A stretch of DNA of 37,997 nucleotides, taken from contig CAZZBA010000005.1 in assembly GCA_964652765.1 (NCBI GenBank), positions 1 to 37,997 on the forward strand. Direction: 5' to 3'. This document shows positions 1-37,997 of the stretch, one piece after another. The notes under the pieces were generated by a model, which saw nothing but the letters and a program-made list of their open reading frames with translations, was not told the DNA's origin and did no database searches. Positions within the stretch are counted from its first letter, which is position 1, and each line of letters begins with the position of its first letter. Origin of the DNA: an uncultured Victivallales bacterium (GTDB lineage Bacteria > Verrucomicrobiota > Kiritimatiellia > UBA8416). The position numbers were made by a program, and so were the translations under genes.

Positions 1-125
1 GCAAACAGTGTTTGCTTTGTGTGGCGTTTTGTGGCAAATTCGGGAGTTCAGTGGTATAAGGTGCTTTGAGGAAACGGTTCCGGTTTCCGCCAACATAGGT
101 TTACTAGATGTTTGGAGGCATGATG

Positions 126-3100
126 ATGGCTGCATTTAACGGCGTATTCCGCAAGGGGAACGGTCGCTGGTTTAGCCGGTTGATCCTGGCTGGCGCGGCA
201 CTCCTGGTCACGGGTGGCATTGGGCTGGCGGCACCGGTGCCTGGTGGCAGCGGCTGGCGCACGGCGTCCGGGGCGATGGTCTCGGATGCCGGGGACGGGG
301 CGGTCATGGTGCAGGCATTGGCCGCACCGGCAAACACCCAGCGGCTGGTTTTCCGGTTTCCCGCGGTGGCCCTGAAGCGCGGTCCGGACGGGTTGCTGGA
401 TATATCCCTGCCTTCCGCTGGACAATGGCGGCAGCCGGGCGAGCCTGTGTTGCCGATGCTCTCGACGCGGGTGGCTCTGCCACAGGGGCATGCGCTGGTT
501 TCGTTCAATGTGGTGCCATCCGATCCGCAGGAACTCGTGCTGGATGGCCCGGTGCGCCATGCGCAGCGGCCTTATCCGCTGAGCCGTCCGCAGGACCGGG
601 TGGAAACCCCTGCTTCCGCCGCTATTTACGGTGCGGACTCGCCCTATCCAGCCGTCCTCCACACGGATGGATCTGTGCAGACGAAGCGCGGTGTCGGCTT
701 TGTGGACCTGGCGCTTTTCCCGGTATCGTACCGCCCGGCCAGCGGGCGGCTGACCGCGTATGGAACGTTGACGCTTGAAGTGGTGACGCGGCCGGTCAAG
801 GATCCCGGCATTTCCCTGAATGCGGCGGATGATGGCTGGCGTGCGCGCCTGCGGTCGGCGGATGACCTGGCGGTGCTCGAGTCGCTGATCGAGAACCCGC
901 AGACACTGGCGGAGTATCAGCCCGAGGTGGCTTCTGATGACGTGGGCACGATCTCGCTGGCGGGGGCCGAGGATCCCGGCCAGCCGCCGCTTCCCTGCCG
1001 CCTCGGTAGCGTTTTCAAGCACCTCATTATCACCACCCGCAACATTCGCGACGGGATTGTGGATGCGGGTACGGCGATTGCCCAGATCTTCAGCGAGCAC
1101 GCCTACCTTTTCATCTATCCGGATCCGCAGACGGATTGGGAAATTGATATGCAGGCCGTGGCCGATGCGGGCGGGTATCCCGTGGACATCGGGGATGAAT
1201 TGGAGCAGGAGTTCGTTGACAAGAGTCTGGACGCGCTGGGCGTTGCGTCGAACGACTGGTACTACGCCTTTGAATTCAATGATCCGGCGTTGGATGGTGA
1301 CGCCAGCGGGACGCCCGACTGGATGGAGTTGCTGGTTGGGACGCAAACCAACGGCGTGCCCTTCCGCTTCACGTATGTGGCGTTCACGAACCGGCCGCTG
1401 GATGGCATCGTGGCCTTGCGTCAGGCGCAGGGGTTGTCCTCGACCGTGATCTCGATCGAGTCGATCCTGGAAACCTATCAAAGCCTGGGCATGGAAGAGG
1501 AGCAGGCATTGCGCACGTTCATCCGGGATGCCTACGACAAGTGGATCACGGAATACGTGGTGCTCGTTGGCGATGGCACGGTGATGCCGATGCGTACGCT
1601 GCGTGCTGAGGCCTCGCCCTACATCGATGATCTGCCCAGCGACCTTTATTTCCAGTGTCTGGACGGATCCTTCGATTCCGATGGCAACGGCATCTATGGC
1701 GAGCCGACCGACGGTGCCGACCGGCTGGATGGGCGCCCCGGCGAGGATATCGACCTGTATGCCGAGCTGGCGATCGGGCGGGTTGCCATATCGGATGCCA
1801 ACGCCATGTCGAACTGGGTGGCCAAGGTTGTCCGCTACGAGACCGATCGTCTCGCCGGTACCGCGCCTTACCTGCGGGGCGCCCTGCTGCTGGGCGAGTA
1901 CCTCGGTTTCGGCGGCATCTCCGAGTACGCCTCGCCGATGATGGAGGAAATCCGCCTGGGCTCGTCCGAACACGGTTACCGTACCGAGGGGTTCGCGGCG
2001 CTGGATATCCACACCAATATCGTCACCCTCTACGATGATGAACAGCCCTGGACCAAATACACGGCGGCCGCTTATATCAACAGCAACCAATTCTCGTTGC
2101 TGAACCATCTGGGTCACAGTGATTACAATTACAACATGAAATTCTACACTGAGGATGTGCAGTTCCTGCTGCGCAACGAACGCCCCGCGTTCCTCTATAC
2201 CCAGGGCTGCTGGCCGGGGGCGTTCGATAGGGACTGCATTGCCGGCGAGTTCCTTGGCGGCAGCAGCACGAACGCGCTATTTGGCGGTGTCTTCAATTCG
2301 CGTTACGGCTGGGGCGATTATGACACCACGGATGGCCCCAGTCAGCGCTACAACCGCTGGTTCTGGCATGGCTTCTTCGGAGAGCTGATCCCTGAGACCG
2401 GTGTCTTGAATCAAATGGCCCACGAGCGCAATGCCTCGCGTATCGGCGAGGAATATATGCGCTGGTGCTACTACGAGAGCAACCTGCACGGCGATCCGGC
2501 GCAGTGGCTTTACGGGATCGAACCCTCTGTCACCCTCGATCGCGAGGCCTACCGCTCCGATGCCGATGCCGTTGTCGAGGTGGTCCTGCCGCTGGCCGGC
2601 CCGACCATGCAGGAGGTGGTTGTGACGGTGACGACCTATACCGCGTTCATCGACCCGATCCTCACGACCAATGTGACGTGCTATCGCGTGGGACCGACCG
2701 ATAGGACGGCGCGGTTTGCATCGCTGGCGTTCTCGCTGGCCGATCTGGGCGCGGTCAACGGCGGCACGGTACGCGCCGAGGCGACGCTGTCTCTCGACGG
2801 GATCCCGCAGCTGTGCGACGACCGGGCGGATATCAAGGACGATCCGCCCCGGATCATGGGCCACACCCTGATGGCCGACGAGACCTATATCGATTTCTCC
2901 TTTACCACGGACAACCCGGTGACAAGCGAGGCGCGCATCGGCGACAGTATCCCGCTGACGGCGGACTGGCAGACCGTCTCCGATACCCGCGCCACCTTCC
3001 ATTCGATCCGCTTCGAGGGGCTGGAGCCTTTTACCCAGTACTTCATCGGGGTGCGCATCGAGGATGCCGCCGGTAATGTCGTCAGCATCCCCACCAACCT

Positions 3101-6100
3101 GTTCAGCGAGATCGAGGCGGAGTATTTCACGGTTGCCACGATCGGGCGCGAGACCACGCTGCGGACCGATTGGGAACACAGTGCCGACGGCTGGACCGTG
3201 ACCAACATCAATGGCGGCGTCTGCTGGGAATACGGCCAGCCTCTGACCTACGGCCCGCAGGATGATGCGCGGTGCTGGGGAACCATCCTGAACGGACGTT
3301 ACCCCGATGGTGCCAATGCGCTGCTGACCTCGCCGCCGTTCGGCGTGCGAGAGCGTCCCATGCTGGTTTTCCGTCATTGGCTGGATGTGCAATACTCTAT
3401 GGATATGCAAGGGGTCTCGCCGTCGCCTCCGCCGTTTGGTGATTATGGCAAGGTCGAGGTGCTTTCAAACGGTGTCTGGCATGATGTGACCCGCTACATT
3501 GAGGGGCGCGATGCGGCAAGCTATGTCCGCGTGGTCAACACCGATAACACGAATACGGTGATCACCGGCCAGAGCGATGGCTGGCAGGACGTGCGGGTGA
3601 ACCTGCCAGCGTCATTCGCCAATCAGCCGCTGTCCGTCCGCTTCGTGTTTGTCTCGGACCAGCAGTCGTTCGGGGCGGGCAATCCGGCTGGCTGGTATAT
3701 CGACGAGGTGACGGTCCAGGATGTCCCCGGCAACGGGCTGGGCATCTCGCAGGTCGACGTGAGCGATGTCAATGGCTTCAACGGGCTGACGCTGGTCGGT
3801 GACGCCGACGACCATGCCGAGGCGGGCGAAACGGTAGCGATCCGGCCTTACCTGTTCAATTACGGGACCACGACCTTCGGCAACCTGTCCGGGACCCTGA
3901 CCGTGCAGATCGGCGGCTACCCCGTTACGAATGCGCTGCTGCTTGACGGGGCTCCTGCCGCCGTCAGCTATACCGGACCGATTGCCCCGGCGGATCTTGT
4001 GCCGGCTAACGAGTGGATCCGCCTGCGACTCTCGCCCGGCCTGGCACCGGGAACGGTCGTGACGCTGCTGCAGTCCGTGACCAACGCGGCCGGCCTGCGG
4101 CTGGATTCGCGCTACGACCTGGTGATCAATACCGTGGTGCCGATCAGTGGTCTGGTGATCGATGCCACCACCAGCAATGCGATTGCCGCCGCCACCGTGA
4201 CGGCCGTGCGCGAGAGCTGGCAGCAGGGCAAGGTCACCGGTGCGGATGGGCGATTCGTGTTCAATGGTCTCACCGCCGGTGATGCCTACACCCTGACCGC
4301 CGGCAAGCCCGGCATGTATGCCTCGCAGACGCAGTCGGTAACGGCCCCGGCCAGCAATGTGCTTTTTGTGCTCGGCATGCCGATTGCCAGTTACGCGCCG
4401 ACCTCGCTGGCGTTCACGGTCGTCGCCGGTGGCAGCGTGGGCGACAGCGTGGTGTTCAGTAATGCCGTCGGCGCCACAGCCCCGCTGGATGTAGCGCTGG
4501 AGGAGATCGACTACCATCCGGCCGCCTCGGGATGGCTTGTCGTGACACCGCAAAGCGCACAGCTCGCCCCTGGCGCTGCCTCTACCTTTTCCGTGACAGT
4601 GGATGCCTCTTCGCTGCGTGCCGGGACCTATCTGGCCGAGCTGGTCTTCAGTACCGACGACCCGATGCTTGCCATGGTGCGGGTGCCGGTCGAGGTAACC
4701 GTCTGGCGCGAGCCGATCCTGGCTTTCGGCGGGTTATTGTTCGAGGATGACTATGCCGGGGACGGCGACGGCCAGCTGGAGGCCGGGGAAACCGCCCGCA
4801 TATGGGTTTATCTCAATAACAGCAGCGGGTTGAGCGATGTGGTGGATGTAACCGGTACGCTTAGCACCACCAACACGCATGTGACGATCAACCCGCCGCC
4901 GACGCTGCACTGGCAGTACATCGCCCCCTACAGCTCTCGCCTTTCGACCAACGGCGTCGAGGTGGTGCTCGATCTGGCCACCCCCGCAGGCGAGGTGATA
5001 GACTTTAATATCGAATTGGTCTATTTCGACGGGCTGGTCTGGCAGACCAATCAGGCACCGTTCTCCTACACCTATCTGCCCTACCACTCGGTCAGCGGCA
5101 TCGTCGAAGGGGTGGTCTGGAACGAGAAGAACAAGGCTCCCGATGGAACCGTCCCGGTCGCCGGGGCGCGGGTGACGGTAGAGGATATCCATGGCAACCT
5201 GTTCTCCAGCATGCCGACCGACACCAATGGCGTCTATGTCCTGCCGCCTCTGCCGCACGGGGATCTGTGGTTCAAGGTCTACGAGCCAGACGGCTCGCCC
5301 TACGTCCCGCCCGCCGGAACCAATATTCTCGTGAATGCCGATACGACACAGGACTTCCTGCTCAATAACTACGGCACCAATGGCCCGATCCTGCGTTTCG
5401 AAGAGGTACGGGTCTACGATTACGGCGGCGATTTCGACGGCGCGTTCGAGCCAGGCGAGACTCTCTATATCTATGCCAGTATCTACAACGAGGGTCGCAA
5501 GAATGCCACCAATGTCACCGACTTGATTGAGCTGGCCGACATGGGAGCCTACGGCCCGTTCATGCAGGTCACCCAGGCGTCCACGTTCACGACCAATACC
5601 ATCTACATGGTTCCGGAGTGGGCACGGCGATACGGCTATGAGTATTTGTATTCGGTCGATCTTTATTATTTCGAGGCGACGGTCAATGCCGATGCCGTCG
5701 AGGGGGGCAAGCAGCGCTTCTGGTTGACGACCACCGATGGCGGACGCGTCTGGCCGTTTGATTTCTCGATCACGGTGTCATCGAGCTACAGCATCGGTGG
5801 ACGGGTGACCTATGAGTTTGGCGCGTCCGCGCCTGACATCACAGTCCGGGCGGAATTGCCTGATGGAACCGTTATGACCGATATCACGGACTGGTCTGGT
5901 TACTATGATTTCGAAGGCTTGGCTCCCGGCACGACAGGGATTGTTGTGCGGGCCATCCCGCCCGGTGATTACGCCGTCGAGCCGTTGTCCTACGAGCTCG
6001 GTCCGCTGACCAATGACGTGACGGGCGTGGATTTCGTGCTCAAGGCCAGTCAACTGTTCCTGAGCCCTTCACCGTTGACGGCGACGGTCAACGAGGGGGA

Positions 6101-9100
6101 AAGAACCAATGCCTGGCTGACGATCCGGAATGCCAGCACCAATGCGACGGTCGTTGACCTCAGCGTGGTCTATACGCGTGGCGACGACGATCTCCTGCCG
6201 CCGCCGGAGCACGATCCGCTGTCGCTGATCCTGACGCCGACGACGTCCTGGAACGAACTGGATGCGGATGACTATGTGCCGGGTGAGCTGGAAGTGCGCT
6301 TTGCCGACGGGACCGGCTGGATCGAGCGCGAGGCCATCCTCAAGCGCCATGGCCTGCGGGCGACCCTGCACCTGAAGCTCGTGCCTGCCTGCCTGGCGGT
6401 ACCGGTCGATACGACGGCGCTTGGCGATGCAAAACCCCTGGCGCTGGCACCCCTGGCGCAGGCGCTGCAGGCCGAGCCAGGCGTGCTATACGTCCAGCCT
6501 GCCGCCCGCATGGCGCAGCAGGCGCTGCCGAACGATCCGCTATTCGACAAGCTCTACGGCTTGCACAACACCCGCCAGACCGGCGGTACGCTCGGTGCCG
6601 ATATCAATGTGACGAATCTCTGGGACCGCACGACCGGCTCGCGCGACATCATCGTGGCCGTCTGCGATACCGGGTTCGACAAGACGCATCCCGACCTGCT
6701 TCCCAATTTGTGGAGCAATCCGGGCGAGCTGGCCGGAGATTCCAATTTTGATGGCTATCCGGGTGTCCGGGGGGTTGACGACGACGGGGACGCGACCAAC
6801 CAGCTTTACCATTATGACGAGGTCAGCGGCACGACCGTAGGCCCGGAACTCGTGCACCCGCTCTTTGATTCCGAAATGTGGAAGGATAACCGCACCCGCA
6901 CAGTCGTTCCCGGCGTGCCCGGCACCAACCGGTGGGTTAATGGTGCGAACAGCATTCCGGACTATTTCGAGATGTACCTCAACGGCGAGCTGTCGTTTAC
7001 CGATCTGGTTGCCAGCCGACCGGCCTACTTCGGCGACAGCAACGGCAATGGCATCCCGAATGTCTTCGAGGACATACAAGGGCCCCGCCCCGGCACCCCG
7101 CCCGACGGCATCCCCGATATCTTCGCCGACGAGGATGGCGACGGCATCATCAACGAGACCGGTATCGACTTCCGCGACGAGGATGTCATGCTCGGGGACT
7201 ACAACAACAACGGCCAGCCCCTGATCAAGCAGGTGACAGCTATTCTTCCATGGATCAACTCGACGAGTTACCGGGTCGTGCTGGAACAGTGGAACGGCCT
7301 GGGCCTCGCGGCCGATGACGACGACGAGAACGGTTATGCCGATGATCTGAACGGCTGGAACTTCTATCACGGTGACGGTGACGTGACCGACGGGGACGTA
7401 CTAAGTGCCCACGGGACACACGTCGCCGGCACGATCGGTGCCGTCGGCAGCAACGGCGTCGGTGTCGCCGGCGTCAACTGGAACGTCAGCATCATGCCGC
7501 TGGCCCTGGTGTATCGCGCGGAGGATCCGTACACCGAATCACCGTTCACCAGCAGTGCCCGGATCGCCCAGGCGATCGAGTACGCCATTACCCATGGGGC
7601 TCGCGTCAGCAACCACAGTTGGGGCGGCGCCGCCGCTTCCGGCGTGCTTTACGAGATCATGAAGCTGGCCGAGCGCGACTACAATCACCTTTTCGTGATT
7701 GCCGCCGGCAACTCGGCCAATGATGTCGACAACCGGAAGTTCTATCCGGCCTACTTCAGCACGGTGCTTAACAACGTCATCACCGTGGCGGCTGCCGATG
7801 ATCATGATCAGTTGGCCGAGTTCAGCAACTACGGGCTCAACAGTGTGCAACTGGCCGCGCCGGGCGTGGATATCTACAGCACCTGGTCGAGCCGGTCTGT
7901 CCAGATCCTCTTGATGTACCCGGAGACGGAAGCGTATGTGGATGAAATGCTGGCGTCGGGTGAGCTGATCCTGCAGGACGGGGCCTACTACCGCCGCATG
8001 AGCGGTACCTCCATGGCGGCCCCGCATGTGGCCGGGGCGGCGGCACTGCTCTGGTCGCTGAGCCCGGATGCTAATTACAGTGTGATCAAGCGTGCGCTGC
8101 TGGACGGTGTGCGCCTCGAGTCCAATCTCGATGGCTGGGTCAAGACCGACGGGTTACTCGATCTCGGGCGGGCAGCCCAGATAATGGGTACCGATTGGCT
8201 GAGATTCAGCACGAACCAGATCCCGGTCGGCGCCGGTGCCTCGGTGCAGGTTGAGGTGCTATTCAACCCTGATCTGGATACACGGCCGGGCTTCTTCGAG
8301 GCCGAGATCGTGGGCGATTCGGATGTCGGTCGCGACCGCATACCGGTGACCCTGACCGTCCTGTCTGGCGGATCGCTGGAGGTGGATGGCGTCCGCATTA
8401 CCGCGGATACCGATAACGACGGATTTGCCGAACCCGGCGAGACGGTTTCGTTCGTGATCGACATTTACAACCCGGGCAACACCACGTTCATCAATCTCGC
8501 TGGAACCCTGGCGGCGGTGACCCCCGGGGCGGGGGTAACGACGACGACGGCCGGTTGGGACTACCTGTATGGTGGCCAGAGTGGTGAATCGCTGACGGCG
8601 TTCACGGTCACGATCCCTGCCAGCGCACCAGCCGAGACGCTGTTTGAATTGACGCTGACGGCGGATGATGTCGCCGCGCAGATCTTGGGTGTCTCCCTGG
8701 CGACGCAGACCCGATACGCTATTGCTGGCCGCGTGGTGACGACGGGCGGCAGCGGCATCCAAGGCGCCATGGTCGAGTACCGCGGTGCGTCGGGTGGCTA
8801 TGTGCTCAGTGGCACCAACGGCGTCTTCATTCTCTCGGGCCTGGTGGCGGGTGATTACCTGCTGCGGGCGATTCCGACCGGCTATGCCCGGTCGGCGGAT
8901 CTGCCTGTGACCCTCGCCACCAACGATCTGACCGGTATCAAACTTGAAGTCGGTGCCCCGGTAATCGGCCTCTCGGCGACCAATATACAGGCGGTCCTGG
9001 TCAACGAGATGGACTGGATTGCCTCGGTTGCGCTCAGCAATACGGCTGCCGACGCATTCGGTTACGCGCTGGATGTCATGCCGCGCCGCCGCATCGGGCT

Positions 9101-11840
9101 GTTTGCCGATGGAACCAGCCTGGGCGTGCTGGTCGCCCCGCTCGAGCGCATGGGCTTCGAGGTGGACTACTACACCAACAACTACGCGACGGTGCACGAG
9201 ATTGATCCGGCCACCGCCATCGAGGAAATTGTCCAGGATGTGCGCTACACGGATGATGATGCCAGGGTGTTCCCCTATGACATGGTGATTGCCGACCTGA
9301 CCGGGCCACATGGCGGCGGCCGCGTCTTCAGTGAGGCGGAGGCGGATGTCTTCTCGCGCTACCTCGATCTCGGCGGAGCGTTGCTCTTCACCGGCGGCAA
9401 CTCGCTTAATCGCCCGGATAATGCCGGGATCGCATCACTGTGTGGCGTGGATCTCGGCTATGTCTCCACCAGTCGTGTGAGCGAGGCGCAGGCGGTAACC
9501 AACTGGAATGGGGTCTTTGTGACTCTTGACGCTGGCGATCGCCTGTCGGTCAGCAATTTCGTCCACGACCTCGCGGCCCCGACCAACGCGGCCACGGAGG
9601 TGCTCTTCACTGCCGGGGCGGCCTCGAAGCTCACGCGTCTGGCGGGGGTGGGAGCCAAGGGTCAGGGGCTGGTCATGCTCTGGGGCGGGAATCCGGGGGC
9701 ATGCGACTGGAGTAGCGAAGGCGCGTGGCTGGATGTGTTGCGCGATATCCTGCACCAGCGGTTCATGCAGCCGATGGCCACCCAGACGAGCGTTCCCTGG
9801 CTGACGGCTACGCCGGTGACCAACAGCGTTGCTGCCGGCACGGTTAGTCTTTCCGTGACGCTATCTTCCGGTTACCTGGCGGCGGACACCTACCGGGCCG
9901 TGATCCTGCTGCGCGGGCTGGACCGCGACGAGGAGGTCCTGGCGATCCCGGTTTCACTGACGATCTCGCCCTACAATCTGCGGGCCTATACCAGCACGGG
10001 TGTGATGGACACCCAGGGTCTTCCGCTTTCCGGCGACGGTAGCAACGATTCCCCGCTCTACCAGGTGATCTACGCCGGGACCAACGGTGTGGCCGATGCG
10101 CCGGATACCGCTACCGGCTCGCCGGGTGGCGATGACCAGTTGCTGGCGGCGATCCCCTCCGGTCAGGCGTTCGGACGCTTCGGGGATGGCGAGGGTGTCG
10201 TTCCCGATACCGGCATTTTCGACCGGCACTTCATCAATACGATCCCGTCCGATGCGGTCAATCCGCGGGTGTACGTGCGTGCCTGGGACGGGGCGTCCTT
10301 CGCCTCCTCGCTGACCTATGGCGATTCCGGCCTCAGCAATCTGGTTTTCAGCACTGCGGCGGCGGTCGATTTCGGCACCTGGACGTTGAACGAGTCGATC
10401 AGTCTGGCGTTGGATTCCAACGGTGATTCGCTACCGGATGCCTGGCTGTTGCAATACCGTCCGGATATAGATCCGCTGGCGGCGAACGGTCCGCTCGAGA
10501 CGGATTATGATGCCACGGTCATCGCGACGATCAATGCAGCGGGTGGAGCCACACCGCAACCCTATCGCGTGCGGTTCTCAATGCCGGGTGCGGCGTTCAT
10601 GTTCGTACTCGACAAGGCCAACAACCGCCTGATCTCGATCCCGACGAACTCGCCGGCGACACAGATTCGGTACGGCAGCGCGGGTACGGCCACCAACCAG
10701 TTCGCCCAGCCCGAAGGGTTGGCGGTCGATCCGCGGGCCGGGCATTACCGACTTGCCGTGGCGGACACGGCCAATAACCGTATCCAGTTGTTCACGTACA
10801 ACCCGACCAATGGCGTTATCAGCTTTGAGCGGTCGGTCGGATCCCTCGGTAGCGGAGTTGGACAGTTCAAGAGTCCCGGTGGCGTGGCGTTCGACAACAC
10901 CGGGCGTGTCTTCGTGGCTGATACGGGTAACAACCGGGTCGCGATTTTCCGGGTCTCCGACGCGGTCTGGTACGGGTCCTTCACCGGTACGGGTGCCTAC
11001 GTCCTAAACGCACCGCGCGGGATCGCCTTTGACACGCACTTCAGTGATGGCGGCGTCTGGGTCTGCGATACGGGCAACGATCGCATGTCGCTGTATTTCG
11101 ACAACGGCACCTTCCGTCGCAGCTTCGGCATGGCTGGGACGGTAGACGGCCGGTTCAACGATCCGGTGGATGTCGCCATCTGGCAGGTGGGTACGCATCG
11201 CCGCCTCGTGGTGGCTGACAAGGTCAACAACCGGATGCAGGTCTTCAACGCCGATGGGTCGCATCTGGCCTCCGTCGGGACCGGTGGCGGACTGCTCGGC
11301 CAGTTGTTGCTGCCGCATGGCGTGGCACCGCAGAACAACAGTGCCAACCTTTTCATCGCCGACACCGGCAATGCGCGGATCCAGCGCTTCGCGCTGACCT
11401 TGGATGCCGATGGCGATGGCATGGACGATTTCTGGGAGGATCTGAATGGTCTGGATTCAACCATTGATGATGCCTACGGGGATTTGGATAGCGATGGGCT
11501 TTCCAACCTGGCCGAATACCTGATCGGCACCGAACCGGACAATGCGGATACCAATGGCGATGGCATAACGGACGGCGACGCTGTGAACGGTATGTTGAAT
11601 CCGTTGTCCTTTGCACCATTCCAGATTGAATCGCTGGCTCCGGCCCCGCTCGGTGGTGGGGTGGTCATCGAATGGCAATCCGTGGCTGGCGAGGTTTACC
11701 TGATTGAGACAAATGGTTCGCTGATGACGGGTGTCTGGGGGGTCTACACCAATGTCGTCGGAACCGGGGGTACCAGTTCGGTGGAAATGCCGCTGCCTGG
11801 GAGTTCGTTCCTGTATTTCCGGATGCAGAGGATACCGTAG
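126..11840 (+). CDS. Giant (~3,900 aa) secreted multidomain protease: signal peptide, C25 propeptide, gingipain-like peptidase C25, FN3-like and jelly-roll domains, 4x (GDxDG..E(A/P)GET beta-sandwich + carboxypeptidase-regulatory-like) modules, BACON-like domains, subtilisin S8, GATase-like fold, NHL repeats, DxDxDG repeats, C-terminal beta domain
   Basis: Uninterrupted ORF 108..11840. GGAGG at 114-118 lies 7 nt before ATG 126 (ATGs at 108, 120 and 123 are alternatives). Basic then hydrophobic N-terminus. C25 motifs: YVVLVGD, SDLYF, AIGRVA, NHLGHS, QGC, LHGDP. S8 motifs: VAVCDTG, HGTHVAGTIG, AAGN, GTSMAAPHVAG. NHL motifs: F..P.G.AVD/VADT.NNR repeated. Confidence 0.93.
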   Translation: MAAFNGVFRKGNGRWFSRLILAGAALLVTGGIGLAAPVPGGSGWRTASGAMVSDAGDGAVMVQALAAPANTQRLVFRFPAVALKRGPDGLLDISLPSAGQWRQPGEPVLPMLSTRVALPQGHALVSFNVVPSDPQELVLDGPVRHAQRPYPLSRPQDRVETPASAAIYGADSPYPAVLHTDGSVQTKRGVGFVDLALFPVSYRPASGRLTAYGTLTLEVVTRPVKDPGISLNAADDGWRARLRSADDLAVLESLIENPQTLAEYQPEVASDDVGTISLAGAEDPGQPPLPCRLGSVFKHLIITTRNIRDGIVDAGTAIAQIFSEHAYLFIYPDPQTDWEIDMQAVADAGGYPVDIGDELEQEFVDKSLDALGVASNDWYYAFEFNDPALDGDASGTPDWMELLVGTQTNGVPFRFTYVAFTNRPLDGIVALRQAQGLSSTVISIESILETYQSLGMEEEQALRTFIRDAYDKWITEYVVLVGDGTVMPMRTLRAEASPYIDDLPSDLYFQCLDGSFDSDGNGIYGEPTDGADRLDGRPGEDIDLYAELAIGRVAISDANAMSNWVAKVVRYETDRLAGTAPYLRGALLLGEYLGFGGISEYASPMMEEIRLGSSEHGYRTEGFAALDIHTNIVTLYDDEQPWTKYTAAAYINSNQFSLLNHLGHSDYNYNMKFYTEDVQFLLRNERPAFLYTQGCWPGAFDRDCIAGEFLGGSSTNALFGGVFNSRYGWGDYDTTDGPSQRYNRWFWHGFFGELIPETGVLNQMAHERNASRIGEEYMRWCYYESNLHGDPAQWLYGIEPSVTLDREAYRSDADAVVEVVLPLAGPTMQEVVVTVTTYTAFIDPILTTNVTCYRVGPTDRTARFASLAFSLADLGAVNGGTVRAEATLSLDGIPQLCDDRADIKDDPPRIMGHTLMADETYIDFSFTTDNPVTSEARIGDSIPLTADWQTVSDTRATFHSIRFEGLEPFTQYFIGVRIEDAAGNVVSIPTNLFSEIEAEYFTVATIGRETTLRTDWEHSADGWTVTNINGGVCWEYGQPLTYGPQDDARCWGTILNGRYPDGANALLTSPPFGVRERPMLVFRHWLDVQYSMDMQGVSPSPPPFGDYGKVEVLSNGVWHDVTRYIEGRDAASYVRVVNTDNTNTVITGQSDGWQDVRVNLPASFANQPLSVRFVFVSDQQSFGAGNPAGWYIDEVTVQDVPGNGLGISQVDVSDVNGFNGLTLVGDADDHAEAGETVAIRPYLFNYGTTTFGNLSGTLTVQIGGYPVTNALLLDGAPAAVSYTGPIAPADLVPANEWIRLRLSPGLAPGTVVTLLQSVTNAAGLRLDSRYDLVINTVVPISGLVIDATTSNAIAAATVTAVRESWQQGKVTGADGRFVFNGLTAGDAYTLTAGKPGMYASQTQSVTAPASNVLFVLGMPIASYAPTSLAFTVVAGGSVGDSVVFSNAVGATAPLDVALEEIDYHPAASGWLVVTPQSAQLAPGAASTFSVTVDASSLRAGTYLAELVFSTDDPMLAMVRVPVEVTVWREPILAFGGLLFEDDYAGDGDGQLEAGETARIWVYLNNSSGLSDVVDVTGTLSTTNTHVTINPPPTLHWQYIAPYSSRLSTNGVEVVLDLATPAGEVIDFNIELVYFDGLVWQTNQAPFSYTYLPYHSVSGIVEGVVWNEKNKAPDGTVPVAGARVTVEDIHGNLFSSMPTDTNGVYVLPPLPHGDLWFKVYEPDGSPYVPPAGTNILVNADTTQDFLLNNYGTNGPILRFEEVRVYDYGGDFDGAFEPGETLYIYASIYNEGRKNATNVTDLIELADMGAYGPFMQVTQASTFTTNTIYMVPEWARRYGYEYLYSVDLYYFEATVNADAVEGGKQRFWLTTTDGGRVWPFDFSITVSSSYSIGGRVTYEFGASAPDITVRAELPDGTVMTDITDWSGYYDFEGLAPGTTGIVVRAIPPGDYAVEPLSYELGPLTNDVTGVDFVLKASQLFLSPSPLTATVNEGERTNAWLTIRNASTNATVVDLSVVYTRGDDDLLPPPEHDPLSLILTPTTSWNELDADDYVPGELEVRFADGTGWIEREAILKRHGLRATLHLKLVPACLAVPVDTTALGDAKPLALAPLAQALQAEPGVLYVQPAARMAQQALPNDPLFDKLYGLHNTRQTGGTLGADINVTNLWDRTTGSRDIIVAVCDTGFDKTHPDLLPNLWSNPGELAGDSNFDGYPGVRGVDDDGDATNQLYHYDEVSGTTVGPELVHPLFDSEMWKDNRTRTVVPGVPGTNRWVNGANSIPDYFEMYLNGELSFTDLVASRPAYFGDSNGNGIPNVFEDIQGPRPGTPPDGIPDIFADEDGDGIINETGIDFRDEDVMLGDYNNNGQPLIKQVTAILPWINSTSYRVVLEQWNGLGLAADDDDENGYADDLNGWNFYHGDGDVTDGDVLSAHGTHVAGTIGAVGSNGVGVAGVNWNVSIMPLALVYRAEDPYTESPFTSSARIAQAIEYAITHGARVSNHSWGGAAASGVLYEIMKLAERDYNHLFVIAAGNSANDVDNRKFYPAYFSTVLNNVITVAAADDHDQLAEFSNYGLNSVQLAAPGVDIYSTWSSRSVQILLMYPETEAYVDEMLASGELILQDGAYYRRMSGTSMAAPHVAGAAALLWSLSPDANYSVIKRALLDGVRLESNLDGWVKTDGLLDLGRAAQIMGTDWLRFSTNQIPVGAGASVQVEVLFNPDLDTRPGFFEAEIVGDSDVGRDRIPVTLTVLSGGSLEVDGVRITADTDNDGFAEPGETVSFVIDIYNPGNTTFINLAGTLAAVTPGAGVTTTTAGWDYLYGGQSGESLTAFTVTIPASAPAETLFELTLTADDVAAQILGVSLATQTRYAIAGRVVTTGGSGIQGAMVEYRGASGGYVLSGTNGVFILSGLVAGDYLLRAIPTGYARSADLPVTLATNDLTGIKLEVGAPVIGLSATNIQAVLVNEMDWIASVALSNTAADAFGYALDVMPRRRIGLFADGTSLGVLVAPLERMGFEVDYYTNNYATVHEIDPATAIEEIVQDVRYTDDDARVFPYDMVIADLTGPHGGGRVFSEAEADVFSRYLDLGGALLFTGGNSLNRPDNAGIASLCGVDLGYVSTSRVSEAQAVTNWNGVFVTLDAGDRLSVSNFVHDLAAPTNAATEVLFTAGAASKLTRLAGVGAKGQGLVMLWGGNPGACDWSSEGAWLDVLRDILHQRFMQPMATQTSVPWLTATPVTNSVAAGTVSLSVTLSSGYLAADTYRAVILLRGLDRDEEVLAIPVSLTISPYNLRAYTSTGVMDTQGLPLSGDGSNDSPLYQVIYAGTNGVADAPDTATGSPGGDDQLLAAIPSGQAFGRFGDGEGVVPDTGIFDRHFINTIPSDAVNPRVYVRAWDGASFASSLTYGDSGLSNLVFSTAAAVDFGTWTLNESISLALDSNGDSLPDAWLLQYRPDIDPLAANGPLETDYDATVIATINAAGGATPQPYRVRFSMPGAAFMFVLDKANNRLISIPTNSPATQIRYGSAGTATNQFAQPEGLAVDPRAGHYRLAVADTANNRIQLFTYNPTNGVISFERSVGSLGSGVGQFKSPGGVAFDNTGRVFVADTGNNRVAIFRVSDAVWYGSFTGTGAYVLNAPRGIAFDTHFSDGGVWVCDTGNDRMSLYFDNGTFRRSFGMAGTVDGRFNDPVDVAIWQVGTHRRLVVADKVNNRMQVFNADGSHLASVGTGGGLLGQLLLPHGVAPQNNSANLFIADTGNARIQRFALTLDADGDGMDDFWEDLNGLDSTIDDAYGDLDSDGLSNLAEYLIGTEPDNADTNGDGITDGDAVNGMLNPLSFAPFQIESLAPAPLGGGVVIEWQSVAGEVYLIETNGSLMTGVWGVYTNVVGTGGTSSVEMPLPGSSFLYFRMQRIP
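1020..2505 (+). other. Peptidase C25 (gingipain-like, clan CD) catalytic domain within the first giant CDS
   Basis: Putative catalytic His (codon 2115, NHLGHS) and Cys (codon 2208, YTQGCWPG) are 31 aa apart, close to the His-Cys spacing of RgpB. The domain ends in the conserved L.GDP. Boundaries are approximate. Confidence 0.85.
6270..8170 (+). other. Subtilisin-like S8 domain with I9-like propeptide within the first giant CDS
   Basis: Triad: Asp codon 6666, His 7410, Ser 8010. Oxyanion Asn in AAGN. Propeptide YVPGELEVRF...YVQP precedes PNDP. Confidence 0.92.
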
Positions 11841-11852
11841 GGGAAATGTGAC

Positions 11853-12689
11853 ATGAAACAAGGCACTAAGATATTTACAGGGGCGGTGGCTGTTGGCGTC
11901 GCCGCATCCTGCGTCTGGCATCTGGCTGCCCTGAAGACGAAAACGGAGCAGGAACCTGTCGAGGTGCCCGCCGAGGCACCGAAGGCACCCCTGCCCGAGG
12001 ATATCGTTGGCGAGCGCATGGCCGACACGAACTATGTGGCGGCACTCAAGGTGCTGATTGATGGGCGTGGCGAGGTGATTGCCGAGTCCCAGGCGGTGCG
12101 TGCACAGATGGCGGACCTGCTGACGGCGGCGGCAGAAAAACTGGCCGGAGCTTCCAGCTCCGAGGCAGATGAGAAGGTGGCGGGAGCTTCCAGCTCCCCC
12201 GCGGAGCAGCAGGATCCGGAGCGGGATGTTTCTGGCACGACCGAACGGGAGCTAGAAACTCCCGCCACTATGGCTGCGACTAATGCCCCATTGGTTTCCA
12301 CGAATACCGCCCTTAAGGCCGGTACGCAACTGTCCGCGCCGGATGTACCCCCCGCCGCCCGATTTGACGGGATCGATCCCGCTCTCCTGGCGCAAGTGCG
12401 CCAGCAGCCGGAATGGGCGGTGCTTGAAACACGCCTGGACGCCTTGGCGGCAAAGCAGCAGGACATCCAGCTTCGCACCCGGGCCCTGATCCGTGAACGG
12501 ATGGAGGTGCAATACGCTGCAAGGGCCGCCGAGAACCCCGGACCGGTCACCCGTTCCCCGGCTGGTATCATCAAGCCGATGACCAACGCACCCGATTTTG
12601 ACGCGGTGAAACCGACCATCATCACCAATGTGCCGTCCGGTGGCGTGAAGCTGCCGCCCCGGCCGGACCGGAAGCCGATCACGCCATGA
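11853..12689 (+). CDS. Hypothetical 278-aa protein with N-terminal membrane anchor/signal, predicted helical segments and Pro-rich tail
   Basis: Starts 12 nt after the upstream stop, with a GGGGA SD-like sequence. Hydrophobic segment IFTGAVAVGVAASCVWHLAAL. Normal GC-rich codon pattern. No family recognised. Confidence 0.8.
   Translation: MKQGTKIFTGAVAVGVAASCVWHLAALKTKTEQEPVEVPAEAPKAPLPEDIVGERMADTNYVAALKVLIDGRGEVIAESQAVRAQMADLLTAAAEKLAGASSSEADEKVAGASSSPAEQQDPERDVSGTTERELETPATMAATNAPLVSTNTALKAGTQLSAPDVPPAARFDGIDPALLAQVRQQPEWAVLETRLDALAAKQQDIQLRTRALIRERMEVQYAARAAENPGPVTRSPAGIIKPMTNAPDFDAVKPTIITNVPSGGVKLPPRPDRKPITP
12141..12268. repeat. REP-like palindromes (GTGG-type inverted doublet plus a third copy) inside the 278-aa CDS
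   Basis: GTGGCGGGAGCTTCCAGCTCCC (12177-12198) matches the reverse complement of 12247-12268 at 20/22. The left arm holds the hairpin GGGAGCT-TCC-AGCTCCC. A related copy lies at 12141-12162. Confidence 0.8.
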
Positions 12690-12758
12690 AACCGAAATTA
12701 AAGCACTCGCGAATAGGCCAATATAGGGATTTATATGAGGAAGCTGTTGAAAAACGCG

Positions 12759-12786
12759 CGGCTCACCGAGGACGGTTCGCCCTGCC
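12759..12786 (-). repeat. REP-like element (GGCAGGGCGAACCGTCCTCGGTGAGCCG on the minus strand)
   Basis: Same CGGCTC..GAGGACG..TCGCCCT pattern as the elements at 37135-37187 and 37220-37243; related to 35707-35730. Confidence 0.6.
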
Positions 12787-12863
12787 TGGCTGGAACAGAT
12801 AGGGAGCCGCATGCGGTTGATTAGCCAAAAAGATTAAGAAAATGGACAAGCTTCTAAAGAAGA

Positions 12864-12893
12864 TTGCAAAAGACAACGGACATAAGGTAACTT
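12864..12893 (+). promoter_or_regulatory. Possible sigma70-type promoter for the second giant gene
   Basis: TTGCAA (12864-12869), 18 nt, TAACTT (12888-12893), in an AT-rich intergenic region. Confidence 0.3.
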
Positions 12894-12935
12894 TCGAAGT
12901 TCAGGGATATGGGCCCGATACGGGGAGAGAATAAT

Positions 12936-15900
12936 ATGAATACCATGAAACAAACCGGTGTGATCAATAAGATGGTTGGCTCGGCCTGGCTGCTGGCGGC
13001 CATGCTCGGCCTGGCCGTGCAGGTGCAGGCGGCGGACCCGATACCGCAGAGCATAACCGTCACGTCGACGCCCGCCAATGGCACGCATTATGCCTATGGA
13101 GAATCCATGCTCGTCAGGGTCCGGTTCGACCGTGCCATAGCCGTTGCCAATGGGGTTGTCGGCACCAGTCCCTATGTCAGCCTGACTATTTCCCCGACGG
13201 ATGCGACCAGCAACCGAGCCACATATCTCTTTGAAGCGGGCACCGATCTATTCCTCGAATATGTCGTTCAGGCTGGCGATTTCGCTTCCCCGCTGGCCAC
13301 GTCCGGTACGCTGCCGTTACGCGTTACGGGTACCACGGCGATCCAGGATGCGGCTTTTCCAGCGGATACCTGGAATACCAGTGATAACGTGCCGACCGCC
13401 GGGACCAATGCCCTGTCGGCAGCGGGGGCGGTGATCCGTACGGTCAGCATCACACCGGCAACGGCCGTCCTCCTGGAAGGGCAGACGCAGCTTTACACGA
13501 TCAACCGCGGCGGGCCGCGAGCCATTGCGCTGAACGTGAGCCTGACGTCCAGCCTGCCGAGTGTGGGCGCGGTTCCGGCCACGGTGACCATTCCCGCAGC
13601 TGGCGACCAGATCCAGTTCTCGGTGACGGCACTCTCGGTCGGTGTATCGACGATCACGGCCGACGCCTACCCGCTGCTCGGGGCGGCGGCGAATGAAACC
13701 AGCACGCTGACCGTGAATGCCGGTCCGGCGCCAACATTCACGATCCTGCCGCCCGTCACGCTTTATGAGGGCGTTAACTTTGACCCGACCACCTATCCGT
13801 ATCAAGGCAGCGGCACCATCCGGCTTTCGCGGGCGCCGATCGCACCGATCACGGTGACCCTGACCAGTTCAAACCCGGCGCGGCTGGGTTTCCTTGGCAA
13901 TGTCAATACCGTTACGTTCCTGGCTGGCCAGACCGAAAAGACGTTCCAGCTGGAAGGGTTGGGCGGAAATGCGGCAGTGCAGATCACGGGTACGGCCACC
14001 GCCCCGTATGTCTCCGATGGCGTGGCCGCCTCGGTCTCGATACTCAACGTGCCGCCTGTGATCAACAGCCCGGCCGATCCCTGGACGATTGCCAATAACT
14101 CCGAGGGTCGCACGGTGACATTTTCCTGGAGCGGCTCGGATGTCGCGGCCGATATTCCAAATCTGCAGGCCTATTACGATTTCGGTGACGGTAGCAATAC
14201 CGGCTGGCTTAACGGTGACGCCGGCACGACGACGCATGTCTACAACCTCGCGGGGACGTTCGGGGTGACAATCCGTTACCGCGACCAGGATGGCGGAGAG
14301 GTGACGCGCACGTCGGTGATTACGATTGATCCCGCTACCGAGATCCTCTTGACTGAGGTTGTCCGTGGCGACCCCGCAGATCCTCAGATACCACCCGGAT
14401 ATAAGGGTCTGCCCGGCCTGGGTCAGGGCGGGATTAACGATACGCTGGTCGAGACGCTGAAAGTGGCCGTGCCGGGTCCGCAAACCAACGTATTCACCAT
14501 CAAGTACAGCCCCACGCAGCCTTCCGTCGTGTTGGTTGCCAGTCCCTTTACCTCTGATATCGTGACGGCTGGCGCCACCAATATATACGACAGCTTCTTC
14601 CACGTCTGGATTGGTGAAGGATTCGTCTCGCCGGGTGCCATTGTGCCGATCGCCAATCCCACTGCGCGACTTGAGCTCAATGGCCAGGACCGCGATATCC
14701 AGGGCGTTTTCTCACGTGAATTCGCCCCGCGCGACAACTATGGCGATATCGATAACGATGCCTTGCCCGACCAGTGGGAGGAACTCTGGTGGCCGGAGCA
14801 ATTGATGTTCGAAACGCCCAACCGCGCGGCTAATGATGACGCCGACTTCCTGCCGCGCGGGGCCAATGCCAACATGGCCTATCCGGCGGGCGGTGGCAAC
14901 TATACACCCGATGGTGCGGGATTCGGCAATGTTTACGAAGTCCGCGGTCTTGATATTGACTTGAATGCCGCCAATTCGGATACCAATCCGGCTGGCGTCA
15001 TCCTGGACGAACCTCAGTATACGAACGATACGCGCGAGTTCTTCGGCACCGACCCGACGGTGGATGATACCGATGGCGACGGCTTCTCCGACGGCTGGGA
15101 ATACTATTTCTGGGTGAATGCCGAGTTCCGCGGTATTACCGGTGTCAGCTACAACCCTGGATCGCCAATGCAGGACGGTACCATTATTCCCTCCACCTTC
15201 ATCGAGGCGGCGTTTCATCCGCTGGTGGCGGGCAGTCAAGGCGCGGATCCCGATGGTGATGGGCTTTCCAATATCGAGGAATACGCGCTCGGCACCGACC
15301 CGATCAACTGGGACAGCGATGGCGATACCATGGCCGATGGCTGGGAAGTTTTCCGCAATCTCAATCCGCATGGCGATGATGCGGGTGGCAATCCCGATGG
15401 CGACTATATGGCGGCACTGGGGTATGATGCGAGTGTGCCGCGTCCGGCAGGCCCCCTGCTGTTCAGTGTGCATTACTATGTTTACGACCTGCTTCAGTAC
15501 GACCCCCGCACGGGCTGGTCAGGAACCTACACGCTACGTTCCCGTGCCGGTGCTGCCTTGGCTCCTGACACGACCGCGATGCTGAATATCGATGAATATG
15601 CCTTGATGCAGTTCTGGATCAACGAAAATGTGGTGGGTGCTGTCACCCCGGGAATGTGGGGCCGTTATTCCACTAATCCTCAGAGCAACGATACCGATGG
15701 TGACGGGGCGACTGACGGCTGGGAACTGTATGTCCATTTTGATCCGTCGCTTAACCAGGCTGGTCTCTTATGGGATGTCGACATGGATGGGTCCTTCCTG
15801 CAGAACGAATTCGCCGGTGTGGAGAGTTCTCCGAATTCAGGGGCGAGTCTGACGATCGGCTCGCAAACCACCGCGGGCACCTCAACCAACGCCACCGGCG

Positions 15901-18900
15901 TCGTGACCACGAACTCGACCACCACGGTGGTGGTAGTGGACTCCACCCCCTTGACGAACATCAACGAGCCCTGGTGGAACAAGTTCTGGCCGTCTGACCC
16001 GAACAATGCCGATACAGATGGTGACTTCGTTGGCGATGCCACCGAGCGGGCGGCTTTCCCCGTGGGCCCGTTCCTGTACACTGCTCCGGCGGAATGGAAT
16101 CAAGACTATATCCGTGGGGCGCGGGCCGGTGGCGGCCTCAACCCCTGTAGTGTCGATACCGACATGGACTTCATTCCCGACTTCTGGGAGGTCCAGTACC
16201 GCTACGACCGGGTGCAGTTCATGAATCCGGATGGCAGTACCTATCCTGTCGGTGGCATGGACGGATCGATCTTCGACTCGCGCAGCGGCCTGACCGATCT
16301 GACCGGCGCCGAGGAGAACTATGACTACGATAGTGATGGCCTCAACAACTATCAGGAATATTATGTCAACGCCATGTGGCACTTCAACTACGACAAGTGG
16401 GTTTCCGGTCTCGGAAACGGTGCCTATCCGCCTGCCGGCTTGATGCAGGGCGCGCCGCTCCATTGGGACTGGGCGATTGCGGCCAACTACTGGGAGCAAC
16501 CGATTTACGAGGGAATGTCTCCACCCTTCCATACCCCGTTTGTTTTTATCCTGCCCGAACCCCGTCCGTTCGTCCCGGCCTATGCCTCGGCCGATCCGAG
16601 TATGTGGGACACGGATTACGACGGGATGGATGATCATTATGAGATGTACTACGCCCTGAATCCGCTCTGGAGCGAGCAGCTCGATGCGATTGCCAAGGGT
16701 GCGCCTGCCACGGTGATGGATATCCGGGTACAGCCCTGGGCGGGAGGCGCGTCGCTGTCCGATCCGGACCAGGACGGTATTCCCAACTGGGAAGAGGCAA
16801 TCTTCCCGAGCCGCCCCATGCCCGAGAACCTCAATTCAAGTCCCTCGCCCCACTGGGTGACGGATACCTCGTACGAGCAGAGCTGGGTCAATCTCTATTA
16901 CCAGCCTCTCGGTCACGCCTGGTACTGGATGGAGGGTCTTGAGGGTGATCCGGTATACCCCTATCCGGCCGTCGTTTCACTGGCGGCATTCCCGCCGACC
17001 TATGTCTATTCCTTCGCCAACGACGAGGGCTACGATACCGATAACGACAACATCCCCGACCGGATGGAGACCACGGGCGCGGACAATGTCGGCCTGACCG
17101 ACCTGACGGACTTCGATAGTCCGCGCCTGCGCAAGGCTCTGTATCTCGACGGTGACAGTGCGGCGCGTACCAAGTTCGGCGTATCGCACGAGCTGAACCA
17201 GTTGCGGAGCTGGACGGTCGAATTGTGGGTGCGTTCGGAAGAGCCCGTCTCGCCGACCGGCGAACGGCAGATCATCATCGAGCGTCCGTTGCGGGGGCAG
17301 CCGACCGATCCGATGCCCGCACCGGAACTGGTGCGCCGTACGTTCCGTGTCGGCCTGGAAGCCGACGGCCGTCCGTTTGCGGAATACAATAACATGGGCA
17401 ACGAACTGCTTTCCGAGAACGTAACCGGGACGGGCTGGACGCTGCAGACTAACGTCTGGTACCATATCGCGGCGGTCCTCGATGGCGACAACAGCCAGTT
17501 CTCGCTGTACGTCAATGGCCTGCTCGCCGCCCGCAAGGGAACCGCCCTGATCCCGGCCACCGGTGTCATTGATGGCAACCCGCCGCTGGTCCTGAGTGCC
17601 CCCATTGTGATCGGTGCTGCCGACCGCAATCCCAATGGACGGGTCCAGAATCCGGTGCCCGGATCGGTGACGCCGCCGGATCTGCATTCGCACTTCAAGG
17701 GCTGGGTGGATGAGATCCGTGTCTGGCACGGTGGGCGTACACAGGAGGAGGTAAATGCCTCCCGAATGCAGCGCTTCACGCTGGATGATGTGAAGCACTC
17801 CATGACGAACTATGCCGCCGCCCAGGCGATACTTGAAGATCTGAATCCGCCGGATATGGGATACCAGATCTACAGTAATCTCCCGCCGGTGGTGTTGTAT
17901 CACTATGCGTTTGATAATCTGCCCGATCCCAAGCATGACCCGATCGTGCCGCAGCATTTCGAGCTGCTCAACGGACGCCCCAGCGACGGGTCGTATGTCG
18001 GTGTTCCCTGGTGGTGGCAGGCTCCTGACCGCAGCCGGGTCTACAACGATTACCGGTTCATCCAGTGGGCGGAAAATACCGCCTCGCACGTGCCAGCCTT
18101 GCCGTTGGTTAACCGCTTCGGTAATGTGGTAGACTACCAGTACGGGGTCGTTCAGTCCTCGCCATTCTGGACATCGCCGCCCTGGATGACCAATACGGCA
18201 CCGAACGCGACATTCGTGTTCCCCAACAAGACCTACCCCTCGCAGAACGATTACTACAGCGGCTTGTCGGCCCTGTCAGAGGGCGGGCGCAGCACGACCG
18301 GCCTGTTGCCGCTCTGGTATGCCAAGGCCGACATGGACGTGCCGCTCTGGGATAACGAGACTCCGGGCACGGCGTCCTACGACAGCAATGGCGACGGCAT
18401 TGCCGACTGGTGGGCACTGAGCCACGGCTTCGACCCGTTCAGCACGAATTCGATCGCCGACGGGGATGCCGACAGCGACGGCATCAGCAACTACTGGGAA
18501 TACCGCATCGGTTCCGATCCCAACGCCATGTATTCGCTCGATCCGACCGGAGACCGTACGGATGCGGAATATGATGCCGATGGCGACGGGTTGTCCAATC
18601 TGGACGAAACCACGGTGTTCATGACCGATCCGTCGAATCCGGATACGGATGATGACGGCTATAACGACGGGAATGAGGTCAAGGGTTGGGAGCCGGCCAG
18701 CGCGGATGAGTACGGCATAGGCCCTCAGGTGTCTTCGCCTGTGGAATCGCTGAGTCCGGAGGTGCGCCGCAGTTTCGTGGCGGCCGGGCGTAATATCGAA
18801 GTGCCGAAGAGCGACCGCTTCGCCTTCCTCGGCATCGAGGAACTCATCCTGCCGGGACCGACCGTCGATATCACCGCCCCGGCCGATGGCGCGAACATCG

Positions 18901-21900
18901 CGGTGCGCTTTACCGATGTGACGGCCACCATCACGCCGTTCGGCCCCGCCATCGATAGCGTGCTGCTCTATATCAATGATCGCTTTGTGGCGTCATATGG
19001 CAGCGTGGCCACCTTCACGGATACGGTGATCATCTACAGCGGCGAGAACATCATTACCGTGTACGCCATCGACACCGAAGGCGGGGTCGGTAGCGATACC
19101 ATTACCGTCAACGGCACCTTCCCCCGTGCCGATATCCGCGTGACACAGCAATGGGATGTTCCCGGCGATCTGGATACCTGGCTGATCGACCCGCAGGGTC
19201 GCACGATGGGCTTCTCGCCGGGGTCGCAGTTGGTGGTCGGGCCACCGAACCAGCCCGGCGAACCCATCCCGGGTGCTCAGCTCGATATTGATGATATACC
19301 AGGAACCGGTCCTGAGAATATCACGCTTGAGGAACCGAATTCGATTGCAGGTCAATACGAAGTCTGGATGAACAACTTCAGTCACGGCGGCAATCCGCTT
19401 TCCACCGTGCGGGTGCTGGTGCTGGAAGGCCGCGGCGGCGAACAGTATGTCGAATTCGGCCCGCAGGCGATGCCGATATCGGGAATGCAGAATCCGGACG
19501 CCTGGTGGCATGTGACGACCATCACCATGCCCGAAGGGACCATGAATCCGCCGGGACGCCCGGTCCTGCCTCCGGACAATATCGAGGCCCCGGATGTCGG
19601 CATCACGGCGGACAATGGCTGGACGATCGAAGCCTGGGTGAAGCCCGGCACGACGAACCAGACCGGCGCGATTGCCTCCTACAACACGCGGATGGGACGG
19701 AAACCGTTTGTCGTGGGGTTGGATGCCAACCGCCCCTTTGTGCAGGTCCTCAGTCACGGGGGTACGGCCTATGAGGCCATGGGCAACGCGATTGCGACGG
19801 GCGTCTGGACGCATGTGGCGTTCGTGTACAGCTCCAACGACAAGACGGTGCGGGTCCACATCAACGGCCTGCTGGCCGCTGCCAGGACCATGCTCGAAAG
19901 CCGCGATGAGAACCTGGGCCTGCTCTATATGGACACCACGGTCGACCGCGGATCCGGCGCACTGGCCTTCACCGATACGCTAATCGATGAACTGCGGGTC
20001 TGGAAGGTCGCCCGCGATGGCGGCTTGATCGCCGCGGCGATGCACGAGATCCAGAGTCCTAAGGATACCCTCGTGGCCATGTACCGCTTTGATGATGGCG
20101 GTGCCGATATCGAGGATAGCCGCTACCCGATGGACACGGCTTATGACCTCGGGCAGGGGACGATTCCGGATGCGGACCGCAATGCCAAGCCCGGTGTGGA
20201 TGGCGACCGGATGACGTCGGATGACGTGCCTTTCCTGGCCGCGGGGGGCCTGGATGGTGAAAACGATTATGTGACGTCGATGGACTATGCCGCGGTAATG
20301 GGCATTCTCGACTCGGATGACGACGGCATTGCCGACTGGTACGAGGATATGTTCGGCATTCCGGCCTCTTCCAACGTCGTCGGCGGCTTGGTGGCCGGTG
20401 CCGATCTCGACGGGGATGGCCTGCTCAACCTGTTCGAGTTCCATGCCCGCACCAATCCGAATGACGACGATACCGATGCGGATGGCGTGATCGATTCGGA
20501 AGAGGATTTCGATGGGGATGGGGTATCCAACTTCGATGAGCAGGGCCTGGGCACCTCGCCTTGGCTGAAGGACACGGATGACGATGGCGTGACCGATGCC
20601 AACGAAGTGGCTTATGGCATGTCGCCGACCAATTCGCTTTCGCCGGTCAAAGAGCTTGCCCTGCAGGTCAGCGGCAGTTCCGAAAGCTATGTCAGCGTGC
20701 CGCCGCGCATTGGTCTGGCGCTGTCCAGCTGGACGGTTTCAGCCAACGTCTATCCAGAGTCCTCGACGTCCGGCGCGACGCTGGTCGCCCGCGAGGTGCA
20801 GTCTGGCCAGTACACCTACCGCCTAGGGCTGGACACCAACCGTGTCCCGTACGTGAGCTACACGGCGGGTGACGGTTCCAATGTCATGCTGCGGGCCACT
20901 GGACTGCGAGCCCTGCCATTGTATGCCTGGACCACCGTGGCGGGTAGTTTCAGCGAGATTACCGGTGATCTGCGCCTGTCGATCGATGGCGTCGAGGTCG
21001 CGCATGTCAATACCGCTGGCCGCCCGAAGACCTTCGGTCTCGGACCGGTGCGTACCACCATCGGCAGGGGGGTAGATGGCTATCTCGACGAGGTGATGAT
21101 CCAGGATGGTGCCGGAATGCACCAGCTTCACTACAACTTCAACGACGGGACCCATGCCGCCGGCACCAGTGGCGAAGTCGACTGGCGCCATGGTCAGGTT
21201 GAGGACAGGGCGGCGCTGGAGGGCCTCGAGAGCAACTGGTGGCTCGAATGGCGCGATGCCGGCACGCTGGTCAACGCCACATTCGCGATCCATCCCGATG
21301 AGGTGGTGGCCATCGTCGATACCGATGGCGACGGCATGCCGGATGCCTGGGAACTGGCAAACGGCCTCAATCCCTTCAATGTCGATACGGATGGCGATGG
21401 CATCAGCGATGCCGAGGAGGATGCCGATCTCGACGGACTGAACAACTATTACGAGTACAGGGCGGGAACCGATCCGAACAATCCGCAGACCGTGGCCGGG
21501 ACGTATGACCGTGATGCCGATAGCGACAGCGACGGGCTCACGAACGGGGACGAGCAGCGCTATGGCGCGGATCCGGGACTGGCCGACACCGATGATGACG
21601 GCATGACCGATGCCACCGAGGCCGATCAAACTGCCGGTAGATTCACCCTGCCCTTCGCCTCGCTATCCTCGACCAACGGGGCGGGTGTGCTGTCGCTTTC
21701 CGCCAATACCCAGTATGTCGCCATGCCGGACCAGCTCCGGCTACGTCTGCCGGGCTCCTGGACAGTGGAAGCCTGGGTTCGTATGGATGCCGCATTTGGT
21801 GGGACCGCGACGATTATCCGGCGTGCCAGCGGTAGCCAGGTCAACTACGAGCTTGGCTTGACGGCCGGTGTGCCGTACATCCGTTTTGTCGGGGTCTACA

Positions 21901-24900
21901 ACGGTACGCTCAACGAGCAGCGTATGACCGCGCCCGCCGCCTTGACGCGTACCGGCCACTGGTACCACCTCGCCGGTGTATACGACCGTGACGCGGGCGA
22001 GTTGCGTCTCCATGTCGATGGTGTACCGATGACCGTAGCCGCCGTGCCGGCGGAAGCGGGTGGCTGGGGCAGCGATGGCATCGCCACGACGCGTGTCGGC
22101 GAAGGTTTTGTCGGGCAGATCGACGAGGTCCGGATCTGGGATCTGGCCGCCACGGGGGCTCAACTGGGCGGCAATGCCTACCGGACGCACGAGCATAGTG
22201 ATGTGTCGCCCGTCGCCTATTACCGCTTCGACGATTTCGGCACCACGGTGGAAGACTTTGCCGCTCCCGCCAAGGACTGGCTGACCGTCTGGGCGAATGC
22301 CGGTGATCTGGTCAACGGGGCCATCATGCAACCGTCGTCCGACAGTCCGATTGCCGCCACCGTCTATACCGATGAGGATCTGGATGGCGTCCCTGACTTC
22401 TGGGAGATTGCGGTTTCGGGGTCGCTCATTGCAGACGGCGGGTCCGATGCTGACGTCGACGGGGTCTCGCTATTGAACGAGTACTACGCCCGTCTCCACC
22501 CGGCCTATGCTTCAACATTCAACGATGGCGTTGTGGATGGCGAACGCGACTTCGACGGTGACGGCCTATCCAACAGCCAGGAGAATGAATATGGAACCCG
22601 TCCTGACAAGGTCGATACTGACGATGATGGAGTGGGTGACTTCGAGGAAGTGGCGGGTACACGCGCTGACGGTACCCTGGTCGGCATCTCCAATCCGTTG
22701 CACGGGCTCGATCCGGCGATGTCGCGTGGTCTCACACTGGATGGCGCCAGCCGCATGGTGGTCCCCCCCCAGGGACGGCATGCCCTTTCCGAATGGACGC
22801 TCGCTGCCTGGATTCGTCCGGACTCAGGGAGTGATGGCGGTGCAGTGTTGGCGCGGACTTTCAGCGACCGCAGCGTCAACTACGAACTGGGTCTGACAAA
22901 CGATGTCGGGGTGCTGCGGCCCTATGTGCGCTATGACAGTCGCACGGCGGGCGTGATAACCGAGAGTCGGTTGGCCCAGGATGCGGCCGGCACGGTCATC
23001 GTGAATAATCCGCATGGTGAATTCCTTTGGGTGGCGCCGGAGACCTGGACCCATCTGGCCGCAACCTATTCGCCCAGTAACATGTTGCTCTCGCTGTACA
23101 TCGACGGCTCATTGGTGGCGACGCGGACCGATACGCTCCGCAAGCCGTTTACCGGTGCTGGCGACGGGATTGCGCTGGCTGGTGAATTATCCATCGGCGG
23201 CGGTGCGCTCGATGACACCGGCGCAACCGTGCTGAAGGGTTTTGAGGGGGCGATTGATGACGTGCGACTCTCTGGAATTGCAATGCCGGCATCTGCCATT
23301 CAGCAGATGATGGGTGGGCAAATTGTGGTCGAGGTGCCGTCGGACGGTATCACGAACGGAACGGTCCGCACCGCTCAGCAGATGGCGGCCATGCAGCCCG
23401 AGGTCGTGCCCGGGGAGTTCCTCGTCGGCGTAAGATCCCGCACTGATCTGGCACCCGTTACAGCGCAGATCAAGGCGGCTGGCATGGTGGTGGCCCGGAC
23501 GTATAAGTCGGTGGCGGTCATGCATGTGAAGGTTGCCGGCGGCGATGATATGACAGCCCGAGTTGAGCAGATCAAGAATATGGGCAAGGTGTCCTACGTC
23601 GAGCCTAACTATAAGGTTAGGCCGTACGCGGTCCCGAACGACCCTGATTTCGGACGGCTCTGGGGGCTACACAATACCGGCGATAACGGCGGATTAGACG
23701 ATGCCGATATCGACGCGGTTGAAGCGTGGGATATCAAGACGGGCGGTAACGTCATTGTGGCCGTGATCGACAGCGGCCTGGATACCGGTCATCCCGATCT
23801 GGCAGCCAATCTTTGGGTCAATACGGGTGAGACTGCCGGTAATGGTATCGATGATGACGGCAATGGTTACATCGATGACGTTAACGGGTATGATTTCGGT
23901 GAAGGCGATAACGACCCGAGTAATGACATTATTGGCCATGGCACACACTGCGCAGGCACCATTGGTGCCGTCGGCAACAACGGTGAGGGAATTGTTGGCG
24001 TCAACTGGAATGTCAAGTTGATGGCCTGCAAATTTGCCGATGCTGGTGGTGGTTTGGATCTGGCGGCTGGTATTGAGGCAATCGAGTACGCCGTTGCGCA
24101 CGGGGCGCGCGTCAGCAACAACAGTTGGGGCGGCTATGGTTTCTCCCAGGCGCTGTACGATGCCATCCGCGTAGCCGGGGAGAGTGACCACCTCTTCGTG
24201 GCGGCGGCGTCCAACGACGCGAACGACAACGACCAGAATCCGGCCTATCCGGCGTCCTACGACCTTCCCAATATCATCGCGGTGGCGGCGACCGATCGCA
24301 ACGACCAGATTGCCGACTTCAGTAATTATGGCCTGACAACGGTTGATCTTGGCGCTCCGGGTGTTGAAATCCTGAGTACTCTGCCTTTGGCTGGCTCCCA
24401 GATGGGGTCGACCTATGGCGAGGCACAAGGGACCTCCATGGCCACCCCGCATGTGACGGGAGCCGCCGCCTTGTTGCTGGCGATTGATCCCTCGTTAAGT
24501 GCCCTCGCCCTCAAGGCGGCGCTCTTGGATAACGCCGATCCGATCGCGGCGCTCGACGGTCGTTGCGTGACCGGTGCCCGCCTGAATGTCTTCAATGCCA
24601 TGCCGAAGGGCGGCGGTGGTGGTGGTGATCTGGTGGTCCGTGGCCTCTCAGGATGGTTCCGGTTTGATGATGGCGGGGTGACGGCCGAGGACTCCACACT
24701 CACGGCGAACTGGGCGAACGATTGGCGTTATGCCGGGCGTCTACAGGGTGCGTCCACGATGACCAACGCTGCCGCCGTGCTGCTGACCGGTGACAGTGAC
24801 GGCGACGGCCTTTACGACTGGTGGGAAGAGACTTGGGGTATTGATCCGTTCGATGCAAGCGAAGCACAGGGAGGCTCCGCCGATCCGGATGGCGATGGCC

Positions 24901-27900
24901 TGAGCAACCAATATGAGTATTTGGCTTCGCTGGCGCTCATGGCACGTGGCGAGCGCGGTCTCAACCCGCTACAGGCGGATTCCGACAATAATGGCGTTAG
25001 CGACGCGCTCGAGGATAGCGATGGCGATGGCATTGCCAATATTCACGAACAGGACATCTACCGCACGCACCCAGGATGGGCGGATTCGGATGACGATGAG
25101 CATTCCGACTCGGATGAGCTGACGGCCAACACCGCACCGACGGATTCAGCCAGCCCTTACGGAAGCACGGCGTTGACATTCGCTGGCGGTTCGGCAGCCG
25201 TGAATACGGTGGTGGTAAAGGACAAAGTGGGTACCGCCTTTACCGAACGTTACAGCGCGAAGGAGTGGACGGTAGAAGTGTGGATCAACGCTACCGGTTC
25301 GATTCCCTCTGGCGTCTGCCCGCTTGTCAGCCGCCGCACCCACGCCACGGGACGGCGCAACTACGAGGTGGGGCTGACGAACGGCATTCCGTATGCGGCC
25401 TTTGACGGTGTGGAGTTCGGCGACGCGGTGGTCTTCCCGCTGGGGCATGTTCCGATTGCCAGCAACACGTGGACGCATATCGCGGCCCGTTTCAAACTTG
25501 CTGAAATACCGGGAAGGAATGAGTTGTCATTGTTTGTCAACGGTGAGCTGCATGGAATGGTCCAAACCGGCTGGCAGTCTGCGACCGGCCCTGGCGACCT
25601 GGTCTTCGGGTCGGCGGCGTTTGTCGGGCAGTTGTCCAATATCCGGATTTGGCAGATTCCTCGGCCAGACGAGCAGATTACCGGCACCAAGGACTCCGAT
25701 TTGCTGGGAGGCAGTGTGGCCGAATTGGCAGGATATCTCGATCTGCCGGGTACGGGACATCTTAAGGAAACCGCCACTACCCTGCAGGGTAATGGTGATG
25801 GTATCGACATGTTGCGCGAGGACTGGACTCTCGAATGCTGGGTGCGGACCACCGCTACCGGTGGCCGTTTGATTACCCGGCGCAATATTGGCGAGCGGAC
25901 CGAAGACGACTTCAACTATTACCTCGGGTTGACCCAGGATGGCACGTTGATCGGTCGGTTCAATATGGAATACGGCGTTTGGGTTGATGGCGGCCTCGTA
26001 TTCATCTGGGTTTCAGGAGTGGACCCGGTTATCAACAATATTGTCGGTGAGATTCCCGTCAATGATGGACAGTGGCATCACGTGGCCTATGTGCGCGACG
26101 CGAACTTCTGCTACCTTTATGTTGACGGTCTGCTCGATACGAAACAAGACCGGATTATTCCGCCGGATATTCCGAATATAATTCCTTTCCCGGACAATTA
26201 CTGGCGTGTGCGTGCTGCCGGTGGACCCGCCATCTTCGGTGAAGATCTGAACGGTTCGCTGGATGAGATCCGGATATGGAATCGGGCATTGCCGACGGAT
26301 GAACTTCAATTTGTCGGTGATCGCAATCTGAGCGGAAACGAGCTCGGACTGGTGAGCTACTTCAACTTTGATTTCCAGATCGGCGAGCAGGCTAATGAGC
26401 GCTCGATATTGCGTGATCCGGAAAGCGAGTACGGTATCTATATTCCCGATGCTGTTCGCGTCAGTGGTTCATCCGACGGGCCGACGATTATCTATGATCC
26501 GACGCTTGCCGTGAAAGGTGTGGCGTTGAATGGCATGTTCCTGGGCAATGACGGTGGTATGTGGGTAGAGGACCGTACGTACCGCATCGGCGTCGCCCCC
26601 TTTACCGGCTGGCAGTATGCCGGTGTACGCGGAGCGAATGTCAGCTACGCGCAGCAGCAGCCGATGCTCTGGGACCTGAACAAGGATTCCGACGGTGATG
26701 GGATGCCTGATTGGTGGGAGTCTCTCTACGGGTTTGATCCGTATAGCGTTAGTACCACGGGAAATACCCAGTTTGGCCCCTACGGCGATCCCGATAAGGA
26801 CGGCCTCAGTAATGTCGCCGAATATCGCGCGGGTACGAATCCGCTTATCAGGGACACAATGGGTCGCGGTTTCGGCGACTACGATAGCCGCCCGTCGGCC
26901 TTCGAGCCGACATTCGGGCAGGTATTCGACGATGGTGACCGGATCGCGGACAGTTGGGAGTTCCTGTTTATGAACAAGACCCCGGGAACGCTGAATCGCA
27001 GTCTGGATCCGGCATACTACGACGCCCACCTCGATCCGGATGAGGACCGCTGGAGCAACTATGCCGAGTTCATAGCCAATACGGACCCGACGGCTGTCCA
27101 TAGTTATCCAACGCCCCCGGTACAGTTTAACGCGCGATATAATGGCCGTTATGGGGATGCTTTGGAAGATCTTCTTCCCCAGCGTGAATATACCGAGAAT
27201 ATTGAAGCGGCGACTGCTGTTTTCACCTATACCCTGCAATCCGAGCAAATTATTCCAAAATCGTTCACGCTACGGTTTAATATCGGACCTACGCGTTATG
27301 TTGTTTATGACACCATCGACGGAAATCTGGTTGGCGGTGGTATCATAGATGGAACGATTAATCATGAAATCGGGACACTGGCAGTCAACTTCAACGGGGA
27401 TGCGACGGATCTGGAAATGACCTATTTAGCCCCTTCGGAGCAAAATATTCGCATATCAATCTATGATAAACCGTCCATGGATGGCTTCCCGGTTGCAACT
27501 CATTTGACCGGTACGGCGTTTACGGAAGTGAGGCAGTTCGAAACCGGACGCGTGGTGGAAGGAATGAATTACGTGTTCGCCTTTGTCGATATCAATGGCG
27601 ACGAGGAGTGGGACCCGGCGGAGGAACCGGCTGGTATCGCGGAGTTCAATATGGGCTGGGGCGACTGGAACGAGGTCGAAATCCCGCTGACCGATGACCG
27701 CCAGATGCGTGGCTTCCCGCGCCTGGTCTGGGATCCGGTACCTGCTGAAGAGCAGGCGGTGACGCTCGGGTACATGGTCATTGCCAAGCAGGGACGCGAT
27801 ACGCTCTTTACGCGCTATGTCGAGAATCCGCTGCGAACGTACCTCCATGAGGGTGATTATCTCTATGCTGGTATGGATGGTGTTGGCGGTGATGGCTCGC

Positions 27901-29363
27901 TTGAGGCGTTGACGTATGAAGTCTACAAGAATAATACGGTATATGGGTATGACTTCGGGACGCCGACCGCGATCCTGATCGCGATCGTGACCAACACGGT
28001 CACGGAAACACCGGTGGTTGTAACCGGCCATGACATCACCTATGCCTATGCCCGCAATGAGCTGGCCTGGACGATGGATCCGAATGCGACCTGGTACCAG
28101 ATGACGTTCCGGGCCAATACCACGAATGCAACGGTCAATCTTTCCGGTTCCCCGTTGCTACAGACCGGCCGCCGCACGGTGCCGTTCCGCGATGTGAACG
28201 ACCAGTACCGGGCGGACCTGCCGTTCTATGCAGGCGATGTCCGCGCTGATGGTTCCGTCTGGACGAATGGCCGCTACTGGGTCCAGATCACCACCGGCAT
28301 GCAGCTGGGCGGTACGCGGTCGTCGGCCTGGATGCCGTTCAACCTGGGTGTGCTCGAGCCGGATCAAAACGACGGCAAGAGCATGATCGAGGGCAAGCTC
28401 TACTACTTCGGCGGGCATGACTTCTTCAGTGATGACCTGCGTCGCGCCGGGGCGGTCTCGAACCGGATGCCGGTTGTCGTGCAGACATTCAGCAACCCGG
28501 GCTTCAGCGGGGTGCCGGATGCGCAGGTGACGATCAGCCCGGCGGCTTGGACAAACACGCAGTACCGCTACGAGGCCGTGTTCCAGCTCAAGGGGCTGCA
28601 CCGCGGCTCGCATTACCTGCGGGCGTTCGTCGATTCCAACGACAACGGGTTGCTGGACGATTGGGAGACCTGGGGATTCAACCGCGATACCCAGACCTAC
28701 TACGAGCCGCTGCGGGTCAGTCTCGAAAACGCCGATGCTATGCAGGTGCAAAATCAGATGGTGATCATCCGCGACCGTGATACCGACGATGACGGGTTGC
28801 CGGATATCTGGGAGTATGACAGCTACGGTACCGCCGATGACAGCTTCCTGACCCTGTATGGCGGTGAGTCGGCGGGTGCCAACAGCCTGTCGCTCGCGAG
28901 CCGCTGGCAGTACGGGTTTGACGCCTTCTCGGCGCTGGCGATTGTGGATCAGAATTCCAACGGCATCCCGGATGAGTGGGAACTGTACTACTTCGGCGGG
29001 TTGCTGGGCACCGGTGTGCATCTGAGTGATGCCGATGGCGATGGGATGACCATCTATGGCGAGTACATCAACGGGTCGGATCCGACGAATCCGGGTGACG
29101 GTCTCAGGCTATCGCCGTCGTCCCCTGTGAGCGGGACGCCAGTGCTGACCTGGAGCGCGGCCAACAGCACACTCAATTATCGGGTGCAATACACTGACTC
29201 GCTGATGGCGACCTGGACGCAGGACAACAACATCGCGAGATACAGCCGTGTGCCGATCGGAGGCGGGGCGTACAAGTGGACGTACACGGATCCGGTGCCG
29301 CCAGCCAGCGGCTCACGCTTCTACCGCGTGGTGGTTGTGCCGGGAACCAATCCGTATCCATAA
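12936..29363 (+). CDS. Giant (~5,475 aa) secreted protein: signal peptide, Ig-like/PKD domains, many TSP3-like DxDxDG Ca-binding repeats, seven LamG-like jelly-roll domains, bacterial Ig + YfaP/DUF2135-like domain, subtilisin S8, C-terminal beta domain
   Basis: Uninterrupted ORF 12909..29363. GGAG lies 8 nt before ATG 12936. Signal peptide ends in VQVQA. PKD motif YDFGDGS..THVY. LamG motif WT(V/I/L)x.W....DE.RIW occurs 7 times (degenerate in some copies). YfaP-like motif WD..GDLD.W..DP...LDIDD..G.GPENI. Complete S8 triad. Confidence 0.93.
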   Translation: MNTMKQTGVINKMVGSAWLLAAMLGLAVQVQAADPIPQSITVTSTPANGTHYAYGESMLVRVRFDRAIAVANGVVGTSPYVSLTISPTDATSNRATYLFEAGTDLFLEYVVQAGDFASPLATSGTLPLRVTGTTAIQDAAFPADTWNTSDNVPTAGTNALSAAGAVIRTVSITPATAVLLEGQTQLYTINRGGPRAIALNVSLTSSLPSVGAVPATVTIPAAGDQIQFSVTALSVGVSTITADAYPLLGAAANETSTLTVNAGPAPTFTILPPVTLYEGVNFDPTTYPYQGSGTIRLSRAPIAPITVTLTSSNPARLGFLGNVNTVTFLAGQTEKTFQLEGLGGNAAVQITGTATAPYVSDGVAASVSILNVPPVINSPADPWTIANNSEGRTVTFSWSGSDVAADIPNLQAYYDFGDGSNTGWLNGDAGTTTHVYNLAGTFGVTIRYRDQDGGEVTRTSVITIDPATEILLTEVVRGDPADPQIPPGYKGLPGLGQGGINDTLVETLKVAVPGPQTNVFTIKYSPTQPSVVLVASPFTSDIVTAGATNIYDSFFHVWIGEGFVSPGAIVPIANPTARLELNGQDRDIQGVFSREFAPRDNYGDIDNDALPDQWEELWWPEQLMFETPNRAANDDADFLPRGANANMAYPAGGGNYTPDGAGFGNVYEVRGLDIDLNAANSDTNPAGVILDEPQYTNDTREFFGTDPTVDDTDGDGFSDGWEYYFWVNAEFRGITGVSYNPGSPMQDGTIIPSTFIEAAFHPLVAGSQGADPDGDGLSNIEEYALGTDPINWDSDGDTMADGWEVFRNLNPHGDDAGGNPDGDYMAALGYDASVPRPAGPLLFSVHYYVYDLLQYDPRTGWSGTYTLRSRAGAALAPDTTAMLNIDEYALMQFWINENVVGAVTPGMWGRYSTNPQSNDTDGDGATDGWELYVHFDPSLNQAGLLWDVDMDGSFLQNEFAGVESSPNSGASLTIGSQTTAGTSTNATGVVTTNSTTTVVVVDSTPLTNINEPWWNKFWPSDPNNADTDGDFVGDATERAAFPVGPFLYTAPAEWNQDYIRGARAGGGLNPCSVDTDMDFIPDFWEVQYRYDRVQFMNPDGSTYPVGGMDGSIFDSRSGLTDLTGAEENYDYDSDGLNNYQEYYVNAMWHFNYDKWVSGLGNGAYPPAGLMQGAPLHWDWAIAANYWEQPIYEGMSPPFHTPFVFILPEPRPFVPAYASADPSMWDTDYDGMDDHYEMYYALNPLWSEQLDAIAKGAPATVMDIRVQPWAGGASLSDPDQDGIPNWEEAIFPSRPMPENLNSSPSPHWVTDTSYEQSWVNLYYQPLGHAWYWMEGLEGDPVYPYPAVVSLAAFPPTYVYSFANDEGYDTDNDNIPDRMETTGADNVGLTDLTDFDSPRLRKALYLDGDSAARTKFGVSHELNQLRSWTVELWVRSEEPVSPTGERQIIIERPLRGQPTDPMPAPELVRRTFRVGLEADGRPFAEYNNMGNELLSENVTGTGWTLQTNVWYHIAAVLDGDNSQFSLYVNGLLAARKGTALIPATGVIDGNPPLVLSAPIVIGAADRNPNGRVQNPVPGSVTPPDLHSHFKGWVDEIRVWHGGRTQEEVNASRMQRFTLDDVKHSMTNYAAAQAILEDLNPPDMGYQIYSNLPPVVLYHYAFDNLPDPKHDPIVPQHFELLNGRPSDGSYVGVPWWWQAPDRSRVYNDYRFIQWAENTASHVPALPLVNRFGNVVDYQYGVVQSSPFWTSPPWMTNTAPNATFVFPNKTYPSQNDYYSGLSALSEGGRSTTGLLPLWYAKADMDVPLWDNETPGTASYDSNGDGIADWWALSHGFDPFSTNSIADGDADSDGISNYWEYRIGSDPNAMYSLDPTGDRTDAEYDADGDGLSNLDETTVFMTDPSNPDTDDDGYNDGNEVKGWEPASADEYGIGPQVSSPVESLSPEVRRSFVAAGRNIEVPKSDRFAFLGIEELILPGPTVDITAPADGANIAVRFTDVTATITPFGPAIDSVLLYINDRFVASYGSVATFTDTVIIYSGENIITVYAIDTEGGVGSDTITVNGTFPRADIRVTQQWDVPGDLDTWLIDPQGRTMGFSPGSQLVVGPPNQPGEPIPGAQLDIDDIPGTGPENITLEEPNSIAGQYEVWMNNFSHGGNPLSTVRVLVLEGRGGEQYVEFGPQAMPISGMQNPDAWWHVTTITMPEGTMNPPGRPVLPPDNIEAPDVGITADNGWTIEAWVKPGTTNQTGAIASYNTRMGRKPFVVGLDANRPFVQVLSHGGTAYEAMGNAIATGVWTHVAFVYSSNDKTVRVHINGLLAAARTMLESRDENLGLLYMDTTVDRGSGALAFTDTLIDELRVWKVARDGGLIAAAMHEIQSPKDTLVAMYRFDDGGADIEDSRYPMDTAYDLGQGTIPDADRNAKPGVDGDRMTSDDVPFLAAGGLDGENDYVTSMDYAAVMGILDSDDDGIADWYEDMFGIPASSNVVGGLVAGADLDGDGLLNLFEFHARTNPNDDDTDADGVIDSEEDFDGDGVSNFDEQGLGTSPWLKDTDDDGVTDANEVAYGMSPTNSLSPVKELALQVSGSSESYVSVPPRIGLALSSWTVSANVYPESSTSGATLVAREVQSGQYTYRLGLDTNRVPYVSYTAGDGSNVMLRATGLRALPLYAWTTVAGSFSEITGDLRLSIDGVEVAHVNTAGRPKTFGLGPVRTTIGRGVDGYLDEVMIQDGAGMHQLHYNFNDGTHAAGTSGEVDWRHGQVEDRAALEGLESNWWLEWRDAGTLVNATFAIHPDEVVAIVDTDGDGMPDAWELANGLNPFNVDTDGDGISDAEEDADLDGLNNYYEYRAGTDPNNPQTVAGTYDRDADSDSDGLTNGDEQRYGADPGLADTDDDGMTDATEADQTAGRFTLPFASLSSTNGAGVLSLSANTQYVAMPDQLRLRLPGSWTVEAWVRMDAAFGGTATIIRRASGSQVNYELGLTAGVPYIRFVGVYNGTLNEQRMTAPAALTRTGHWYHLAGVYDRDAGELRLHVDGVPMTVAAVPAEAGGWGSDGIATTRVGEGFVGQIDEVRIWDLAATGAQLGGNAYRTHEHSDVSPVAYYRFDDFGTTVEDFAAPAKDWLTVWANAGDLVNGAIMQPSSDSPIAATVYTDEDLDGVPDFWEIAVSGSLIADGGSDADVDGVSLLNEYYARLHPAYASTFNDGVVDGERDFDGDGLSNSQENEYGTRPDKVDTDDDGVGDFEEVAGTRADGTLVGISNPLHGLDPAMSRGLTLDGASRMVVPPQGRHALSEWTLAAWIRPDSGSDGGAVLARTFSDRSVNYELGLTNDVGVLRPYVRYDSRTAGVITESRLAQDAAGTVIVNNPHGEFLWVAPETWTHLAATYSPSNMLLSLYIDGSLVATRTDTLRKPFTGAGDGIALAGELSIGGGALDDTGATVLKGFEGAIDDVRLSGIAMPASAIQQMMGGQIVVEVPSDGITNGTVRTAQQMAAMQPEVVPGEFLVGVRSRTDLAPVTAQIKAAGMVVARTYKSVAVMHVKVAGGDDMTARVEQIKNMGKVSYVEPNYKVRPYAVPNDPDFGRLWGLHNTGDNGGLDDADIDAVEAWDIKTGGNVIVAVIDSGLDTGHPDLAANLWVNTGETAGNGIDDDGNGYIDDVNGYDFGEGDNDPSNDIIGHGTHCAGTIGAVGNNGEGIVGVNWNVKLMACKFADAGGGLDLAAGIEAIEYAVAHGARVSNNSWGGYGFSQALYDAIRVAGESDHLFVAAASNDANDNDQNPAYPASYDLPNIIAVAATDRNDQIADFSNYGLTTVDLGAPGVEILSTLPLAGSQMGSTYGEAQGTSMATPHVTGAAALLLAIDPSLSALALKAALLDNADPIAALDGRCVTGARLNVFNAMPKGGGGGGDLVVRGLSGWFRFDDGGVTAEDSTLTANWANDWRYAGRLQGASTMTNAAAVLLTGDSDGDGLYDWWEETWGIDPFDASEAQGGSADPDGDGLSNQYEYLASLALMARGERGLNPLQADSDNNGVSDALEDSDGDGIANIHEQDIYRTHPGWADSDDDEHSDSDELTANTAPTDSASPYGSTALTFAGGSAAVNTVVVKDKVGTAFTERYSAKEWTVEVWINATGSIPSGVCPLVSRRTHATGRRNYEVGLTNGIPYAAFDGVEFGDAVVFPLGHVPIASNTWTHIAARFKLAEIPGRNELSLFVNGELHGMVQTGWQSATGPGDLVFGSAAFVGQLSNIRIWQIPRPDEQITGTKDSDLLGGSVAELAGYLDLPGTGHLKETATTLQGNGDGIDMLREDWTLECWVRTTATGGRLITRRNIGERTEDDFNYYLGLTQDGTLIGRFNMEYGVWVDGGLVFIWVSGVDPVINNIVGEIPVNDGQWHHVAYVRDANFCYLYVDGLLDTKQDRIIPPDIPNIIPFPDNYWRVRAAGGPAIFGEDLNGSLDEIRIWNRALPTDELQFVGDRNLSGNELGLVSYFNFDFQIGEQANERSILRDPESEYGIYIPDAVRVSGSSDGPTIIYDPTLAVKGVALNGMFLGNDGGMWVEDRTYRIGVAPFTGWQYAGVRGANVSYAQQQPMLWDLNKDSDGDGMPDWWESLYGFDPYSVSTTGNTQFGPYGDPDKDGLSNVAEYRAGTNPLIRDTMGRGFGDYDSRPSAFEPTFGQVFDDGDRIADSWEFLFMNKTPGTLNRSLDPAYYDAHLDPDEDRWSNYAEFIANTDPTAVHSYPTPPVQFNARYNGRYGDALEDLLPQREYTENIEAATAVFTYTLQSEQIIPKSFTLRFNIGPTRYVVYDTIDGNLVGGGIIDGTINHEIGTLAVNFNGDATDLEMTYLAPSEQNIRISIYDKPSMDGFPVATHLTGTAFTEVRQFETGRVVEGMNYVFAFVDINGDEEWDPAEEPAGIAEFNMGWGDWNEVEIPLTDDRQMRGFPRLVWDPVPAEEQAVTLGYMVIAKQGRDTLFTRYVENPLRTYLHEGDYLYAGMDGVGGDGSLEALTYEVYKNNTVYGYDFGTPTAILIAIVTNTVTETPVVVTGHDITYAYARNELAWTMDPNATWYQMTFRANTTNATVNLSGSPLLQTGRRTVPFRDVNDQYRADLPFYAGDVRADGSVWTNGRYWVQITTGMQLGGTRSSAWMPFNLGVLEPDQNDGKSMIEGKLYYFGGHDFFSDDLRRAGAVSNRMPVVVQTFSNPGFSGVPDAQVTISPAAWTNTQYRYEAVFQLKGLHRGSHYLRAFVDSNDNGLLDDWETWGFNRDTQTYYEPLRVSLENADAMQVQNQMVIIRDRDTDDDGLPDIWEYDSYGTADDSFLTLYGGESAGANSLSLASRWQYGFDAFSALAIVDQNSNGIPDEWELYYFGGLLGTGVHLSDADGDGMTIYGEYINGSDPTNPGDGLRLSPSSPVSGTPVLTWSAANSTLNYRVQYTDSLMATWTQDNNIARYSRVPIGGGAYKWTYTDPVPPASGSRFYRVVVVPGTNPYP
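23400..24600 (+). other. Subtilisin-like S8 domain with I9-like propeptide within the second giant CDS
   Basis: Triad: Asp codon 23769 (VAVIDSG), His 23937 (GHGTHCAGTIG), Ser 24435 (GTSMATPHV). Followed by a GGGGGG linker. Confidence 0.95.
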
Positions 29364-29374
29364 TAAACGTGTTC

Positions 29375-29450
29375 GTAGTACCGGCTTCAGCCGGAATTCG
29401 GAGGATGAGTAAGCGGTTTTGCCTATCGGGCCGCCTGAAGGCGGGACTAC
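29375..29450. repeat. GTAG-family REP inverted doublet (REPIN-like) just after the giant gene stop
   Basis: GTAGTACCGGCTTCAGCCGG (29375-29394) and CCGCCTGAAGGCGGGACTAC (29431-29450). Each has GTAG plus an internal hairpin, with compensatory changes between the arms. Confidence 0.8.
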
Positions 29451-29483
29451 AAACGGTGAGAAGAGAATGAATAAGGGAGTACC

Positions 29484-29555
29484 AGCCACAAAAGGCACAT
29501 AAATCACAAAAATCCTGCTGCTGTTCTTTGTGAACTTTGTGCTCTTTGTGGTTAA
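29484..29555. repeat. 72-bp palindromic element with 9-bp periodic CACAAA arms (copy 1)
   Basis: Arms CCACAAAAGGCACATAAATCACAAA and TTTGTGAACTTTGTGCTCTTTGTGG. 67/72 identical to 30636-30707. Confidence 0.9.
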
Positions 29556-29572
29556 TAAAGAAGGTGTTGATG

Positions 29573-29767
29573 ATGAAAGCGCACACCAAAATGATTTGCT
29601 GGCAGGACGATGAGTTCTGGCTTGGATACATGGAAGAGTATCCGGATTACATGACACAGGGGCTGACGCTAGCCGAATTAAAGGAAAACCTGCGTGACAT
29701 TTATTTCGAACTCAATTCAGGACGGATTCCTTGCGTCCGCAAGGAAGAGGAATTGGTTCTCGCATGA
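29573..29767 (+). CDS. hicB: HicB-family antitoxin (short form, no DNA-binding domain)
   Basis: Pattern WQDDEFWLGY..EYPDYMTQG.TL.EL.ENL.D is typical of the HicB partial RNase H fold. AAGGTG SD lies 6 nt upstream (ATG 29570 is an alternative). ATGA overlap with the next gene. Confidence 0.85.
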   Translation: MKAHTKMICWQDDEFWLGYMEEYPDYMTQGLTLAELKENLRDIYFELNSGRIPCVRKEEELVLA

Positions 29768-29943
29768 AGAATCGCGATTTGGTGAAACGAATACTTGATA
29801 TGGATTGCGTATTTATAAGGCATGGTGCAAATCACGATTGGTATCAGAATCCGCGAACGCGCATGGCTCAACCGGTTCCTCGACATCGAGAAATCAAGGA
29901 CGTGCTGGCAAAGAATATATTAAAGAAGCTACAGGATGATTGA
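29764..29943 (+). CDS. hicA: HicA-family mRNA interferase toxin
   Basis: 59 aa, basic. RHGANHDWY.NP......VPRH.EI...LA..I.K motif with the catalytic His. Translationally coupled to hicB. Confidence 0.9.
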   Translation: MKNRDLVKRILDMDCVFIRHGANHDWYQNPRTRMAQPVPRHREIKDVLAKNILKKLQDD

Positions 29944-30002
29944 AAGTAGGACAGGCATACTGCCTGTGAGCGGAGCCGAAGTGTCGACAAAATATAGAAA
30001 CA

Positions 30003-30063
30003 ATTCACCGCAAAGAACGCAGAGAACACAAAGAAAATATAAGGGAAGACGAGCCACAAAAGG
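30003..30063 (+). repeat. ~60-bp direct repeat, left copy, upstream of the DUF4160 gene
   Basis: Compared with 30588-30647: first 32 nt match at 29/32 and the last 22 nt (AGGGAAGACGAGCCACAAAAGG) are identical. Confidence 0.88.
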
Positions 30064-30071
30064 ACTTTGCG

Positions 30072-30329
30072 ATGCCGGAGATATGTAGATTTCTCGGGAT
30101 TATAATTACAATGCTGTATGATGACCACCGTCCTCCGCATTTTCATGCGGAATACGGGGAGTACAAGGTTAGCGTAGAGATTGAAACCAGTGTTGTTGAG
30201 GGACGGTTCCCGCCCCGTGCTTTGCGGGCGTTGTTAGACTGGACGGAAATCAATCGCCAACGCCTTCTTGATGATTGGGCACTTGCGGAAAAGCACGAGG
30301 CATTGAAGAGAATACCGCCATTGGAGTAG
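30072..30329 (+). CDS. DUF4160 family protein (putative DhiT-type toxin)
   Basis: MPEICRFLGIII.M.YDDH.PPHFHAEYGEY...W...N...L..W.....I.PLE is the characteristic DUF4160 pattern. Confidence 0.9.
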   Translation: MPEICRFLGIIITMLYDDHRPPHFHAEYGEYKVSVEIETSVVEGRFPPRALRALLDWTEINRQRLLDDWALAEKHEALKRIPPLE

Positions 30330-30331
30330 TC

Positions 30332-30580
30332 ATGCTTGAGGTCGTTGACGCAAAATACCTATCAGGATTCACAGTTCACCTGGCTTTCAGCGATGGTACC
30401 GAGGGGAATGTAAATCTGGCGGACTCTTTGTGGGGACCTGTATTTGAGCCCCTGAAAGATGAATCTTTTTTTAAGCAGCTTACTTTGTCGCCGATGCTTC
30501 ACACGCTTAGCTGGCCGAATGATGCCGATTTCGCTCCAGAACATTTGAAGGCAAAAATGGTTGAACAAGGCAAGAAGTGA
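30332..30580 (+). CDS. DUF2442 family protein (putative DhiA-type antitoxin)
   Basis: V..A.YL.GF.VHL.FSDG..G.V.L...L.GPVFEPLKD...F....L.WPN.ADFAPE.L. GGAG SD lies within the end of the upstream gene. DUF2442 is the usual partner of DUF4160. Confidence 0.9.
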   Translation: MLEVVDAKYLSGFTVHLAFSDGTEGNVNLADSLWGPVFEPLKDESFFKQLTLSPMLHTLSWPNDADFAPEHLKAKMVEQGKK

Positions 30581-30587
30581 ATACAGG

Positions 30588-30742
30588 ATTCACCACAAGG
30601 AACGCAGAGATCACAAAGAGGGAAGAGGGAAGACGAGCCACAAAAGGCACATAAATTACAAAATTTCTGTTGCTGTTCTTTGTGAACTTTGTGTTCTTTG
30701 TGGTTAAATATACGTGTTCGTAGTCCCAGCTTCAGCCGGAAT
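30588..30742 (+). repeat. Composite repeat block: 60-bp repeat (30588-30647), 72-bp CACAAA palindrome copy 2 (30636-30707), GTAG REP copy (30712-30742)
   Basis: Matches 30003-30063, 29484-29555 (67/72) and 29367-29397 (29/31) respectively. Confidence 0.9.
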
Positions 30743-30860
30743 GCCGAGCACAAGGAATTGAGAGCCACAGAAAAAGAAATTGTAAAGCATATGTAAACTG
30801 CGGTATTGTTGAAGAACTGCGGTCTAAACGTTGAGACGAACGATGAAGGAGAATGGATCC

Positions 30861-31874
30861 ATGAAAAACCCCGTTAAGTCCCTGTGTGCCGGTGCCCTTT
30901 TTGTCGCGGCCCTTTGTACGGTCGGTGTGTTCTCGACCGGCTGCGAGTGGGAGTCGAGCGGTAGCGAAGGCTCCTGGAACGATTCCATGAGCTGGGTCAA
31001 CTTCAGCGGGCTCTACCGCAGCGGCAGCGGCTCGCGCCCGTTGGTCTCGAATTTCTCGCTCAGCAGTGGTGGAACGGGGGATACGGATCCCGAGACCGGG
31101 AATGAGATCGAATATCCGGTTGCTGGTCAGGAGGGGCCTCTCAAGTCCGGGCCTTTTGTCGTGATCGATGATGTTATCGATTTCCAGAACCGCGGGGCTG
31201 CGGGCTGGACGCTCAAGCGCGGCAGTATCAATATCACGATTACCGGAACGAGCACTGGCCCTGTTGGATCATTCACGGATAACGGTTCAGGCATACTTGC
31301 CGGCACCTATTCGCAGGTTCCAGGCGGGCCTTCGTTCAATGGGACGGGGACGGTAAATTATGATACCGGTGCCTGGTCAATAACGCTTTCGGGTAATGAC
31401 CCTTTTGTCCAGGAGGCCAGGGTTGCTTACACGTATGTCGTCCTCAACGATCCAGACGTATCAGGGGGTGGTGGCGGAACGGACGAGGATCCGCCCACCA
31501 GCGGCGACTGGGTCTATACGCTGCAAGTGGTGCAAACAGGGAATCGTCTCAGCTTCACGGATAACCGCGGGTTTGTCTGGGAGGGCGTGCTAAGTTCCGT
31601 GACGACGCCGGGCGGTGATGATTCCGGACGGTCGCCGGGAGACGTGGTGGGTACGTTCGAGGTCAAGGGCGTTACGGACGCGCGCTACAAGATCACCGGC
31701 ACCTTCAGCGGCAGCTACGAGGTGGTGGCACAGGAAGATGGCATCTCCTATGGCCAGATGACCTTGCGCCGGATTCAGGGTATCTGGATGGAGCCGACGG
31801 GTAATGGCGATCTCTACGGCGAGACCTCTGACGCGGAGCAGGCCGCAGTGACGACCACGACCACTGCCCAATAA
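30861..31874 (+). CDS. Putative lipoprotein, beta-rich, unknown function
   Basis: AAGGAG SD lies 9 nt before ATG 30861. Signal peptide ends in lipobox-like FSTG/C. Gly/Thr/Ser-rich beta-strand pattern. Confidence 0.8.
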   Translation: MKNPVKSLCAGALFVAALCTVGVFSTGCEWESSGSEGSWNDSMSWVNFSGLYRSGSGSRPLVSNFSLSSGGTGDTDPETGNEIEYPVAGQEGPLKSGPFVVIDDVIDFQNRGAAGWTLKRGSINITITGTSTGPVGSFTDNGSGILAGTYSQVPGGPSFNGTGTVNYDTGAWSITLSGNDPFVQEARVAYTYVVLNDPDVSGGGGGTDEDPPTSGDWVYTLQVVQTGNRLSFTDNRGFVWEGVLSSVTTPGGDDSGRSPGDVVGTFEVKGVTDARYKITGTFSGSYEVVAQEDGISYGQMTLRRIQGIWMEPTGNGDLYGETSDAEQAAVTTTTTAQ

Positions 31875-31888
31875 GACTCCTCCGGGAT

Positions 31889-31971
31889 GGACGGGTTGCG
31901 CCCAGGCCACCGCGTTGTAAGTCCTGCCTTATGGGAGGGACGGGTTAAACCCCGTCCGCGGCGTTGTAAGT
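31889..31971 (+). repeat. Two imperfect 34-bp direct repeats GGACGGGTT-N15-CGTTGTAAGT
   Basis: Copies at 31889-31922 and 31938-31971. The second contains the hairpin GGACGGG-TTAAAC-CCCGTCC. Confidence 0.6.
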
Positions 31972-32109
31972 TATCGGTATGCAAGTCGATAAGTGTGTGC
32001 TAATATAGCACCGGACAACCCTGCCTGTCGAATTCCCAGGGAAAAGGGGTCCACGGGCGGGACGGGCGTGTCCGTCCGCACCGCAGACGTTCCGCGATCG
32101 AGGTGTCAC

Positions 32110-35100
32110 ATGGCCACAACCGATATACGCTGGTTTTCGAGAAACCGAATGGCTTGCCTGTTGGTGGTTGGTGCATTTGCAGCCCATTCTCTGTGTTACG
32201 GAGCGGCTGGCGATTTCAGCAATCCCATTCTTATCGCCACCGCAGCGGATCTGAGTAATATCCGCACGAATCTGGGGACTACGATCAACTATGTCTATTA
32301 CAAGCAAACCGCTGACATTGACCTTTCCGGGTACGCCAACTGGCAACCGATTGCCGCCGGCAGTCCCAGTGCGTATGTGCATTATGACGGTGATAACCAC
32401 AAGATCCTCAATCTGAACATTTCCCGCAGCGGCACATCCAATGTCGGCTTGTTCGGTCATCTGAGTGGTAGTATCCGTAATCTTTCGCTGGAATCGGGTT
32501 CGGTGGTCGGCAATACCGAAGTAGGCGCGTTTGCAGGCATGCTTTTCAACGGCTCGATATCGAACTGCACATCACGCGTGACGGTTAGCGGGTCAACAAG
32601 CGCGGGCGGTTTGGCGGGCTGGAATCAAGGGGGCACGATTCAGAACAGCTCCGCGCGAGGTGGCTCCGTTTCCGGATCGAATTATGTCGGCGGTTTGGTG
32701 GGCTATAATGCGGGCGGATCATTGGCCTATAGCTTTGCAGCCATGACGAATAGCGGCGTGTCTAATTCAGGAGGGCTGGTCGGGTTTGCATCGGGCGGGA
32801 GCGTGACGGCCTGCTATTGGGACAAGCAAGTCAGCGGGAAATCAACCTCGGCAGGTTCACCCACCAATGCTGGCCTGACGACGGCGGACATGAAACTGCG
32901 CACCTCGTTCACAAATTGGAATTTCACGTCCGTCTGGCAGTTGTATACCGGCAAGAGCTACCCATACCTGCGGGCATTGGCGGATGATGTCGCCACCCCG
33001 GAGTTGACGCCCGGCAGCGGTGGGTATCCCGGTGCGTCGGTGATGGTGACGGTGACCTGTCCTACGCCCGGGGCAACAAACCATTATCTGATTGGACGAT
33101 CCACCCCCACGGATACGAATGCCGTGGTCGCCTCGGGTGGAAGCGTCAGTGTACCCATCGGCGAGACACTGAATGTCGTGGCCTGGGTTCCCTATATGAA
33201 TCCTTCGCCTGTGAGAGAAGCAACCTATACGCCTGCGCCGCCTGCCGACCCACCGACTGCCGATCAGCTAGCCGGGGCGTATCCGGGGACCAATCTCGCT
33301 GTTGTGCTGAGCAGTACCACCACGAATGCCACGATCCGCTATACGACGGATGGCGGCGCCCCGACGAATACCAGTCCATCGGTTGCCTCAGGCGGCACTG
33401 TAAACGTGCCGATTCCATCGGTTCTGAAGGCGAAGGCTTATCGCAGTGATCTGAACCCGAGTGCTGATCTGGTGGTGGTTTATACCAATGCCGCACCTGT
33501 GGCCACTCCTGCGTTCAACCCGAATGGTGGCGAATTCGCTGGCACGAACGTGTCGGTGGCGATCACTTGCGCCACAGCCGGGGCTATGATCCGCTACACG
33601 ACCGATGGCAATGATCCGACGGAGATGAGCGCGGGCAGTACGTCGAATGTGGTGGTGATGGTGCCGGTGCCGGGCACACTCAAGGCTCGGGCGTTTCGTG
33701 AAGACCTGAATCCCAGCGCGATCCGTACGGCGGCCTATACGAACGCGGCCCCCGTGGCAACGCCTGGATTCAGTCCGAATGGCGGGACGTTTGCCGGCAG
33801 CAGTGTCTCCGTCACGCTAACCTGCGCCACCGCCGGGGCGATCATTCGCTATACGACCAACGGCGATGATCCCACGGAAGCCAGCCTCGGCGTTACTAAC
33901 GGGGTGGCGATTTCCGTGCCCGTGCCCGCCACGCTCAAGGCAAGGGCATACAAGAGCGGATTGAACCCGAGCGCGTTGCGAACCGCGCTTTATGAGAATG
34001 CCGCCAACACGGCTACGCCGACTTTCAATCCGGATGCGGGGGCCATCGCGGCAGGGAATGTGAAGGTGACCATCAGCGGCACGACGCCGGGAGCGGTTAT
34101 CCGGTATACGACGGATGGGAATGACCCGACGGAAGTCAGCAACAGCGGGGCTTCCGGTATGGTTGTAACGGTCGCGGTGCCCGGCACGCTCAAGGCCAAG
34201 GCCTGGGCGTCCGGTCTGAACCCGAGCTCGATCAAGACGGCGAATTATACGACGGCTGCGGTGGTGTCCACGCCAACGTTCAGTCCGGATGGCGGTGCCG
34301 GAGCGGCGCCGGTGACGCTCAGTTGTGCCACGTCCGGGGCCTTGATCCACTACACGACCAACGGGATGGATCCGACATCGTCGTCGCCTTCTGTTTCGCA
34401 CGGTGCATCTGTTTCCGTGCCATCGCCGTCGACCCTGAAGGCGAAAGCGTTCAAGACCGGGTTGTTCCCCAGTCCGGTGAAGGTGGCGTATTACGGGGAT
34501 TTTGCCGGTGGATCTGGTACCTTGCAGGATCCTTACCGCATTGCCAATGCCTTGCATCTTGACAAGGTTCGCAATTATCTCGGTGCGCATTTTGTAATGA
34601 TGGCTGATATCGACCTAGGCGTTTCTCCGTGGAACAGCGGCGCAGGGTGGTTGCCGATTGATGATGGCGGTAATGGTTTTGTGGGTACGTTTGATGGTGA
34701 TGGGAATGTGGTCAGTAATCTTTATATTTCCCGCTCCACATCGGATTATGTCGGTCTCTTTGGATATGTAGGCACGTCAGGGCACATTTCAAATCTAGGA
34801 GTGAGGTCTGGTACGGTTGTCGCCAGAAATCGTGTTGGCGGGGTGGCCGGGGCGAATTATGGTGTGATCTCGAACGTGTTTGCGGAGTGTTCTGTATCTG
34901 CCTCCAGTTTATATGCTGGCGGGTTGGTTGGATTTGCCGGTCCTGCCAGCGTCCATGTTGACACGTATTCAACGGGCCCCGTGAGTAGCGGTAGCTCGAT
35001 TGCCGGTGGGTTGATTGGGTTTGCCAATTCAGGCATGTCCGCGTTGAGCAGCTATGCGGCAGGATCGGTGACGGCGCCAACTGCGAAGGGCGGGCTGATC

Positions 35101-35676
35101 GGGCAAACTGTAGGAACCATCATCTGCAATAGCGCGTACTGGGATACGCAAACCAGCGGGCTGTCCGGTTCGGCCGGAGGAGCGTCTGTGATCGGGCGCA
35201 CGACGGCGCAGATGCGGCAGCAGGCCACGTTTGGCGGGTGGGATTTCGCAACTGTCTGGCGGATTGATGAAGGCGTCGATTACCCGCGGCTGCGTGTGTT
35301 TGATCGGTCGTCTTCATCCGAGCCGCCAACCAACTGGGTGATTCGGTTCTATGGTTCGGTGGCGGCGGCCCCCGAGACGTCCGTCAGGGAATGGCCGCTG
35401 TTCTGGGAATATGTGGCCGATACTGATCCGACCGATCCCGGCTCGCTTTTCGCGGTGATAACGGCGTCCTCGGCGACCAATACCCTGTCGATATCGGTCA
35501 ACAGTTCCACGGGCCGCGTGTATCGCCTGCTTTCAACCCCTTCGCTGGAGGCGGCGAACTGGCAGCCGGTCGGCGGGGTGGCTGCGCAGGACGGCACGGG
35601 CGGCCCGCTGAACCTCAGCGCACCCGCTCCATCTGTCCGTACATTCTACCGGATCAGCGTGGAACTGGCAGATTGA
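32110..35676 (+). CDS. Secreted surface protein: GLUG-motif region, 6 tandem chitobiase/beta-hexosaminidase C-terminal (Fn3-associated) repeats, second GLUG-motif region, C-terminal beta domain
   Basis: GAGGTG SD before ATG 32110 (ATG 32149 is an alternative). Signal-like N-terminus. VGLFG/VGGLVG repeats. Six VATP.F.P.GG...I.YTT.G.DP...LKA.A units at about 32989-34495. Confidence 0.88.
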   Translation: MATTDIRWFSRNRMACLLVVGAFAAHSLCYGAAGDFSNPILIATAADLSNIRTNLGTTINYVYYKQTADIDLSGYANWQPIAAGSPSAYVHYDGDNHKILNLNISRSGTSNVGLFGHLSGSIRNLSLESGSVVGNTEVGAFAGMLFNGSISNCTSRVTVSGSTSAGGLAGWNQGGTIQNSSARGGSVSGSNYVGGLVGYNAGGSLAYSFAAMTNSGVSNSGGLVGFASGGSVTACYWDKQVSGKSTSAGSPTNAGLTTADMKLRTSFTNWNFTSVWQLYTGKSYPYLRALADDVATPELTPGSGGYPGASVMVTVTCPTPGATNHYLIGRSTPTDTNAVVASGGSVSVPIGETLNVVAWVPYMNPSPVREATYTPAPPADPPTADQLAGAYPGTNLAVVLSSTTTNATIRYTTDGGAPTNTSPSVASGGTVNVPIPSVLKAKAYRSDLNPSADLVVVYTNAAPVATPAFNPNGGEFAGTNVSVAITCATAGAMIRYTTDGNDPTEMSAGSTSNVVVMVPVPGTLKARAFREDLNPSAIRTAAYTNAAPVATPGFSPNGGTFAGSSVSVTLTCATAGAIIRYTTNGDDPTEASLGVTNGVAISVPVPATLKARAYKSGLNPSALRTALYENAANTATPTFNPDAGAIAAGNVKVTISGTTPGAVIRYTTDGNDPTEVSNSGASGMVVTVAVPGTLKAKAWASGLNPSSIKTANYTTAAVVSTPTFSPDGGAGAAPVTLSCATSGALIHYTTNGMDPTSSSPSVSHGASVSVPSPSTLKAKAFKTGLFPSPVKVAYYGDFAGGSGTLQDPYRIANALHLDKVRNYLGAHFVMMADIDLGVSPWNSGAGWLPIDDGGNGFVGTFDGDGNVVSNLYISRSTSDYVGLFGYVGTSGHISNLGVRSGTVVARNRVGGVAGANYGVISNVFAECSVSASSLYAGGLVGFAGPASVHVDTYSTGPVSSGSSIAGGLIGFANSGMSALSSYAAGSVTAPTAKGGLIGQTVGTIICNSAYWDTQTSGLSGSAGGASVIGRTTAQMRQQATFGGWDFATVWRIDEGVDYPRLRVFDRSSSSEPPTNWVIRFYGSVAAAPETSVREWPLFWEYVADTDPTDPGSLFAVITASSATNTLSISVNSSTGRVYRLLSTPSLEAANWQPVGGVAAQDGTGGPLNLSAPAPSVRTFYRISVELAD

Positions 35677-35677
35677 A

Positions 35678-35730
35678 GGCTTCGCCAGTTGCCCTCTCAT
35701 GCGCAGCGGCTCGGCACAGCCTCGCTCCCC
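35678..35730 (+). repeat. 36-bp imperfect direct repeat (partner at 37106-37141) running into a REP-like element
   Basis: 30/36 identity with 37106-37141, first 13 nt (GGCTTCGCCAGTT) identical. CGGCTCGGCACAGCCTCGCTCCC resembles the 12759 and 37135 elements. Confidence 0.7.
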
Positions 35731-35773
35731 AGAGACGTTAACCAGTAACGAATGGGGCACAACAGCCTTTATC

Positions 35774-35789
35774 GTAAAGTATGCTTTAC
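35774..35789. promoter_or_regulatory. Near-perfect 16-bp palindrome GTAAAGTATGCTTTAC upstream of the ATPase gene (possible operator)
   Basis: One mismatch from a perfect palindrome. The half-site CGTAAAGT recurs at 35806-35813. Confidence 0.4.
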
Positions 35790-35849
35790 ATTATCATGAT
35801 TATTCCGTAAAGTGCAGTTGTCTGTTTATGGAGTGATCGGGGGTTGCAA

Positions 35850-37055
35850 ATGTTTGAAGAGCTTTATTACATTCATCGCAAAACGGTTGAAGAGGTGCCA
35901 ATGGCGTTCAAGCGCTATTTGCACGGCGGGATTGATTGGGAGGCAAGGCACATTTGTATAACTGGCTGTCGTGGCACAGGTAAAACCACGCTACTGCTAC
36001 AACACTATGTCGAGACCTATAACGATGTTGAAAAATGCCTTTATATCTCCGCCGATCATGTAGCGGTGGCCGGGATCGGTTTGTTTAAAATCGCCAGCGA
36101 ATACTTCAAGCTCGGTGGCCAGGCGATCATTATTGATGAGATTCATAAGTCGCCTGATTGGGAAGCGGAACTCAAAAGTATTATTGATACATTCAAGCAG
36201 AAGCAGGTTCTGGTTTCCGGCAGCTCGTCCATACAATTGAAACAGGGTAAAGCTGACCTTTCCAGGCGCGTGGTTTATTATCATCTCAAGGATCTTTCAT
36301 TCCGGGAATATCTGGAACTGAAAGAAGACACCAAACTCCCGGTGCTGTCGCTCGATGATTTGCTAGATCGGCATGTCCACTGTGCTGAGTTGATCACCAA
36401 GAGTAGATCCATTCTGAAATATTTCAACGCTTACCTTGCCGAGGGGGCTTATCCGTTTATTACCGAGGGACAAAGCACGTATTTATCCAAGCTGCAGAAT
36501 GTGATCGAGAAGGTGCTTTATGAAGATGTGGCGATCGCGGCCGACATGAAGCAGGCTAATATTCCTGTGCTGAAGAAGATCCTCTGGCTGATTGCCGGCT
36601 CGGTTCCATTCCAGGTCAACATCGAGAAAATGAGCCGCGAACTTGGAATATCCAAAGCGTATGTCTATCAGTATATCGACCATCTGGGTGCGGCGGGGCT
36701 TATCAATCCGGTTCCCCACGAAGGCACCGGATACAAAACCGTACGCAAACCGGCGAAAATCCTGATGGCGAATAGTAACCTGCTGTTTGCCGTCAACCGT
36801 GCCATGTTGGCGGAAGCCGAACGGGGATGTGTCCGCGAAACCTTTTTTGTGAGTCAAATGGCGCCGCTTTTCAAGACGACGATATCCGGTAAAGGTGATT
36901 TCAAGATAGCAGATCGGTATGTCTTTGAAATTGGCGGGGCACGAAAAGGGTATGGCCAGATCAAGGATATCGAAAGCGCCTTTATTGCTGCTGATGGGAT
37001 TGAGGTTGGTTTTGCAAACAAGATTCCGCTTTATCTGTTCGGGTTCTTGTATTAG
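35850..37055 (+). CDS. AAA_14-family ATP-binding protein (AAA_14/DUF4143-type)
   Basis: Walker A GCRGTGKT, Walker B IIIDEIHK, SGSSS, LS.R, LSFREYL, YL..G.YP, HTH-like segment, RETFF and C-terminal FEIGG...IPLYLFGFLY. TTG 35844 is an alternative start. Confidence 0.9.
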   Translation: MFEELYYIHRKTVEEVPMAFKRYLHGGIDWEARHICITGCRGTGKTTLLLQHYVETYNDVEKCLYISADHVAVAGIGLFKIASEYFKLGGQAIIIDEIHKSPDWEAELKSIIDTFKQKQVLVSGSSSIQLKQGKADLSRRVVYYHLKDLSFREYLELKEDTKLPVLSLDDLLDRHVHCAELITKSRSILKYFNAYLAEGAYPFITEGQSTYLSKLQNVIEKVLYEDVAIAADMKQANIPVLKKILWLIAGSVPFQVNIEKMSRELGISKAYVYQYIDHLGAAGLINPVPHEGTGYKTVRKPAKILMANSNLLFAVNRAMLAEAERGCVRETFFVSQMAPLFKTTISGKGDFKIADRYVFEIGGARKGYGQIKDIESAFIAADGIEVGFANKIPLYLFGFLY

Positions 37056-37105
37056 CGCCGACTCATGCGCTTGCGCGGCCGGGGTGGCACCCGTCTAGCG
37101 GGGAC

Positions 37106-37251
37106 GGCTTCGCCAGTTTCATTCTCCTCCGCATCGGCTCGCGAGGACCAGTCTTCGCATGGCTACGCCCGACAAGCGCTCGCCCTCTAGCCGGCAATCG
37201 AGCGTTGTATACAAGTATGGGGGGCGCGCGTCCTCGCGAGCCGATGCGGAG
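37106..37251. repeat. REP-like inverted pair, one copy interrupted by a 29-bp element
   Basis: Perfect 22-bp inverted repeat at 37127-37148 / 37230-37251. The match resumes (8/10) at 37178-37187 / 37220-37229 after skipping 37149-37177. Confidence 0.8.
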
Positions 37252-37307
37252 CAAGGGCATGCCTGGCAGACCCCAGAAAACTTTTTTTAATAAGTTGATT
37301 TTTTTTG

Positions 37308-37336
37308 TTGCAATTCGAAACGTGTTCAACTAGTGT
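37308..37336 (+). promoter_or_regulatory. Putative rrn promoter P1
   Basis: TTGCAA-17 nt-TAGTGT, preceded by A/T tracts (UP-element-like). Confidence 0.6.
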
Positions 37337-37428
37337 TTGCGGTCCGTTAACGAACGGCAGGCCGGTTATCAAATGCTGACCTGGGCAAGTGCCCCTGGGA
37401 AAAAAGTTAAAATTTTTCAAAATAGGGG

Positions 37429-37457
37429 TTGACGCGAGAGAATGAGTCTGATAGCTT
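37429..37457 (+). promoter_or_regulatory. Putative rrn promoter P2
   Basis: TTGACG-17 nt-TAGCTT with extended -10 TG and upstream A/T tracts. Confidence 0.75.
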
Positions 37458-37465
37458 GTTTGTCG

Positions 37466-37498
37466 CGTCTGGAGAAGCAGACGAACGATCTTTGAGAA
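37466..37498 (+). promoter_or_regulatory. rrn leader antitermination signals (boxB-like hairpin + boxA)
   Basis: Hairpin CGTCTG-GAGAAG-CAGACG (37466-37483), followed by GATCTTTGAGAA (37487-37498), which resembles the boxA consensus. Confidence 0.65.
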
Positions 37499-37635
37499 CT
37501 GAATAGTTTACGACAATTTTATCACTTCGATTCGGAAGTGGTACGATTTACCCAATTATCAGTGAAAATTGGTAATGCTTGTGAATTGAATCTTACTCGA
37601 ATGTTTAATTACCCTTCGGGGTGATACATATTTAA

Positions 37636-37997
37636 ACTATGGAGAGTTTGATTCTGGCTCAGAACGAACGCTGGCAGCGTGGATTAGGCATGCAAGTCGA
37701 ACGGAAGGTGGTTCAAACAATCCTTCGGGAACGTGAGAATTGCCGAGAGTGGCGAAAGGGTGAGGAACACGTGGGCAATCTGCCCTCAAGTTGGGAATAG
37801 CCCGCCGAAAGGCGGATTAATGCCGAATGTGGTTCAGGGTCGCATGGCCTTGACACTAAAGGTGGGGATCTTCGGACCTGCCGCTTGATGAGGAGCCTGC
37901 GTACGATTAGCTTGTTGGTGAGGTAACGGCCCACCAAGGCTATGATCGTTAGCTGGTCTGAGAGGATGGTCAGCCACACTGGGACTGAGACACTGCC
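37636..37997 (+). rRNA. rrs: 16S rRNA, 5' part (truncated by the window end)
   Basis: AGAGTTTGATTCTGGCTCAG at 37643, then CATGCAAGTCG, TTAGCTTGTTGGTGAGGTAACGGC, GGTCTGAGAGGATG and CACACTGGGACTGAGACAC. The 5' end is estimated. Confidence 0.98.

What the first reader, a model, noticed from the sequence alone, without database searches (positions are those of the whole stretch)
126..29363. 29-kb locus of two giant exported proteases (three catalytic sites, two catalytic classes) flanking a small membrane-anchored gene
Seen: two intact co-oriented ORFs of ~3,900 and ~5,475 aa. Both have Sec-type N-termini, acidic Ca-binding repeats, a related S8 domain and a related C-terminus, with a 278-aa anchored protein between them. 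I saw no RTX repeats, autotransporter barrel or secretion genes in the window. Inference: a cell-surface proteolytic/adhesive assembly ('proteolysome') that binds via LamG, PKD and NHL domains and cleaves via C25 and S8, for particulate protein or glycoprotein degradation, predation or surface-layer maturation. I do not recognise a described system with this composition.
Basis: partly seen in the sequence, partly recalled or inferred. Interest (0 to 1): 0.85.

Follow-up and report, generated by a model that had tools for sequence, protein, structure and literature searches.

The report
Conserved giant secreted protease-lectin gene pair
Two very large exported multi-domain proteins that carry intact protease domains, with a small membrane-anchored gene between them, form a gene cassette shared by a group of freshwater and gut PVC bacteria; it is a real, undescribed variant of a familiar kind of giant surface protein.

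Summary
The window has two intact co-oriented ORFs of 3,910 and 5,484 aa with a 278-aa N-terminally anchored ORF between them. Gene 1 carries a gingipain-like C25 domain (His670/Cys701) and an S8 subtilase (Asp2187/His2435/Ser2635). Gene 3 carries a second S8 (Asp3621/His3677/Ser3843), 46% identical to the first.

The giants are not chimeras. Fourteen proteins of 3,714-4,089 aa share gene 1's architecture, and 160 proteins of 3,000-9,600 aa share gene 3's core.

The order giant / small anchored ORF / giant recurs on one contig in 11 of the 15 other same-order genomes that hold both giants. The other 4 are split over contigs.

The 'proteolysome' reading is only partly supported, because the protease modules are exchangeable payloads:
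- Gene 1 type: C25+S8, S8+S8, S8 alone, or none detected.
- Gene 3 type: S8, an M10-like module, or none detected.

The conserved parts are an NHL propeller, a TSP3/LamG scaffold and an FN3-like C-terminal domain of about 85 aa. That domain sits at the very C-terminus of 18 of 19 hits in this genome. It occurs in 64 of 64 genomes of the order and 74 of 81 sampled from the class, and matches no Pfam or NCBIfam model.

Best reading: Ca-stiffened extracellular binding scaffolds with protease payloads. Location, secretion route and physical assembly are untested.

The parts
108..11840 (+). Gene 1, 3,910 aa (start may be ATG 120-126). A giant exported protein. Order of parts: signal, C25 propeptide-like region, C25, Ig/CarboxypepD_reg spacers, S8 with acidic insert, conserved C-terminal half, NHL propeller, TSP3 motifs, C-terminal domain.
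   Evidence: 14 orthologues of 3,714-4,089 aa share the architecture.
171..245 (+). N-terminal hydrophobic segment of gene 1 (aa 22-46). It is signal-like and is the only hydrophobic segment in the protein.
   Evidence: Kyte-Doolittle scan; sequence
1401..2501 (+). Peptidase C25 (gingipain-like) domain, aa 432-798. Catalytic His670 is at nt 2115-2117 and Cys701 at nt 2208-2210.
   Evidence: His and Cys are kept in 12 of 14 orthologues.
6642..8105 (+). Peptidase S8 domain of gene 1, aa 2179-2666, with Asp2187, His2435, Asn2502 and Ser2635. An acidic insert of about 190 aa lies between Asp and His.
   Evidence: The triad is invariant in 14 of 14 orthologues.
8340..10691 (+). Conserved C-terminal core of the gene 1 family (aa 2745-3528), with no Pfam family beyond one CarboxypepD_reg. 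It was used as the family marker.
10521..11402 (+). NHL-repeat beta-propeller region, about aa 3472-3765.
11586..11837 (+). C-terminal FN3-like domain of gene 1 (aa 3827-3910), preceded by two TSP3-type motifs at aa 3766 and 3792.
11853..12689 (+). Gene 2, 278 aa. It has an N-terminal hydrophobic anchor (aa 7-27), helical conserved blocks, a low-complexity middle and a Pro-rich conserved tail. It starts 12 nt after gene 1's stop, behind GGGGAA.
   Evidence: 7 orthologues at 49-69% identity. No Pfam, NCBIfam or PDB match.
12758..12783 (+). 26-nt interspersed repeat in the gene 2-gene 3 spacer. It has 46 copies on 33 contigs of this genome.
   Evidence: (depth spike)
12909..29363 (+). Gene 3, 5,484 aa (likely start ATG 12936, giving 5,475 aa). 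A giant exported TSP3/LamG scaffold with an internal S8 protease.
14091..14324 (+). PKD domain, aa 395-472.
16146..17348 (+). Family-defining core of gene 3 (aa 1080-1480). It is rich in Asp and aromatic residues, with many invariant Asp, and runs into the first LamG.
   Evidence: The AlphaFold model was not usable (pLDDT 33).
17196..26282 (+). Seven LamG (Laminin_G_3) domains at aa 1430-1607, 2233-2366, 2603-2733, 2946-3078, 3291-3455, 4115-4249 and 4301-4458. Clusters of TSP3-type Ca motifs lie between them.
23385..23609 (+). Fervidolysin-type N-terminal prodomain placed directly before the S8 domain (aa 3493-3567).
23745..24536 (+). Peptidase S8 domain of gene 3, with Asp3621, His3677, Asn3737 and Ser3843.
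   Evidence: The motifs are kept in 13 of 13 S8-bearing relatives checked.
27456..29108 (+). Conserved tail region of the gene 3 family (aa 4850-5400), with no Pfam family.
29070..29360 (+). C-terminal FN3-like domain of gene 3.
31993..35676 (+). Neighbouring 1,227-aa protein with CHB_HEX_C_1 x5 and GLUG that ends in the same C-terminal domain (35416..35664). It shares the sorting-type domain but is not part of the conserved cassette.

Best explanation
The locus is one copy of a conserved three-gene cassette found in PVC-group bacteria whose record titles read Kiritimatiellia or Lentisphaeria. It encodes two giant Sec-exported proteins and a small N-terminally anchored partner.

The two giants are modular extracellular scaffolds.
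- Gene 1 has Ig-like and CarboxypepD_reg spacers, a conserved C-terminal half and an NHL beta-propeller.
- Gene 3 has clusters of thrombospondin type-3 Ca-binding motifs alternating with seven LamG lectin-like domains.
- Both end in the same FN3-like C-terminal domain.

Protease modules are inserted into these scaffolds as exchangeable payloads. In this window they are a gingipain-like C25, an S8, and an S8 close to deseasin MCP-01. All three have intact catalytic residues. Both S8 domains and the C25 domain are preceded by prodomain-like stretches, so activation by autoprocessing is likely.

Inferred mechanism:
1. The proteins are exported through Sec.
2. They cross the outer membrane by a route not identified here.
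3. External Ca2+ stiffens the TSP3 stretches.
4. The C-terminal domain retains or sorts the proteins at the cell surface.
5. The LamG, PKD and NHL modules hold polymeric glycoprotein or particulate substrate.
6. The proteases cut it.
7. Gene 2 acts as a membrane-anchored accessory of gene 1.

Shown here: the genes, domains, catalytic residues, orthologues, synteny, payload exchange and the strict C-terminal position of the shared domain. Inferred: location, Ca dependence, substrates, processing and any contact between the three products.
For: - Intact ORFs and domains.
- Catalytic residues: C25 His670/Cys701 aligned to gingipain R. S8 triads present, and invariant in 14 of 14 gene 1 orthologues and 13 of 13 S8-bearing gene 3 relatives checked. 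Gene 3's S8 matches deseasin MCP-01 at E 5e-101.
- Export: genes 1 and 2 have only N-terminal hydrophobic segments, and gene 3 has none over the threshold outside the S8 helix. Gene 3's signal-like N-terminus was read by eye.
- Not an artefact: 14 proteins of 3,714-4,089 aa carry C25+S8+NHL. 160 proteins of 3,016-9,597 aa share gene 3's core. Contigs of another run match window pieces of up to 4,772 nt with 0-7 differences.
- Synteny: the gene 3 core is in 17 of 64 and the gene 1 core in 19 of 64 same-order genomes, counting the window's own. Both are in 15 others. In 11 of those they lie on one contig and strand with gene 1 upstream.
- Small ORF: one with an N-terminal signal or anchor lies between the giants in 10 of 10 fetched cassettes.
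- Wider sample: among 80 loci from species-representative genomes, an NHL-type upstream giant is present in 14 of the 68 that include upstream DNA.
- Shared C-terminal domain: 18 of 19 hits in this genome end 0-5 aa from the stop. All 17 hits in the other fetched cassettes are C-terminal. It sits on varied secreted-type cargo: GH5+CBM9, S8, BspA-LRR, cadherin, an InhA-type MAM domain and CHB_HEX_C.
- Expression hint: contigs from two RNA libraries of one study match gene 2 (11979-12289) and at least 14 pieces of gene 3 with 0-1 differences.
- Gene 1-gene 2 contact: weak support. Complex prediction scored 0.52 with a best control of 0.00. That mark was reached by 58 of 80 solved complexes and 2 of 110 mismatched pairs. 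A score of 0.60 or under was seen in only 7 of those 80, and in both mismatches that passed. The runs agree in at least 45% of contacts and the partner's pLDDT is at least 52.
Against: - No experiment or proteome places the proteins outside the cell.
- No secretion or sorting machinery is encoded in the window. The contig starts about 100 nt before gene 1, so the upstream context is unknown.
- The protease payloads are optional. One of the 10 other cassettes (G051) shows none with my probes, and 2 of 14 orthologues lost the C25 dyad.
- The cassette is patchy. With gene 1's first 1,200 aa as query, none of the 5 same-genus genomes matched. Only 1 of those 5 has the two cores.
- The window's gene 2 shows no detectable homology to the small proteins of the other cassettes.
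- The RNA-library contigs could come from carried-over DNA, and no silent control stretch could be laid.
- The FN3-like fold of the C-terminal domain is generic (best Z 8.0) and does not itself show a sorting role.
- In the class-wide search some open frames hold two hits, so the domain is not terminal everywhere.
Confidence: 0.55

Rival explanations
1. Polyprotein precursors. The giants are not working units. Their internal proteases, each behind a prodomain, cut them into several independent secreted enzymes and binding proteins.
For: A fervidolysin-type prodomain lies directly before gene 3's S8, in the middle of the chain. A weak Propeptide_C25 match lies before the C25 domain (18.6 bits). 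A stretch similar to gene 3's prodomain lies before gene 1's S8. The S8 triad is invariant in 14 of 14 orthologues. Passages read in the giant-gene preprint raise the same idea for S8 and C39 domains of Omnitrophota giants.
Against: No cleavage sites are known. The scaffold order is conserved over 35-87% identity, which argues for a function of the whole chain. This rival overlaps the best explanation rather than excluding it.
Confidence: 0.2
2. Contact weapons. The giants are surface-displayed attack or predation proteins that bind and digest the envelope proteins of other cells.
For: Giant PVC proteins with peptidase and binding domains have been read this way in Omnitrophota and other PVC lineages (passages read). 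The locus combines adhesin-type domains with three proteases.
Against: No toxin, immunity, pore-forming or cell-wall hydrolase module turned up in either giant. Relatives occur in rumen and gut MAGs by record title. From my own recall, cultured Kiritimatiellia are polymer degraders. There is no evidence of any kind for a prey.
Confidence: 0.1
3. Structural coat or matrix. The conserved scaffolds form an adhesive, Ca-cross-linked surface layer or biofilm matrix. The proteases only mature or remodel it.
For: The conserved parts are the non-catalytic ones: NHL, the TSP3/LamG core and tail, and the C-terminal domain. Protease payloads can be missing or dead. Gene 3 has 29 Ca-type motifs.
Against: The cassette is absent from most genomes of the order (found in 17-19 of 64). 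That is unlike an essential envelope layer. The S8 triads are strictly kept where the domain is present.
Confidence: 0.1
4. Artefact. The giant ORFs are assembly chimeras across repeats, or chance open frames in GC-rich DNA.
For: The genome is a fragmented MAG (635 contigs, 82.8% complete). Gene 3 holds repeated LamG/TSP3 units. Many short 'joints' were reported when contigs were laid. No single laid contig spans the locus.
Against: Orthologues of matching length and domain order exist in many independent assemblies. Curated Pfam hits run along the whole length. The joints have sides of only 20-45 letters at 90% likeness, as expected from TSP3 motifs of other organisms. A 4,772-nt contig covers window 19361-24132, from the LamG units into the S8 domain, with 7 differences.
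Confidence: 0.02

Closest known systems
Gingipains RgpB/Kgp of Porphyromonas gingivalis (MEROPS C25; PDB 1cvr, 4rbm)
   Same: A C25 catalytic domain with aligned His and Cys. A propeptide-like region before it (weak). Ig-like domains follow it. A large multi-domain exported precursor ends in a small beta-sandwich domain. That gingipains are processed surface complexes is my recall.
   Different: No T9SS models or machinery were found. The C25 domain is fused to an S8 subtilase and an NHL propeller in a 3,910-aa chain. The C25 module is dispensable within the family.
Deseasin MCP-01, a subtilase (PDB 3vv3)
   Same: Gene 3's S8 domain aligns over the whole catalytic domain at E 5e-101 with the catalytic motifs kept. 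A PKD domain is present in the same protein. That MCP-01 is collagenolytic, carries a PKD domain and degrades particulate protein is my recall.
   Different: Here the S8 domain is embedded at aa 3613-3876 of a 5,484-aa TSP3/LamG scaffold, and other members of the family lack it or carry an M10-like module instead.
Thrombospondin signature domain (type-3 Ca repeats plus an L-type lectin domain; eukaryotic; recalled) and bacterial TSP3_bac repeats (PF18884)
   Same: Gene 3 repeats the unit 'cluster of DxDxDGxxDxxE motifs, then a ConA-like beta-sandwich' seven times.
   Different: The context is bacterial, with many tandem units and protease payloads. No homology to thrombospondin beyond the repeat motif was tested.
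Giant PVC-group proteins (West-Roberts et al. 2023 preprint, 10.1101/2023.11.21.568195, passages read; PMC12057145, passages read)
   Same: Very long exported multi-domain proteins in PVC lineages. Some have S8-type peptidase domains and TSP3 repeats, and are read as surface machines for polymer or cell-wall attack.
   Different: Those papers deal with Omnitrophota, Elusimicrobiota and other clades. The preprint's main text has 0 occurrences of 'Kiritimatiell' or 'LamG'. The gene pair, the payload exchange and the C-terminal domain described here do not appear in the passages I read.
C-terminal sorting or assembly modules: T9SS CTD with the PorU sortase, and cellulosomal dockerins
   Same: A small domain fixed at the extreme C-terminus of many unrelated secreted enzymes and adhesins in one genome. 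It has a beta-sandwich fold and is preceded by a Ca-type motif. C25 paralogues elsewhere in the genome score best against the PorU model (187 and 160 bits).
   Different: No T9SS CTD model matches. The PorU model's cut-off of 420 bits is not reached. SprA_N, PorV and GldM were not found. No receptor or cohesin-like partner is known.

Membership tests
Peptidase family C25 (gingipain-like) | Match to PF01364 above the curated cut-off | tested here: met
   125.3 bits against a cut-off of 23, aa 432-798, profile positions 14-371 of 374
Peptidase family C25 (gingipain-like) | Catalytic His and Cys in register with a solved gingipain | tested here: met
   Profile A3 against 1cvr at E 8.8e-16. The GHS and GCxxGAFD positions align with the gingipain His and Cys. 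These are His670 and Cys701. They are kept in 12 of 14 orthologues.
Peptidase family C25 (gingipain-like) | N-terminal propeptide (PF08126) | tested here: inconclusive
   18.6 bits, below the cut-off of 22, at aa 98-226. PF08126 is among the precomputed domains of the orthologue P0136.
Peptidase family S8 (subtilases) | Match to PF00082 above the cut-off in both giants | tested here: met
   162.4 and 192.3 bits against a cut-off of 21.8
Peptidase family S8 (subtilases) | Asp-His-Ser triad and oxyanion Asn | tested here: met
   Gene 1: D2187, H2435, N2502, S2635. Gene 3: D3621, H3677, N3737, S3843. Gene 3's motifs are aligned with 3vv3. Conservation: 14 of 14 and 13 of 13.
Type IX secretion cargo | C-terminal domain matching T9SS CTD sequence models | tested here: not met
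   No NCBIfam family at E <= 1 for three 100-aa C-terminal pieces, apart from an unrelated 0.19 hit. No shared Pfam family among the 22 C-terminal domains at E <= 1.
Type IX secretion cargo | T9SS machinery (PorU, SprA, PorV, GldM) in the genome | tested here: inconclusive
   PorU model: best 187 bits, below the 420 cut-off. SprA_N, PorV and GldM models: no match. However, the genome is 82.8% complete and no control genome exceeded the cut-offs.
RTX / type I secreted giant proteins | Tandem GGxGxDxUx nonapeptide repeats | tested here: not met
   0 matches in gene 1. 3 isolated, scattered matches in gene 3. No HemolysinCabind family in the Pfam scans.
Autotransporters (type V) | C-terminal beta-barrel translocator domain | tested here: not met
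   No such Pfam or NCBIfam family was found. The C-terminus models as a beta-sandwich of about 85 aa.
LamG / TSP3 giant protein family of Kiritimatiellae-labelled MAGs (defined here; unnamed in the literature I searched) | Conserved core (aa 1080-1480) plus Laminin_G_3 and TSP3_bac above their cut-offs | tested here: met
   160 proteins at E <= 0.001 share the core. Laminin_G_3 scores 176 and 263 bits and TSP3_bac 38 and 54 bits.
Skp/OmpH periplasmic chaperones (considered for gene 2 and its positional counterparts) | Match to the OmpH family model | tested here: not met
   Only scattered coiled-coil families came up for the 12 small proteins at E <= 1, and OmpH is not among the 25 families shown of 82. 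P0002 has 0 Pfam families.

The most novel reading that the evidence does not exclude
The FN3-like domain of about 85 aa that ends both giants is the address tag of an undescribed, class-wide surface-sorting or docking pathway of Kiritimatiellia-type PVC bacteria. It would work like the T9SS CTD or a dockerin. In that reading the giant pair and its small anchored partner form a cell-bound, Ca-stiffened degradative machine whose protease payloads (C25, S8, M10-like) are swapped between lineages.

Support:
- The tag is terminal in 18 of 19 hits in this genome.
- It is carried by unrelated enzymes and adhesins.
- It is present in 64 of 64 genomes of the order and 74 of 81 sampled from the class, at up to 84 scored copies per genome.
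- It is unknown to Pfam and NCBIfam.
- PorU-like C25 paralogues elsewhere in the genome could be its processing enzymes.
- Gene 2 binding to gene 1's C-terminal region has weak model support only.
Probability: 0.22. Interest if true: 0.8.

Novelty: new variant of a known kind. Interest (0 to 1): 0.5.

Why it matters
Giant exported proteins are a recurrent but functionally unexplored feature of PVC bacteria. This locus gives a tractable case for four reasons:
- It is a cassette conserved across several families.
- All three of its catalytic sites can be assayed as isolated domains.
- Its payloads vary naturally (C25, S8, M10-like or none), which shows which parts are core and which are cargo.
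- A single C-terminal domain marks dozens of secreted proteins per genome across a whole class, yet is missing from the domain libraries.

If that domain proves to be a sorting or docking tag, it would define the secreted and surface proteome of these polymer-degrading bacteria of lakes, sediments and guts. It would also point to the missing machinery.

If not, the finding remains a solid annotation of two unusual multi-protease giants.

Tried and rejected
- **Fold of gene 3's core.** AlphaFold2 on alignment A5 (11 rows) gave mean pLDDT 32.9. It was unusable, so no fold search was made.
- **ESM Atlas.** Gene 3's tail gave only sub-0.9 leads to small TSP3-bearing Verrucomicrobiota clusters. Gene 1 aa 2950-3528 gave no usable hit.
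- **Fold of the C-terminal domain.** The model has pLDDT 80.9. Foldseek found no match at E <= 0.001; the best was 3.1e-3, a cytokine-receptor FN3 domain. VIA-align's best was Z 8.0, rmsd 3.2 over 83 residues, for 6nmy_D, within the range common for unrelated models. I read this as a generic FN3/Ig sandwich and nothing more. No T9SS CTD appears among the rows shown, which does not exclude one.
- **T9SS.** See the membership table. Not supported.
- **Gene 2.**
  - None of the 40 relatives matched P0002.
  - A profile of the 11 other small proteins does not find P0002 at E <= 10. Its best hit in the genome is an unrelated coiled-coil ORF on C51.
  - hhalign of A6 against A7 gave probability 10.6%.
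  - Pfam gave only coiled-coil noise, and the PDB sequence search gave nothing.
  - I therefore dropped the claim that gene 2 belongs to one family with the other cassettes' small proteins. Only its position and gross build are shared.
- **Promoter and terminator scans** gave counts no higher than shuffles.
- **C25 against the PDB.** The single sequence found nothing. The profile was needed.
- **Reads.**
  - No laid contig spans the whole 20-kb stretch.
  - Some bins have no RNA-library cover.
  - The listed joints have short sides.
  - None of these is used as evidence.
- **Runs.** Runs of three studies, labelled freshwater or lake water metagenomes, hold 0.2 or more of the sampled words. The best holders may be the window's own source.
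- **Literature.** Seven searches listed no paper on this cassette, on LamG/TSP3 giants of Kiritimatiellia or on the C-terminal domain. I saw search listings only, except for passages of PMC12057145 and of 10.1101/2023.11.21.568195. Supplements were closed and may list such proteins.
  - The phylum-wide search for the C-terminal domain gave no answer twice.

Full report
**What is in the window.**
The window is a whole contig (C5) of a fragmented metagenome-assembled genome: 635 contigs, 82.8% complete, 4.1% contamination. Three co-oriented ORFs fill positions 108-29363:
- 108..11840, 3,910 aa
- 11853..12689, 278 aa
- 12909..29363, 5,484 aa

The likely true starts are ATG 120-126 and ATG 12936, each behind a purine-rich stretch.

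Downstream lie:
- a DUF4160/DUF2442 pair
- a 347-aa ORF with no family
- a 1,227-aa CHB_HEX_C/GLUG protein
- an AAA_14/DUF4143 ATPase
- the first 362 nt of a 16S rRNA gene

There are no tRNA genes.

**Gene 1.**
Pfam gives Peptidase_C25 (aa 432-798, 125 bits), four CarboxypepD_reg domains, Peptidase_S8 (aa 2179-2666, 162 bits) and NHL repeats. Scanning segment by segment adds several weak matches: Propeptide_C25 (18.6 bits, below the cut-off), FN3-like, and BACON/choice-of-anchor-like. It finds nothing in aa 3137-3528.

A profile of six C25 domains aligns to gingipain R (1cvr) at E 8.8e-16. The gingipain His and Cys fall on His670 and Cys701. The S8 motifs give Asp2187, His2435, Asn2502 and Ser2635. 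There are 248 residues between Asp and His, against 56 in gene 3. That is an acidic insert of about 190 aa. The only hydrophobic segment is N-terminal, at aa 26-44.

**Gene 3.**
Pfam gives PKD (aa 395-472), TSP3_bac, Laminin_G_3, a fervidolysin-type prodomain and Peptidase_S8 (192 bits). My own iterated profile finds seven LamG copies, and a strict regex finds 29 DxDx[DN]Gxx[DN]xxE motifs clustered between them.

The S8 domain aligns over its whole length with deseasin MCP-01 (3vv3) at E 5e-101, with Asp3621, His3677 and Ser3843 in place. The two S8 domains of the locus are 46% identical.

There is no tandem RTX repeat, no autotransporter family, and no transmembrane-type segment outside the S8 helix. 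The N-terminal signal-like stretch was read by eye from the translation.

**Real genes, not chimeras.**
A word-indexed search with gene 1 aa 420-1000 returned 20 proteins. Fourteen of them (3,714-4,089 aa, 35-100% identical) carry C25, S8 and NHL in the precomputed domain lists. A search with gene 3 aa 1080-1480 returned 160 proteins of 3,016-9,597 aa. The named ones are 'Kiritimatiellae bacterium' MAG proteins annotated only as LamG-, PKD- or S8-containing, or as hypothetical.

When contigs of public runs were laid on 8000-27999, DNA-run pieces of up to 4,772 nt (19361-24132) matched with 0-7 differences. Contigs from two RNA libraries of one study matched gene 2 (11979-12289) and at least 14 pieces of gene 3 with 0-1 differences. 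This is a hint of expression only, because DNA carry-over was not controlled.

**Synteny.**
Within the window's order (64 genomes including its own), the gene 3 core is found in 17 and the gene 1 C-terminal core (aa 2745-3528) in 19. Fifteen other genomes have both. In 11 of these the two lie on one contig and strand with gene 1 upstream, at spacings like the window's. In the other 4 they lie on different contigs.

I fetched 10 of these cassettes. In 10 of 10 a small ORF of 136-268 aa lies between the giants. It has an N-terminal signal or anchor, with a lipobox-like Cys in two cases, followed by a coiled-coil region. One genome has two such ORFs.

In 80 loci from species-representative genomes that encode a gene 3-type core, an upstream NHL-type giant is present in 14 of the 68 that include upstream DNA. 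Those 14 are among the closest relatives. More distant ones, many from gut or rumen MAGs by title, have other neighbours.

**What is conserved and what is payload.**
Local BLAST with window-derived probes shows which parts are present in all 10 other cassettes. They are gene 1's pre-NHL region with the NHL propeller, and gene 3's core and tail. The shared C-terminal domain ends the upstream giant in all 10 and the gene 3-type giant in 7 of the 10 at the profile's threshold.

Proteases vary between cassettes:

| Giant | Protease content | Genomes |
|---|---|---|
| Gene 1 type | C25 + S8 | G031, and the window |
| Gene 1 type | S8 + S8 | G010 |
| Gene 1 type | S8 alone | G030, G035, G039, G017 |
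| Gene 1 type | none detected | G037, G051, G021, G007 |
| Gene 3 type | S8 | the window only |
| Gene 3 type | M10-like module with an HExxHxxGxxH motif | G031, G030, G037, G021, G007 |
| Gene 3 type | none detected | G010, G035, G051, G039, G017 |

Among the 120 listed relatives of gene 3, 23 carry PF00082 and 7 carry PF00413. Others carry vWA or DUF2141.

Among 14 aligned gene 1 orthologues the S8 triad is invariant. The C25 His and Cys are both lost in two, P0129 and P0134. Thirteen of 13 S8-bearing gene 3 relatives keep the triad motifs. The proteases are therefore functional where present, but they are interchangeable cargo on a conserved binding scaffold.

**The shared C-terminal domain.**
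A profile started from the last 85 aa of four giants, and iterated on all ORFs of this genome, found 16 ORFs. The 22-row profile A2 found 19, of which 18 end 0-5 aa from the stop. The exception is the weakest hit. All 17 hits in the other fetched cassettes are also terminal.

The carriers are diverse secreted-type proteins: GH5+CBM9, S8, BspA-type LRR, cadherin, an InhA-type MAM domain, TSP3 proteins and the neighbouring CHB_HEX_C protein. Most complete ones have N-terminal hydrophobic segments.

The domain models confidently (pLDDT 80.9) as an FN3/Ig-type sandwich. No Pfam or NCBIfam model covers it.

It occurs in 64 of 64 genomes of the order, at 1 to 84 scored matches, and in 74 of 81 genomes sampled across the class at E <= 1e-6. 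T9SS is not supported: PorU-like C25 paralogues score below the cut-off, and SprA_N, PorV and GldM were not found in an incomplete genome.

**Gene 2.**
P0002 has seven orthologues (49-69% identical, 255-294 aa). They share a conserved N-terminal anchor, two helical blocks and a Pro-rich tail, so it is a real gene. It starts 12 nt after gene 1's stop.

It shows no detectable homology to the small proteins of the other cassettes or to any family or solved structure.

A complex prediction of gene 1 aa 3460-3910 with gene 2 aa 28-278 gave weak support:
- The score was 0.52, with a best control of 0.00.
- The mark was reached by 58 of 80 solved complexes and 2 of 110 mismatched pairs.
- A score of 0.60 or under was seen in only 7 of those 80, and in both mismatches that passed.
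- The three runs scored 0.00, 0.61 and 0.52 and agree in at least 45% of contacts.
- The partner's pLDDT was at least 52.

**Reading.**
Most likely (0.55), these are extracellular or cell-bound, Ca-stiffened binding scaffolds that carry protease payloads, with a small anchored accessory. They would serve in the breakdown of polymeric protein or glycoprotein.

Export, intact catalysis, modularity and linkage are shown. Location, Ca dependence, substrates, autoprocessing and assembly are inferred.

The rivals are precursor polyproteins (0.2, overlapping with the main reading), contact weapons (0.1), a structural matrix (0.1) and an artefact (0.02).

**Comparison and novelty.**
The parts are known: C25, S8, TSP3, LamG and NHL. 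So is the kind of object, a giant exported PVC protein (passages read).

Three things appear to be undescribed:
- the conserved giant / small / giant cassette
- the lineage-to-lineage exchange of protease class on a fixed scaffold
- the class-wide, strictly C-terminal FN3-like domain

Six literature searches listed nothing on them. The proteins exist in public databases with automatic names only.

I rate this a new variant of a known kind, with interest 0.5. The boldest reading not excluded is that the C-terminal domain is the tag of an unknown sorting or docking pathway. I give it about 0.22.

**Limits.**
- The contig begins about 100 nt before gene 1, so upstream genes are unseen.
- The genome is incomplete.
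- My protease probes can miss other peptidase classes.
- Taxon names come from record titles of relatives, not from the window's own record.

Noticed in passing
window 12758-12783 (gene 2-gene 3 spacer): A 26-nt element has 46 copies (up to 2 mismatches) on 33 contigs of this genome, in both orientations and sometimes in tandem at 34-nt spacing (for example on C95). It explains a depth spike of 584-973 in the laid contigs. It looks like a REP-like interspersed repeat; its function is unknown.
   Followed up: partly
window 29484-29555 and 30636-30707; also 29367-29397 and 30712-30742: Direct repeats of 93% identity flank the DUF4160/DUF2442 gene pair (30072..30580). This suggests the small pair was inserted or duplicated as a unit. 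A 29-nt core of the first repeat has 9 copies in the genome.
   Followed up: partly
window 31993-35676: A 1,227-aa protein with five CHB_HEX_C_1/Fn3_assoc repeats and a GLUG motif ends in the same C-terminal FN3-like domain as the two giants (35416-35664).
   Followed up: partly
G000:C405:211-1725 (-) and G000:C53:5874-7100 (-): Two further C25-family ORFs (903 and 1,112 aa) score best against the PorU sortase model (187 and 160 bits, below the 420 cut-off). A separate ORF on contig C405 ends in the shared C-terminal domain.
   Followed up: partly
L014:4478-15628 (P0004, about aa 1850-2200): In the same-order orthologue of gene 1, the insert between the S8 Asp and His is much longer. It consists of about four repeats of an acidic motif of the type DG(I/V)DNDGDGLVDETGIDLxDxDVMxADYD.
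   Followed up: no
alignment A8, orthologues P0129 and P0134: Both C25 catalytic residues (His and Cys) are lost together in 2 of 14 gene 1 orthologues, while the S8 triad is kept in all 14. This is a natural pseudo-protease variant.
   Followed up: yes
G084:C101:35425-35676: A same-class genome of about 11 Mb has open frames of 11,724 and 5,921 aa that carry the same C-terminal domain, and more than 60 scored copies of it. Some open frames hold two copies, so the domain is not terminal everywhere.
   Followed up: no
window 35844-37055 and 37636-37997: An AAA_14/DUF4143 ATPase gene lies directly upstream of the start of a 16S rRNA gene that runs off the contig end.
   Followed up: no
L038:8173-8784 and L038:9048-9851: One related cassette has two tandem small coiled-coil genes between the giants. 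The second has an internal duplication of the conserved helical block.
   Followed up: no

Follow-up and report, generated by a model that had tools for sequence, protein, structure and literature searches.

Introduction

The gingipains RgpA and Kgp of Porphyromonas gingivalis are long multi-domain chains that are cut into protease-adhesin complexes. PorU belongs to the same peptidase family, C25. In subtilases, the propeptides are removed autocatalytically. Here we describe a 3,910-residue protein of a freshwater bacterium in which a gingipain-like C25 protease and an S8 subtilase are joined in one chain, each behind a prodomain of its own. The host is apparently a member of the PVC group, not of the Bacteroidota. 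This dual-protease layout is real, uncharacterised and recurrent in many uncultured bacteria.

Results

One reading frame encodes both proteases

In the window (the whole 37,997-nucleotide stretch analysed), a single uninterrupted open reading frame on the plus strand (108..11840, stop included) encodes 3,910 amino acids. The version of the gene caller (P0002; 3,905 residues) starts 5 residues further in. An extent of 330..8170, given in the preliminary description, is too short, as an end at 8170 drops the last third of the protein. In a Pfam search, the matches to PF01364 (C25) and PF00082 (S8) shared one reading frame, with scores far beyond chance. From the N- to the C-terminus, the chain consists of a signal peptide, a gingipain-type prodomain, the C25 domain, beta-sandwich spacers, a subtilisin-type prodomain and the S8 domain, followed by further beta-sandwich domains, an NHL propeller and a C-terminal domain. 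Residues 1-42 (108..233, plus strand) read as a probable Sec signal peptide, with basic residues R15/K16/R20/R24 ahead of the hydrophobic run LILAGAALLVTGGIGLAA.

Two metatranscriptome libraries from a single study contained short contigs that matched the gene at an identity of at least 99%, a weak hint of transcription that may also reflect DNA carry-over. No ortholog was found in any of five genomes of the same genus (68-94% complete), and the gene is therefore either dispensable or often unassembled.

The N-terminal module is a gingipain-type zymogen

Residues ~63-230 (294..797, plus strand) form a gingipain-type prodomain. Profile A1, compared with the PDB, matched the prodomains of Kgp (5mun, E 3.8e-15) and RgpB (4ief_A, E 8.7e-11). 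The predicted fold agreed, with Foldseek TM-scores by target of 0.73-0.75 (0.75 for 4ief_A) and a VIA superposition on 5mun_A with Z 13.4 and an rmsd of 3.4 over 165 residues (model residues 20-187). Profile and fold together identify an N-terminal inhibitory prodomain of the gingipain type, in line with the propeptide proposed earlier at this position. Note that PF08126 did not reach E 0.01 in the Pfam search of this protein alone; the precomputed domains of several relatives do include it.

A linker (aa 231-300; 798..1007, plus strand) connects the prodomain to the catalytic domain. It contains the nearly invariant residues Arg247, Asn263 and Tyr270 (A1 columns R204, N220 and Y227) and was modelled with low confidence at aa 234-242 and 278-287 (pLDDT <50; model residues 191-199 and 235-244). 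This linker is probably the processing region, where cleavage would take place.

The C25 catalytic domain (aa ~301-803; 1008..2516, plus strand) matched Peptidase_C25 (PF01364) at aa 432-798 with 125.3 bits (cut-off 23) and RgpB (1cvr) in the profile comparison with E 2.4e-20. The AF2 model of the N-terminal module had a mean pLDDT of 89.8 and a pTM of 0.90. Its closest folds in VIA were RgpB (4ief_B, Z 39.1, rmsd 2.5 over 324 residues; 1cvr, Z 38.8) and Kgp (4rbm, Z 36.9), and Foldseek matched the alpha/beta fold of clan CD with E 8.3e-14. Model score, clan CD fold and the equivalents of the RgpB His/Cys residues thus assign the domain to family C25.

The His/Cys pair at nucleotides 2115 and 2208, noted in the preliminary description, was recovered. 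His670 (NHLGHS; 2115..2117, plus strand), within ...LNHLGHSDY..., aligns with RgpB His211, a position counted on the printed RgpB alignment. Cys701 (YTQGCW; 2208..2210, plus strand), within ...YTQGCWPG..., falls in the block aligned to RgpB FDVACVNGDF, which we take to hold Cys244. In the profile alignment, NHLGH is paired with RgpB ...YTGHG and QGC with RgpB ...VAC. Across the family, His is present at the first position in 222/226 sequences and Cys at the second in 223/226. The two residues are thus predicted from alignment to be the catalytic pair equivalent to His211/Cys244 of RgpB. RgpB and Kgp have a third catalytic residue, Glu152 and Asp388, respectively. A candidate equivalent here is Glu597, which is also nearly invariant (E554 of A1) but in the HMM alignment lies two positions off Glu152 of RgpB. 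The Ser that follows the catalytic His had been considered unusual. It is indeed present, but Ser is common here in the subfamily: the residue is Ala in 129, Ser in 51, Gly in 28, Cys in 17 and Thr in 1 of 226 sequences.

The first strand of the C25 fold is followed by a lineage-specific insert of 108 residues (aa 319-426; 1062..1385, plus strand), accounting for the interruption of about 110 residues described before. It is predicted to be an ordered alpha/beta subdomain (pLDDT 83-95 in ten-residue blocks) without a Pfam match. No more than 8 of the other 58 rows in alignment A1 have residues in these columns, and the insert is confined to the closest relatives (6 of 78 giant relatives, including the copy described here).

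A role as a PorU-like sortase, in which the C25 domain would act as a transpeptidase, clipping off a C-terminal signal and fixing cargo to the cell surface, had also been suggested. We consider this highly improbable. PorU shares the family, its structure 6za2 was matched weakly in the profile comparison (E 8.3e-5) and in fold (Z 18.3, rmsd 4.0 over 276 residues), and other large proteins of the genome have the C-terminal domain in common with this one. However, the matches to RgpB and Kgp are twice as strong in fold (Z 39.1 and 36.9), the module bears an inhibitory prodomain of the gingipain type, and the PorU model NF033707 scored 25.3 and 29.6 bits against an equivalog cut-off of 420. The T9SS sorting domain TIGR04183 had no match on the protein (E ≤0.01) or in the genome, which is 82.8% complete and was searched with no positive control. 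Likewise, SprA and GldM/PorM had no match in this 82.8% complete genome, and the control genomes gave none either. The closest relatives have record titles of the Lentisphaerota and Kiritimatiellia, groups which to our knowledge are not known to have a T9SS. The genome also has two further C25 genes that are more PorU-like, with 160-187 bits.

The internal module is a subtilase with a predicted propeptide

The S8 catalytic domain (aa ~2153-2700; 6564..8207, plus strand) matched Peptidase_S8 (PF00082) at aa 2179-2666 with 162.4 bits (cut-off 21.8). The triad reported earlier is complete and in place, with Asp2187 (nucleotide 6666), His2435 (7410) and Ser2635 (8010), to which the oxyanion Asn2535 (7710) can be added. 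All four residues are invariant in 29/29 aligned sequences. The model score, the ordered Asp-His-Ser triad with the oxyanion Asn and the subtilisin fold place the domain in family S8.

Directly upstream lies the putative subtilase propeptide (aa 2056-2134; 6273..6509, plus strand). In the AF2 model it has the order strand-helix-strand-strand-helix-strand (E17-26, H32-41, E44-49, E55-60, H71-82, E87-95), and by fold comparison it is predicted to pack on the catalytic domain. Propeptide and catalytic domain jointly aligned to two uncleaved pro-subtilisins, unautoprocessed pro-subtilisin E (3whi, Z 42.7, 343 residues) and pro-Tk-subtilisin (2e1p, Z 38.1, 342 residues), both from model residue 19, and to fervidolysin (1r6v, Z 37.9, 392 residues) and SUB1 (4tr2), both from model residue 4. 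The uncleaved pro-subtilisins gave 342-344 aligned residues, versus 268-277 for propeptide-free chains of subtilisin and thermitase. The sequence signal is weak, with PF22148 at E 0.048 and 14.5 bits (cut-off 21). Thus, the earlier suggestion of an internal I9-like propeptide is borne out by the modelled fold but barely by sequence.

Between the Asp and His blocks, the S8 domain contains an insert of ~190 residues (aa ~2213-2404; 6744..7319, plus strand), seen as a gap in the alignment to deseasin MCP-01 (3vv3). The Asp-to-His spacing is 248 residues, and ranges from 34 to 453 in 28 other aligned sequences. The insert is rich in Asp, Gly and Asn with DxDxDG-like motifs, has no Pfam match and is poorly modelled (ten-residue pLDDT blocks mostly 44-73). 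Judging from these motifs it possibly binds calcium, and it could affect activity. The preliminary description did not remark on it.

We also considered whether the protein is mainly an adhesin or surface fibre that works through its NHL and beta-sandwich domains, the protease domains being inactive or vestigial. About three quarters of the 3,910-residue chain are non-catalytic, and both catalytic domains have large lineage-specific inserts, which would speak for such a role. Nevertheless, the catalytic residues are kept (His in 222/226, Cys in 223/226, S8 residues in 29/29) and both prodomains are retained, a pattern that argues for selection on activity and makes an adhesin without protease function improbable.

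Spacers, NHL propeller and C-terminal region

The ~1,200 residues between the two protease modules (2598..6227, plus strand) contain beta-sandwich spacer or binding domains by Pfam, including CarboxypepD_reg (best stretch aa 1346-1416), SdrD_B-like and weak MAM-like and BACON-like stretches, with approximate internal borders. Further downstream, an NHL-repeat beta-propeller region (aa ~3380-3800; 10245..11507, plus strand) matched NHL (PF01436) with 64 bits (cut-off 20); an NCBIfam ScyF-like NHL model matched with E 5.9e-35, below its own cut-off. NHL repeats are present in 23 of the 78 giant relatives.

The chain closes with TSP3-like Asp-rich repeats and a C-terminal domain of ~70 residues that ends in ...FLYFRMQRIP (11508..11837, plus strand). 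This region has no Pfam match. It weakly matches other large open reading frames of the same genome (contigs C75, C405 and C44), and on this sequence resemblance is possibly a shared anchoring or sorting module. A neighbouring open reading frame of 5,484 residues, separate from the fusion (12909..29363, plus strand), ends similarly (...SRFYRVVVV...). The domains of this neighbour comprise seven LamG-type stretches, PKD, TSP3 and, within the chain, a fervidolysin-type prodomain with S8.

C25+S8 fusions recur among relatives with varied layouts

Of 78 giant relatives, 47 have a C25+S8 fusion, as do 16 of 150 cluster representatives and 9 of 72 species-genome loci. The preliminary description had asked whether such fusions are common and already characterised: they are common in public metagenomes, but a literature search found no characterisation of them. 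Independent assemblies from four sources preserve the full architecture (P0003-P0016; 3,520-3,939 residues, 49-87% identity in the C25 region). Among the relatives surveyed, the C25+S8+NHL layout occurs only in records of the Lentisphaerota and Kiritimatiellia. The prodomain+C25 head often occurs without any S8 (31/78 giants, 134/150 representatives), and the C25 module therefore has no specific link to an S8 partner.

The position of the head bears on whether C25 does no more than mature its own chain. In that case it would be the self-processing peptidase of a large surface protein, trimming or freeing domains of it, and S8 would be the actual extracellular effector, freed by C25 in a true cascade. 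In 138 of 149 representatives, the prodomain+C25 cassette starts before residue 450 and is thus N-terminal; it heads proteins with very diverse downstream domains. By precomputed Pfam domains these include other proteases, of papain type in P0064, clostripain type in P0041 and M36 in P0070. Such a role for C25 would account for this arrangement. However, S8 has its own prodomain and should not require C25 for activation, and 134 of 150 head-bearing relatives have no second protease to activate. We regard maturation by C25 as unlikely, though deserving some weight.

Discussion

By analogy with the known families, we think it reasonably probable that the protein is a secreted dual-zymogen polyprotein whose self-cleavage yields a surface protease complex. 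Once exported through Sec, the two proteases would each fold against their own prodomain and then be released from it. Autocatalytic loss of the mid-chain subtilase prodomain, near aa 2135-2141, would cut the polyprotein in two, giving an N-terminal C25 fragment and a C-terminal S8-NHL fragment. This site is deduced from the homologous deseasin MCP-01, whose chain in the crystal starts three residues ahead of the aligned PNDPLF motif. The C25 prodomain would come off around aa 274-293, in the disordered linker. The resulting fragments may then attack proteins or glycoproteins outside the cell, at its surface or nearby, and the non-catalytic domains would provide spacing, binding and anchorage. 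Of the cascade originally proposed, self-processing is in keeping with two modules that each follow a prodomain; activation of one protease by the other would be a further assumption.

Compared with PorU, the C25 module has a common core fold but a different domain order. Related in architecture are giant proteins from metagenome-assembled genomes of Chitinispirillaceae and Chitinivibrionales, also uncharacterised, in which the same prodomain+C25 head (41-47% identity) is followed by S8. These giants are 2.8-3.6 thousand residues long, lack the NHL propeller and the large S8 insert and have other spacers. In the source records they are named 'S8 family serine peptidase', 'choice-of-anchor D domain-containing protein' or 'subtilisin family serine protease'.

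With the gingipains RgpB, RgpA and Kgp (1cvr, 4ief, 4rbm, 5mun) the protein shares the prodomain and clan CD folds, the organisation as a zymogen with an N-terminal inhibitory prodomain and the placement of His and Cys in the same aligned blocks, at a sequence identity of merely 16-19%. It also resembles RgpA and Kgp in its length and multi-domain make-up, and in that the chain may be cleaved into fragments that stay associated. Unlike the gingipains, it has the 108-residue insert after the first strand and a second complete protease in the chain, and Pfam and NCBIfam searches revealed neither a T9SS C-terminal domain nor haemagglutinin/adhesin domains in it. The proposed processing would resemble the cutting of RgpA and Kgp, but in a host apparently of the PVC group instead of the Bacteroidota, in whose genome (82.8% complete, no positive control) a T9SS was not found.

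The S8 module is closest to deseasin MCP-01 (3vv3), its best match both in sequence (E 1e-54) and in fold (Z 45.3, 41% identity, rmsd 2.0 over 310 residues). As in subtilases of the SUB1 and fervidolysin type, the triad and oxyanion Asn are present and the propeptide is predicted to be positioned as in uncleaved pro-subtilisins. In contrast to deseasin, SUB1 and fervidolysin, the S8 domain has the ~190-residue insert between the Asp and His blocks and the zymogen is internal, beginning at residue ~2056 of 3,910, so that removal of its propeptide must split the chain.

A single intact gene joins a C25 and an S8 protease

The C25+S8 fusion is real and intact. It is encoded by a single uninterrupted frame (108-11840, + strand; 3,910 aa), with an even G+C content of 0.61-0.64 in 2-kb windows. 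The source genome comprises 4.66 Mb in 635 contigs (82.8% complete), and the window is its contig C5. The preliminary description, made from the sequence alone, had placed the fusion at 330-8170; the fusion itself was confirmed, but the ORF proved half as long again. The proposed anatomy was correct, with every catalytic residue at the position named: His670 (nt 2115, motif LNHLGHSDY) and Cys701 (nt 2208, motif YTQGCWPG) in the C25 module, and Asp2187 (nt 6666), His2435 (nt 7410) and Ser2635 (nt 8010) in the S8 module, all on the + strand.

In the Pfam search, Peptidase_C25 covered aa 432-798, scoring 125.3 bits against a cut-off of 23, and Peptidase_S8 covered aa 2179-2666 with 162.4 bits against 21.8. 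Four stretches of CarboxypepD_reg, one SdrD_B-like stretch and NHL repeats were identified as well. A putative Sec signal peptide opens the chain (aa 1-42, judged from the sequence). Mostly beta-sandwich domains occupy aa ~830-2040 and ~2700-3380, followed by the NHL repeats (aa ~3380-3800) and, in the last 110 aa, TSP3-like Asp repeats and a terminal domain of ~70 aa. This full-length layout is kept in independent assemblies (related proteins P0003-P0016; 3,520-3,939 aa), with C25 regions 49-87% identical. Note that a segment between the S8 and NHL parts (aa ~2950-3180, about nt 8950-9650) is conserved among orthologs, with the consensus ...ALFDDG...MGF.VD.YTNN...YD.VIADL.G..G.GR...FTG.NPL.RPDN. 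It had no match in a Pfam search and looks like an alpha/beta domain of unknown family.

The C25 module is gingipain-like

A single-sequence phmmer search of the C25 region against the PDB returned only a chance match (cecropin, E 0.34) and was meaningless, so that a profile was required. The profile of 59 relatives (alignment A1) matched RgpB (1cvr) at E 2.4e-20, the Kgp catalytic domain (4tkx, 4rbm) at E about 2-3e-12, and the prodomains of Kgp (5mun, E 3.8e-15) and RgpB (4ief_A, E 8.7e-11). The match to PorU (6za2) was weaker (E 8.3e-5). The family motif NHLGH aligned with ...NYTGHG of RgpB, the His being His211 as counted along the RgpB line, and YSQGC aligned with ...FDVAC, whose Cys we take to be Cys244.

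An AlphaFold2 model of aa 44-830 built on A1 (mean pLDDT 89.8, pTM 0.90) matched the RgpB fold with a Z-score of 39.1 (rmsd 2.5 Å over 324 residues), followed by Kgp (Z 36.9), PorU (Z 18.3) and separases (Z about 16-18). Model residues 20-187 matched the Kgp prodomain (Z 13.4), and Foldseek agreed with the gingipain-like fold. His670 and Cys701 come after model strands E621-625 and E651-655, respectively, which is presumably the clan CD layout. Profile, fold comparison and Foldseek thus support the N-terminal propeptide and His/Cys pair originally proposed. Judged by E-values and Z-scores, on which the placement among RgpB, Kgp and PorU rests, the module is gingipain-like rather than PorU-like.

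A PorU-like sortase role had been offered as one possible function. The weak profile match is in its favor, whereas the PorU model scored only 25-30 bits on the fusion protein (cut-off 420) and the fold is far closer to RgpB than to PorU, so that this role is disfavored. Searches of the 82.8% complete source genome, run without a positive control, found no T9SS C-terminal domain, SprA or GldM. The genome encodes two further C25 genes, L001 (G000:C53:5880-6905) and L002 (G000:C405:214-1242), both of a different C25 subfamily. Each encodes a protein of ~890-900 aa with a full-length Pfam C25 match (242-247 bits) in its C-terminal half. Against the PorU model they scored 160-187 bits, above the fusion protein but below the cut-off. 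Neither was matched at E <=0.001 with the C25 module of the window as query.

Both catalytic residues are conserved in the family, His670 in 222 and Cys701 in 223 of 226 aligned members. The Ser after the catalytic His, noted earlier as an oddity, is a normal variant here: the position is taken by Ala (129 members), Ser (51), Gly (28), Cys (17) or Thr (one). The interruption of the C25 fold by ~110 residues is real and spans aa 319-426 (nt 1062-1385). These columns are filled in at most 8 of the 58 other rows of A1. The insert is present in 6 of the 78 proteins of 2,150-6,843 aa that match the C25 region (hereafter giant relatives; the window's own copy counted), and in one of the best 150 of 5,363 cluster representatives retrieved at E <=0.001 by exhaustive search. 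It had no match in a Pfam search and was modeled as an ordered alpha/beta subdomain (pLDDT 83-95 in ten-residue blocks). This young, lineage-specific insertion follows the first strand (HLIIT, aa 305-309).

The S8 module carries an internal propeptide

The closest solved relative of the S8 module is deseasin MCP-01 (3vv3; E 1e-54, 41% identity), on which the model superposed with Z 45.3 and rmsd 2.0 over 310 residues. The triad reported earlier, Asp2187/His2435/Ser2635, is invariant in all 29 aligned sequences, as is the oxyanion Asn2535. An insert of ~190 residues (aa ~2213-2404) separates the Asp and His blocks; it has a high content of Asp, Gly, Asn and Pro, contains DxDxDG-like motifs, was poorly modeled and had no match in a Pfam search. 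The Asp-to-His spacing is 248 aa here versus 34-453 aa in the 28 other aligned sequences, indicating that this loop is prone to insertions.

The region preceding the catalytic domain (aa 2056-2134) has the predicted order strand-helix-strand-strand-helix-strand. Together with the catalytic domain it aligned to uncleaved pro-subtilisin E (3whi, 343 residues), pro-Tk-subtilisin (2e1p, 342 residues), fervidolysin (1r6v, 392 residues) and SUB1 (4tr2, 398 residues), with alignments beginning at model residues 4-19. This co-alignment with uncleaved pro-forms supports by fold the internal I9-like propeptide of the preliminary description. The tail of this propeptide reads …YVQPAARMAQQA. At the sequence level, it matched the fervidolysin prodomain model below threshold (E 0.048). 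The deseasin crystal chain begins three residues ahead of the aligned PNDPLF motif, and the pro/mature junction is therefore expected near aa 2135-2141.

Distribution of the fusion

S8 is carried by 47 of the 78 giant relatives, the window's own copy counted (precomputed Pfam domains and local phmmer), and NHL by 23. The exhaustive search retrieved 1,263 cluster representatives at E <=1e-30. Among the best 150 of the 5,363 at E <=0.001, the prodomain was present in 144 and S8 in 16; the C25 domain started before residue 450 in 138 of 149. A scan of species-representative genomes with the single protein found no relative, and the narrower alignment A3 as query recovered 72 loci. S8 was present in 9 of these 72 ORFs, and in 8 of the 55 that end within their own locus. 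That the C25 head mostly occurs without S8 argues against an obligate pairing of the two proteases. Note that the prodomain+C25 head is also fused to other protease accessions in precomputed Pfam data, namely PF03415 (protein P0041), PF00112 (P0064) and PF02128 (P0070), which we take to be clostripain-type, papain-type and M36, respectively; dual-protease giants are thus not limited to C25+S8.

By record title, C25+S8+NHL was seen only in Lentisphaerales, Victivallales or Kiritimatiellia, and C25+S8 without NHL in Chitinispirillaceae and Chitinivibrionales. Going by such titles, the C25 subfamily extends to PVC bacteria, Fibrobacterota, Desulfobacterota, Planctomycetota, several candidate phyla and Thermoplasmata-type archaea. 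The closest species-genome locus (62% identity) belongs to a record titled Lentisphaerales, and one member of the fusion protein's cluster has a Kiritimatiellae name, so that the source organism probably belongs to the PVC group. The fusion ortholog was absent from the matches in all five same-genus genomes (68-94% complete); the best match among 40 relatives was a 3,717-aa frame, 50% identical, in a same-order genome. On a FastTree phylogeny of 211 C25 domains, the S8 label takes no fewer than 15 changes; 4 are needed for the S8+NHL group and 2 for the group with S8 but no NHL. We draw no inference from these values on the number of fusion origins, since truncated proteins were scored as lacking S8 and 15 near-duplicate members (P0214 onward) were excluded.

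The preliminary description had allowed that such fusions might be common and already characterized. They are indeed common (47 of 78 giants, 16 of the best 150 representatives, 9 of 72 loci), but literature searches yielded no description of them. The fusion recurs in public data, uncharacterized, under automatic names such as 'S8 family serine peptidase' and 'subtilisin family serine protease'. One paper deals with processing domains of the caspase fold within large surface proteins (PMC3482391), and another mentions dockerin-bearing C25 and S8 enzymes, as separate proteins, in Cloacimonadota (PMC8542988).

Neighboring genes and a shared C-terminal domain

About 1 kb downstream lies a second giant ORF (12909-29363, + strand; 5,484 aa) with seven LamG-type stretches, PKD and TSP3 repeats. 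It has its own internal fervidolysin-type prodomain and S8 domain (aa ~3494-3876), so that two giants with internal subtilase zymogens adjoin. Their ends are also alike (11508-11837 and 29000-29363): Asp-rich TSP3-like repeats precede a domain of ~70 aa, which closes with F-[FY]-R-[VM]. This domain matched no Pfam or NCBIfam model, and the C-terminal 146 aa of the fusion protein are without a Pfam match. Other large ORFs of the source genome, on contigs C75, C405 and C44 (loci L017, L020 and L021), match the domain weakly. One possibility is that PVC bacteria use this shared, unnamed domain at the C-terminus for anchoring or sorting.

Between the giants, a 278-aa ORF (11853-12689, + strand) has an N-terminal hydrophobic segment followed by low-complexity Ala/Pro/Glu-rich sequence. 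Neither Pfam nor tblastn against the relatives' loci, which cover <1.1 kb downstream of the orthologs, gave a match to it. Further downstream on the + strand lie a 1,227-aa ORF with five CHB_HEX_C_1/Fn3_assoc repeats (31993-35676) and a 403-aa AAA_14/DUF4143 ATPase (35844-37055).

Three studies contributed six DNA runs, labeled freshwater or lake, that contained 20-91% of the gene's sampled words; runs with smaller shares were left aside in judging habitat. Two metatranscriptome libraries, both from one study, hold short contigs that map on the fusion gene; gene parts without such contigs carry no information on expression. Together these data hint that the gene may be expressed.

Proposed processing and comparison with known systems

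For a chain of this domain order, with intact catalytic residues, two prodomains and a conserved full-length layout, the known behavior of subtilases and gingipains suggests a possible course of events. The protein would be exported, and each protease would fold against its own prodomain. The S8 propeptide would be removed autocatalytically near aa 2135-2141, necessarily splitting the chain there, and the C25 prodomain would be removed in a low-confidence linker (aa ~274-293). The fragments could then act on extracellular substrates. The cascade first proposed, in which one protease frees or activates the other, would be a further possibility.

To our knowledge, C25 proteases have been studied almost only as the gingipains and PorU of Bacteroidota. 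The subfamily to which the fusion gene belongs is very large, unstudied and found at the head of giant secreted proteins. Nothing known is overturned, and both modules are conventional members of their own families. Two complete zymogens in one chain offer a clean system for polyprotein cutting and assembly outside the T9SS, and may help to show which substrates are broken down by these abundant heterotrophs of fresh water and the gut.

We advance a broader model tentatively, considering it rather unlikely to hold as a whole. The prodomain+C25 cassette, found in the 5,363 cluster representatives, would serve giant surface proteins across many phyla as a general head for activation or processing. 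The giant polyprotein of Lentisphaerota/Kiritimatiellia would cut itself at two built-in zymogen junctions, yielding a surface complex of a cysteine and a serine protease with an NHL propeller, anchored by the unnamed C-terminal domain common to the 5,484-aa S8 giant. Functionally, such a complex would parallel the gingipain-adhesin complexes, having itself arisen in the absence of type IX secretion.

Follow-up and report, generated by a model that had tools for sequence, protein, structure and literature searches.

A C-terminal module with a predicted Fn3-like fold on unrelated exported proteins of an uncultured Victivallales bacterium, and its possible role in docking

Terminal modules in described systems

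Diverse exoenzymes carry terminal, non-catalytic modules such as dockerins and SLH domains, which may be located at either end of the protein and are sometimes repeated; dockerins are, in addition, calcium-dependent. Terminal modules are also represented by T9SS CTDs, which come as type A and type B. The type A CTD, a small beta-sandwich, occurs once per protein and always as its C-terminal end; a genome encodes tens of such Sec-exported cargos, which are otherwise unrelated. T9SS CTDs are described as seven-stranded (3+4) Ig-like sandwiches that are removed by PorU (PMC11285876, PMC4804311).

Herein, a module is described that resembles both systems in part. Like dockerins and SLH domains, it is a terminal non-catalytic add-on to diverse exoenzymes, whereas the dockerin is an EF-hand-like helical pair, the SLH domain is helical, and the module is a predicted beta-sandwich; furthermore, we know of no cohesin-like receptor for it. 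Its small sandwich, terminal position, unrelated Sec-exported cargos and number of cargos per genome recall the type A CTD. However, it also occurs in tandem and beside signal peptides, and its predicted fold is Fn3-like rather than Ig-like, with TSP3 loops ahead of the sandwich.

The end module in the window and in its genome

The window, that is, the whole stretch of 37,997 nucleotides analysed here, encodes three large proteins with a homologous module at their ends. These genes and a neighbouring lipoprotein gene are as follows.

108 to 11840, forward strand: gene 1, 3910 aa, with a signal-peptide-like N-terminus, a C25 peptidase domain (residues 432-798), an S8 subtilase (residues 2179-2666), four CarboxypepD_reg domains, NHL repeats and the C-terminal tail
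12909 to 29363, forward strand: gene 2, 5484 aa, with a signal-peptide-like N-terminus, PKD and seven LamG-type domains, TSP3 repeats in its interior, an S8 subtilase whose prodomain is fervidolysin-like, and the C-terminal tail
30831 to 31874, forward strand: lipoprotein P0155, without the tail
31993 to 35676, forward strand: gene 3, an open frame of 1227 aa, likely starting at an ATG 39 codons into the frame, ahead of a signal-peptide-like stretch, with five CHB_HEX_C_1/Fn3_assoc domains and GLUG-like repeats in addition to the tail

The module is made up of a single TSP3-type loop or two such loops and a beta-sandwich of 72-80 residues; the sandwich closes with an FYR strand, which in the three window tails is situated 2-7 residues ahead of the stop. 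Its parts are located as follows.

11403 to 11564, forward strand: tail 1 linker with TSP3-type calcium-loop motifs
11403 to 11420, forward strand: DADGDG of the tail 1 linker
11481 to 11498, forward strand: DLDSDG of the tail 1 linker
11514 to 11537, forward strand: EYLIGTEP of the tail 1 linker
11547 to 11564, forward strand: extra DTNGDG loop of tail 1, without counterpart in tails 2 and 3
11616 to 11831, forward strand: predicted Fn3-like beta-sandwich of tail 1 (HMM i-E 1.1e-24)
28947 to 29084, forward strand: tail 2 linker with two TSP3-type units
29100 to 29339, forward strand: predicted Fn3-like beta-sandwich of tail 2 (HMM i-E 2.2e-22)
35359 to 35430, forward strand: degenerate tail 3 linker
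35443 to 35667, forward strand: predicted Fn3-like beta-sandwich of tail 3 (HMM i-E 6.3e-22)

Tail 1 closes with the strand LYFRMQ, and the stop codon occupies 11838-11840; the region 11490-11840, originally delimited as the shared domain of this protein, corresponds to the second TSP3 loop plus the sandwich, the beta part proper being 11616-11831. In tail 2, the linker units read DQNSNG..IPDEWELYYFG and DADGDG..EYINGSDP, two short helices are predicted within them by AlphaFold2 (pLDDT 88-92), and the final strand RFYRVVVV is followed by seven residues and the stop. Tail 3 has kept NWVIRFYG and EYVADTDP and lost the D.DGDG calcium-loop motifs, and its final strand TFYRISVE is followed by two residues and the stop. 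All three chains end in a beta strand with 2-7 polar or proline residues. The module is a self-contained extracellular end-module whose last FYRV-type strand also ends the polypeptide. By analogy with TSP3 repeats, the TSP3-type loops are predicted to bind calcium. An EY..GTDP element, listed by the first-pass annotation as part of the common ending, is indeed present in the tails but is not specific to them, as it forms the end of a bacterial TSP3 repeat and is found at many internal sites of the 5484-aa protein.

When the final 200 residues were compared in pairs by BLASTP, the tail-versus-tail E-values were 2e-4, 1e-4 and 0.03, which taken alone is weak evidence of homology; the profile bears the homology out. 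An HMM built from just the three window tails already picked up additional ORFs when run on the 49,785 six-frame ORFs of the genome, and after iteration it produced 29 domain matches in 18 ORFs. On the contig it matched only the three large ORFs, so that both the similarity of their endings and the lack of the module in the lipoprotein, a 278-aa protein and an AAA ATPase were confirmed, the former also by direct reading of the ends. Fourteen of the 29 matches are complete copies extending to the final model positions, and each of these 14 lies 3-10 residues short of a stop; the other 15 are partial and break off no later than position 87 of the 94-position model. Signal-peptide-like N-termini were found in 9 of the 11 tail ORFs with an assessable start (of the 14 complete), in line with the expected signal-peptide linkage. 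Two sequence subtypes, ATPP.N.YTD and GTG, occur side by side in this one genome, and tiny carriers exist, such as a 213-aa ORF on contig C7 and the 170-aa P0153, which comprise little beyond a signal peptide and the module.

Distribution, cargos and predicted fold

The module was found in all 21 genomes from the same order, with 4-51 matches per genome across these relatives, and in 61 of 151 genomes of the phylum of the window; the phylum to which a Phycisphaerae MAG belongs gave no match in 101 genomes. A PVC-wide scope, as first envisaged, is consequently too broad. When 20 other genomes were each represented by their top match, 19 of these matches ended 0-4 residues before the stop, and the lone exception has a second module behind it. 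Very many database proteins carry the module, and in a second database set 100 of 112 proteins terminate at most 10 residues past it, which extends the anticipated C-terminal preference beyond this genome. A crude signal-peptide heuristic was positive for only 81 of 169 database proteins versus 477 of 2013 control ORFs, a result weighed against the docking interpretation discussed below. The cargos are unrelated to one another (C25, S8, LamG, glycoside hydrolases, beta-helix, cadherin, PKD, CotH/LTD) and belong to Pfam families typical of extracellular proteins. Bacteria of this lineage append the module to many unrelated kinds of Sec-exported protein. The lipoprotein P0155 is conserved in relatives, where it also shows synteny with genes that carry the tail, and is regarded here as no more than a neighbour.

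Departures from a single terminal copy were also observed. Among 129 top-scoring proteins having a complete copy, 100 contain 2-8 copies, and direct reading revealed tandem arrays of 6-11 sandwich copies. In eight DUF1800 proteins the module is not C-terminal; N-termini were read for four of these, and there it follows the signal peptide as the first domain. In a cadherin-type subfamily, the sandwich occurs without any TSP3 linker.

AlphaFold2 models of the module (pLDDT 75 and 82) both had as their top structural match 6nmy_D, a cytokine-receptor Fn3 domain, at Z 8.3 and Z 8.8, values near 8 that represent moderate matches only; for the latter, the rmsd was 2.3 A over 77 residues, and further Fn3 domains ranked next. 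The best Foldseek E-value was 2.6e-3. At the sequence level, the top PDB match of the tail profile was the Fn3 domain of chitinase A1 (1K85, E 0.0066), and the profile also matched the classical Fn3 repeats of the protein P0012. The sandwich is accordingly predicted to have an Fn3-like fold. With the Fn3 domains of bacterial polysaccharide-degrading enzymes, as in chitinase A1 of Bacillus circulans, it shares the W, Y and Y.FRV core pattern, and ChiW (5GZT) matches at Z 7.3 with 20% identity. Classical Fn3 domains, in contrast, are mostly internal linkers, and Pfam fn3 (PF00041) matched none of the 14 tails at E<=10. In addition, it apparently lacks the last (G) strand of classical Fn3 domains, the chain ending after the FYRV strand, as judged from the alignment ranges of the PDB match and from tandem arrays in which only a short Pro-rich linker separates the copies.

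For the sandwich, neither Pfam nor NCBIfam has a model. The linker matches TSP3_bac (PF18884) in 4 of 14 tails (best E 3.4e-6), a model that also matches internally in gene 2, as well as positions 93-153 of the Amuc_1099_fam model and, weakly, CglD and MtsD; with all of these only the linker motif is common, none of the models containing an equivalent of the sandwich. Dockerin (PF00404) and SLH models gave no match in the Pfam scans of the tails. The proposed comparison with TIGR04183, FlgD-Ig and PEP-CTERM was likewise negative: none of the 14 tails matched Por_Secre_tail, FlgD_ig, PEP-CTERM or other curated sorting models of Pfam and NCBIfam at E<=10, and the three 200-aa tails did not match the T9SS tail model (TIGR04183 / PF18962) at E<=1. 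Signals of the sortase or exosortase type (PEP-CTERM, LPXTG, GlyGly-CTERM) were rejected, the tails having no hydrophobic or charged end and the chain ending in a beta strand. One separate PEP-CTERM match is present in the genome, on contig C316.

Docking, sorting or structural role

From architecture alone, we infer that the module could be a non-catalytic docking or retention piece rather than a cleaved export signal, a reading that is favoured tentatively and at somewhat less than an even chance. The non-C-terminal copies in DUF1800 proteins indicate that its function needs no free C-terminus, and repeated copies, typical of avidity-based binding modules, were counted for docking over an export signal; the cadherin-type sandwich lacking the TSP3 linker was also counted on this side. 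On the other hand, the stop lies 0-10 residues past the last strand with near-absolute regularity, which is stricter than usual for binding domains and would be expected of a terminal recognition signal. Furthermore, the conserved W, Y, L and FYR residues occupy usual Fn3 core positions and therefore mark no ligand site, and a passive structural role would account for the tandem arrays just as well.

A C-terminal sorting signal specific to the lineage and analogous to T9SS CTDs is rather unlikely; dedicated outer-membrane machinery would recognise such a signal, and might cleave it and attach the cargo to the cell surface. The strict terminal position (14/14, 19/20 and 100/112) and the diverse cargos with signal peptides agree with a sorting signal, as do the matches per genome in all 21 relatives, which are similar to T9SS cargo counts, a beta-sandwich of a size similar to the T9SS CTD, and the coexistence of two subtypes in one genome, as with type A and type B CTDs; the patchy spread within the phylum would fit a lineage-specific machine. 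The T9SS analogy is nevertheless only partly supported: tandem arrays of up to 11 copies and the DUF1800 copies adjoining signal peptides speak against it, as does the failure of TIGR04183 and all curated sorting models to match a tail. SprA, PorV and Por_Secre_tail also gave no match in this 82.8%-complete genome, although the controls were weak, since the SprA and tail controls matched no control genome and the PorV control matched only B. thetaiotaomicron, below cut-off. The C25 enzyme, put forward initially as an adjacent processor, turned out to be a domain of the tail-bearing 3910-aa protein and hence itself a cargo; it scored 25 bits against a PorU cut-off of 420 and was found in 13 of the 21 tail-positive relatives and not in the other eight. 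No candidate machinery was identified.

A purely passive element, acting as a terminal Fn3-type cap, spacer or folding nucleus of long exported proteins and involved in neither targeting nor binding, is also considered improbable. The generic Fn3 fold and conserved residues are compatible with such an element, arrays of 6-11 copies resemble stalks, and the module is missing from many genomes of the same phylum and is therefore dispensable for the export pathway as such. However, a spacer has no reason to occupy the chain end in about 90% of proteins, and it would be unexpected at the end of small proteins with little besides a signal peptide and the module (the C7 ORF and P0153). A CBM-type domain tethering enzymes to polysaccharide or particles, not to the producer cell, is very unlikely: glycoside hydrolases and lectin-like proteins are frequent among the cargos, and structural matches of middle rank (Z 5.8-6.0) include CBM21, CBM56 and amylase N-domains, but the CBM matches are no better than those to unrelated Ig or Fn3 domains, and the same module is found on proteases, cadherin-type and DUF1800 proteins.

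Under the tentatively preferred docking reading, the module would act after export: bound to a receptor protein or to some component of the envelope, it would hold the enzyme or adhesin at the surface of its producer, and the TSP3 loops would form a stiff joint linking the cargo to this foot. It would thereby function like a dockerin or an SLH-type anchor, unlike a cleaved export signal of the T9SS type.

The tails of the three giant genes

The source assembly of the window contig comprises 4.66 Mb in 635 contigs and is 82.8% complete. The window carries three very large open reading frames (ORFs), all on the + strand (genes 1, 2 and 3), whose N-termini are all signal-peptide-like, in that a hydrophobic run comes after basic residues. 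These genes, the beta-sandwich domains in their tails and the neighbouring genes are listed below.

Features of the window (position, strand where assigned, description)
108-11840, + strand: gene 1, 3910 aa; C25 peptidase domain, four CarboxypepD_reg domains, S8 subtilase, NHL repeats
11616-11831, + strand: sandwich in the tail of gene 1
11853-12689: 278-aa protein between genes 1 and 2; N-terminal hydrophobic anchor, Ala/Glu/Pro-rich body
12909-29363, + strand: gene 2, 5484 aa; PKD domain, seven LamG-type domains, TSP3 repeats, S8 subtilase with fervidolysin-like prodomain
29100-29339, + strand: sandwich in the tail of gene 2
Within 29362-30757: first toxin-antitoxin-like pair, a 76-aa ORF of unknown kind and HicA_toxin
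Within 29362-30757: second toxin-antitoxin-like pair, DUF4160 and DUF2442
30831-31874: lipoprotein upstream of gene 3; lipobox ...STGC
31993-35676, + strand: gene 3, 1227 aa; five chitobiase/hexosaminidase C-terminal-type domains
35443-35667, + strand: sandwich in the tail of gene 3

The first-pass annotation had proposed that the three C-termini are alike, and they align as it described (pairwise BLASTP E 2e-4, 1e-4 and 0.03). A hidden Markov model (HMM) of the three tails, run against the 49,785 six-frame ORFs of the genome, retrieved further tail-bearing ORFs, and its iterated form gave 29 domain matches in 18 ORFs. The expected C-terminal placing was borne out by this genome scan, in which all 14 matches that reach the model end stop 3-10 residues before the stop codon; the remaining 15, which owe their scores to the linker motif, reach no further than position 87 of the 94-position model. 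The proposed link to signal peptides also found support, with a signal-peptide-like start in 9 of the 14 tail ORFs, none in two, and an N-terminus off the contig or masked in the three that were not judged. On the window contig the three large ORFs were the only matches, in agreement with the earlier remark that the lipoprotein and the cytoplasmic proteins lack the tail. Given the alignment of the tails, their retrieval by HMM and their terminal placing, the shared tail of genes 1-3 is real and far beyond chance.

Two internal matches of gene 2 (open-frame residues 934-1030 and 2877-2967) were rejected as sandwiches, being TSP3 runs in which the sandwich is not complete. The two tail-bearing open frames with no signal-peptide-like start, at G000:C426:1016-1618 and G000:C22:701-2794 of the source genome, may be pieces of longer genes split by frameshift or assembly error. 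A search for proteins of near length with the small tail protein of contig C7 returned two matches, the protein itself and a 135-aa JGI hypothetical protein.

Several observations concern the surroundings of the tails. Gene 1 (108-11840) encodes a single exported protein of 3910 aa that has both a C25 cysteine peptidase and an S8 subtilase. The 278-aa protein that follows it is an orphan, with no family match; a counterpart was recorded in 1 of 21 relatives by one count and in none of 20 by another. The lipoprotein, for which the family search also gave no match, has conserved counterparts in 15 of 21 relatives, in synteny with tail-bearing genes; its position between such genes is kept in G005:C261, G001:C25 and G009:C2. 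The two small toxin-antitoxin-like gene pairs at 29362-30757 lie where GC falls to ~0.54, and copies of a repeat of 80-130 nt, itself containing inverted arms, flank each pair, so that the pairs look like gene cassettes with attC-like sites between them. In gene 3, a GLUG-like domain (GGLIGQ...AYWDTQTSG...GWDF..VW) at 35074-35330 directly precedes the tail. This domain has no Pfam match, and its tblastn relatives come from distant lineages (Bradyrhizobium, Paenibacillus, and Thermoplasmata and Methanomassiliicoccales MAGs). A locus search that used the C-terminal 200 aa of gene 3 as query matched only this GLUG-like part (query residues 1-95) and is uninformative on the tail.

Anatomy, fold and family status of the module

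The aligned tails open with a first unit that is optional (D.DGDG.PD.WE..YFG), continue with a second (D.DGDG..N..EY.AGTDP) and close with the sandwich, whose pattern is l.W.S..Gr.Y.l..s.nL...f......i..t........D......FYRv.v. Both units are bacterial TSP3 repeats; 4 of 14 tails have a PF18884 match, the NCBIfam Amuc_1099-family model hits this stretch as well, and there are weak matches to CglD and MtsD. The TSP3 motif recurs inside gene 2 and is therefore not tail-specific, and in the tail of gene 3 the D.DGDG loops have been lost.

AlphaFold2 modelling reached a pLDDT of 75 for 105 residues with 14 sequences, and of 82 for 150 residues with 31 sequences, the latter giving two short helices in the TSP3 part followed by a beta-sandwich. 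The top structural matches of these models were Fn3 domains of cytokine receptors, at moderate Z scores of 8.3 and 8.8 (the latter with rmsd 2.3 A over 77 residues), followed by other Fn3 domains, including the Fn3-like part of the chitinase ChiW. Among PDB sequences the tail profile matched 1K85 best (E 0.0066), an Fn3 domain from chitinase A1, and it also matched classical Fn3 repeats (P0012). The polypeptide stops directly after the strand equivalent to the Y.FRV strand of Fn3, and tandem sandwich copies are joined by a short Pro-rich linker only. Because the chain ends at this point and the linkers are so short and Pro-rich, the classical last strand of Fn3 appears to be missing from the sandwich. 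Speculatively, this G strand could be supplied by a partner as a donor strand; a complex prediction with two tail copies scored 0.00, which is no verdict and counts neither way on pairing.

Scans of the three 200-aa tails (E<=1), of all 14 tails (E<=10) and of six domain-rich database proteins left the sandwich uncovered by any Pfam or NCBIfam model, and the fn3 and dockerin models gave no match among the tails in the same scans. The tails likewise match none of Por_Secre_tail (the T9SS CTD model), FlgD_ig and PEP-CTERM; the one PEP-CTERM match in the genome, on contig C316, is separate from the tails. Searches for the T9SS components SprA and PorV and for Por_Secre_tail found no match in the 82.8%-complete genome, with weak controls. 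T9SS CTD structures, which may nonetheless be related, are absent among the 50 listed structural matches of the tail. No description of the module was found in the titles and abstract openings covered by a literature search. Altogether, the tail is a homologous, uncurated end-module of TSP3 and Fn3-like parts, borne by Sec-exported proteins with diverse cargo.

Distribution and placing in other proteins

A profile of the 14 tails, linker included, was compared with 1.84 billion cluster representatives. It matched 41,005 proteins at E<=1e-3, a number that fell to 13,281 with the limit set at 1e-10 and to 103 at 1e-30; the laxer thresholds take in TSP3-only proteins, and 21 of the 150 best matches lack a complete sandwich. 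The module was found in all 21 searched genomes of the same order (4-51 matches each). In an even sample of the window's phylum, it was found in 61 of 151 genomes (E<=1e-8), with most genomes of the window's class positive, 14/15 in another family, and 0/24, 0/14 and 1/15 in others. The negative families may be false negatives, since the profile came from one genome, at most 33 candidates were scored per genome, and tail proteins are named from Luteolibacter and Chthoniobacterales.

A search of 101 genomes from the phylum to which a Phycisphaerae MAG belongs did not find the module, nor did one of five hand-picked genomes (Planctomycetia, Phycisphaerae, a Verrucomicrobia MAG, Ignavibacteriaceae and Bradyrhizobium). 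The phylum of G171, sampled as 'Planctomycetia', gave 1 match in 101 genomes, which measure only 0.9-2.7 Mb and are not taken as a fair sample of Planctomycetota. The protein atlas and the names of the source organisms indicate Verrucomicrobiota (Verrucomicrobiae, Chthoniobacterales, Luteolibacter), apart from a single 'Candidatus Acidoferrum' record. These genome counts (0/101 against 61/151) and source names do not support the PVC-wide signal that had been supposed; the module is lineage-restricted and very common.

Terminal placing was also frequent beyond the source genome. Among the best matches of the first 20 other genomes in the phylum listing, 19 end 0-4 residues before the stop, and the sole exception leads straight into another TSP3 module. 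A word-index search yielded 119 proteins, 112 with a complete sandwich, which is single-copy in 111 and followed by at most 10 residues in 100. Eight of 11 exceptions to terminal placing in this set carry DUF1800 (PF08811): P0182, P0186, P0193, P0216, P0228, P0230, P0232 and P0236, proteins of 1200-1900 aa with a non-C-terminal module of TSP3 and sandwich. In the four whose N-termini were read (P0182, P0193, P0228, P0230), the module is the first domain after the signal-peptide-like start, at about residues 60-160.

Among the 150 top-scoring proteins, 129 hold a complete copy; 108 of these end within 20 residues of the protein end, nine more end in a diverged FYR-type strand missed by the filter, and 12 do not end with the module. 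Two to eight copies occur in 100 of the 129, in a list that is biased towards repeats. Arrays of 6, 8 and 11 sandwiches were read without TSP3 linkers, as were double or triple whole modules, and in a cadherin-type subfamily, which includes an ORF on contig C390 of the source genome, the sandwich directly follows a cadherin domain.

Peptidase cargo and the function of the module

The first-pass annotation had regarded C25 as an adjacent enzyme and candidate processor of the tail. The C25 domain in fact sits within gene 1, which is itself tail-bearing, and its score with the PorU model is 25 bits, where the cut-off lies at 420. Of 21 relatives, 13 gave a C25 match (7 of 12 when only good-quality genomes are counted), whereas the tail is present in 21 of 21. 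At least seven ORFs hold C25 and tail in one open frame (G000:C5, G006:C18, G007:C76, G008:C12, G010:C49, G010:C64 and G012:C285), and tail-bearing C25 proteins recur in relatives, for example as ~2480-aa ORFs in G007, G010 and G012. Being tail-bearing, poorly matched to PorU and not found in 8 of the 21 tail-positive relatives, C25 peptidases are recurrent cargo, and a universal processor role is not plausible.

As judged from sequence, surface docking or retention is the tentatively favoured function of the module. It is ranked first because many proteins carry the module in repeated copies, because the module functions at both ends of mature chains and can lose its TSP3 part, and because the motif-plus-helix features of sorting signals are absent. 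A dedicated sorting signal seems rather unlikely, but would accord with the unusual strictness with which the chain ends directly behind the last strand. That the module is a passive cap or spacer is given the same low standing, and a substrate-binding role is improbable.

A more specific proposal, doubtful as it stands, is that the module of TSP3 and truncated Fn3 is the address tag of a novel surface-sorting or docking system of Verrucomicrobiota-type bacteria, with a dedicated receptor. Such a receptor, in the outer membrane or at the surface, would recognise the sandwich by its exposed last strand, for instance by strand pairing at the classical Fn3 G-strand position, so that each cell would display enzymes and adhesins by the dozen. 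The system would parallel T9SS CTDs or cohesin-dockerin pairs.

Verrucomicrobiota-type bacteria are major degraders of complex polysaccharides, and the module may bear on how they export and retain their very large enzymes and adhesins. The module flags their exported, surface-related proteome better than present annotation does, and an HMM of it would bring an immediate gain in annotation. Should the module prove to be a tag for docking or sorting, it would represent a new route of surface display and a practical means of protein display on these bacteria.

Follow-up and report, generated by a model that had tools for sequence, protein, structure and literature searches.

Large extracellular proteins of the bacterial class Kiritimatiellia carry a short motif, (T>S)-N, in which Asn is preceded by Thr or, less strongly, by Ser; selection at the protein level holds the motif at raised density, in surface loops and turns. 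The excess of the Thr-Asn dipeptide (TN) is statistically clear and specific both to one class of proteins and to one lineage, and it may point to a hitherto undescribed site of modification in the surface proteins of these little-studied, globally distributed polysaccharide degraders. A literature search found no publication on such a TN motif, and the accessible part of a review (PMC12645811) contains none.

Results

The window, a stretch of 37,997 nucleotides, encodes the relevant proteins on its forward strand. The starting point was a 278-aa protein (11853..12689), five of whose six Asn residues were said in a preliminary description to follow Thr (DTN, ATN, STN, MTN and ITN). Our recount agrees, and the TN codon pairs lie at 12027-12032, 12279-12284, 12300-12305, 12582-12587 and 12624-12629. 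The translation predicts a signal anchor, or possibly a lipoprotein, with a coiled coil and a Pro-rich tail. Pfam and NCBIfam assign the protein to no family, and as a query it found no homologue in five same-genus genomes; L062 and L063 have similarly built small ORFs, of 19-30% identity, at the syntenic position. Three large proteins share the window. Giant 1 (3910 aa; 108..11840) has Pfam matches to Peptidase_C25, CarboxypepD_reg, Peptidase_S8 and NHL, TSP3-like repeats and a C-terminal domain (CTD; 11553..11837, E 2e-21 with our own HMM, genome-search match 11568-11834) that ends in ...FLYFRMQRIP. Giant 2 (5484 aa; 12909..29363) matches PKD, Laminin_G_3 (eight times), TSP3_bac and a Fervidolysin prodomain with Peptidase_S8, and its CTD (29076..29360, HMM E 1e-21, genome-search match 29049-29339) ends in ...RFYRVVVVPGTNPYP. 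The GLUG protein (1227 aa from a GTG start; 31993..35676), with GLUG / CHB_HEX_C_1 x5 in Pfam, ends in a CTD at 35389..35673 (...RTFYRISVELAD).

Relative to the expectation from each protein's own composition, TN was found 5 times in the 278-aa protein (0.5 expected), 39 times in giant 1 (14.2 expected; 12 NT), 17 times in the GLUG protein (7.2 expected; 4 NT) and 30 times in giant 2 (23.4 expected; 20 NT). The earlier figures of more than 35 for giant 1 and more than 15 for the GLUG protein are thus borne out, while the 'many' sites reported for giant 2 are present but exceed composition only weakly. In giant 1 the sites are dispersed from residue 414 to residue 3881. We compared these counts with 2000 shuffles of three types (whole-protein, 40-residue local and 20-residue local): the observed number was reached in 0/2000 for giant 1 and for the 278-aa protein, in 0-1/2000 for the GLUG protein and in 123-180/2000 for giant 2, so that in the first three proteins the excess persists after correction for composition. 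Pooled over the four proteins, TN outnumbers NT by 91 to 37 (binomial p = 2e-6). The cytoplasmic comparison protein, an ATPase (35844..37055; AAA_14/DUF4143 in Pfam), does lack TN, as had been noted, but with 0.4 expected its zero carries no information; the DUF4160 and DUF2442 proteins also have none, and zeros in such small cytoplasmic proteins are uninformative because the expected counts are ≤0.5. Taken by itself the 278-aa protein gives a Poisson p of ~1e-4, which fails correction for 3238 tests, and it therefore counts only within the pattern of its class.

A genome-wide set of 3238 proteins was obtained with our own crude gene caller and a signal-peptide heuristic. The preliminary description had TN enriched in exported proteins. 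This is generally not the case: 774 proteins with a signal peptide but no C-terminal motif score 877/861 = 1.02 (observed/expected), compared with 919/1053 = 0.87 for 1893 cytoplasmic proteins, which rules out the excess as a general trait of exported proteins. Since those other exported proteins are unbiased, any general periplasmic system would need to be neutral for them. The 12 proteins of the genome with the CTD motif, chosen solely by a C-terminal [FYW][FYW]R[IVLMF], have TN at 226/100 = 2.25 (z 12.5), at the top of the 400 dipeptides, and an HMM-defined set of 13 proteins has 231 TN against 108.7 ± 8.8 in 20-residue local shuffles. The bias is thus limited to a subclass, namely large extracellular proteins that mostly end in the FN3-like CTD ("...FYRI"); of the proposed (T/S)-N preference on extracytoplasmic proteins, the motif survives, in the form (T>S)-N, and its range narrows to this subclass.

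The domains found in TN-rich proteins are unrelated (S8, C25, GH5+CBM9, LRR_5, beta-helix, RHS, Laminin_G_3, MBG and others). Enrichment and CTD do not fully coincide: giant 2 stands at 1.29 and a 2484-aa family at 0.69-1.28, and TN-rich giants without a CTD exist, among them one protein on contig C35 and three on C20. Size and composition do not suffice either: PATR-type short-tail proteins (n=17) share the richness in Thr and Asn but have less TN than expected (124/155.9 = 0.80), ruling out the excess as a trait of T/N-rich giants generally, and a cytoplasmic giant of 5198 aa has 8/7.5.

The CTD matches no Pfam or NCBIfam model, and the three CTDs of the window gave no match to Por_Secre_tail (PF18962 / TIGR04183) at E values up to 1 (Pfam) and 0.1 (NCBIfam). 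An AlphaFold2 model of the GLUG CTD, built from 108 CTD sequences (mean pLDDT 95.1), is a beta sandwich. Its structure matches stay at a generic level, with FN3 and cytokine-receptor domains in VIA (best Z 6.4, rmsd 2.5 over 75 residues) and an FN3-like match in Foldseek (best E 0.04), and we call the modelled fold FN3-like. A search for the type IX secretion (T9SS) family SprA_N (PF14349) was silent in five genomes, as was its control.

The signal resides in the protein and not in the DNA. The hexamer ACNAAY occurs 504 times in the coding frame against 214 ± 11 in codon shuffles, with no enrichment in the other two frames (43, 6) or on the reverse strand (33, 64, 28), and the choice of Asn codon after Thr is the same as elsewhere; together, the frame test and the codon use rule out a DNA-level cause. 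Among 100 in-class CTD relatives TN stands at 2244/1007 = 2.23 and is above 1 in 96/100, compared with SN 1.33, NT 0.88, VN 0.84, IN 0.79, TD 1.00 and TQ 0.81. The signal is directional (TN, not NT) and specific for a hydroxyl residue before Asn; the values for VN and IN rule out a beta-branched residue before Asn as the underlying rule. NT, TT and NN show no enrichment, which excludes local T/N-rich patches, and the per-protein expectation, together with the whole-protein, 40- and 20-residue shuffles, excludes a composition artefact. Repeats or paralogy are ruled out as the sole cause, since the sites are dispersed over unrelated domains, though some are borne by repeats.

Around the dipeptide, the residue most favoured directly after TN is Gly (1.38; 180/1233 sites, ~15%), hydrophobic residues alternate on either side, and charged residues are under-represented at positions -1 to +3, with Asp at -1 at 0.46. 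Neighbouring TN sites are separated by fewer than 10 residues less often than expected at random (7.3% versus 12.2 ± 0.6%). In the model of a GH5+CBM9 protein from contig C127 (block pLDDT 51-86), 6/7 TN sites fall in loops or hairpin turns beside strands and 1/7 in a helix; the TN of the modelled GLUG CTD is likewise in a hairpin turn. In the 278-aa protein TN also occurs within the Pro-rich, probably disordered tail.

The CTD was found in 31/31 genomes of the order and in 71/81 of the class Kiritimatiellia. TN ranks 1 of 399 dipeptides in the order sample and 1 of 400 in the class sample, the sampled relatives being kin that were taken from search tables as long open frames and not at random. 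In CTD proteins of other Verrucomicrobiota classes (n=20) it reaches only 126/110 = 1.15 (rank 51 of 384), and in those of the related genome G032 only 0.79 (rank 286 of 352), although G032 retains both CTD proteins and a giant 1 orthologue; no substitute dipeptide stands out in G032. The lineage specificity suggested earlier is therefore upheld: the bias runs throughout Kiritimatiellia and is absent from the CTD proteins of other classes and from G032. It can be seen at a single loop of the CTD, which reads TNL in 3/10 CTDs of the source genome, 15/40 of order relatives and 22/39 of class relatives, but in 0/19 CTDs from other classes, where TDL, TSL, DTL and others stand instead. Likewise, the C127 GH5+CBM9 protein has TN at 10/4.1, whereas 5/4.7, 4/5.2 and 8/6.7 are found in its closest homologues (70% identity, with a different tail), which carry RN, IN, VN or TT at its TN sites.

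The positions of TN change from one orthologue to the next, whereas its density stays at about 1 per 85 residues. Giant 1 shares 0-2 of ~30 TN sites with orthologues at 35-40% identity, and 4/7 with one at 51% identity. Over eight orthologue pairs, Asn is kept at 64.8% after Thr versus 60.4% for other Asn (p 0.09), and Thr at 66.0% before Asn versus 59.1% (p 0.005, the pairs being non-independent); in the GLUG family, conservation is lower for the TN residues than for the remaining Thr and Asn. TN is thus under purifying selection that is only modest, and uneven.

We then searched for an enzyme. The preliminary description had called for oligosaccharyltransferase homologues, and no STT3 (PF02516) was found in G000, G001, G019, G023 or G032, while the control matched in four archaeal genomes; GT41 (PF13844) was not found in the same five genomes either, its control matching in two genomes. 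The genomes are incomplete (G000 83%, G001 93%, G019 94%, G023 91%), so that absence is not proof. PMT_2 and Wzy_C proteins occur in all five, with 11 Wzy_C in G000 and 6 in TN-neutral G032; because they are also present in the latter, these families do not discriminate. The distribution of GT-C proteins was followed for two of them in a 71-genome phylum sample: L200, a PMT-like protein of 921 aa, is in 2/22 in-class genomes, and L206, a 960-aa protein that is one of the 11 Wzy_C, is in 1/22, whereas a further 15 GT-C proteins were covered by the Pfam scan only. Both L200 and L206 were rejected as the TN enzyme, being sporadic and without co-distribution with the bias. As an indirect test of sequon use, we measured the enrichment of canonical sequons in CTD proteins. 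N-x-T scores 1.26 in G000, 1.15 in class relatives and 1.21 in other classes, i.e. shows no class-specific enrichment, and N-x-S (0.91-0.99) and [DE]-x-N (0.87-0.98) are unenriched; on this measure, N-X-S/T and D/E-X-N were rejected for lack of specific enrichment.

Discussion

We tentatively favour, at somewhat below even confidence, the reading that TN is recognized by a lineage-specific factor, most likely for post-translational modification; the modification, its chemistry and its enzyme we infer. In this proposal, the factor would read (T>S)-N, and the candidate modification, glycosylation or another, would be placed on the Thr hydroxyl or the adjacent Asn. It would be made in the periplasm or during export, by machinery other than canonical STT3 or GT41, and could coat, or lend stability to, proteins that face the cell's surroundings. 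Judged from the sequences, a non-canonical TN modification sequon is plausible but unproven, because neither STT3 nor GT41 was found, the canonical sequons are not specifically enriched and the distributions of the two GT-C candidates that were followed do not match that of the bias. A more far-reaching version, possible but rather doubtful, is that an undescribed modification operates class-wide in Kiritimatiellia, free of STT3 and GT41, with (T>S)-N as its sequon and with extracellular targets, many of them routed by the CTD, and that it was lost in G032, where the motif decayed to chance.

A new bacterial protein-modification system of this kind would have been found purely by sequence statistics, with a sequon unlike any on record. 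Even if the motif is structural, it represents an unusually clean dipeptide bias, specific to lineage and compartment (~2.2x, rank 1 of 400) and missing from the same domains elsewhere. The bias can further serve as a simple sequence marker for an extracellular protein class, with G032 as a natural negative control genome. The modification hypothesis is directly testable because the class has cultured members, Kiritimatiella glycovorans and Pontiella species (accessible parts of PMC5148204 and PMC7356697).

That TN lies in turns, and that short gaps are scarce, is no less compatible with a purely structural motif than with a modification. A possible explanation, though in our view on the unlikely side, is that TN remains unmodified and acts as a cap at strand ends and beta-turns, the backbone being capped by the hydroxyl of Thr and the side chain of Asn as in ST-turns, Asx-turns and T-N-G hairpins, and that the extracellular beta-rich proteins of this lineage favour it for stability or solubility in their surroundings. 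Such a cap is consistent with the modelled sites in hairpin turns and in loops beside strands, with the Gly preference and the alternating hydrophobic flanks, with the depletion of short gaps, as if there were one site per turn, and with the failure to find a modification enzyme (STT3, GT41, L200 and L206 tested). Yet the chemistry of turns is universal, while CTDs, GH5+CBM9 proteins and giant 1 orthologues (L061, L063) elsewhere have no excess and the other exported proteins of the source genome score 1.02. Nor would a cap account easily for the depletion of beta-branched Val and Ile before Asn, for Gly following so small a share of the sites, or for TN in the probably disordered tail of the 278-aa protein.

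Less probable, in our judgement, is that TN serves as a recognition element for a partner that does not modify it, such as a chaperone or export component for the CTD cargo, a processing protease or the cell's own surface polysaccharide. The bias is lineage-specific and goes with a tail domain of sorting type, whatever the fold; moreover, C25 (clan CD) peptidase domains occur in giant 1 and in a C405-encoded protein, and peptidase domains of the C25 and S8 types abound in the class. However, dozens of sites per protein are many for processing or targeting, TN-neutral G032 retains CTD proteins and the giant 1 orthologue, and no partner was identified. We regard as very improbable that the excess is an artefact of composition, T/N patches, repeats, paralogue ancestry, or codon-pair or mutational bias in the DNA. 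Some sites do belong to repeats or conserved motifs (SVTNIG in LRR_5, repeated Ig modules in the protein on C35, the TSP3-like GLTN and GTNP, TNL in the CTD), and the relatives are non-randomly chosen kin. But a two-fold excess is left after composition correction and 20-/40-residue shuffles, NT, TT and NN are unenriched, the hexamer excess is restricted to the coding frame, the domains are unrelated, and neither the Thr/Asn-rich PATR-type proteins nor the cytoplasmic giant shows an excess.

If TN is a sequon, the general O-glycosylation of Bacteroidota would be the best model for how it works. That system uses the motif D-(S/T)-(A/I/L/V/M/T), as given in the accessible part of PMC8550257. Like the TN motif, the Bacteroidota one is very short, centred on a hydroxyl residue, lineage-wide and found on extracytoplasmic proteins, and among its targets is secreted cargo that carries a beta-sandwich domain at the C terminus, similar to the Kiritimatiellia CTD proteins. 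Unlike it, TN disfavours Asp at -1 and needs Asn at +1, belongs to another host class and is known from sequences alone, and the Kiritimatiellia CTD, in contrast to that of Bacteroidota T9SS cargo, has no Por_Secre_tail match.

In N-glycosylation by oligosaccharyltransferases (PglB/AglB/STT3; N-X-S/T or D/E-X-N-X-S/T), Asn is also the key residue of a short motif in exported proteins, and in eukaryotic and viral N-glycosylation sequons the sites turn over while their density is kept; the hydroxyl residue of TN, however, is at -1 and not at +2, and STT3 was not found in the five genomes. The cytoplasmic N-glycosyltransferase HMW1C/NGT (GT41) modifies many Asn on very large surface adhesins, and in this it resembles what is proposed here, but it uses N-X-S/T, which is not specifically enriched, and GT41 was not found in the five genomes. 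O-oligosaccharyltransferases of the PglL/PilO type (Wzy_C) act on Ser/Thr of periplasmic and surface proteins, and G000 has 11 Wzy_C proteins; Wzy_C is, however, also present in TN-neutral G032, and L206, the one of the 11 that was followed, does not track the bias. In the accessible part of PMC12645811, PglL is without a defined sequon and others use C-terminal or internal Ser/Thr sites, none of them T-N.

Two-residue hairpin and capping motifs include the T-N-G type I' turn, the ST-turn and the Asx-turn. Like them, TN sits at strand ends and turns and favours a following Gly; those motifs are universal, whereas the TN bias is found in one bacterial class and in one class of its proteins.

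Thr-Asn dipeptides in the window and across the genome

On recount, the hand counts of Thr-Asn (TN) dipeptides in the preliminary description proved correct. Measured against each protein's Thr and Asn content (paired counts are observed/expected throughout), TN stood at 39/14.2 in giant 1 (3910 aa; 108-11840, + strand), 5/0.5 in the 278-aa protein (11853-12689, +) and 17/7.2 in the GLUG protein (1227 aa; 31993-35676, +). The reverse dipeptide, NT, was no higher than expectation in these three (12, 1 and 4, respectively) or in giant 2 (20; 5484 aa; 12909-29363, +). As a control for local T/N-rich patches, residues were shuffled 2000 times inside 20- or 40-residue windows; the observed TN count was reached in 0/2000 shuffles for both giant 1 and the 278-aa protein and in 0-1 for the GLUG protein, and the excess in these three proteins was not lost on correction for T and N content. 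Giant 2, described earlier as having many TN, indeed carries 30, but its excess over the 23.4 expected is only weak (reached in 123-180 of the 2000 shuffles). Taken alone, the p-value of the 278-aa protein would fail multiple-testing correction. The AAA_14 ATPase (+) and the toxin-antitoxin-like proteins do lack TN, as first noted, but this is uninformative because the expectation for them is ≤0.5. A Ser- and Thr-rich 347-aa ORF (30831-31874, +), which belongs to no Pfam or NCBIfam family, has 0 TN against 1.7 expected.

We extended the count to the whole genome (4.66 Mb, 635 contigs, 83% complete), of which the window is one entire contig (C5); here a simple codon-usage ORF picker selected 3398 ORFs, of which 3238 N-free proteins were kept. 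TN excess at Poisson p < 0.001 was found in 14 of the 3238, against about 3 expected; all 14 are large, surface-type proteins, and many have in common a C-terminus of the form "...FYR[IV]...". When proteins were chosen by the C-terminus alone ([FYW][FYW]R[IVLMF] within the last 16 residues; 13 picked, one evident membrane protein removed), the resulting 12 had TN 226/100 = 2.25 (z 12.5), the top of 400 dipeptides. Signal peptides and transmembrane segments were assigned by a heuristic classifier; TN was 1.02 in the other signal-peptide proteins (n = 774) and 0.87 in cytoplasmic proteins (n = 1893), class sizes that are approximate because gene caller and classifier are both crude. A 5198-aa cytoplasmic megasynthase had 8/7.5. 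The earlier suggestion that exported proteins in general are enriched is refuted by the value of 1.02: the TN excess is real but had been assigned to the wrong set of proteins.

A second group of secreted proteins ends in a short tail (...P.GT, 4-5 hydrophobic residues and a terminal R/K; for example on contigs C104, C14, C76, C61 and C236). Although T/N-rich, many of them of PATR type, these 17 proteins are depleted in TN if anything (124/155.9 = 0.80), two individual members being enriched despite the group value. Conversely, some TN-rich giants lack the FYRI-type C-terminal domain (CTD), namely one on contig C35 and three, of RHS or LamG/TSP3 type, on contig C20, and the correlation between TN and tail is therefore strong, not exclusive.

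The tail domain and the distribution of the excess among lineages

The CTD closes all three large window proteins (11553-11837, 29076-29360 and 35389-35673). It comprises the last ~90 residues, with the pattern EY.AGTDP....S.F.I ... W.SV.GR.Y.V...TNL....W ... FYRI.V., and had no match to any Pfam or NCBIfam model. A confident model from 108 sequences (pLDDT 95.1) has a beta sandwich with a short helix ahead of it, and the fold matches were generic FN3-like only (Foldseek best E 0.04; VIA Z 6.4, rmsd 2.5 over 75 residues). The domain is present in 31/31 genomes of the order and 71/81 sampled genomes of the class; outside the class, five further families in the sample of the phylum carry it.

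CTD-bearing open frames of relatives were then taken by length and score, blind to TN. TN was 1009/481 = 2.10 in the order (n = 42) and 891/395 = 2.25 in 26 further families of the class (n = 40), and it led all 399 and all 400 dipeptides ranked in the respective samples; four well-assembled genomes added 18 proteins, every one above 1.7. Over all 100 in-class relatives TN was 2244/1007 = 2.23, with 96 above 1, z-scores for such sets overstating the independent events because the proteins are kin, orthologues included. CTD proteins from outside the class (n = 20) gave 126/110 = 1.15 (rank 51/384; 10/20 above 1), mostly owing to one protein with 20/6.7.

The excess is also missing from one related genome with an orthologue of giant 1 (G032), where seven CTD proteins are neutral (30/37.8 = 0.79), three giant-1-like frames have 0.80-0.95, and TN ranks 286/352 with no substitute dipeptide among those ranked. 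Values differ within a further genome (G031), at 0.97 and 0.70 for its two orthologues of the giants, both neutral, and 2.43 for another CTD protein. The proposed lineage specificity thus holds for the class against other classes and against G032, G031 being mixed. Across the class, TN excess characterises large extracellular proteins of Kiritimatiellia, most of which have this unnamed FN3-like tail. G032 and G031 provide natural controls in the search for a responsible gene.

Nature of the signal and turnover of its sites

The excess arises at the level of protein. In the coding frame, the hexamer ACNAAY occurred 504 times versus 214 ± 11 in codon shuffles and was unenriched in the other frames (43 and 6) and on the reverse strand (33, 64 and 28), in a set of 22 partly TN-selected proteins for which the frame contrast is valid and the effect size is not; Asn codon choice after Thr was the same as at other Asn. 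The signal is also directional and depends on a hydroxyl residue: in the 100 in-class relatives TN was 2.23, SN 1.33, NT 0.88, VN 0.84, IN 0.79, TD 1.00 and TQ 0.81. Flanks of 1233 sites are weakly patterned: acidic and basic residues are under-represented between -1 and +3, position -1 favours Pro, Leu and Ser, and Asn tends to be followed by Gly, Leu, Ala or Ile, with hydrophobics further downstream. N-x-S/T and D/E-x-N showed no specific enrichment.

TN-rich proteins span unrelated domains (S8, C25, GH5+CBM9, LRR_5, beta-helix, RHS, Laminin_G_3, MBG, BACON, TSP3). Some TN are repeat-borne or belong to family motifs in which the residue differs in other lineages (SVTNIG in LRR_5, GLTN and GTNP in TSP3-like repeats, YTVTNVP in CarboxypepD_reg-like modules). 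One loop of the CTD reads TNL in 3/10 sequences of the genome, 15/40 of the order and 22/39 of the class; none of 19 sequences from other classes does so, their loops reading TDL, TSL, DTL and others. In the CTD model, the TN is in the turn joining the first two strands. Successive TN are less often within 10 residues of one another than at random (7.3% vs 12.2 ± 0.6%), indicating short-range avoidance, and long TN-free stretches occur (gap CV 1.31 vs 1.20).

A GH5+CBM9 protein on contig C127 has TN 10/4.1; its nearest public homologues (70% identity, with a different end, "...FLRLKVTQP") have 5/4.7, 4/5.2 and 8/6.7, with RN, IN, VN, TT and others at its TN positions. In its model (mean pLDDT 76.6; the CTD part, below 50, left out) six of the seven modelled TN are found beside strands, in loops or in hairpin turns of two residues; the seventh is helical, at an Asn invariant in the family. 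The GH5 catalytic domain is 65-79% identical across organisms, and its partners vary among CBM9, He_PIG, malectin, a T9SS Por_Secre_tail and the CTD, a variety that points to module shuffling or transfer between phyla.

Giant 1 shares only 0-2 of 28-34 aligned TN sites with orthologues at 35-40% identity, and 4/7 at 51%. Over eight closer orthologue pairs, which overlap one another, Thr before Asn was kept in 66.0% versus 59.1% for other Thr (p 0.005) and Asn after Thr in 64.8% versus 60.4% (p 0.09), the trend being reversed in the GLUG family.

Possible roles of the motif

What these results require is selection for the motif (T>S)-N at positions that are exposed and tolerant, in the extracellular proteins of a single bacterial class. 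Our leading, though tentative, explanation is that (T>S)-N would act as a putative sequon for protein modification on these Kiritimatiellia proteins. This reading, for which the evidence is indirect throughout, is the most economical because the motif needs a hydroxyl residue and depends on lineage and compartment, because its positions turn over while density holds, and because it decayed in one lineage. A purely structural turn motif, which we regard as somewhat less likely, would account for the location and spacing of TN but leaves the specificity for lineage and protein class unaccounted for; a recognition element with a non-enzymatic role seems less probable still. The modification hypothesis is testable in cultured strains.

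An oligosaccharyltransferase distributed with the bias, as earlier envisaged, did not emerge: neither STT3 nor GT41 was found in the present genome, in G001, G019 and G023 (these four 83-94% complete) or in G032, positive controls giving matches, and the GT-C proteins of the present genome (8 PMT_2, 11 Wzy_C) are equally present in the TN-neutral G032. Two GT-C candidates for a TN enzyme were followed and proved sporadic within the class. On contig C35, a PMT_2 membrane protein gene (13851-15488, +) adjoins, convergently, the gene of the genome's most TN-rich protein (15804-18827, -; 27 vs 5.0), an adjacency that is weak and may be chance because the genome has eight PMT_2 genes. Bacteroidota O-glycosylation uses the motif D-(S/T)-(A/I/L/V/M/T) (PMC8550257); no T-N sequon is among those given in the passages of a review that deal with sequons and motifs (PMC12645811), and abstracts on Kiritimatiellia glycoproteins, Verrucomicrobia O-glycosylation motifs and Thr-Asn sequons held nothing relevant.

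Gene order around the giants

Giant 1 carries C25 and S8 peptidase, CarboxypepD_reg and NHL domains, and giant 2 PKD, eight Laminin_G_3 and S8 domains. Between the giant genes and that of the GLUG/CHB_HEX_C_1 protein is an overlapping, toxin-antitoxin-like DUF4160/DUF2442 pair (30072-30329 and 30275-30580, +). The 278-aa protein, without family, starts with a hydrophobic anchor that includes a Cys, continues through a helical middle part and finishes in a Pro-rich stretch, four of its five TN lying in Pro/Ala-rich, probably unstructured segments; as a query it had no match in five same-genus genomes. In two distant relatives, small ORFs of like build (19-30% identity), TN-rich as judged by eye, occupy the interval between the orthologues of giant 1 and giant 2. 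The order of C25/S8 giant, small anchored coiled-coil protein(s) and Laminin_G_3/S8 giant is conserved in both (window, 108-29363; locus L062, 9812-31811; locus L063, in G031, 3933-25080), which suggests a functional unit.
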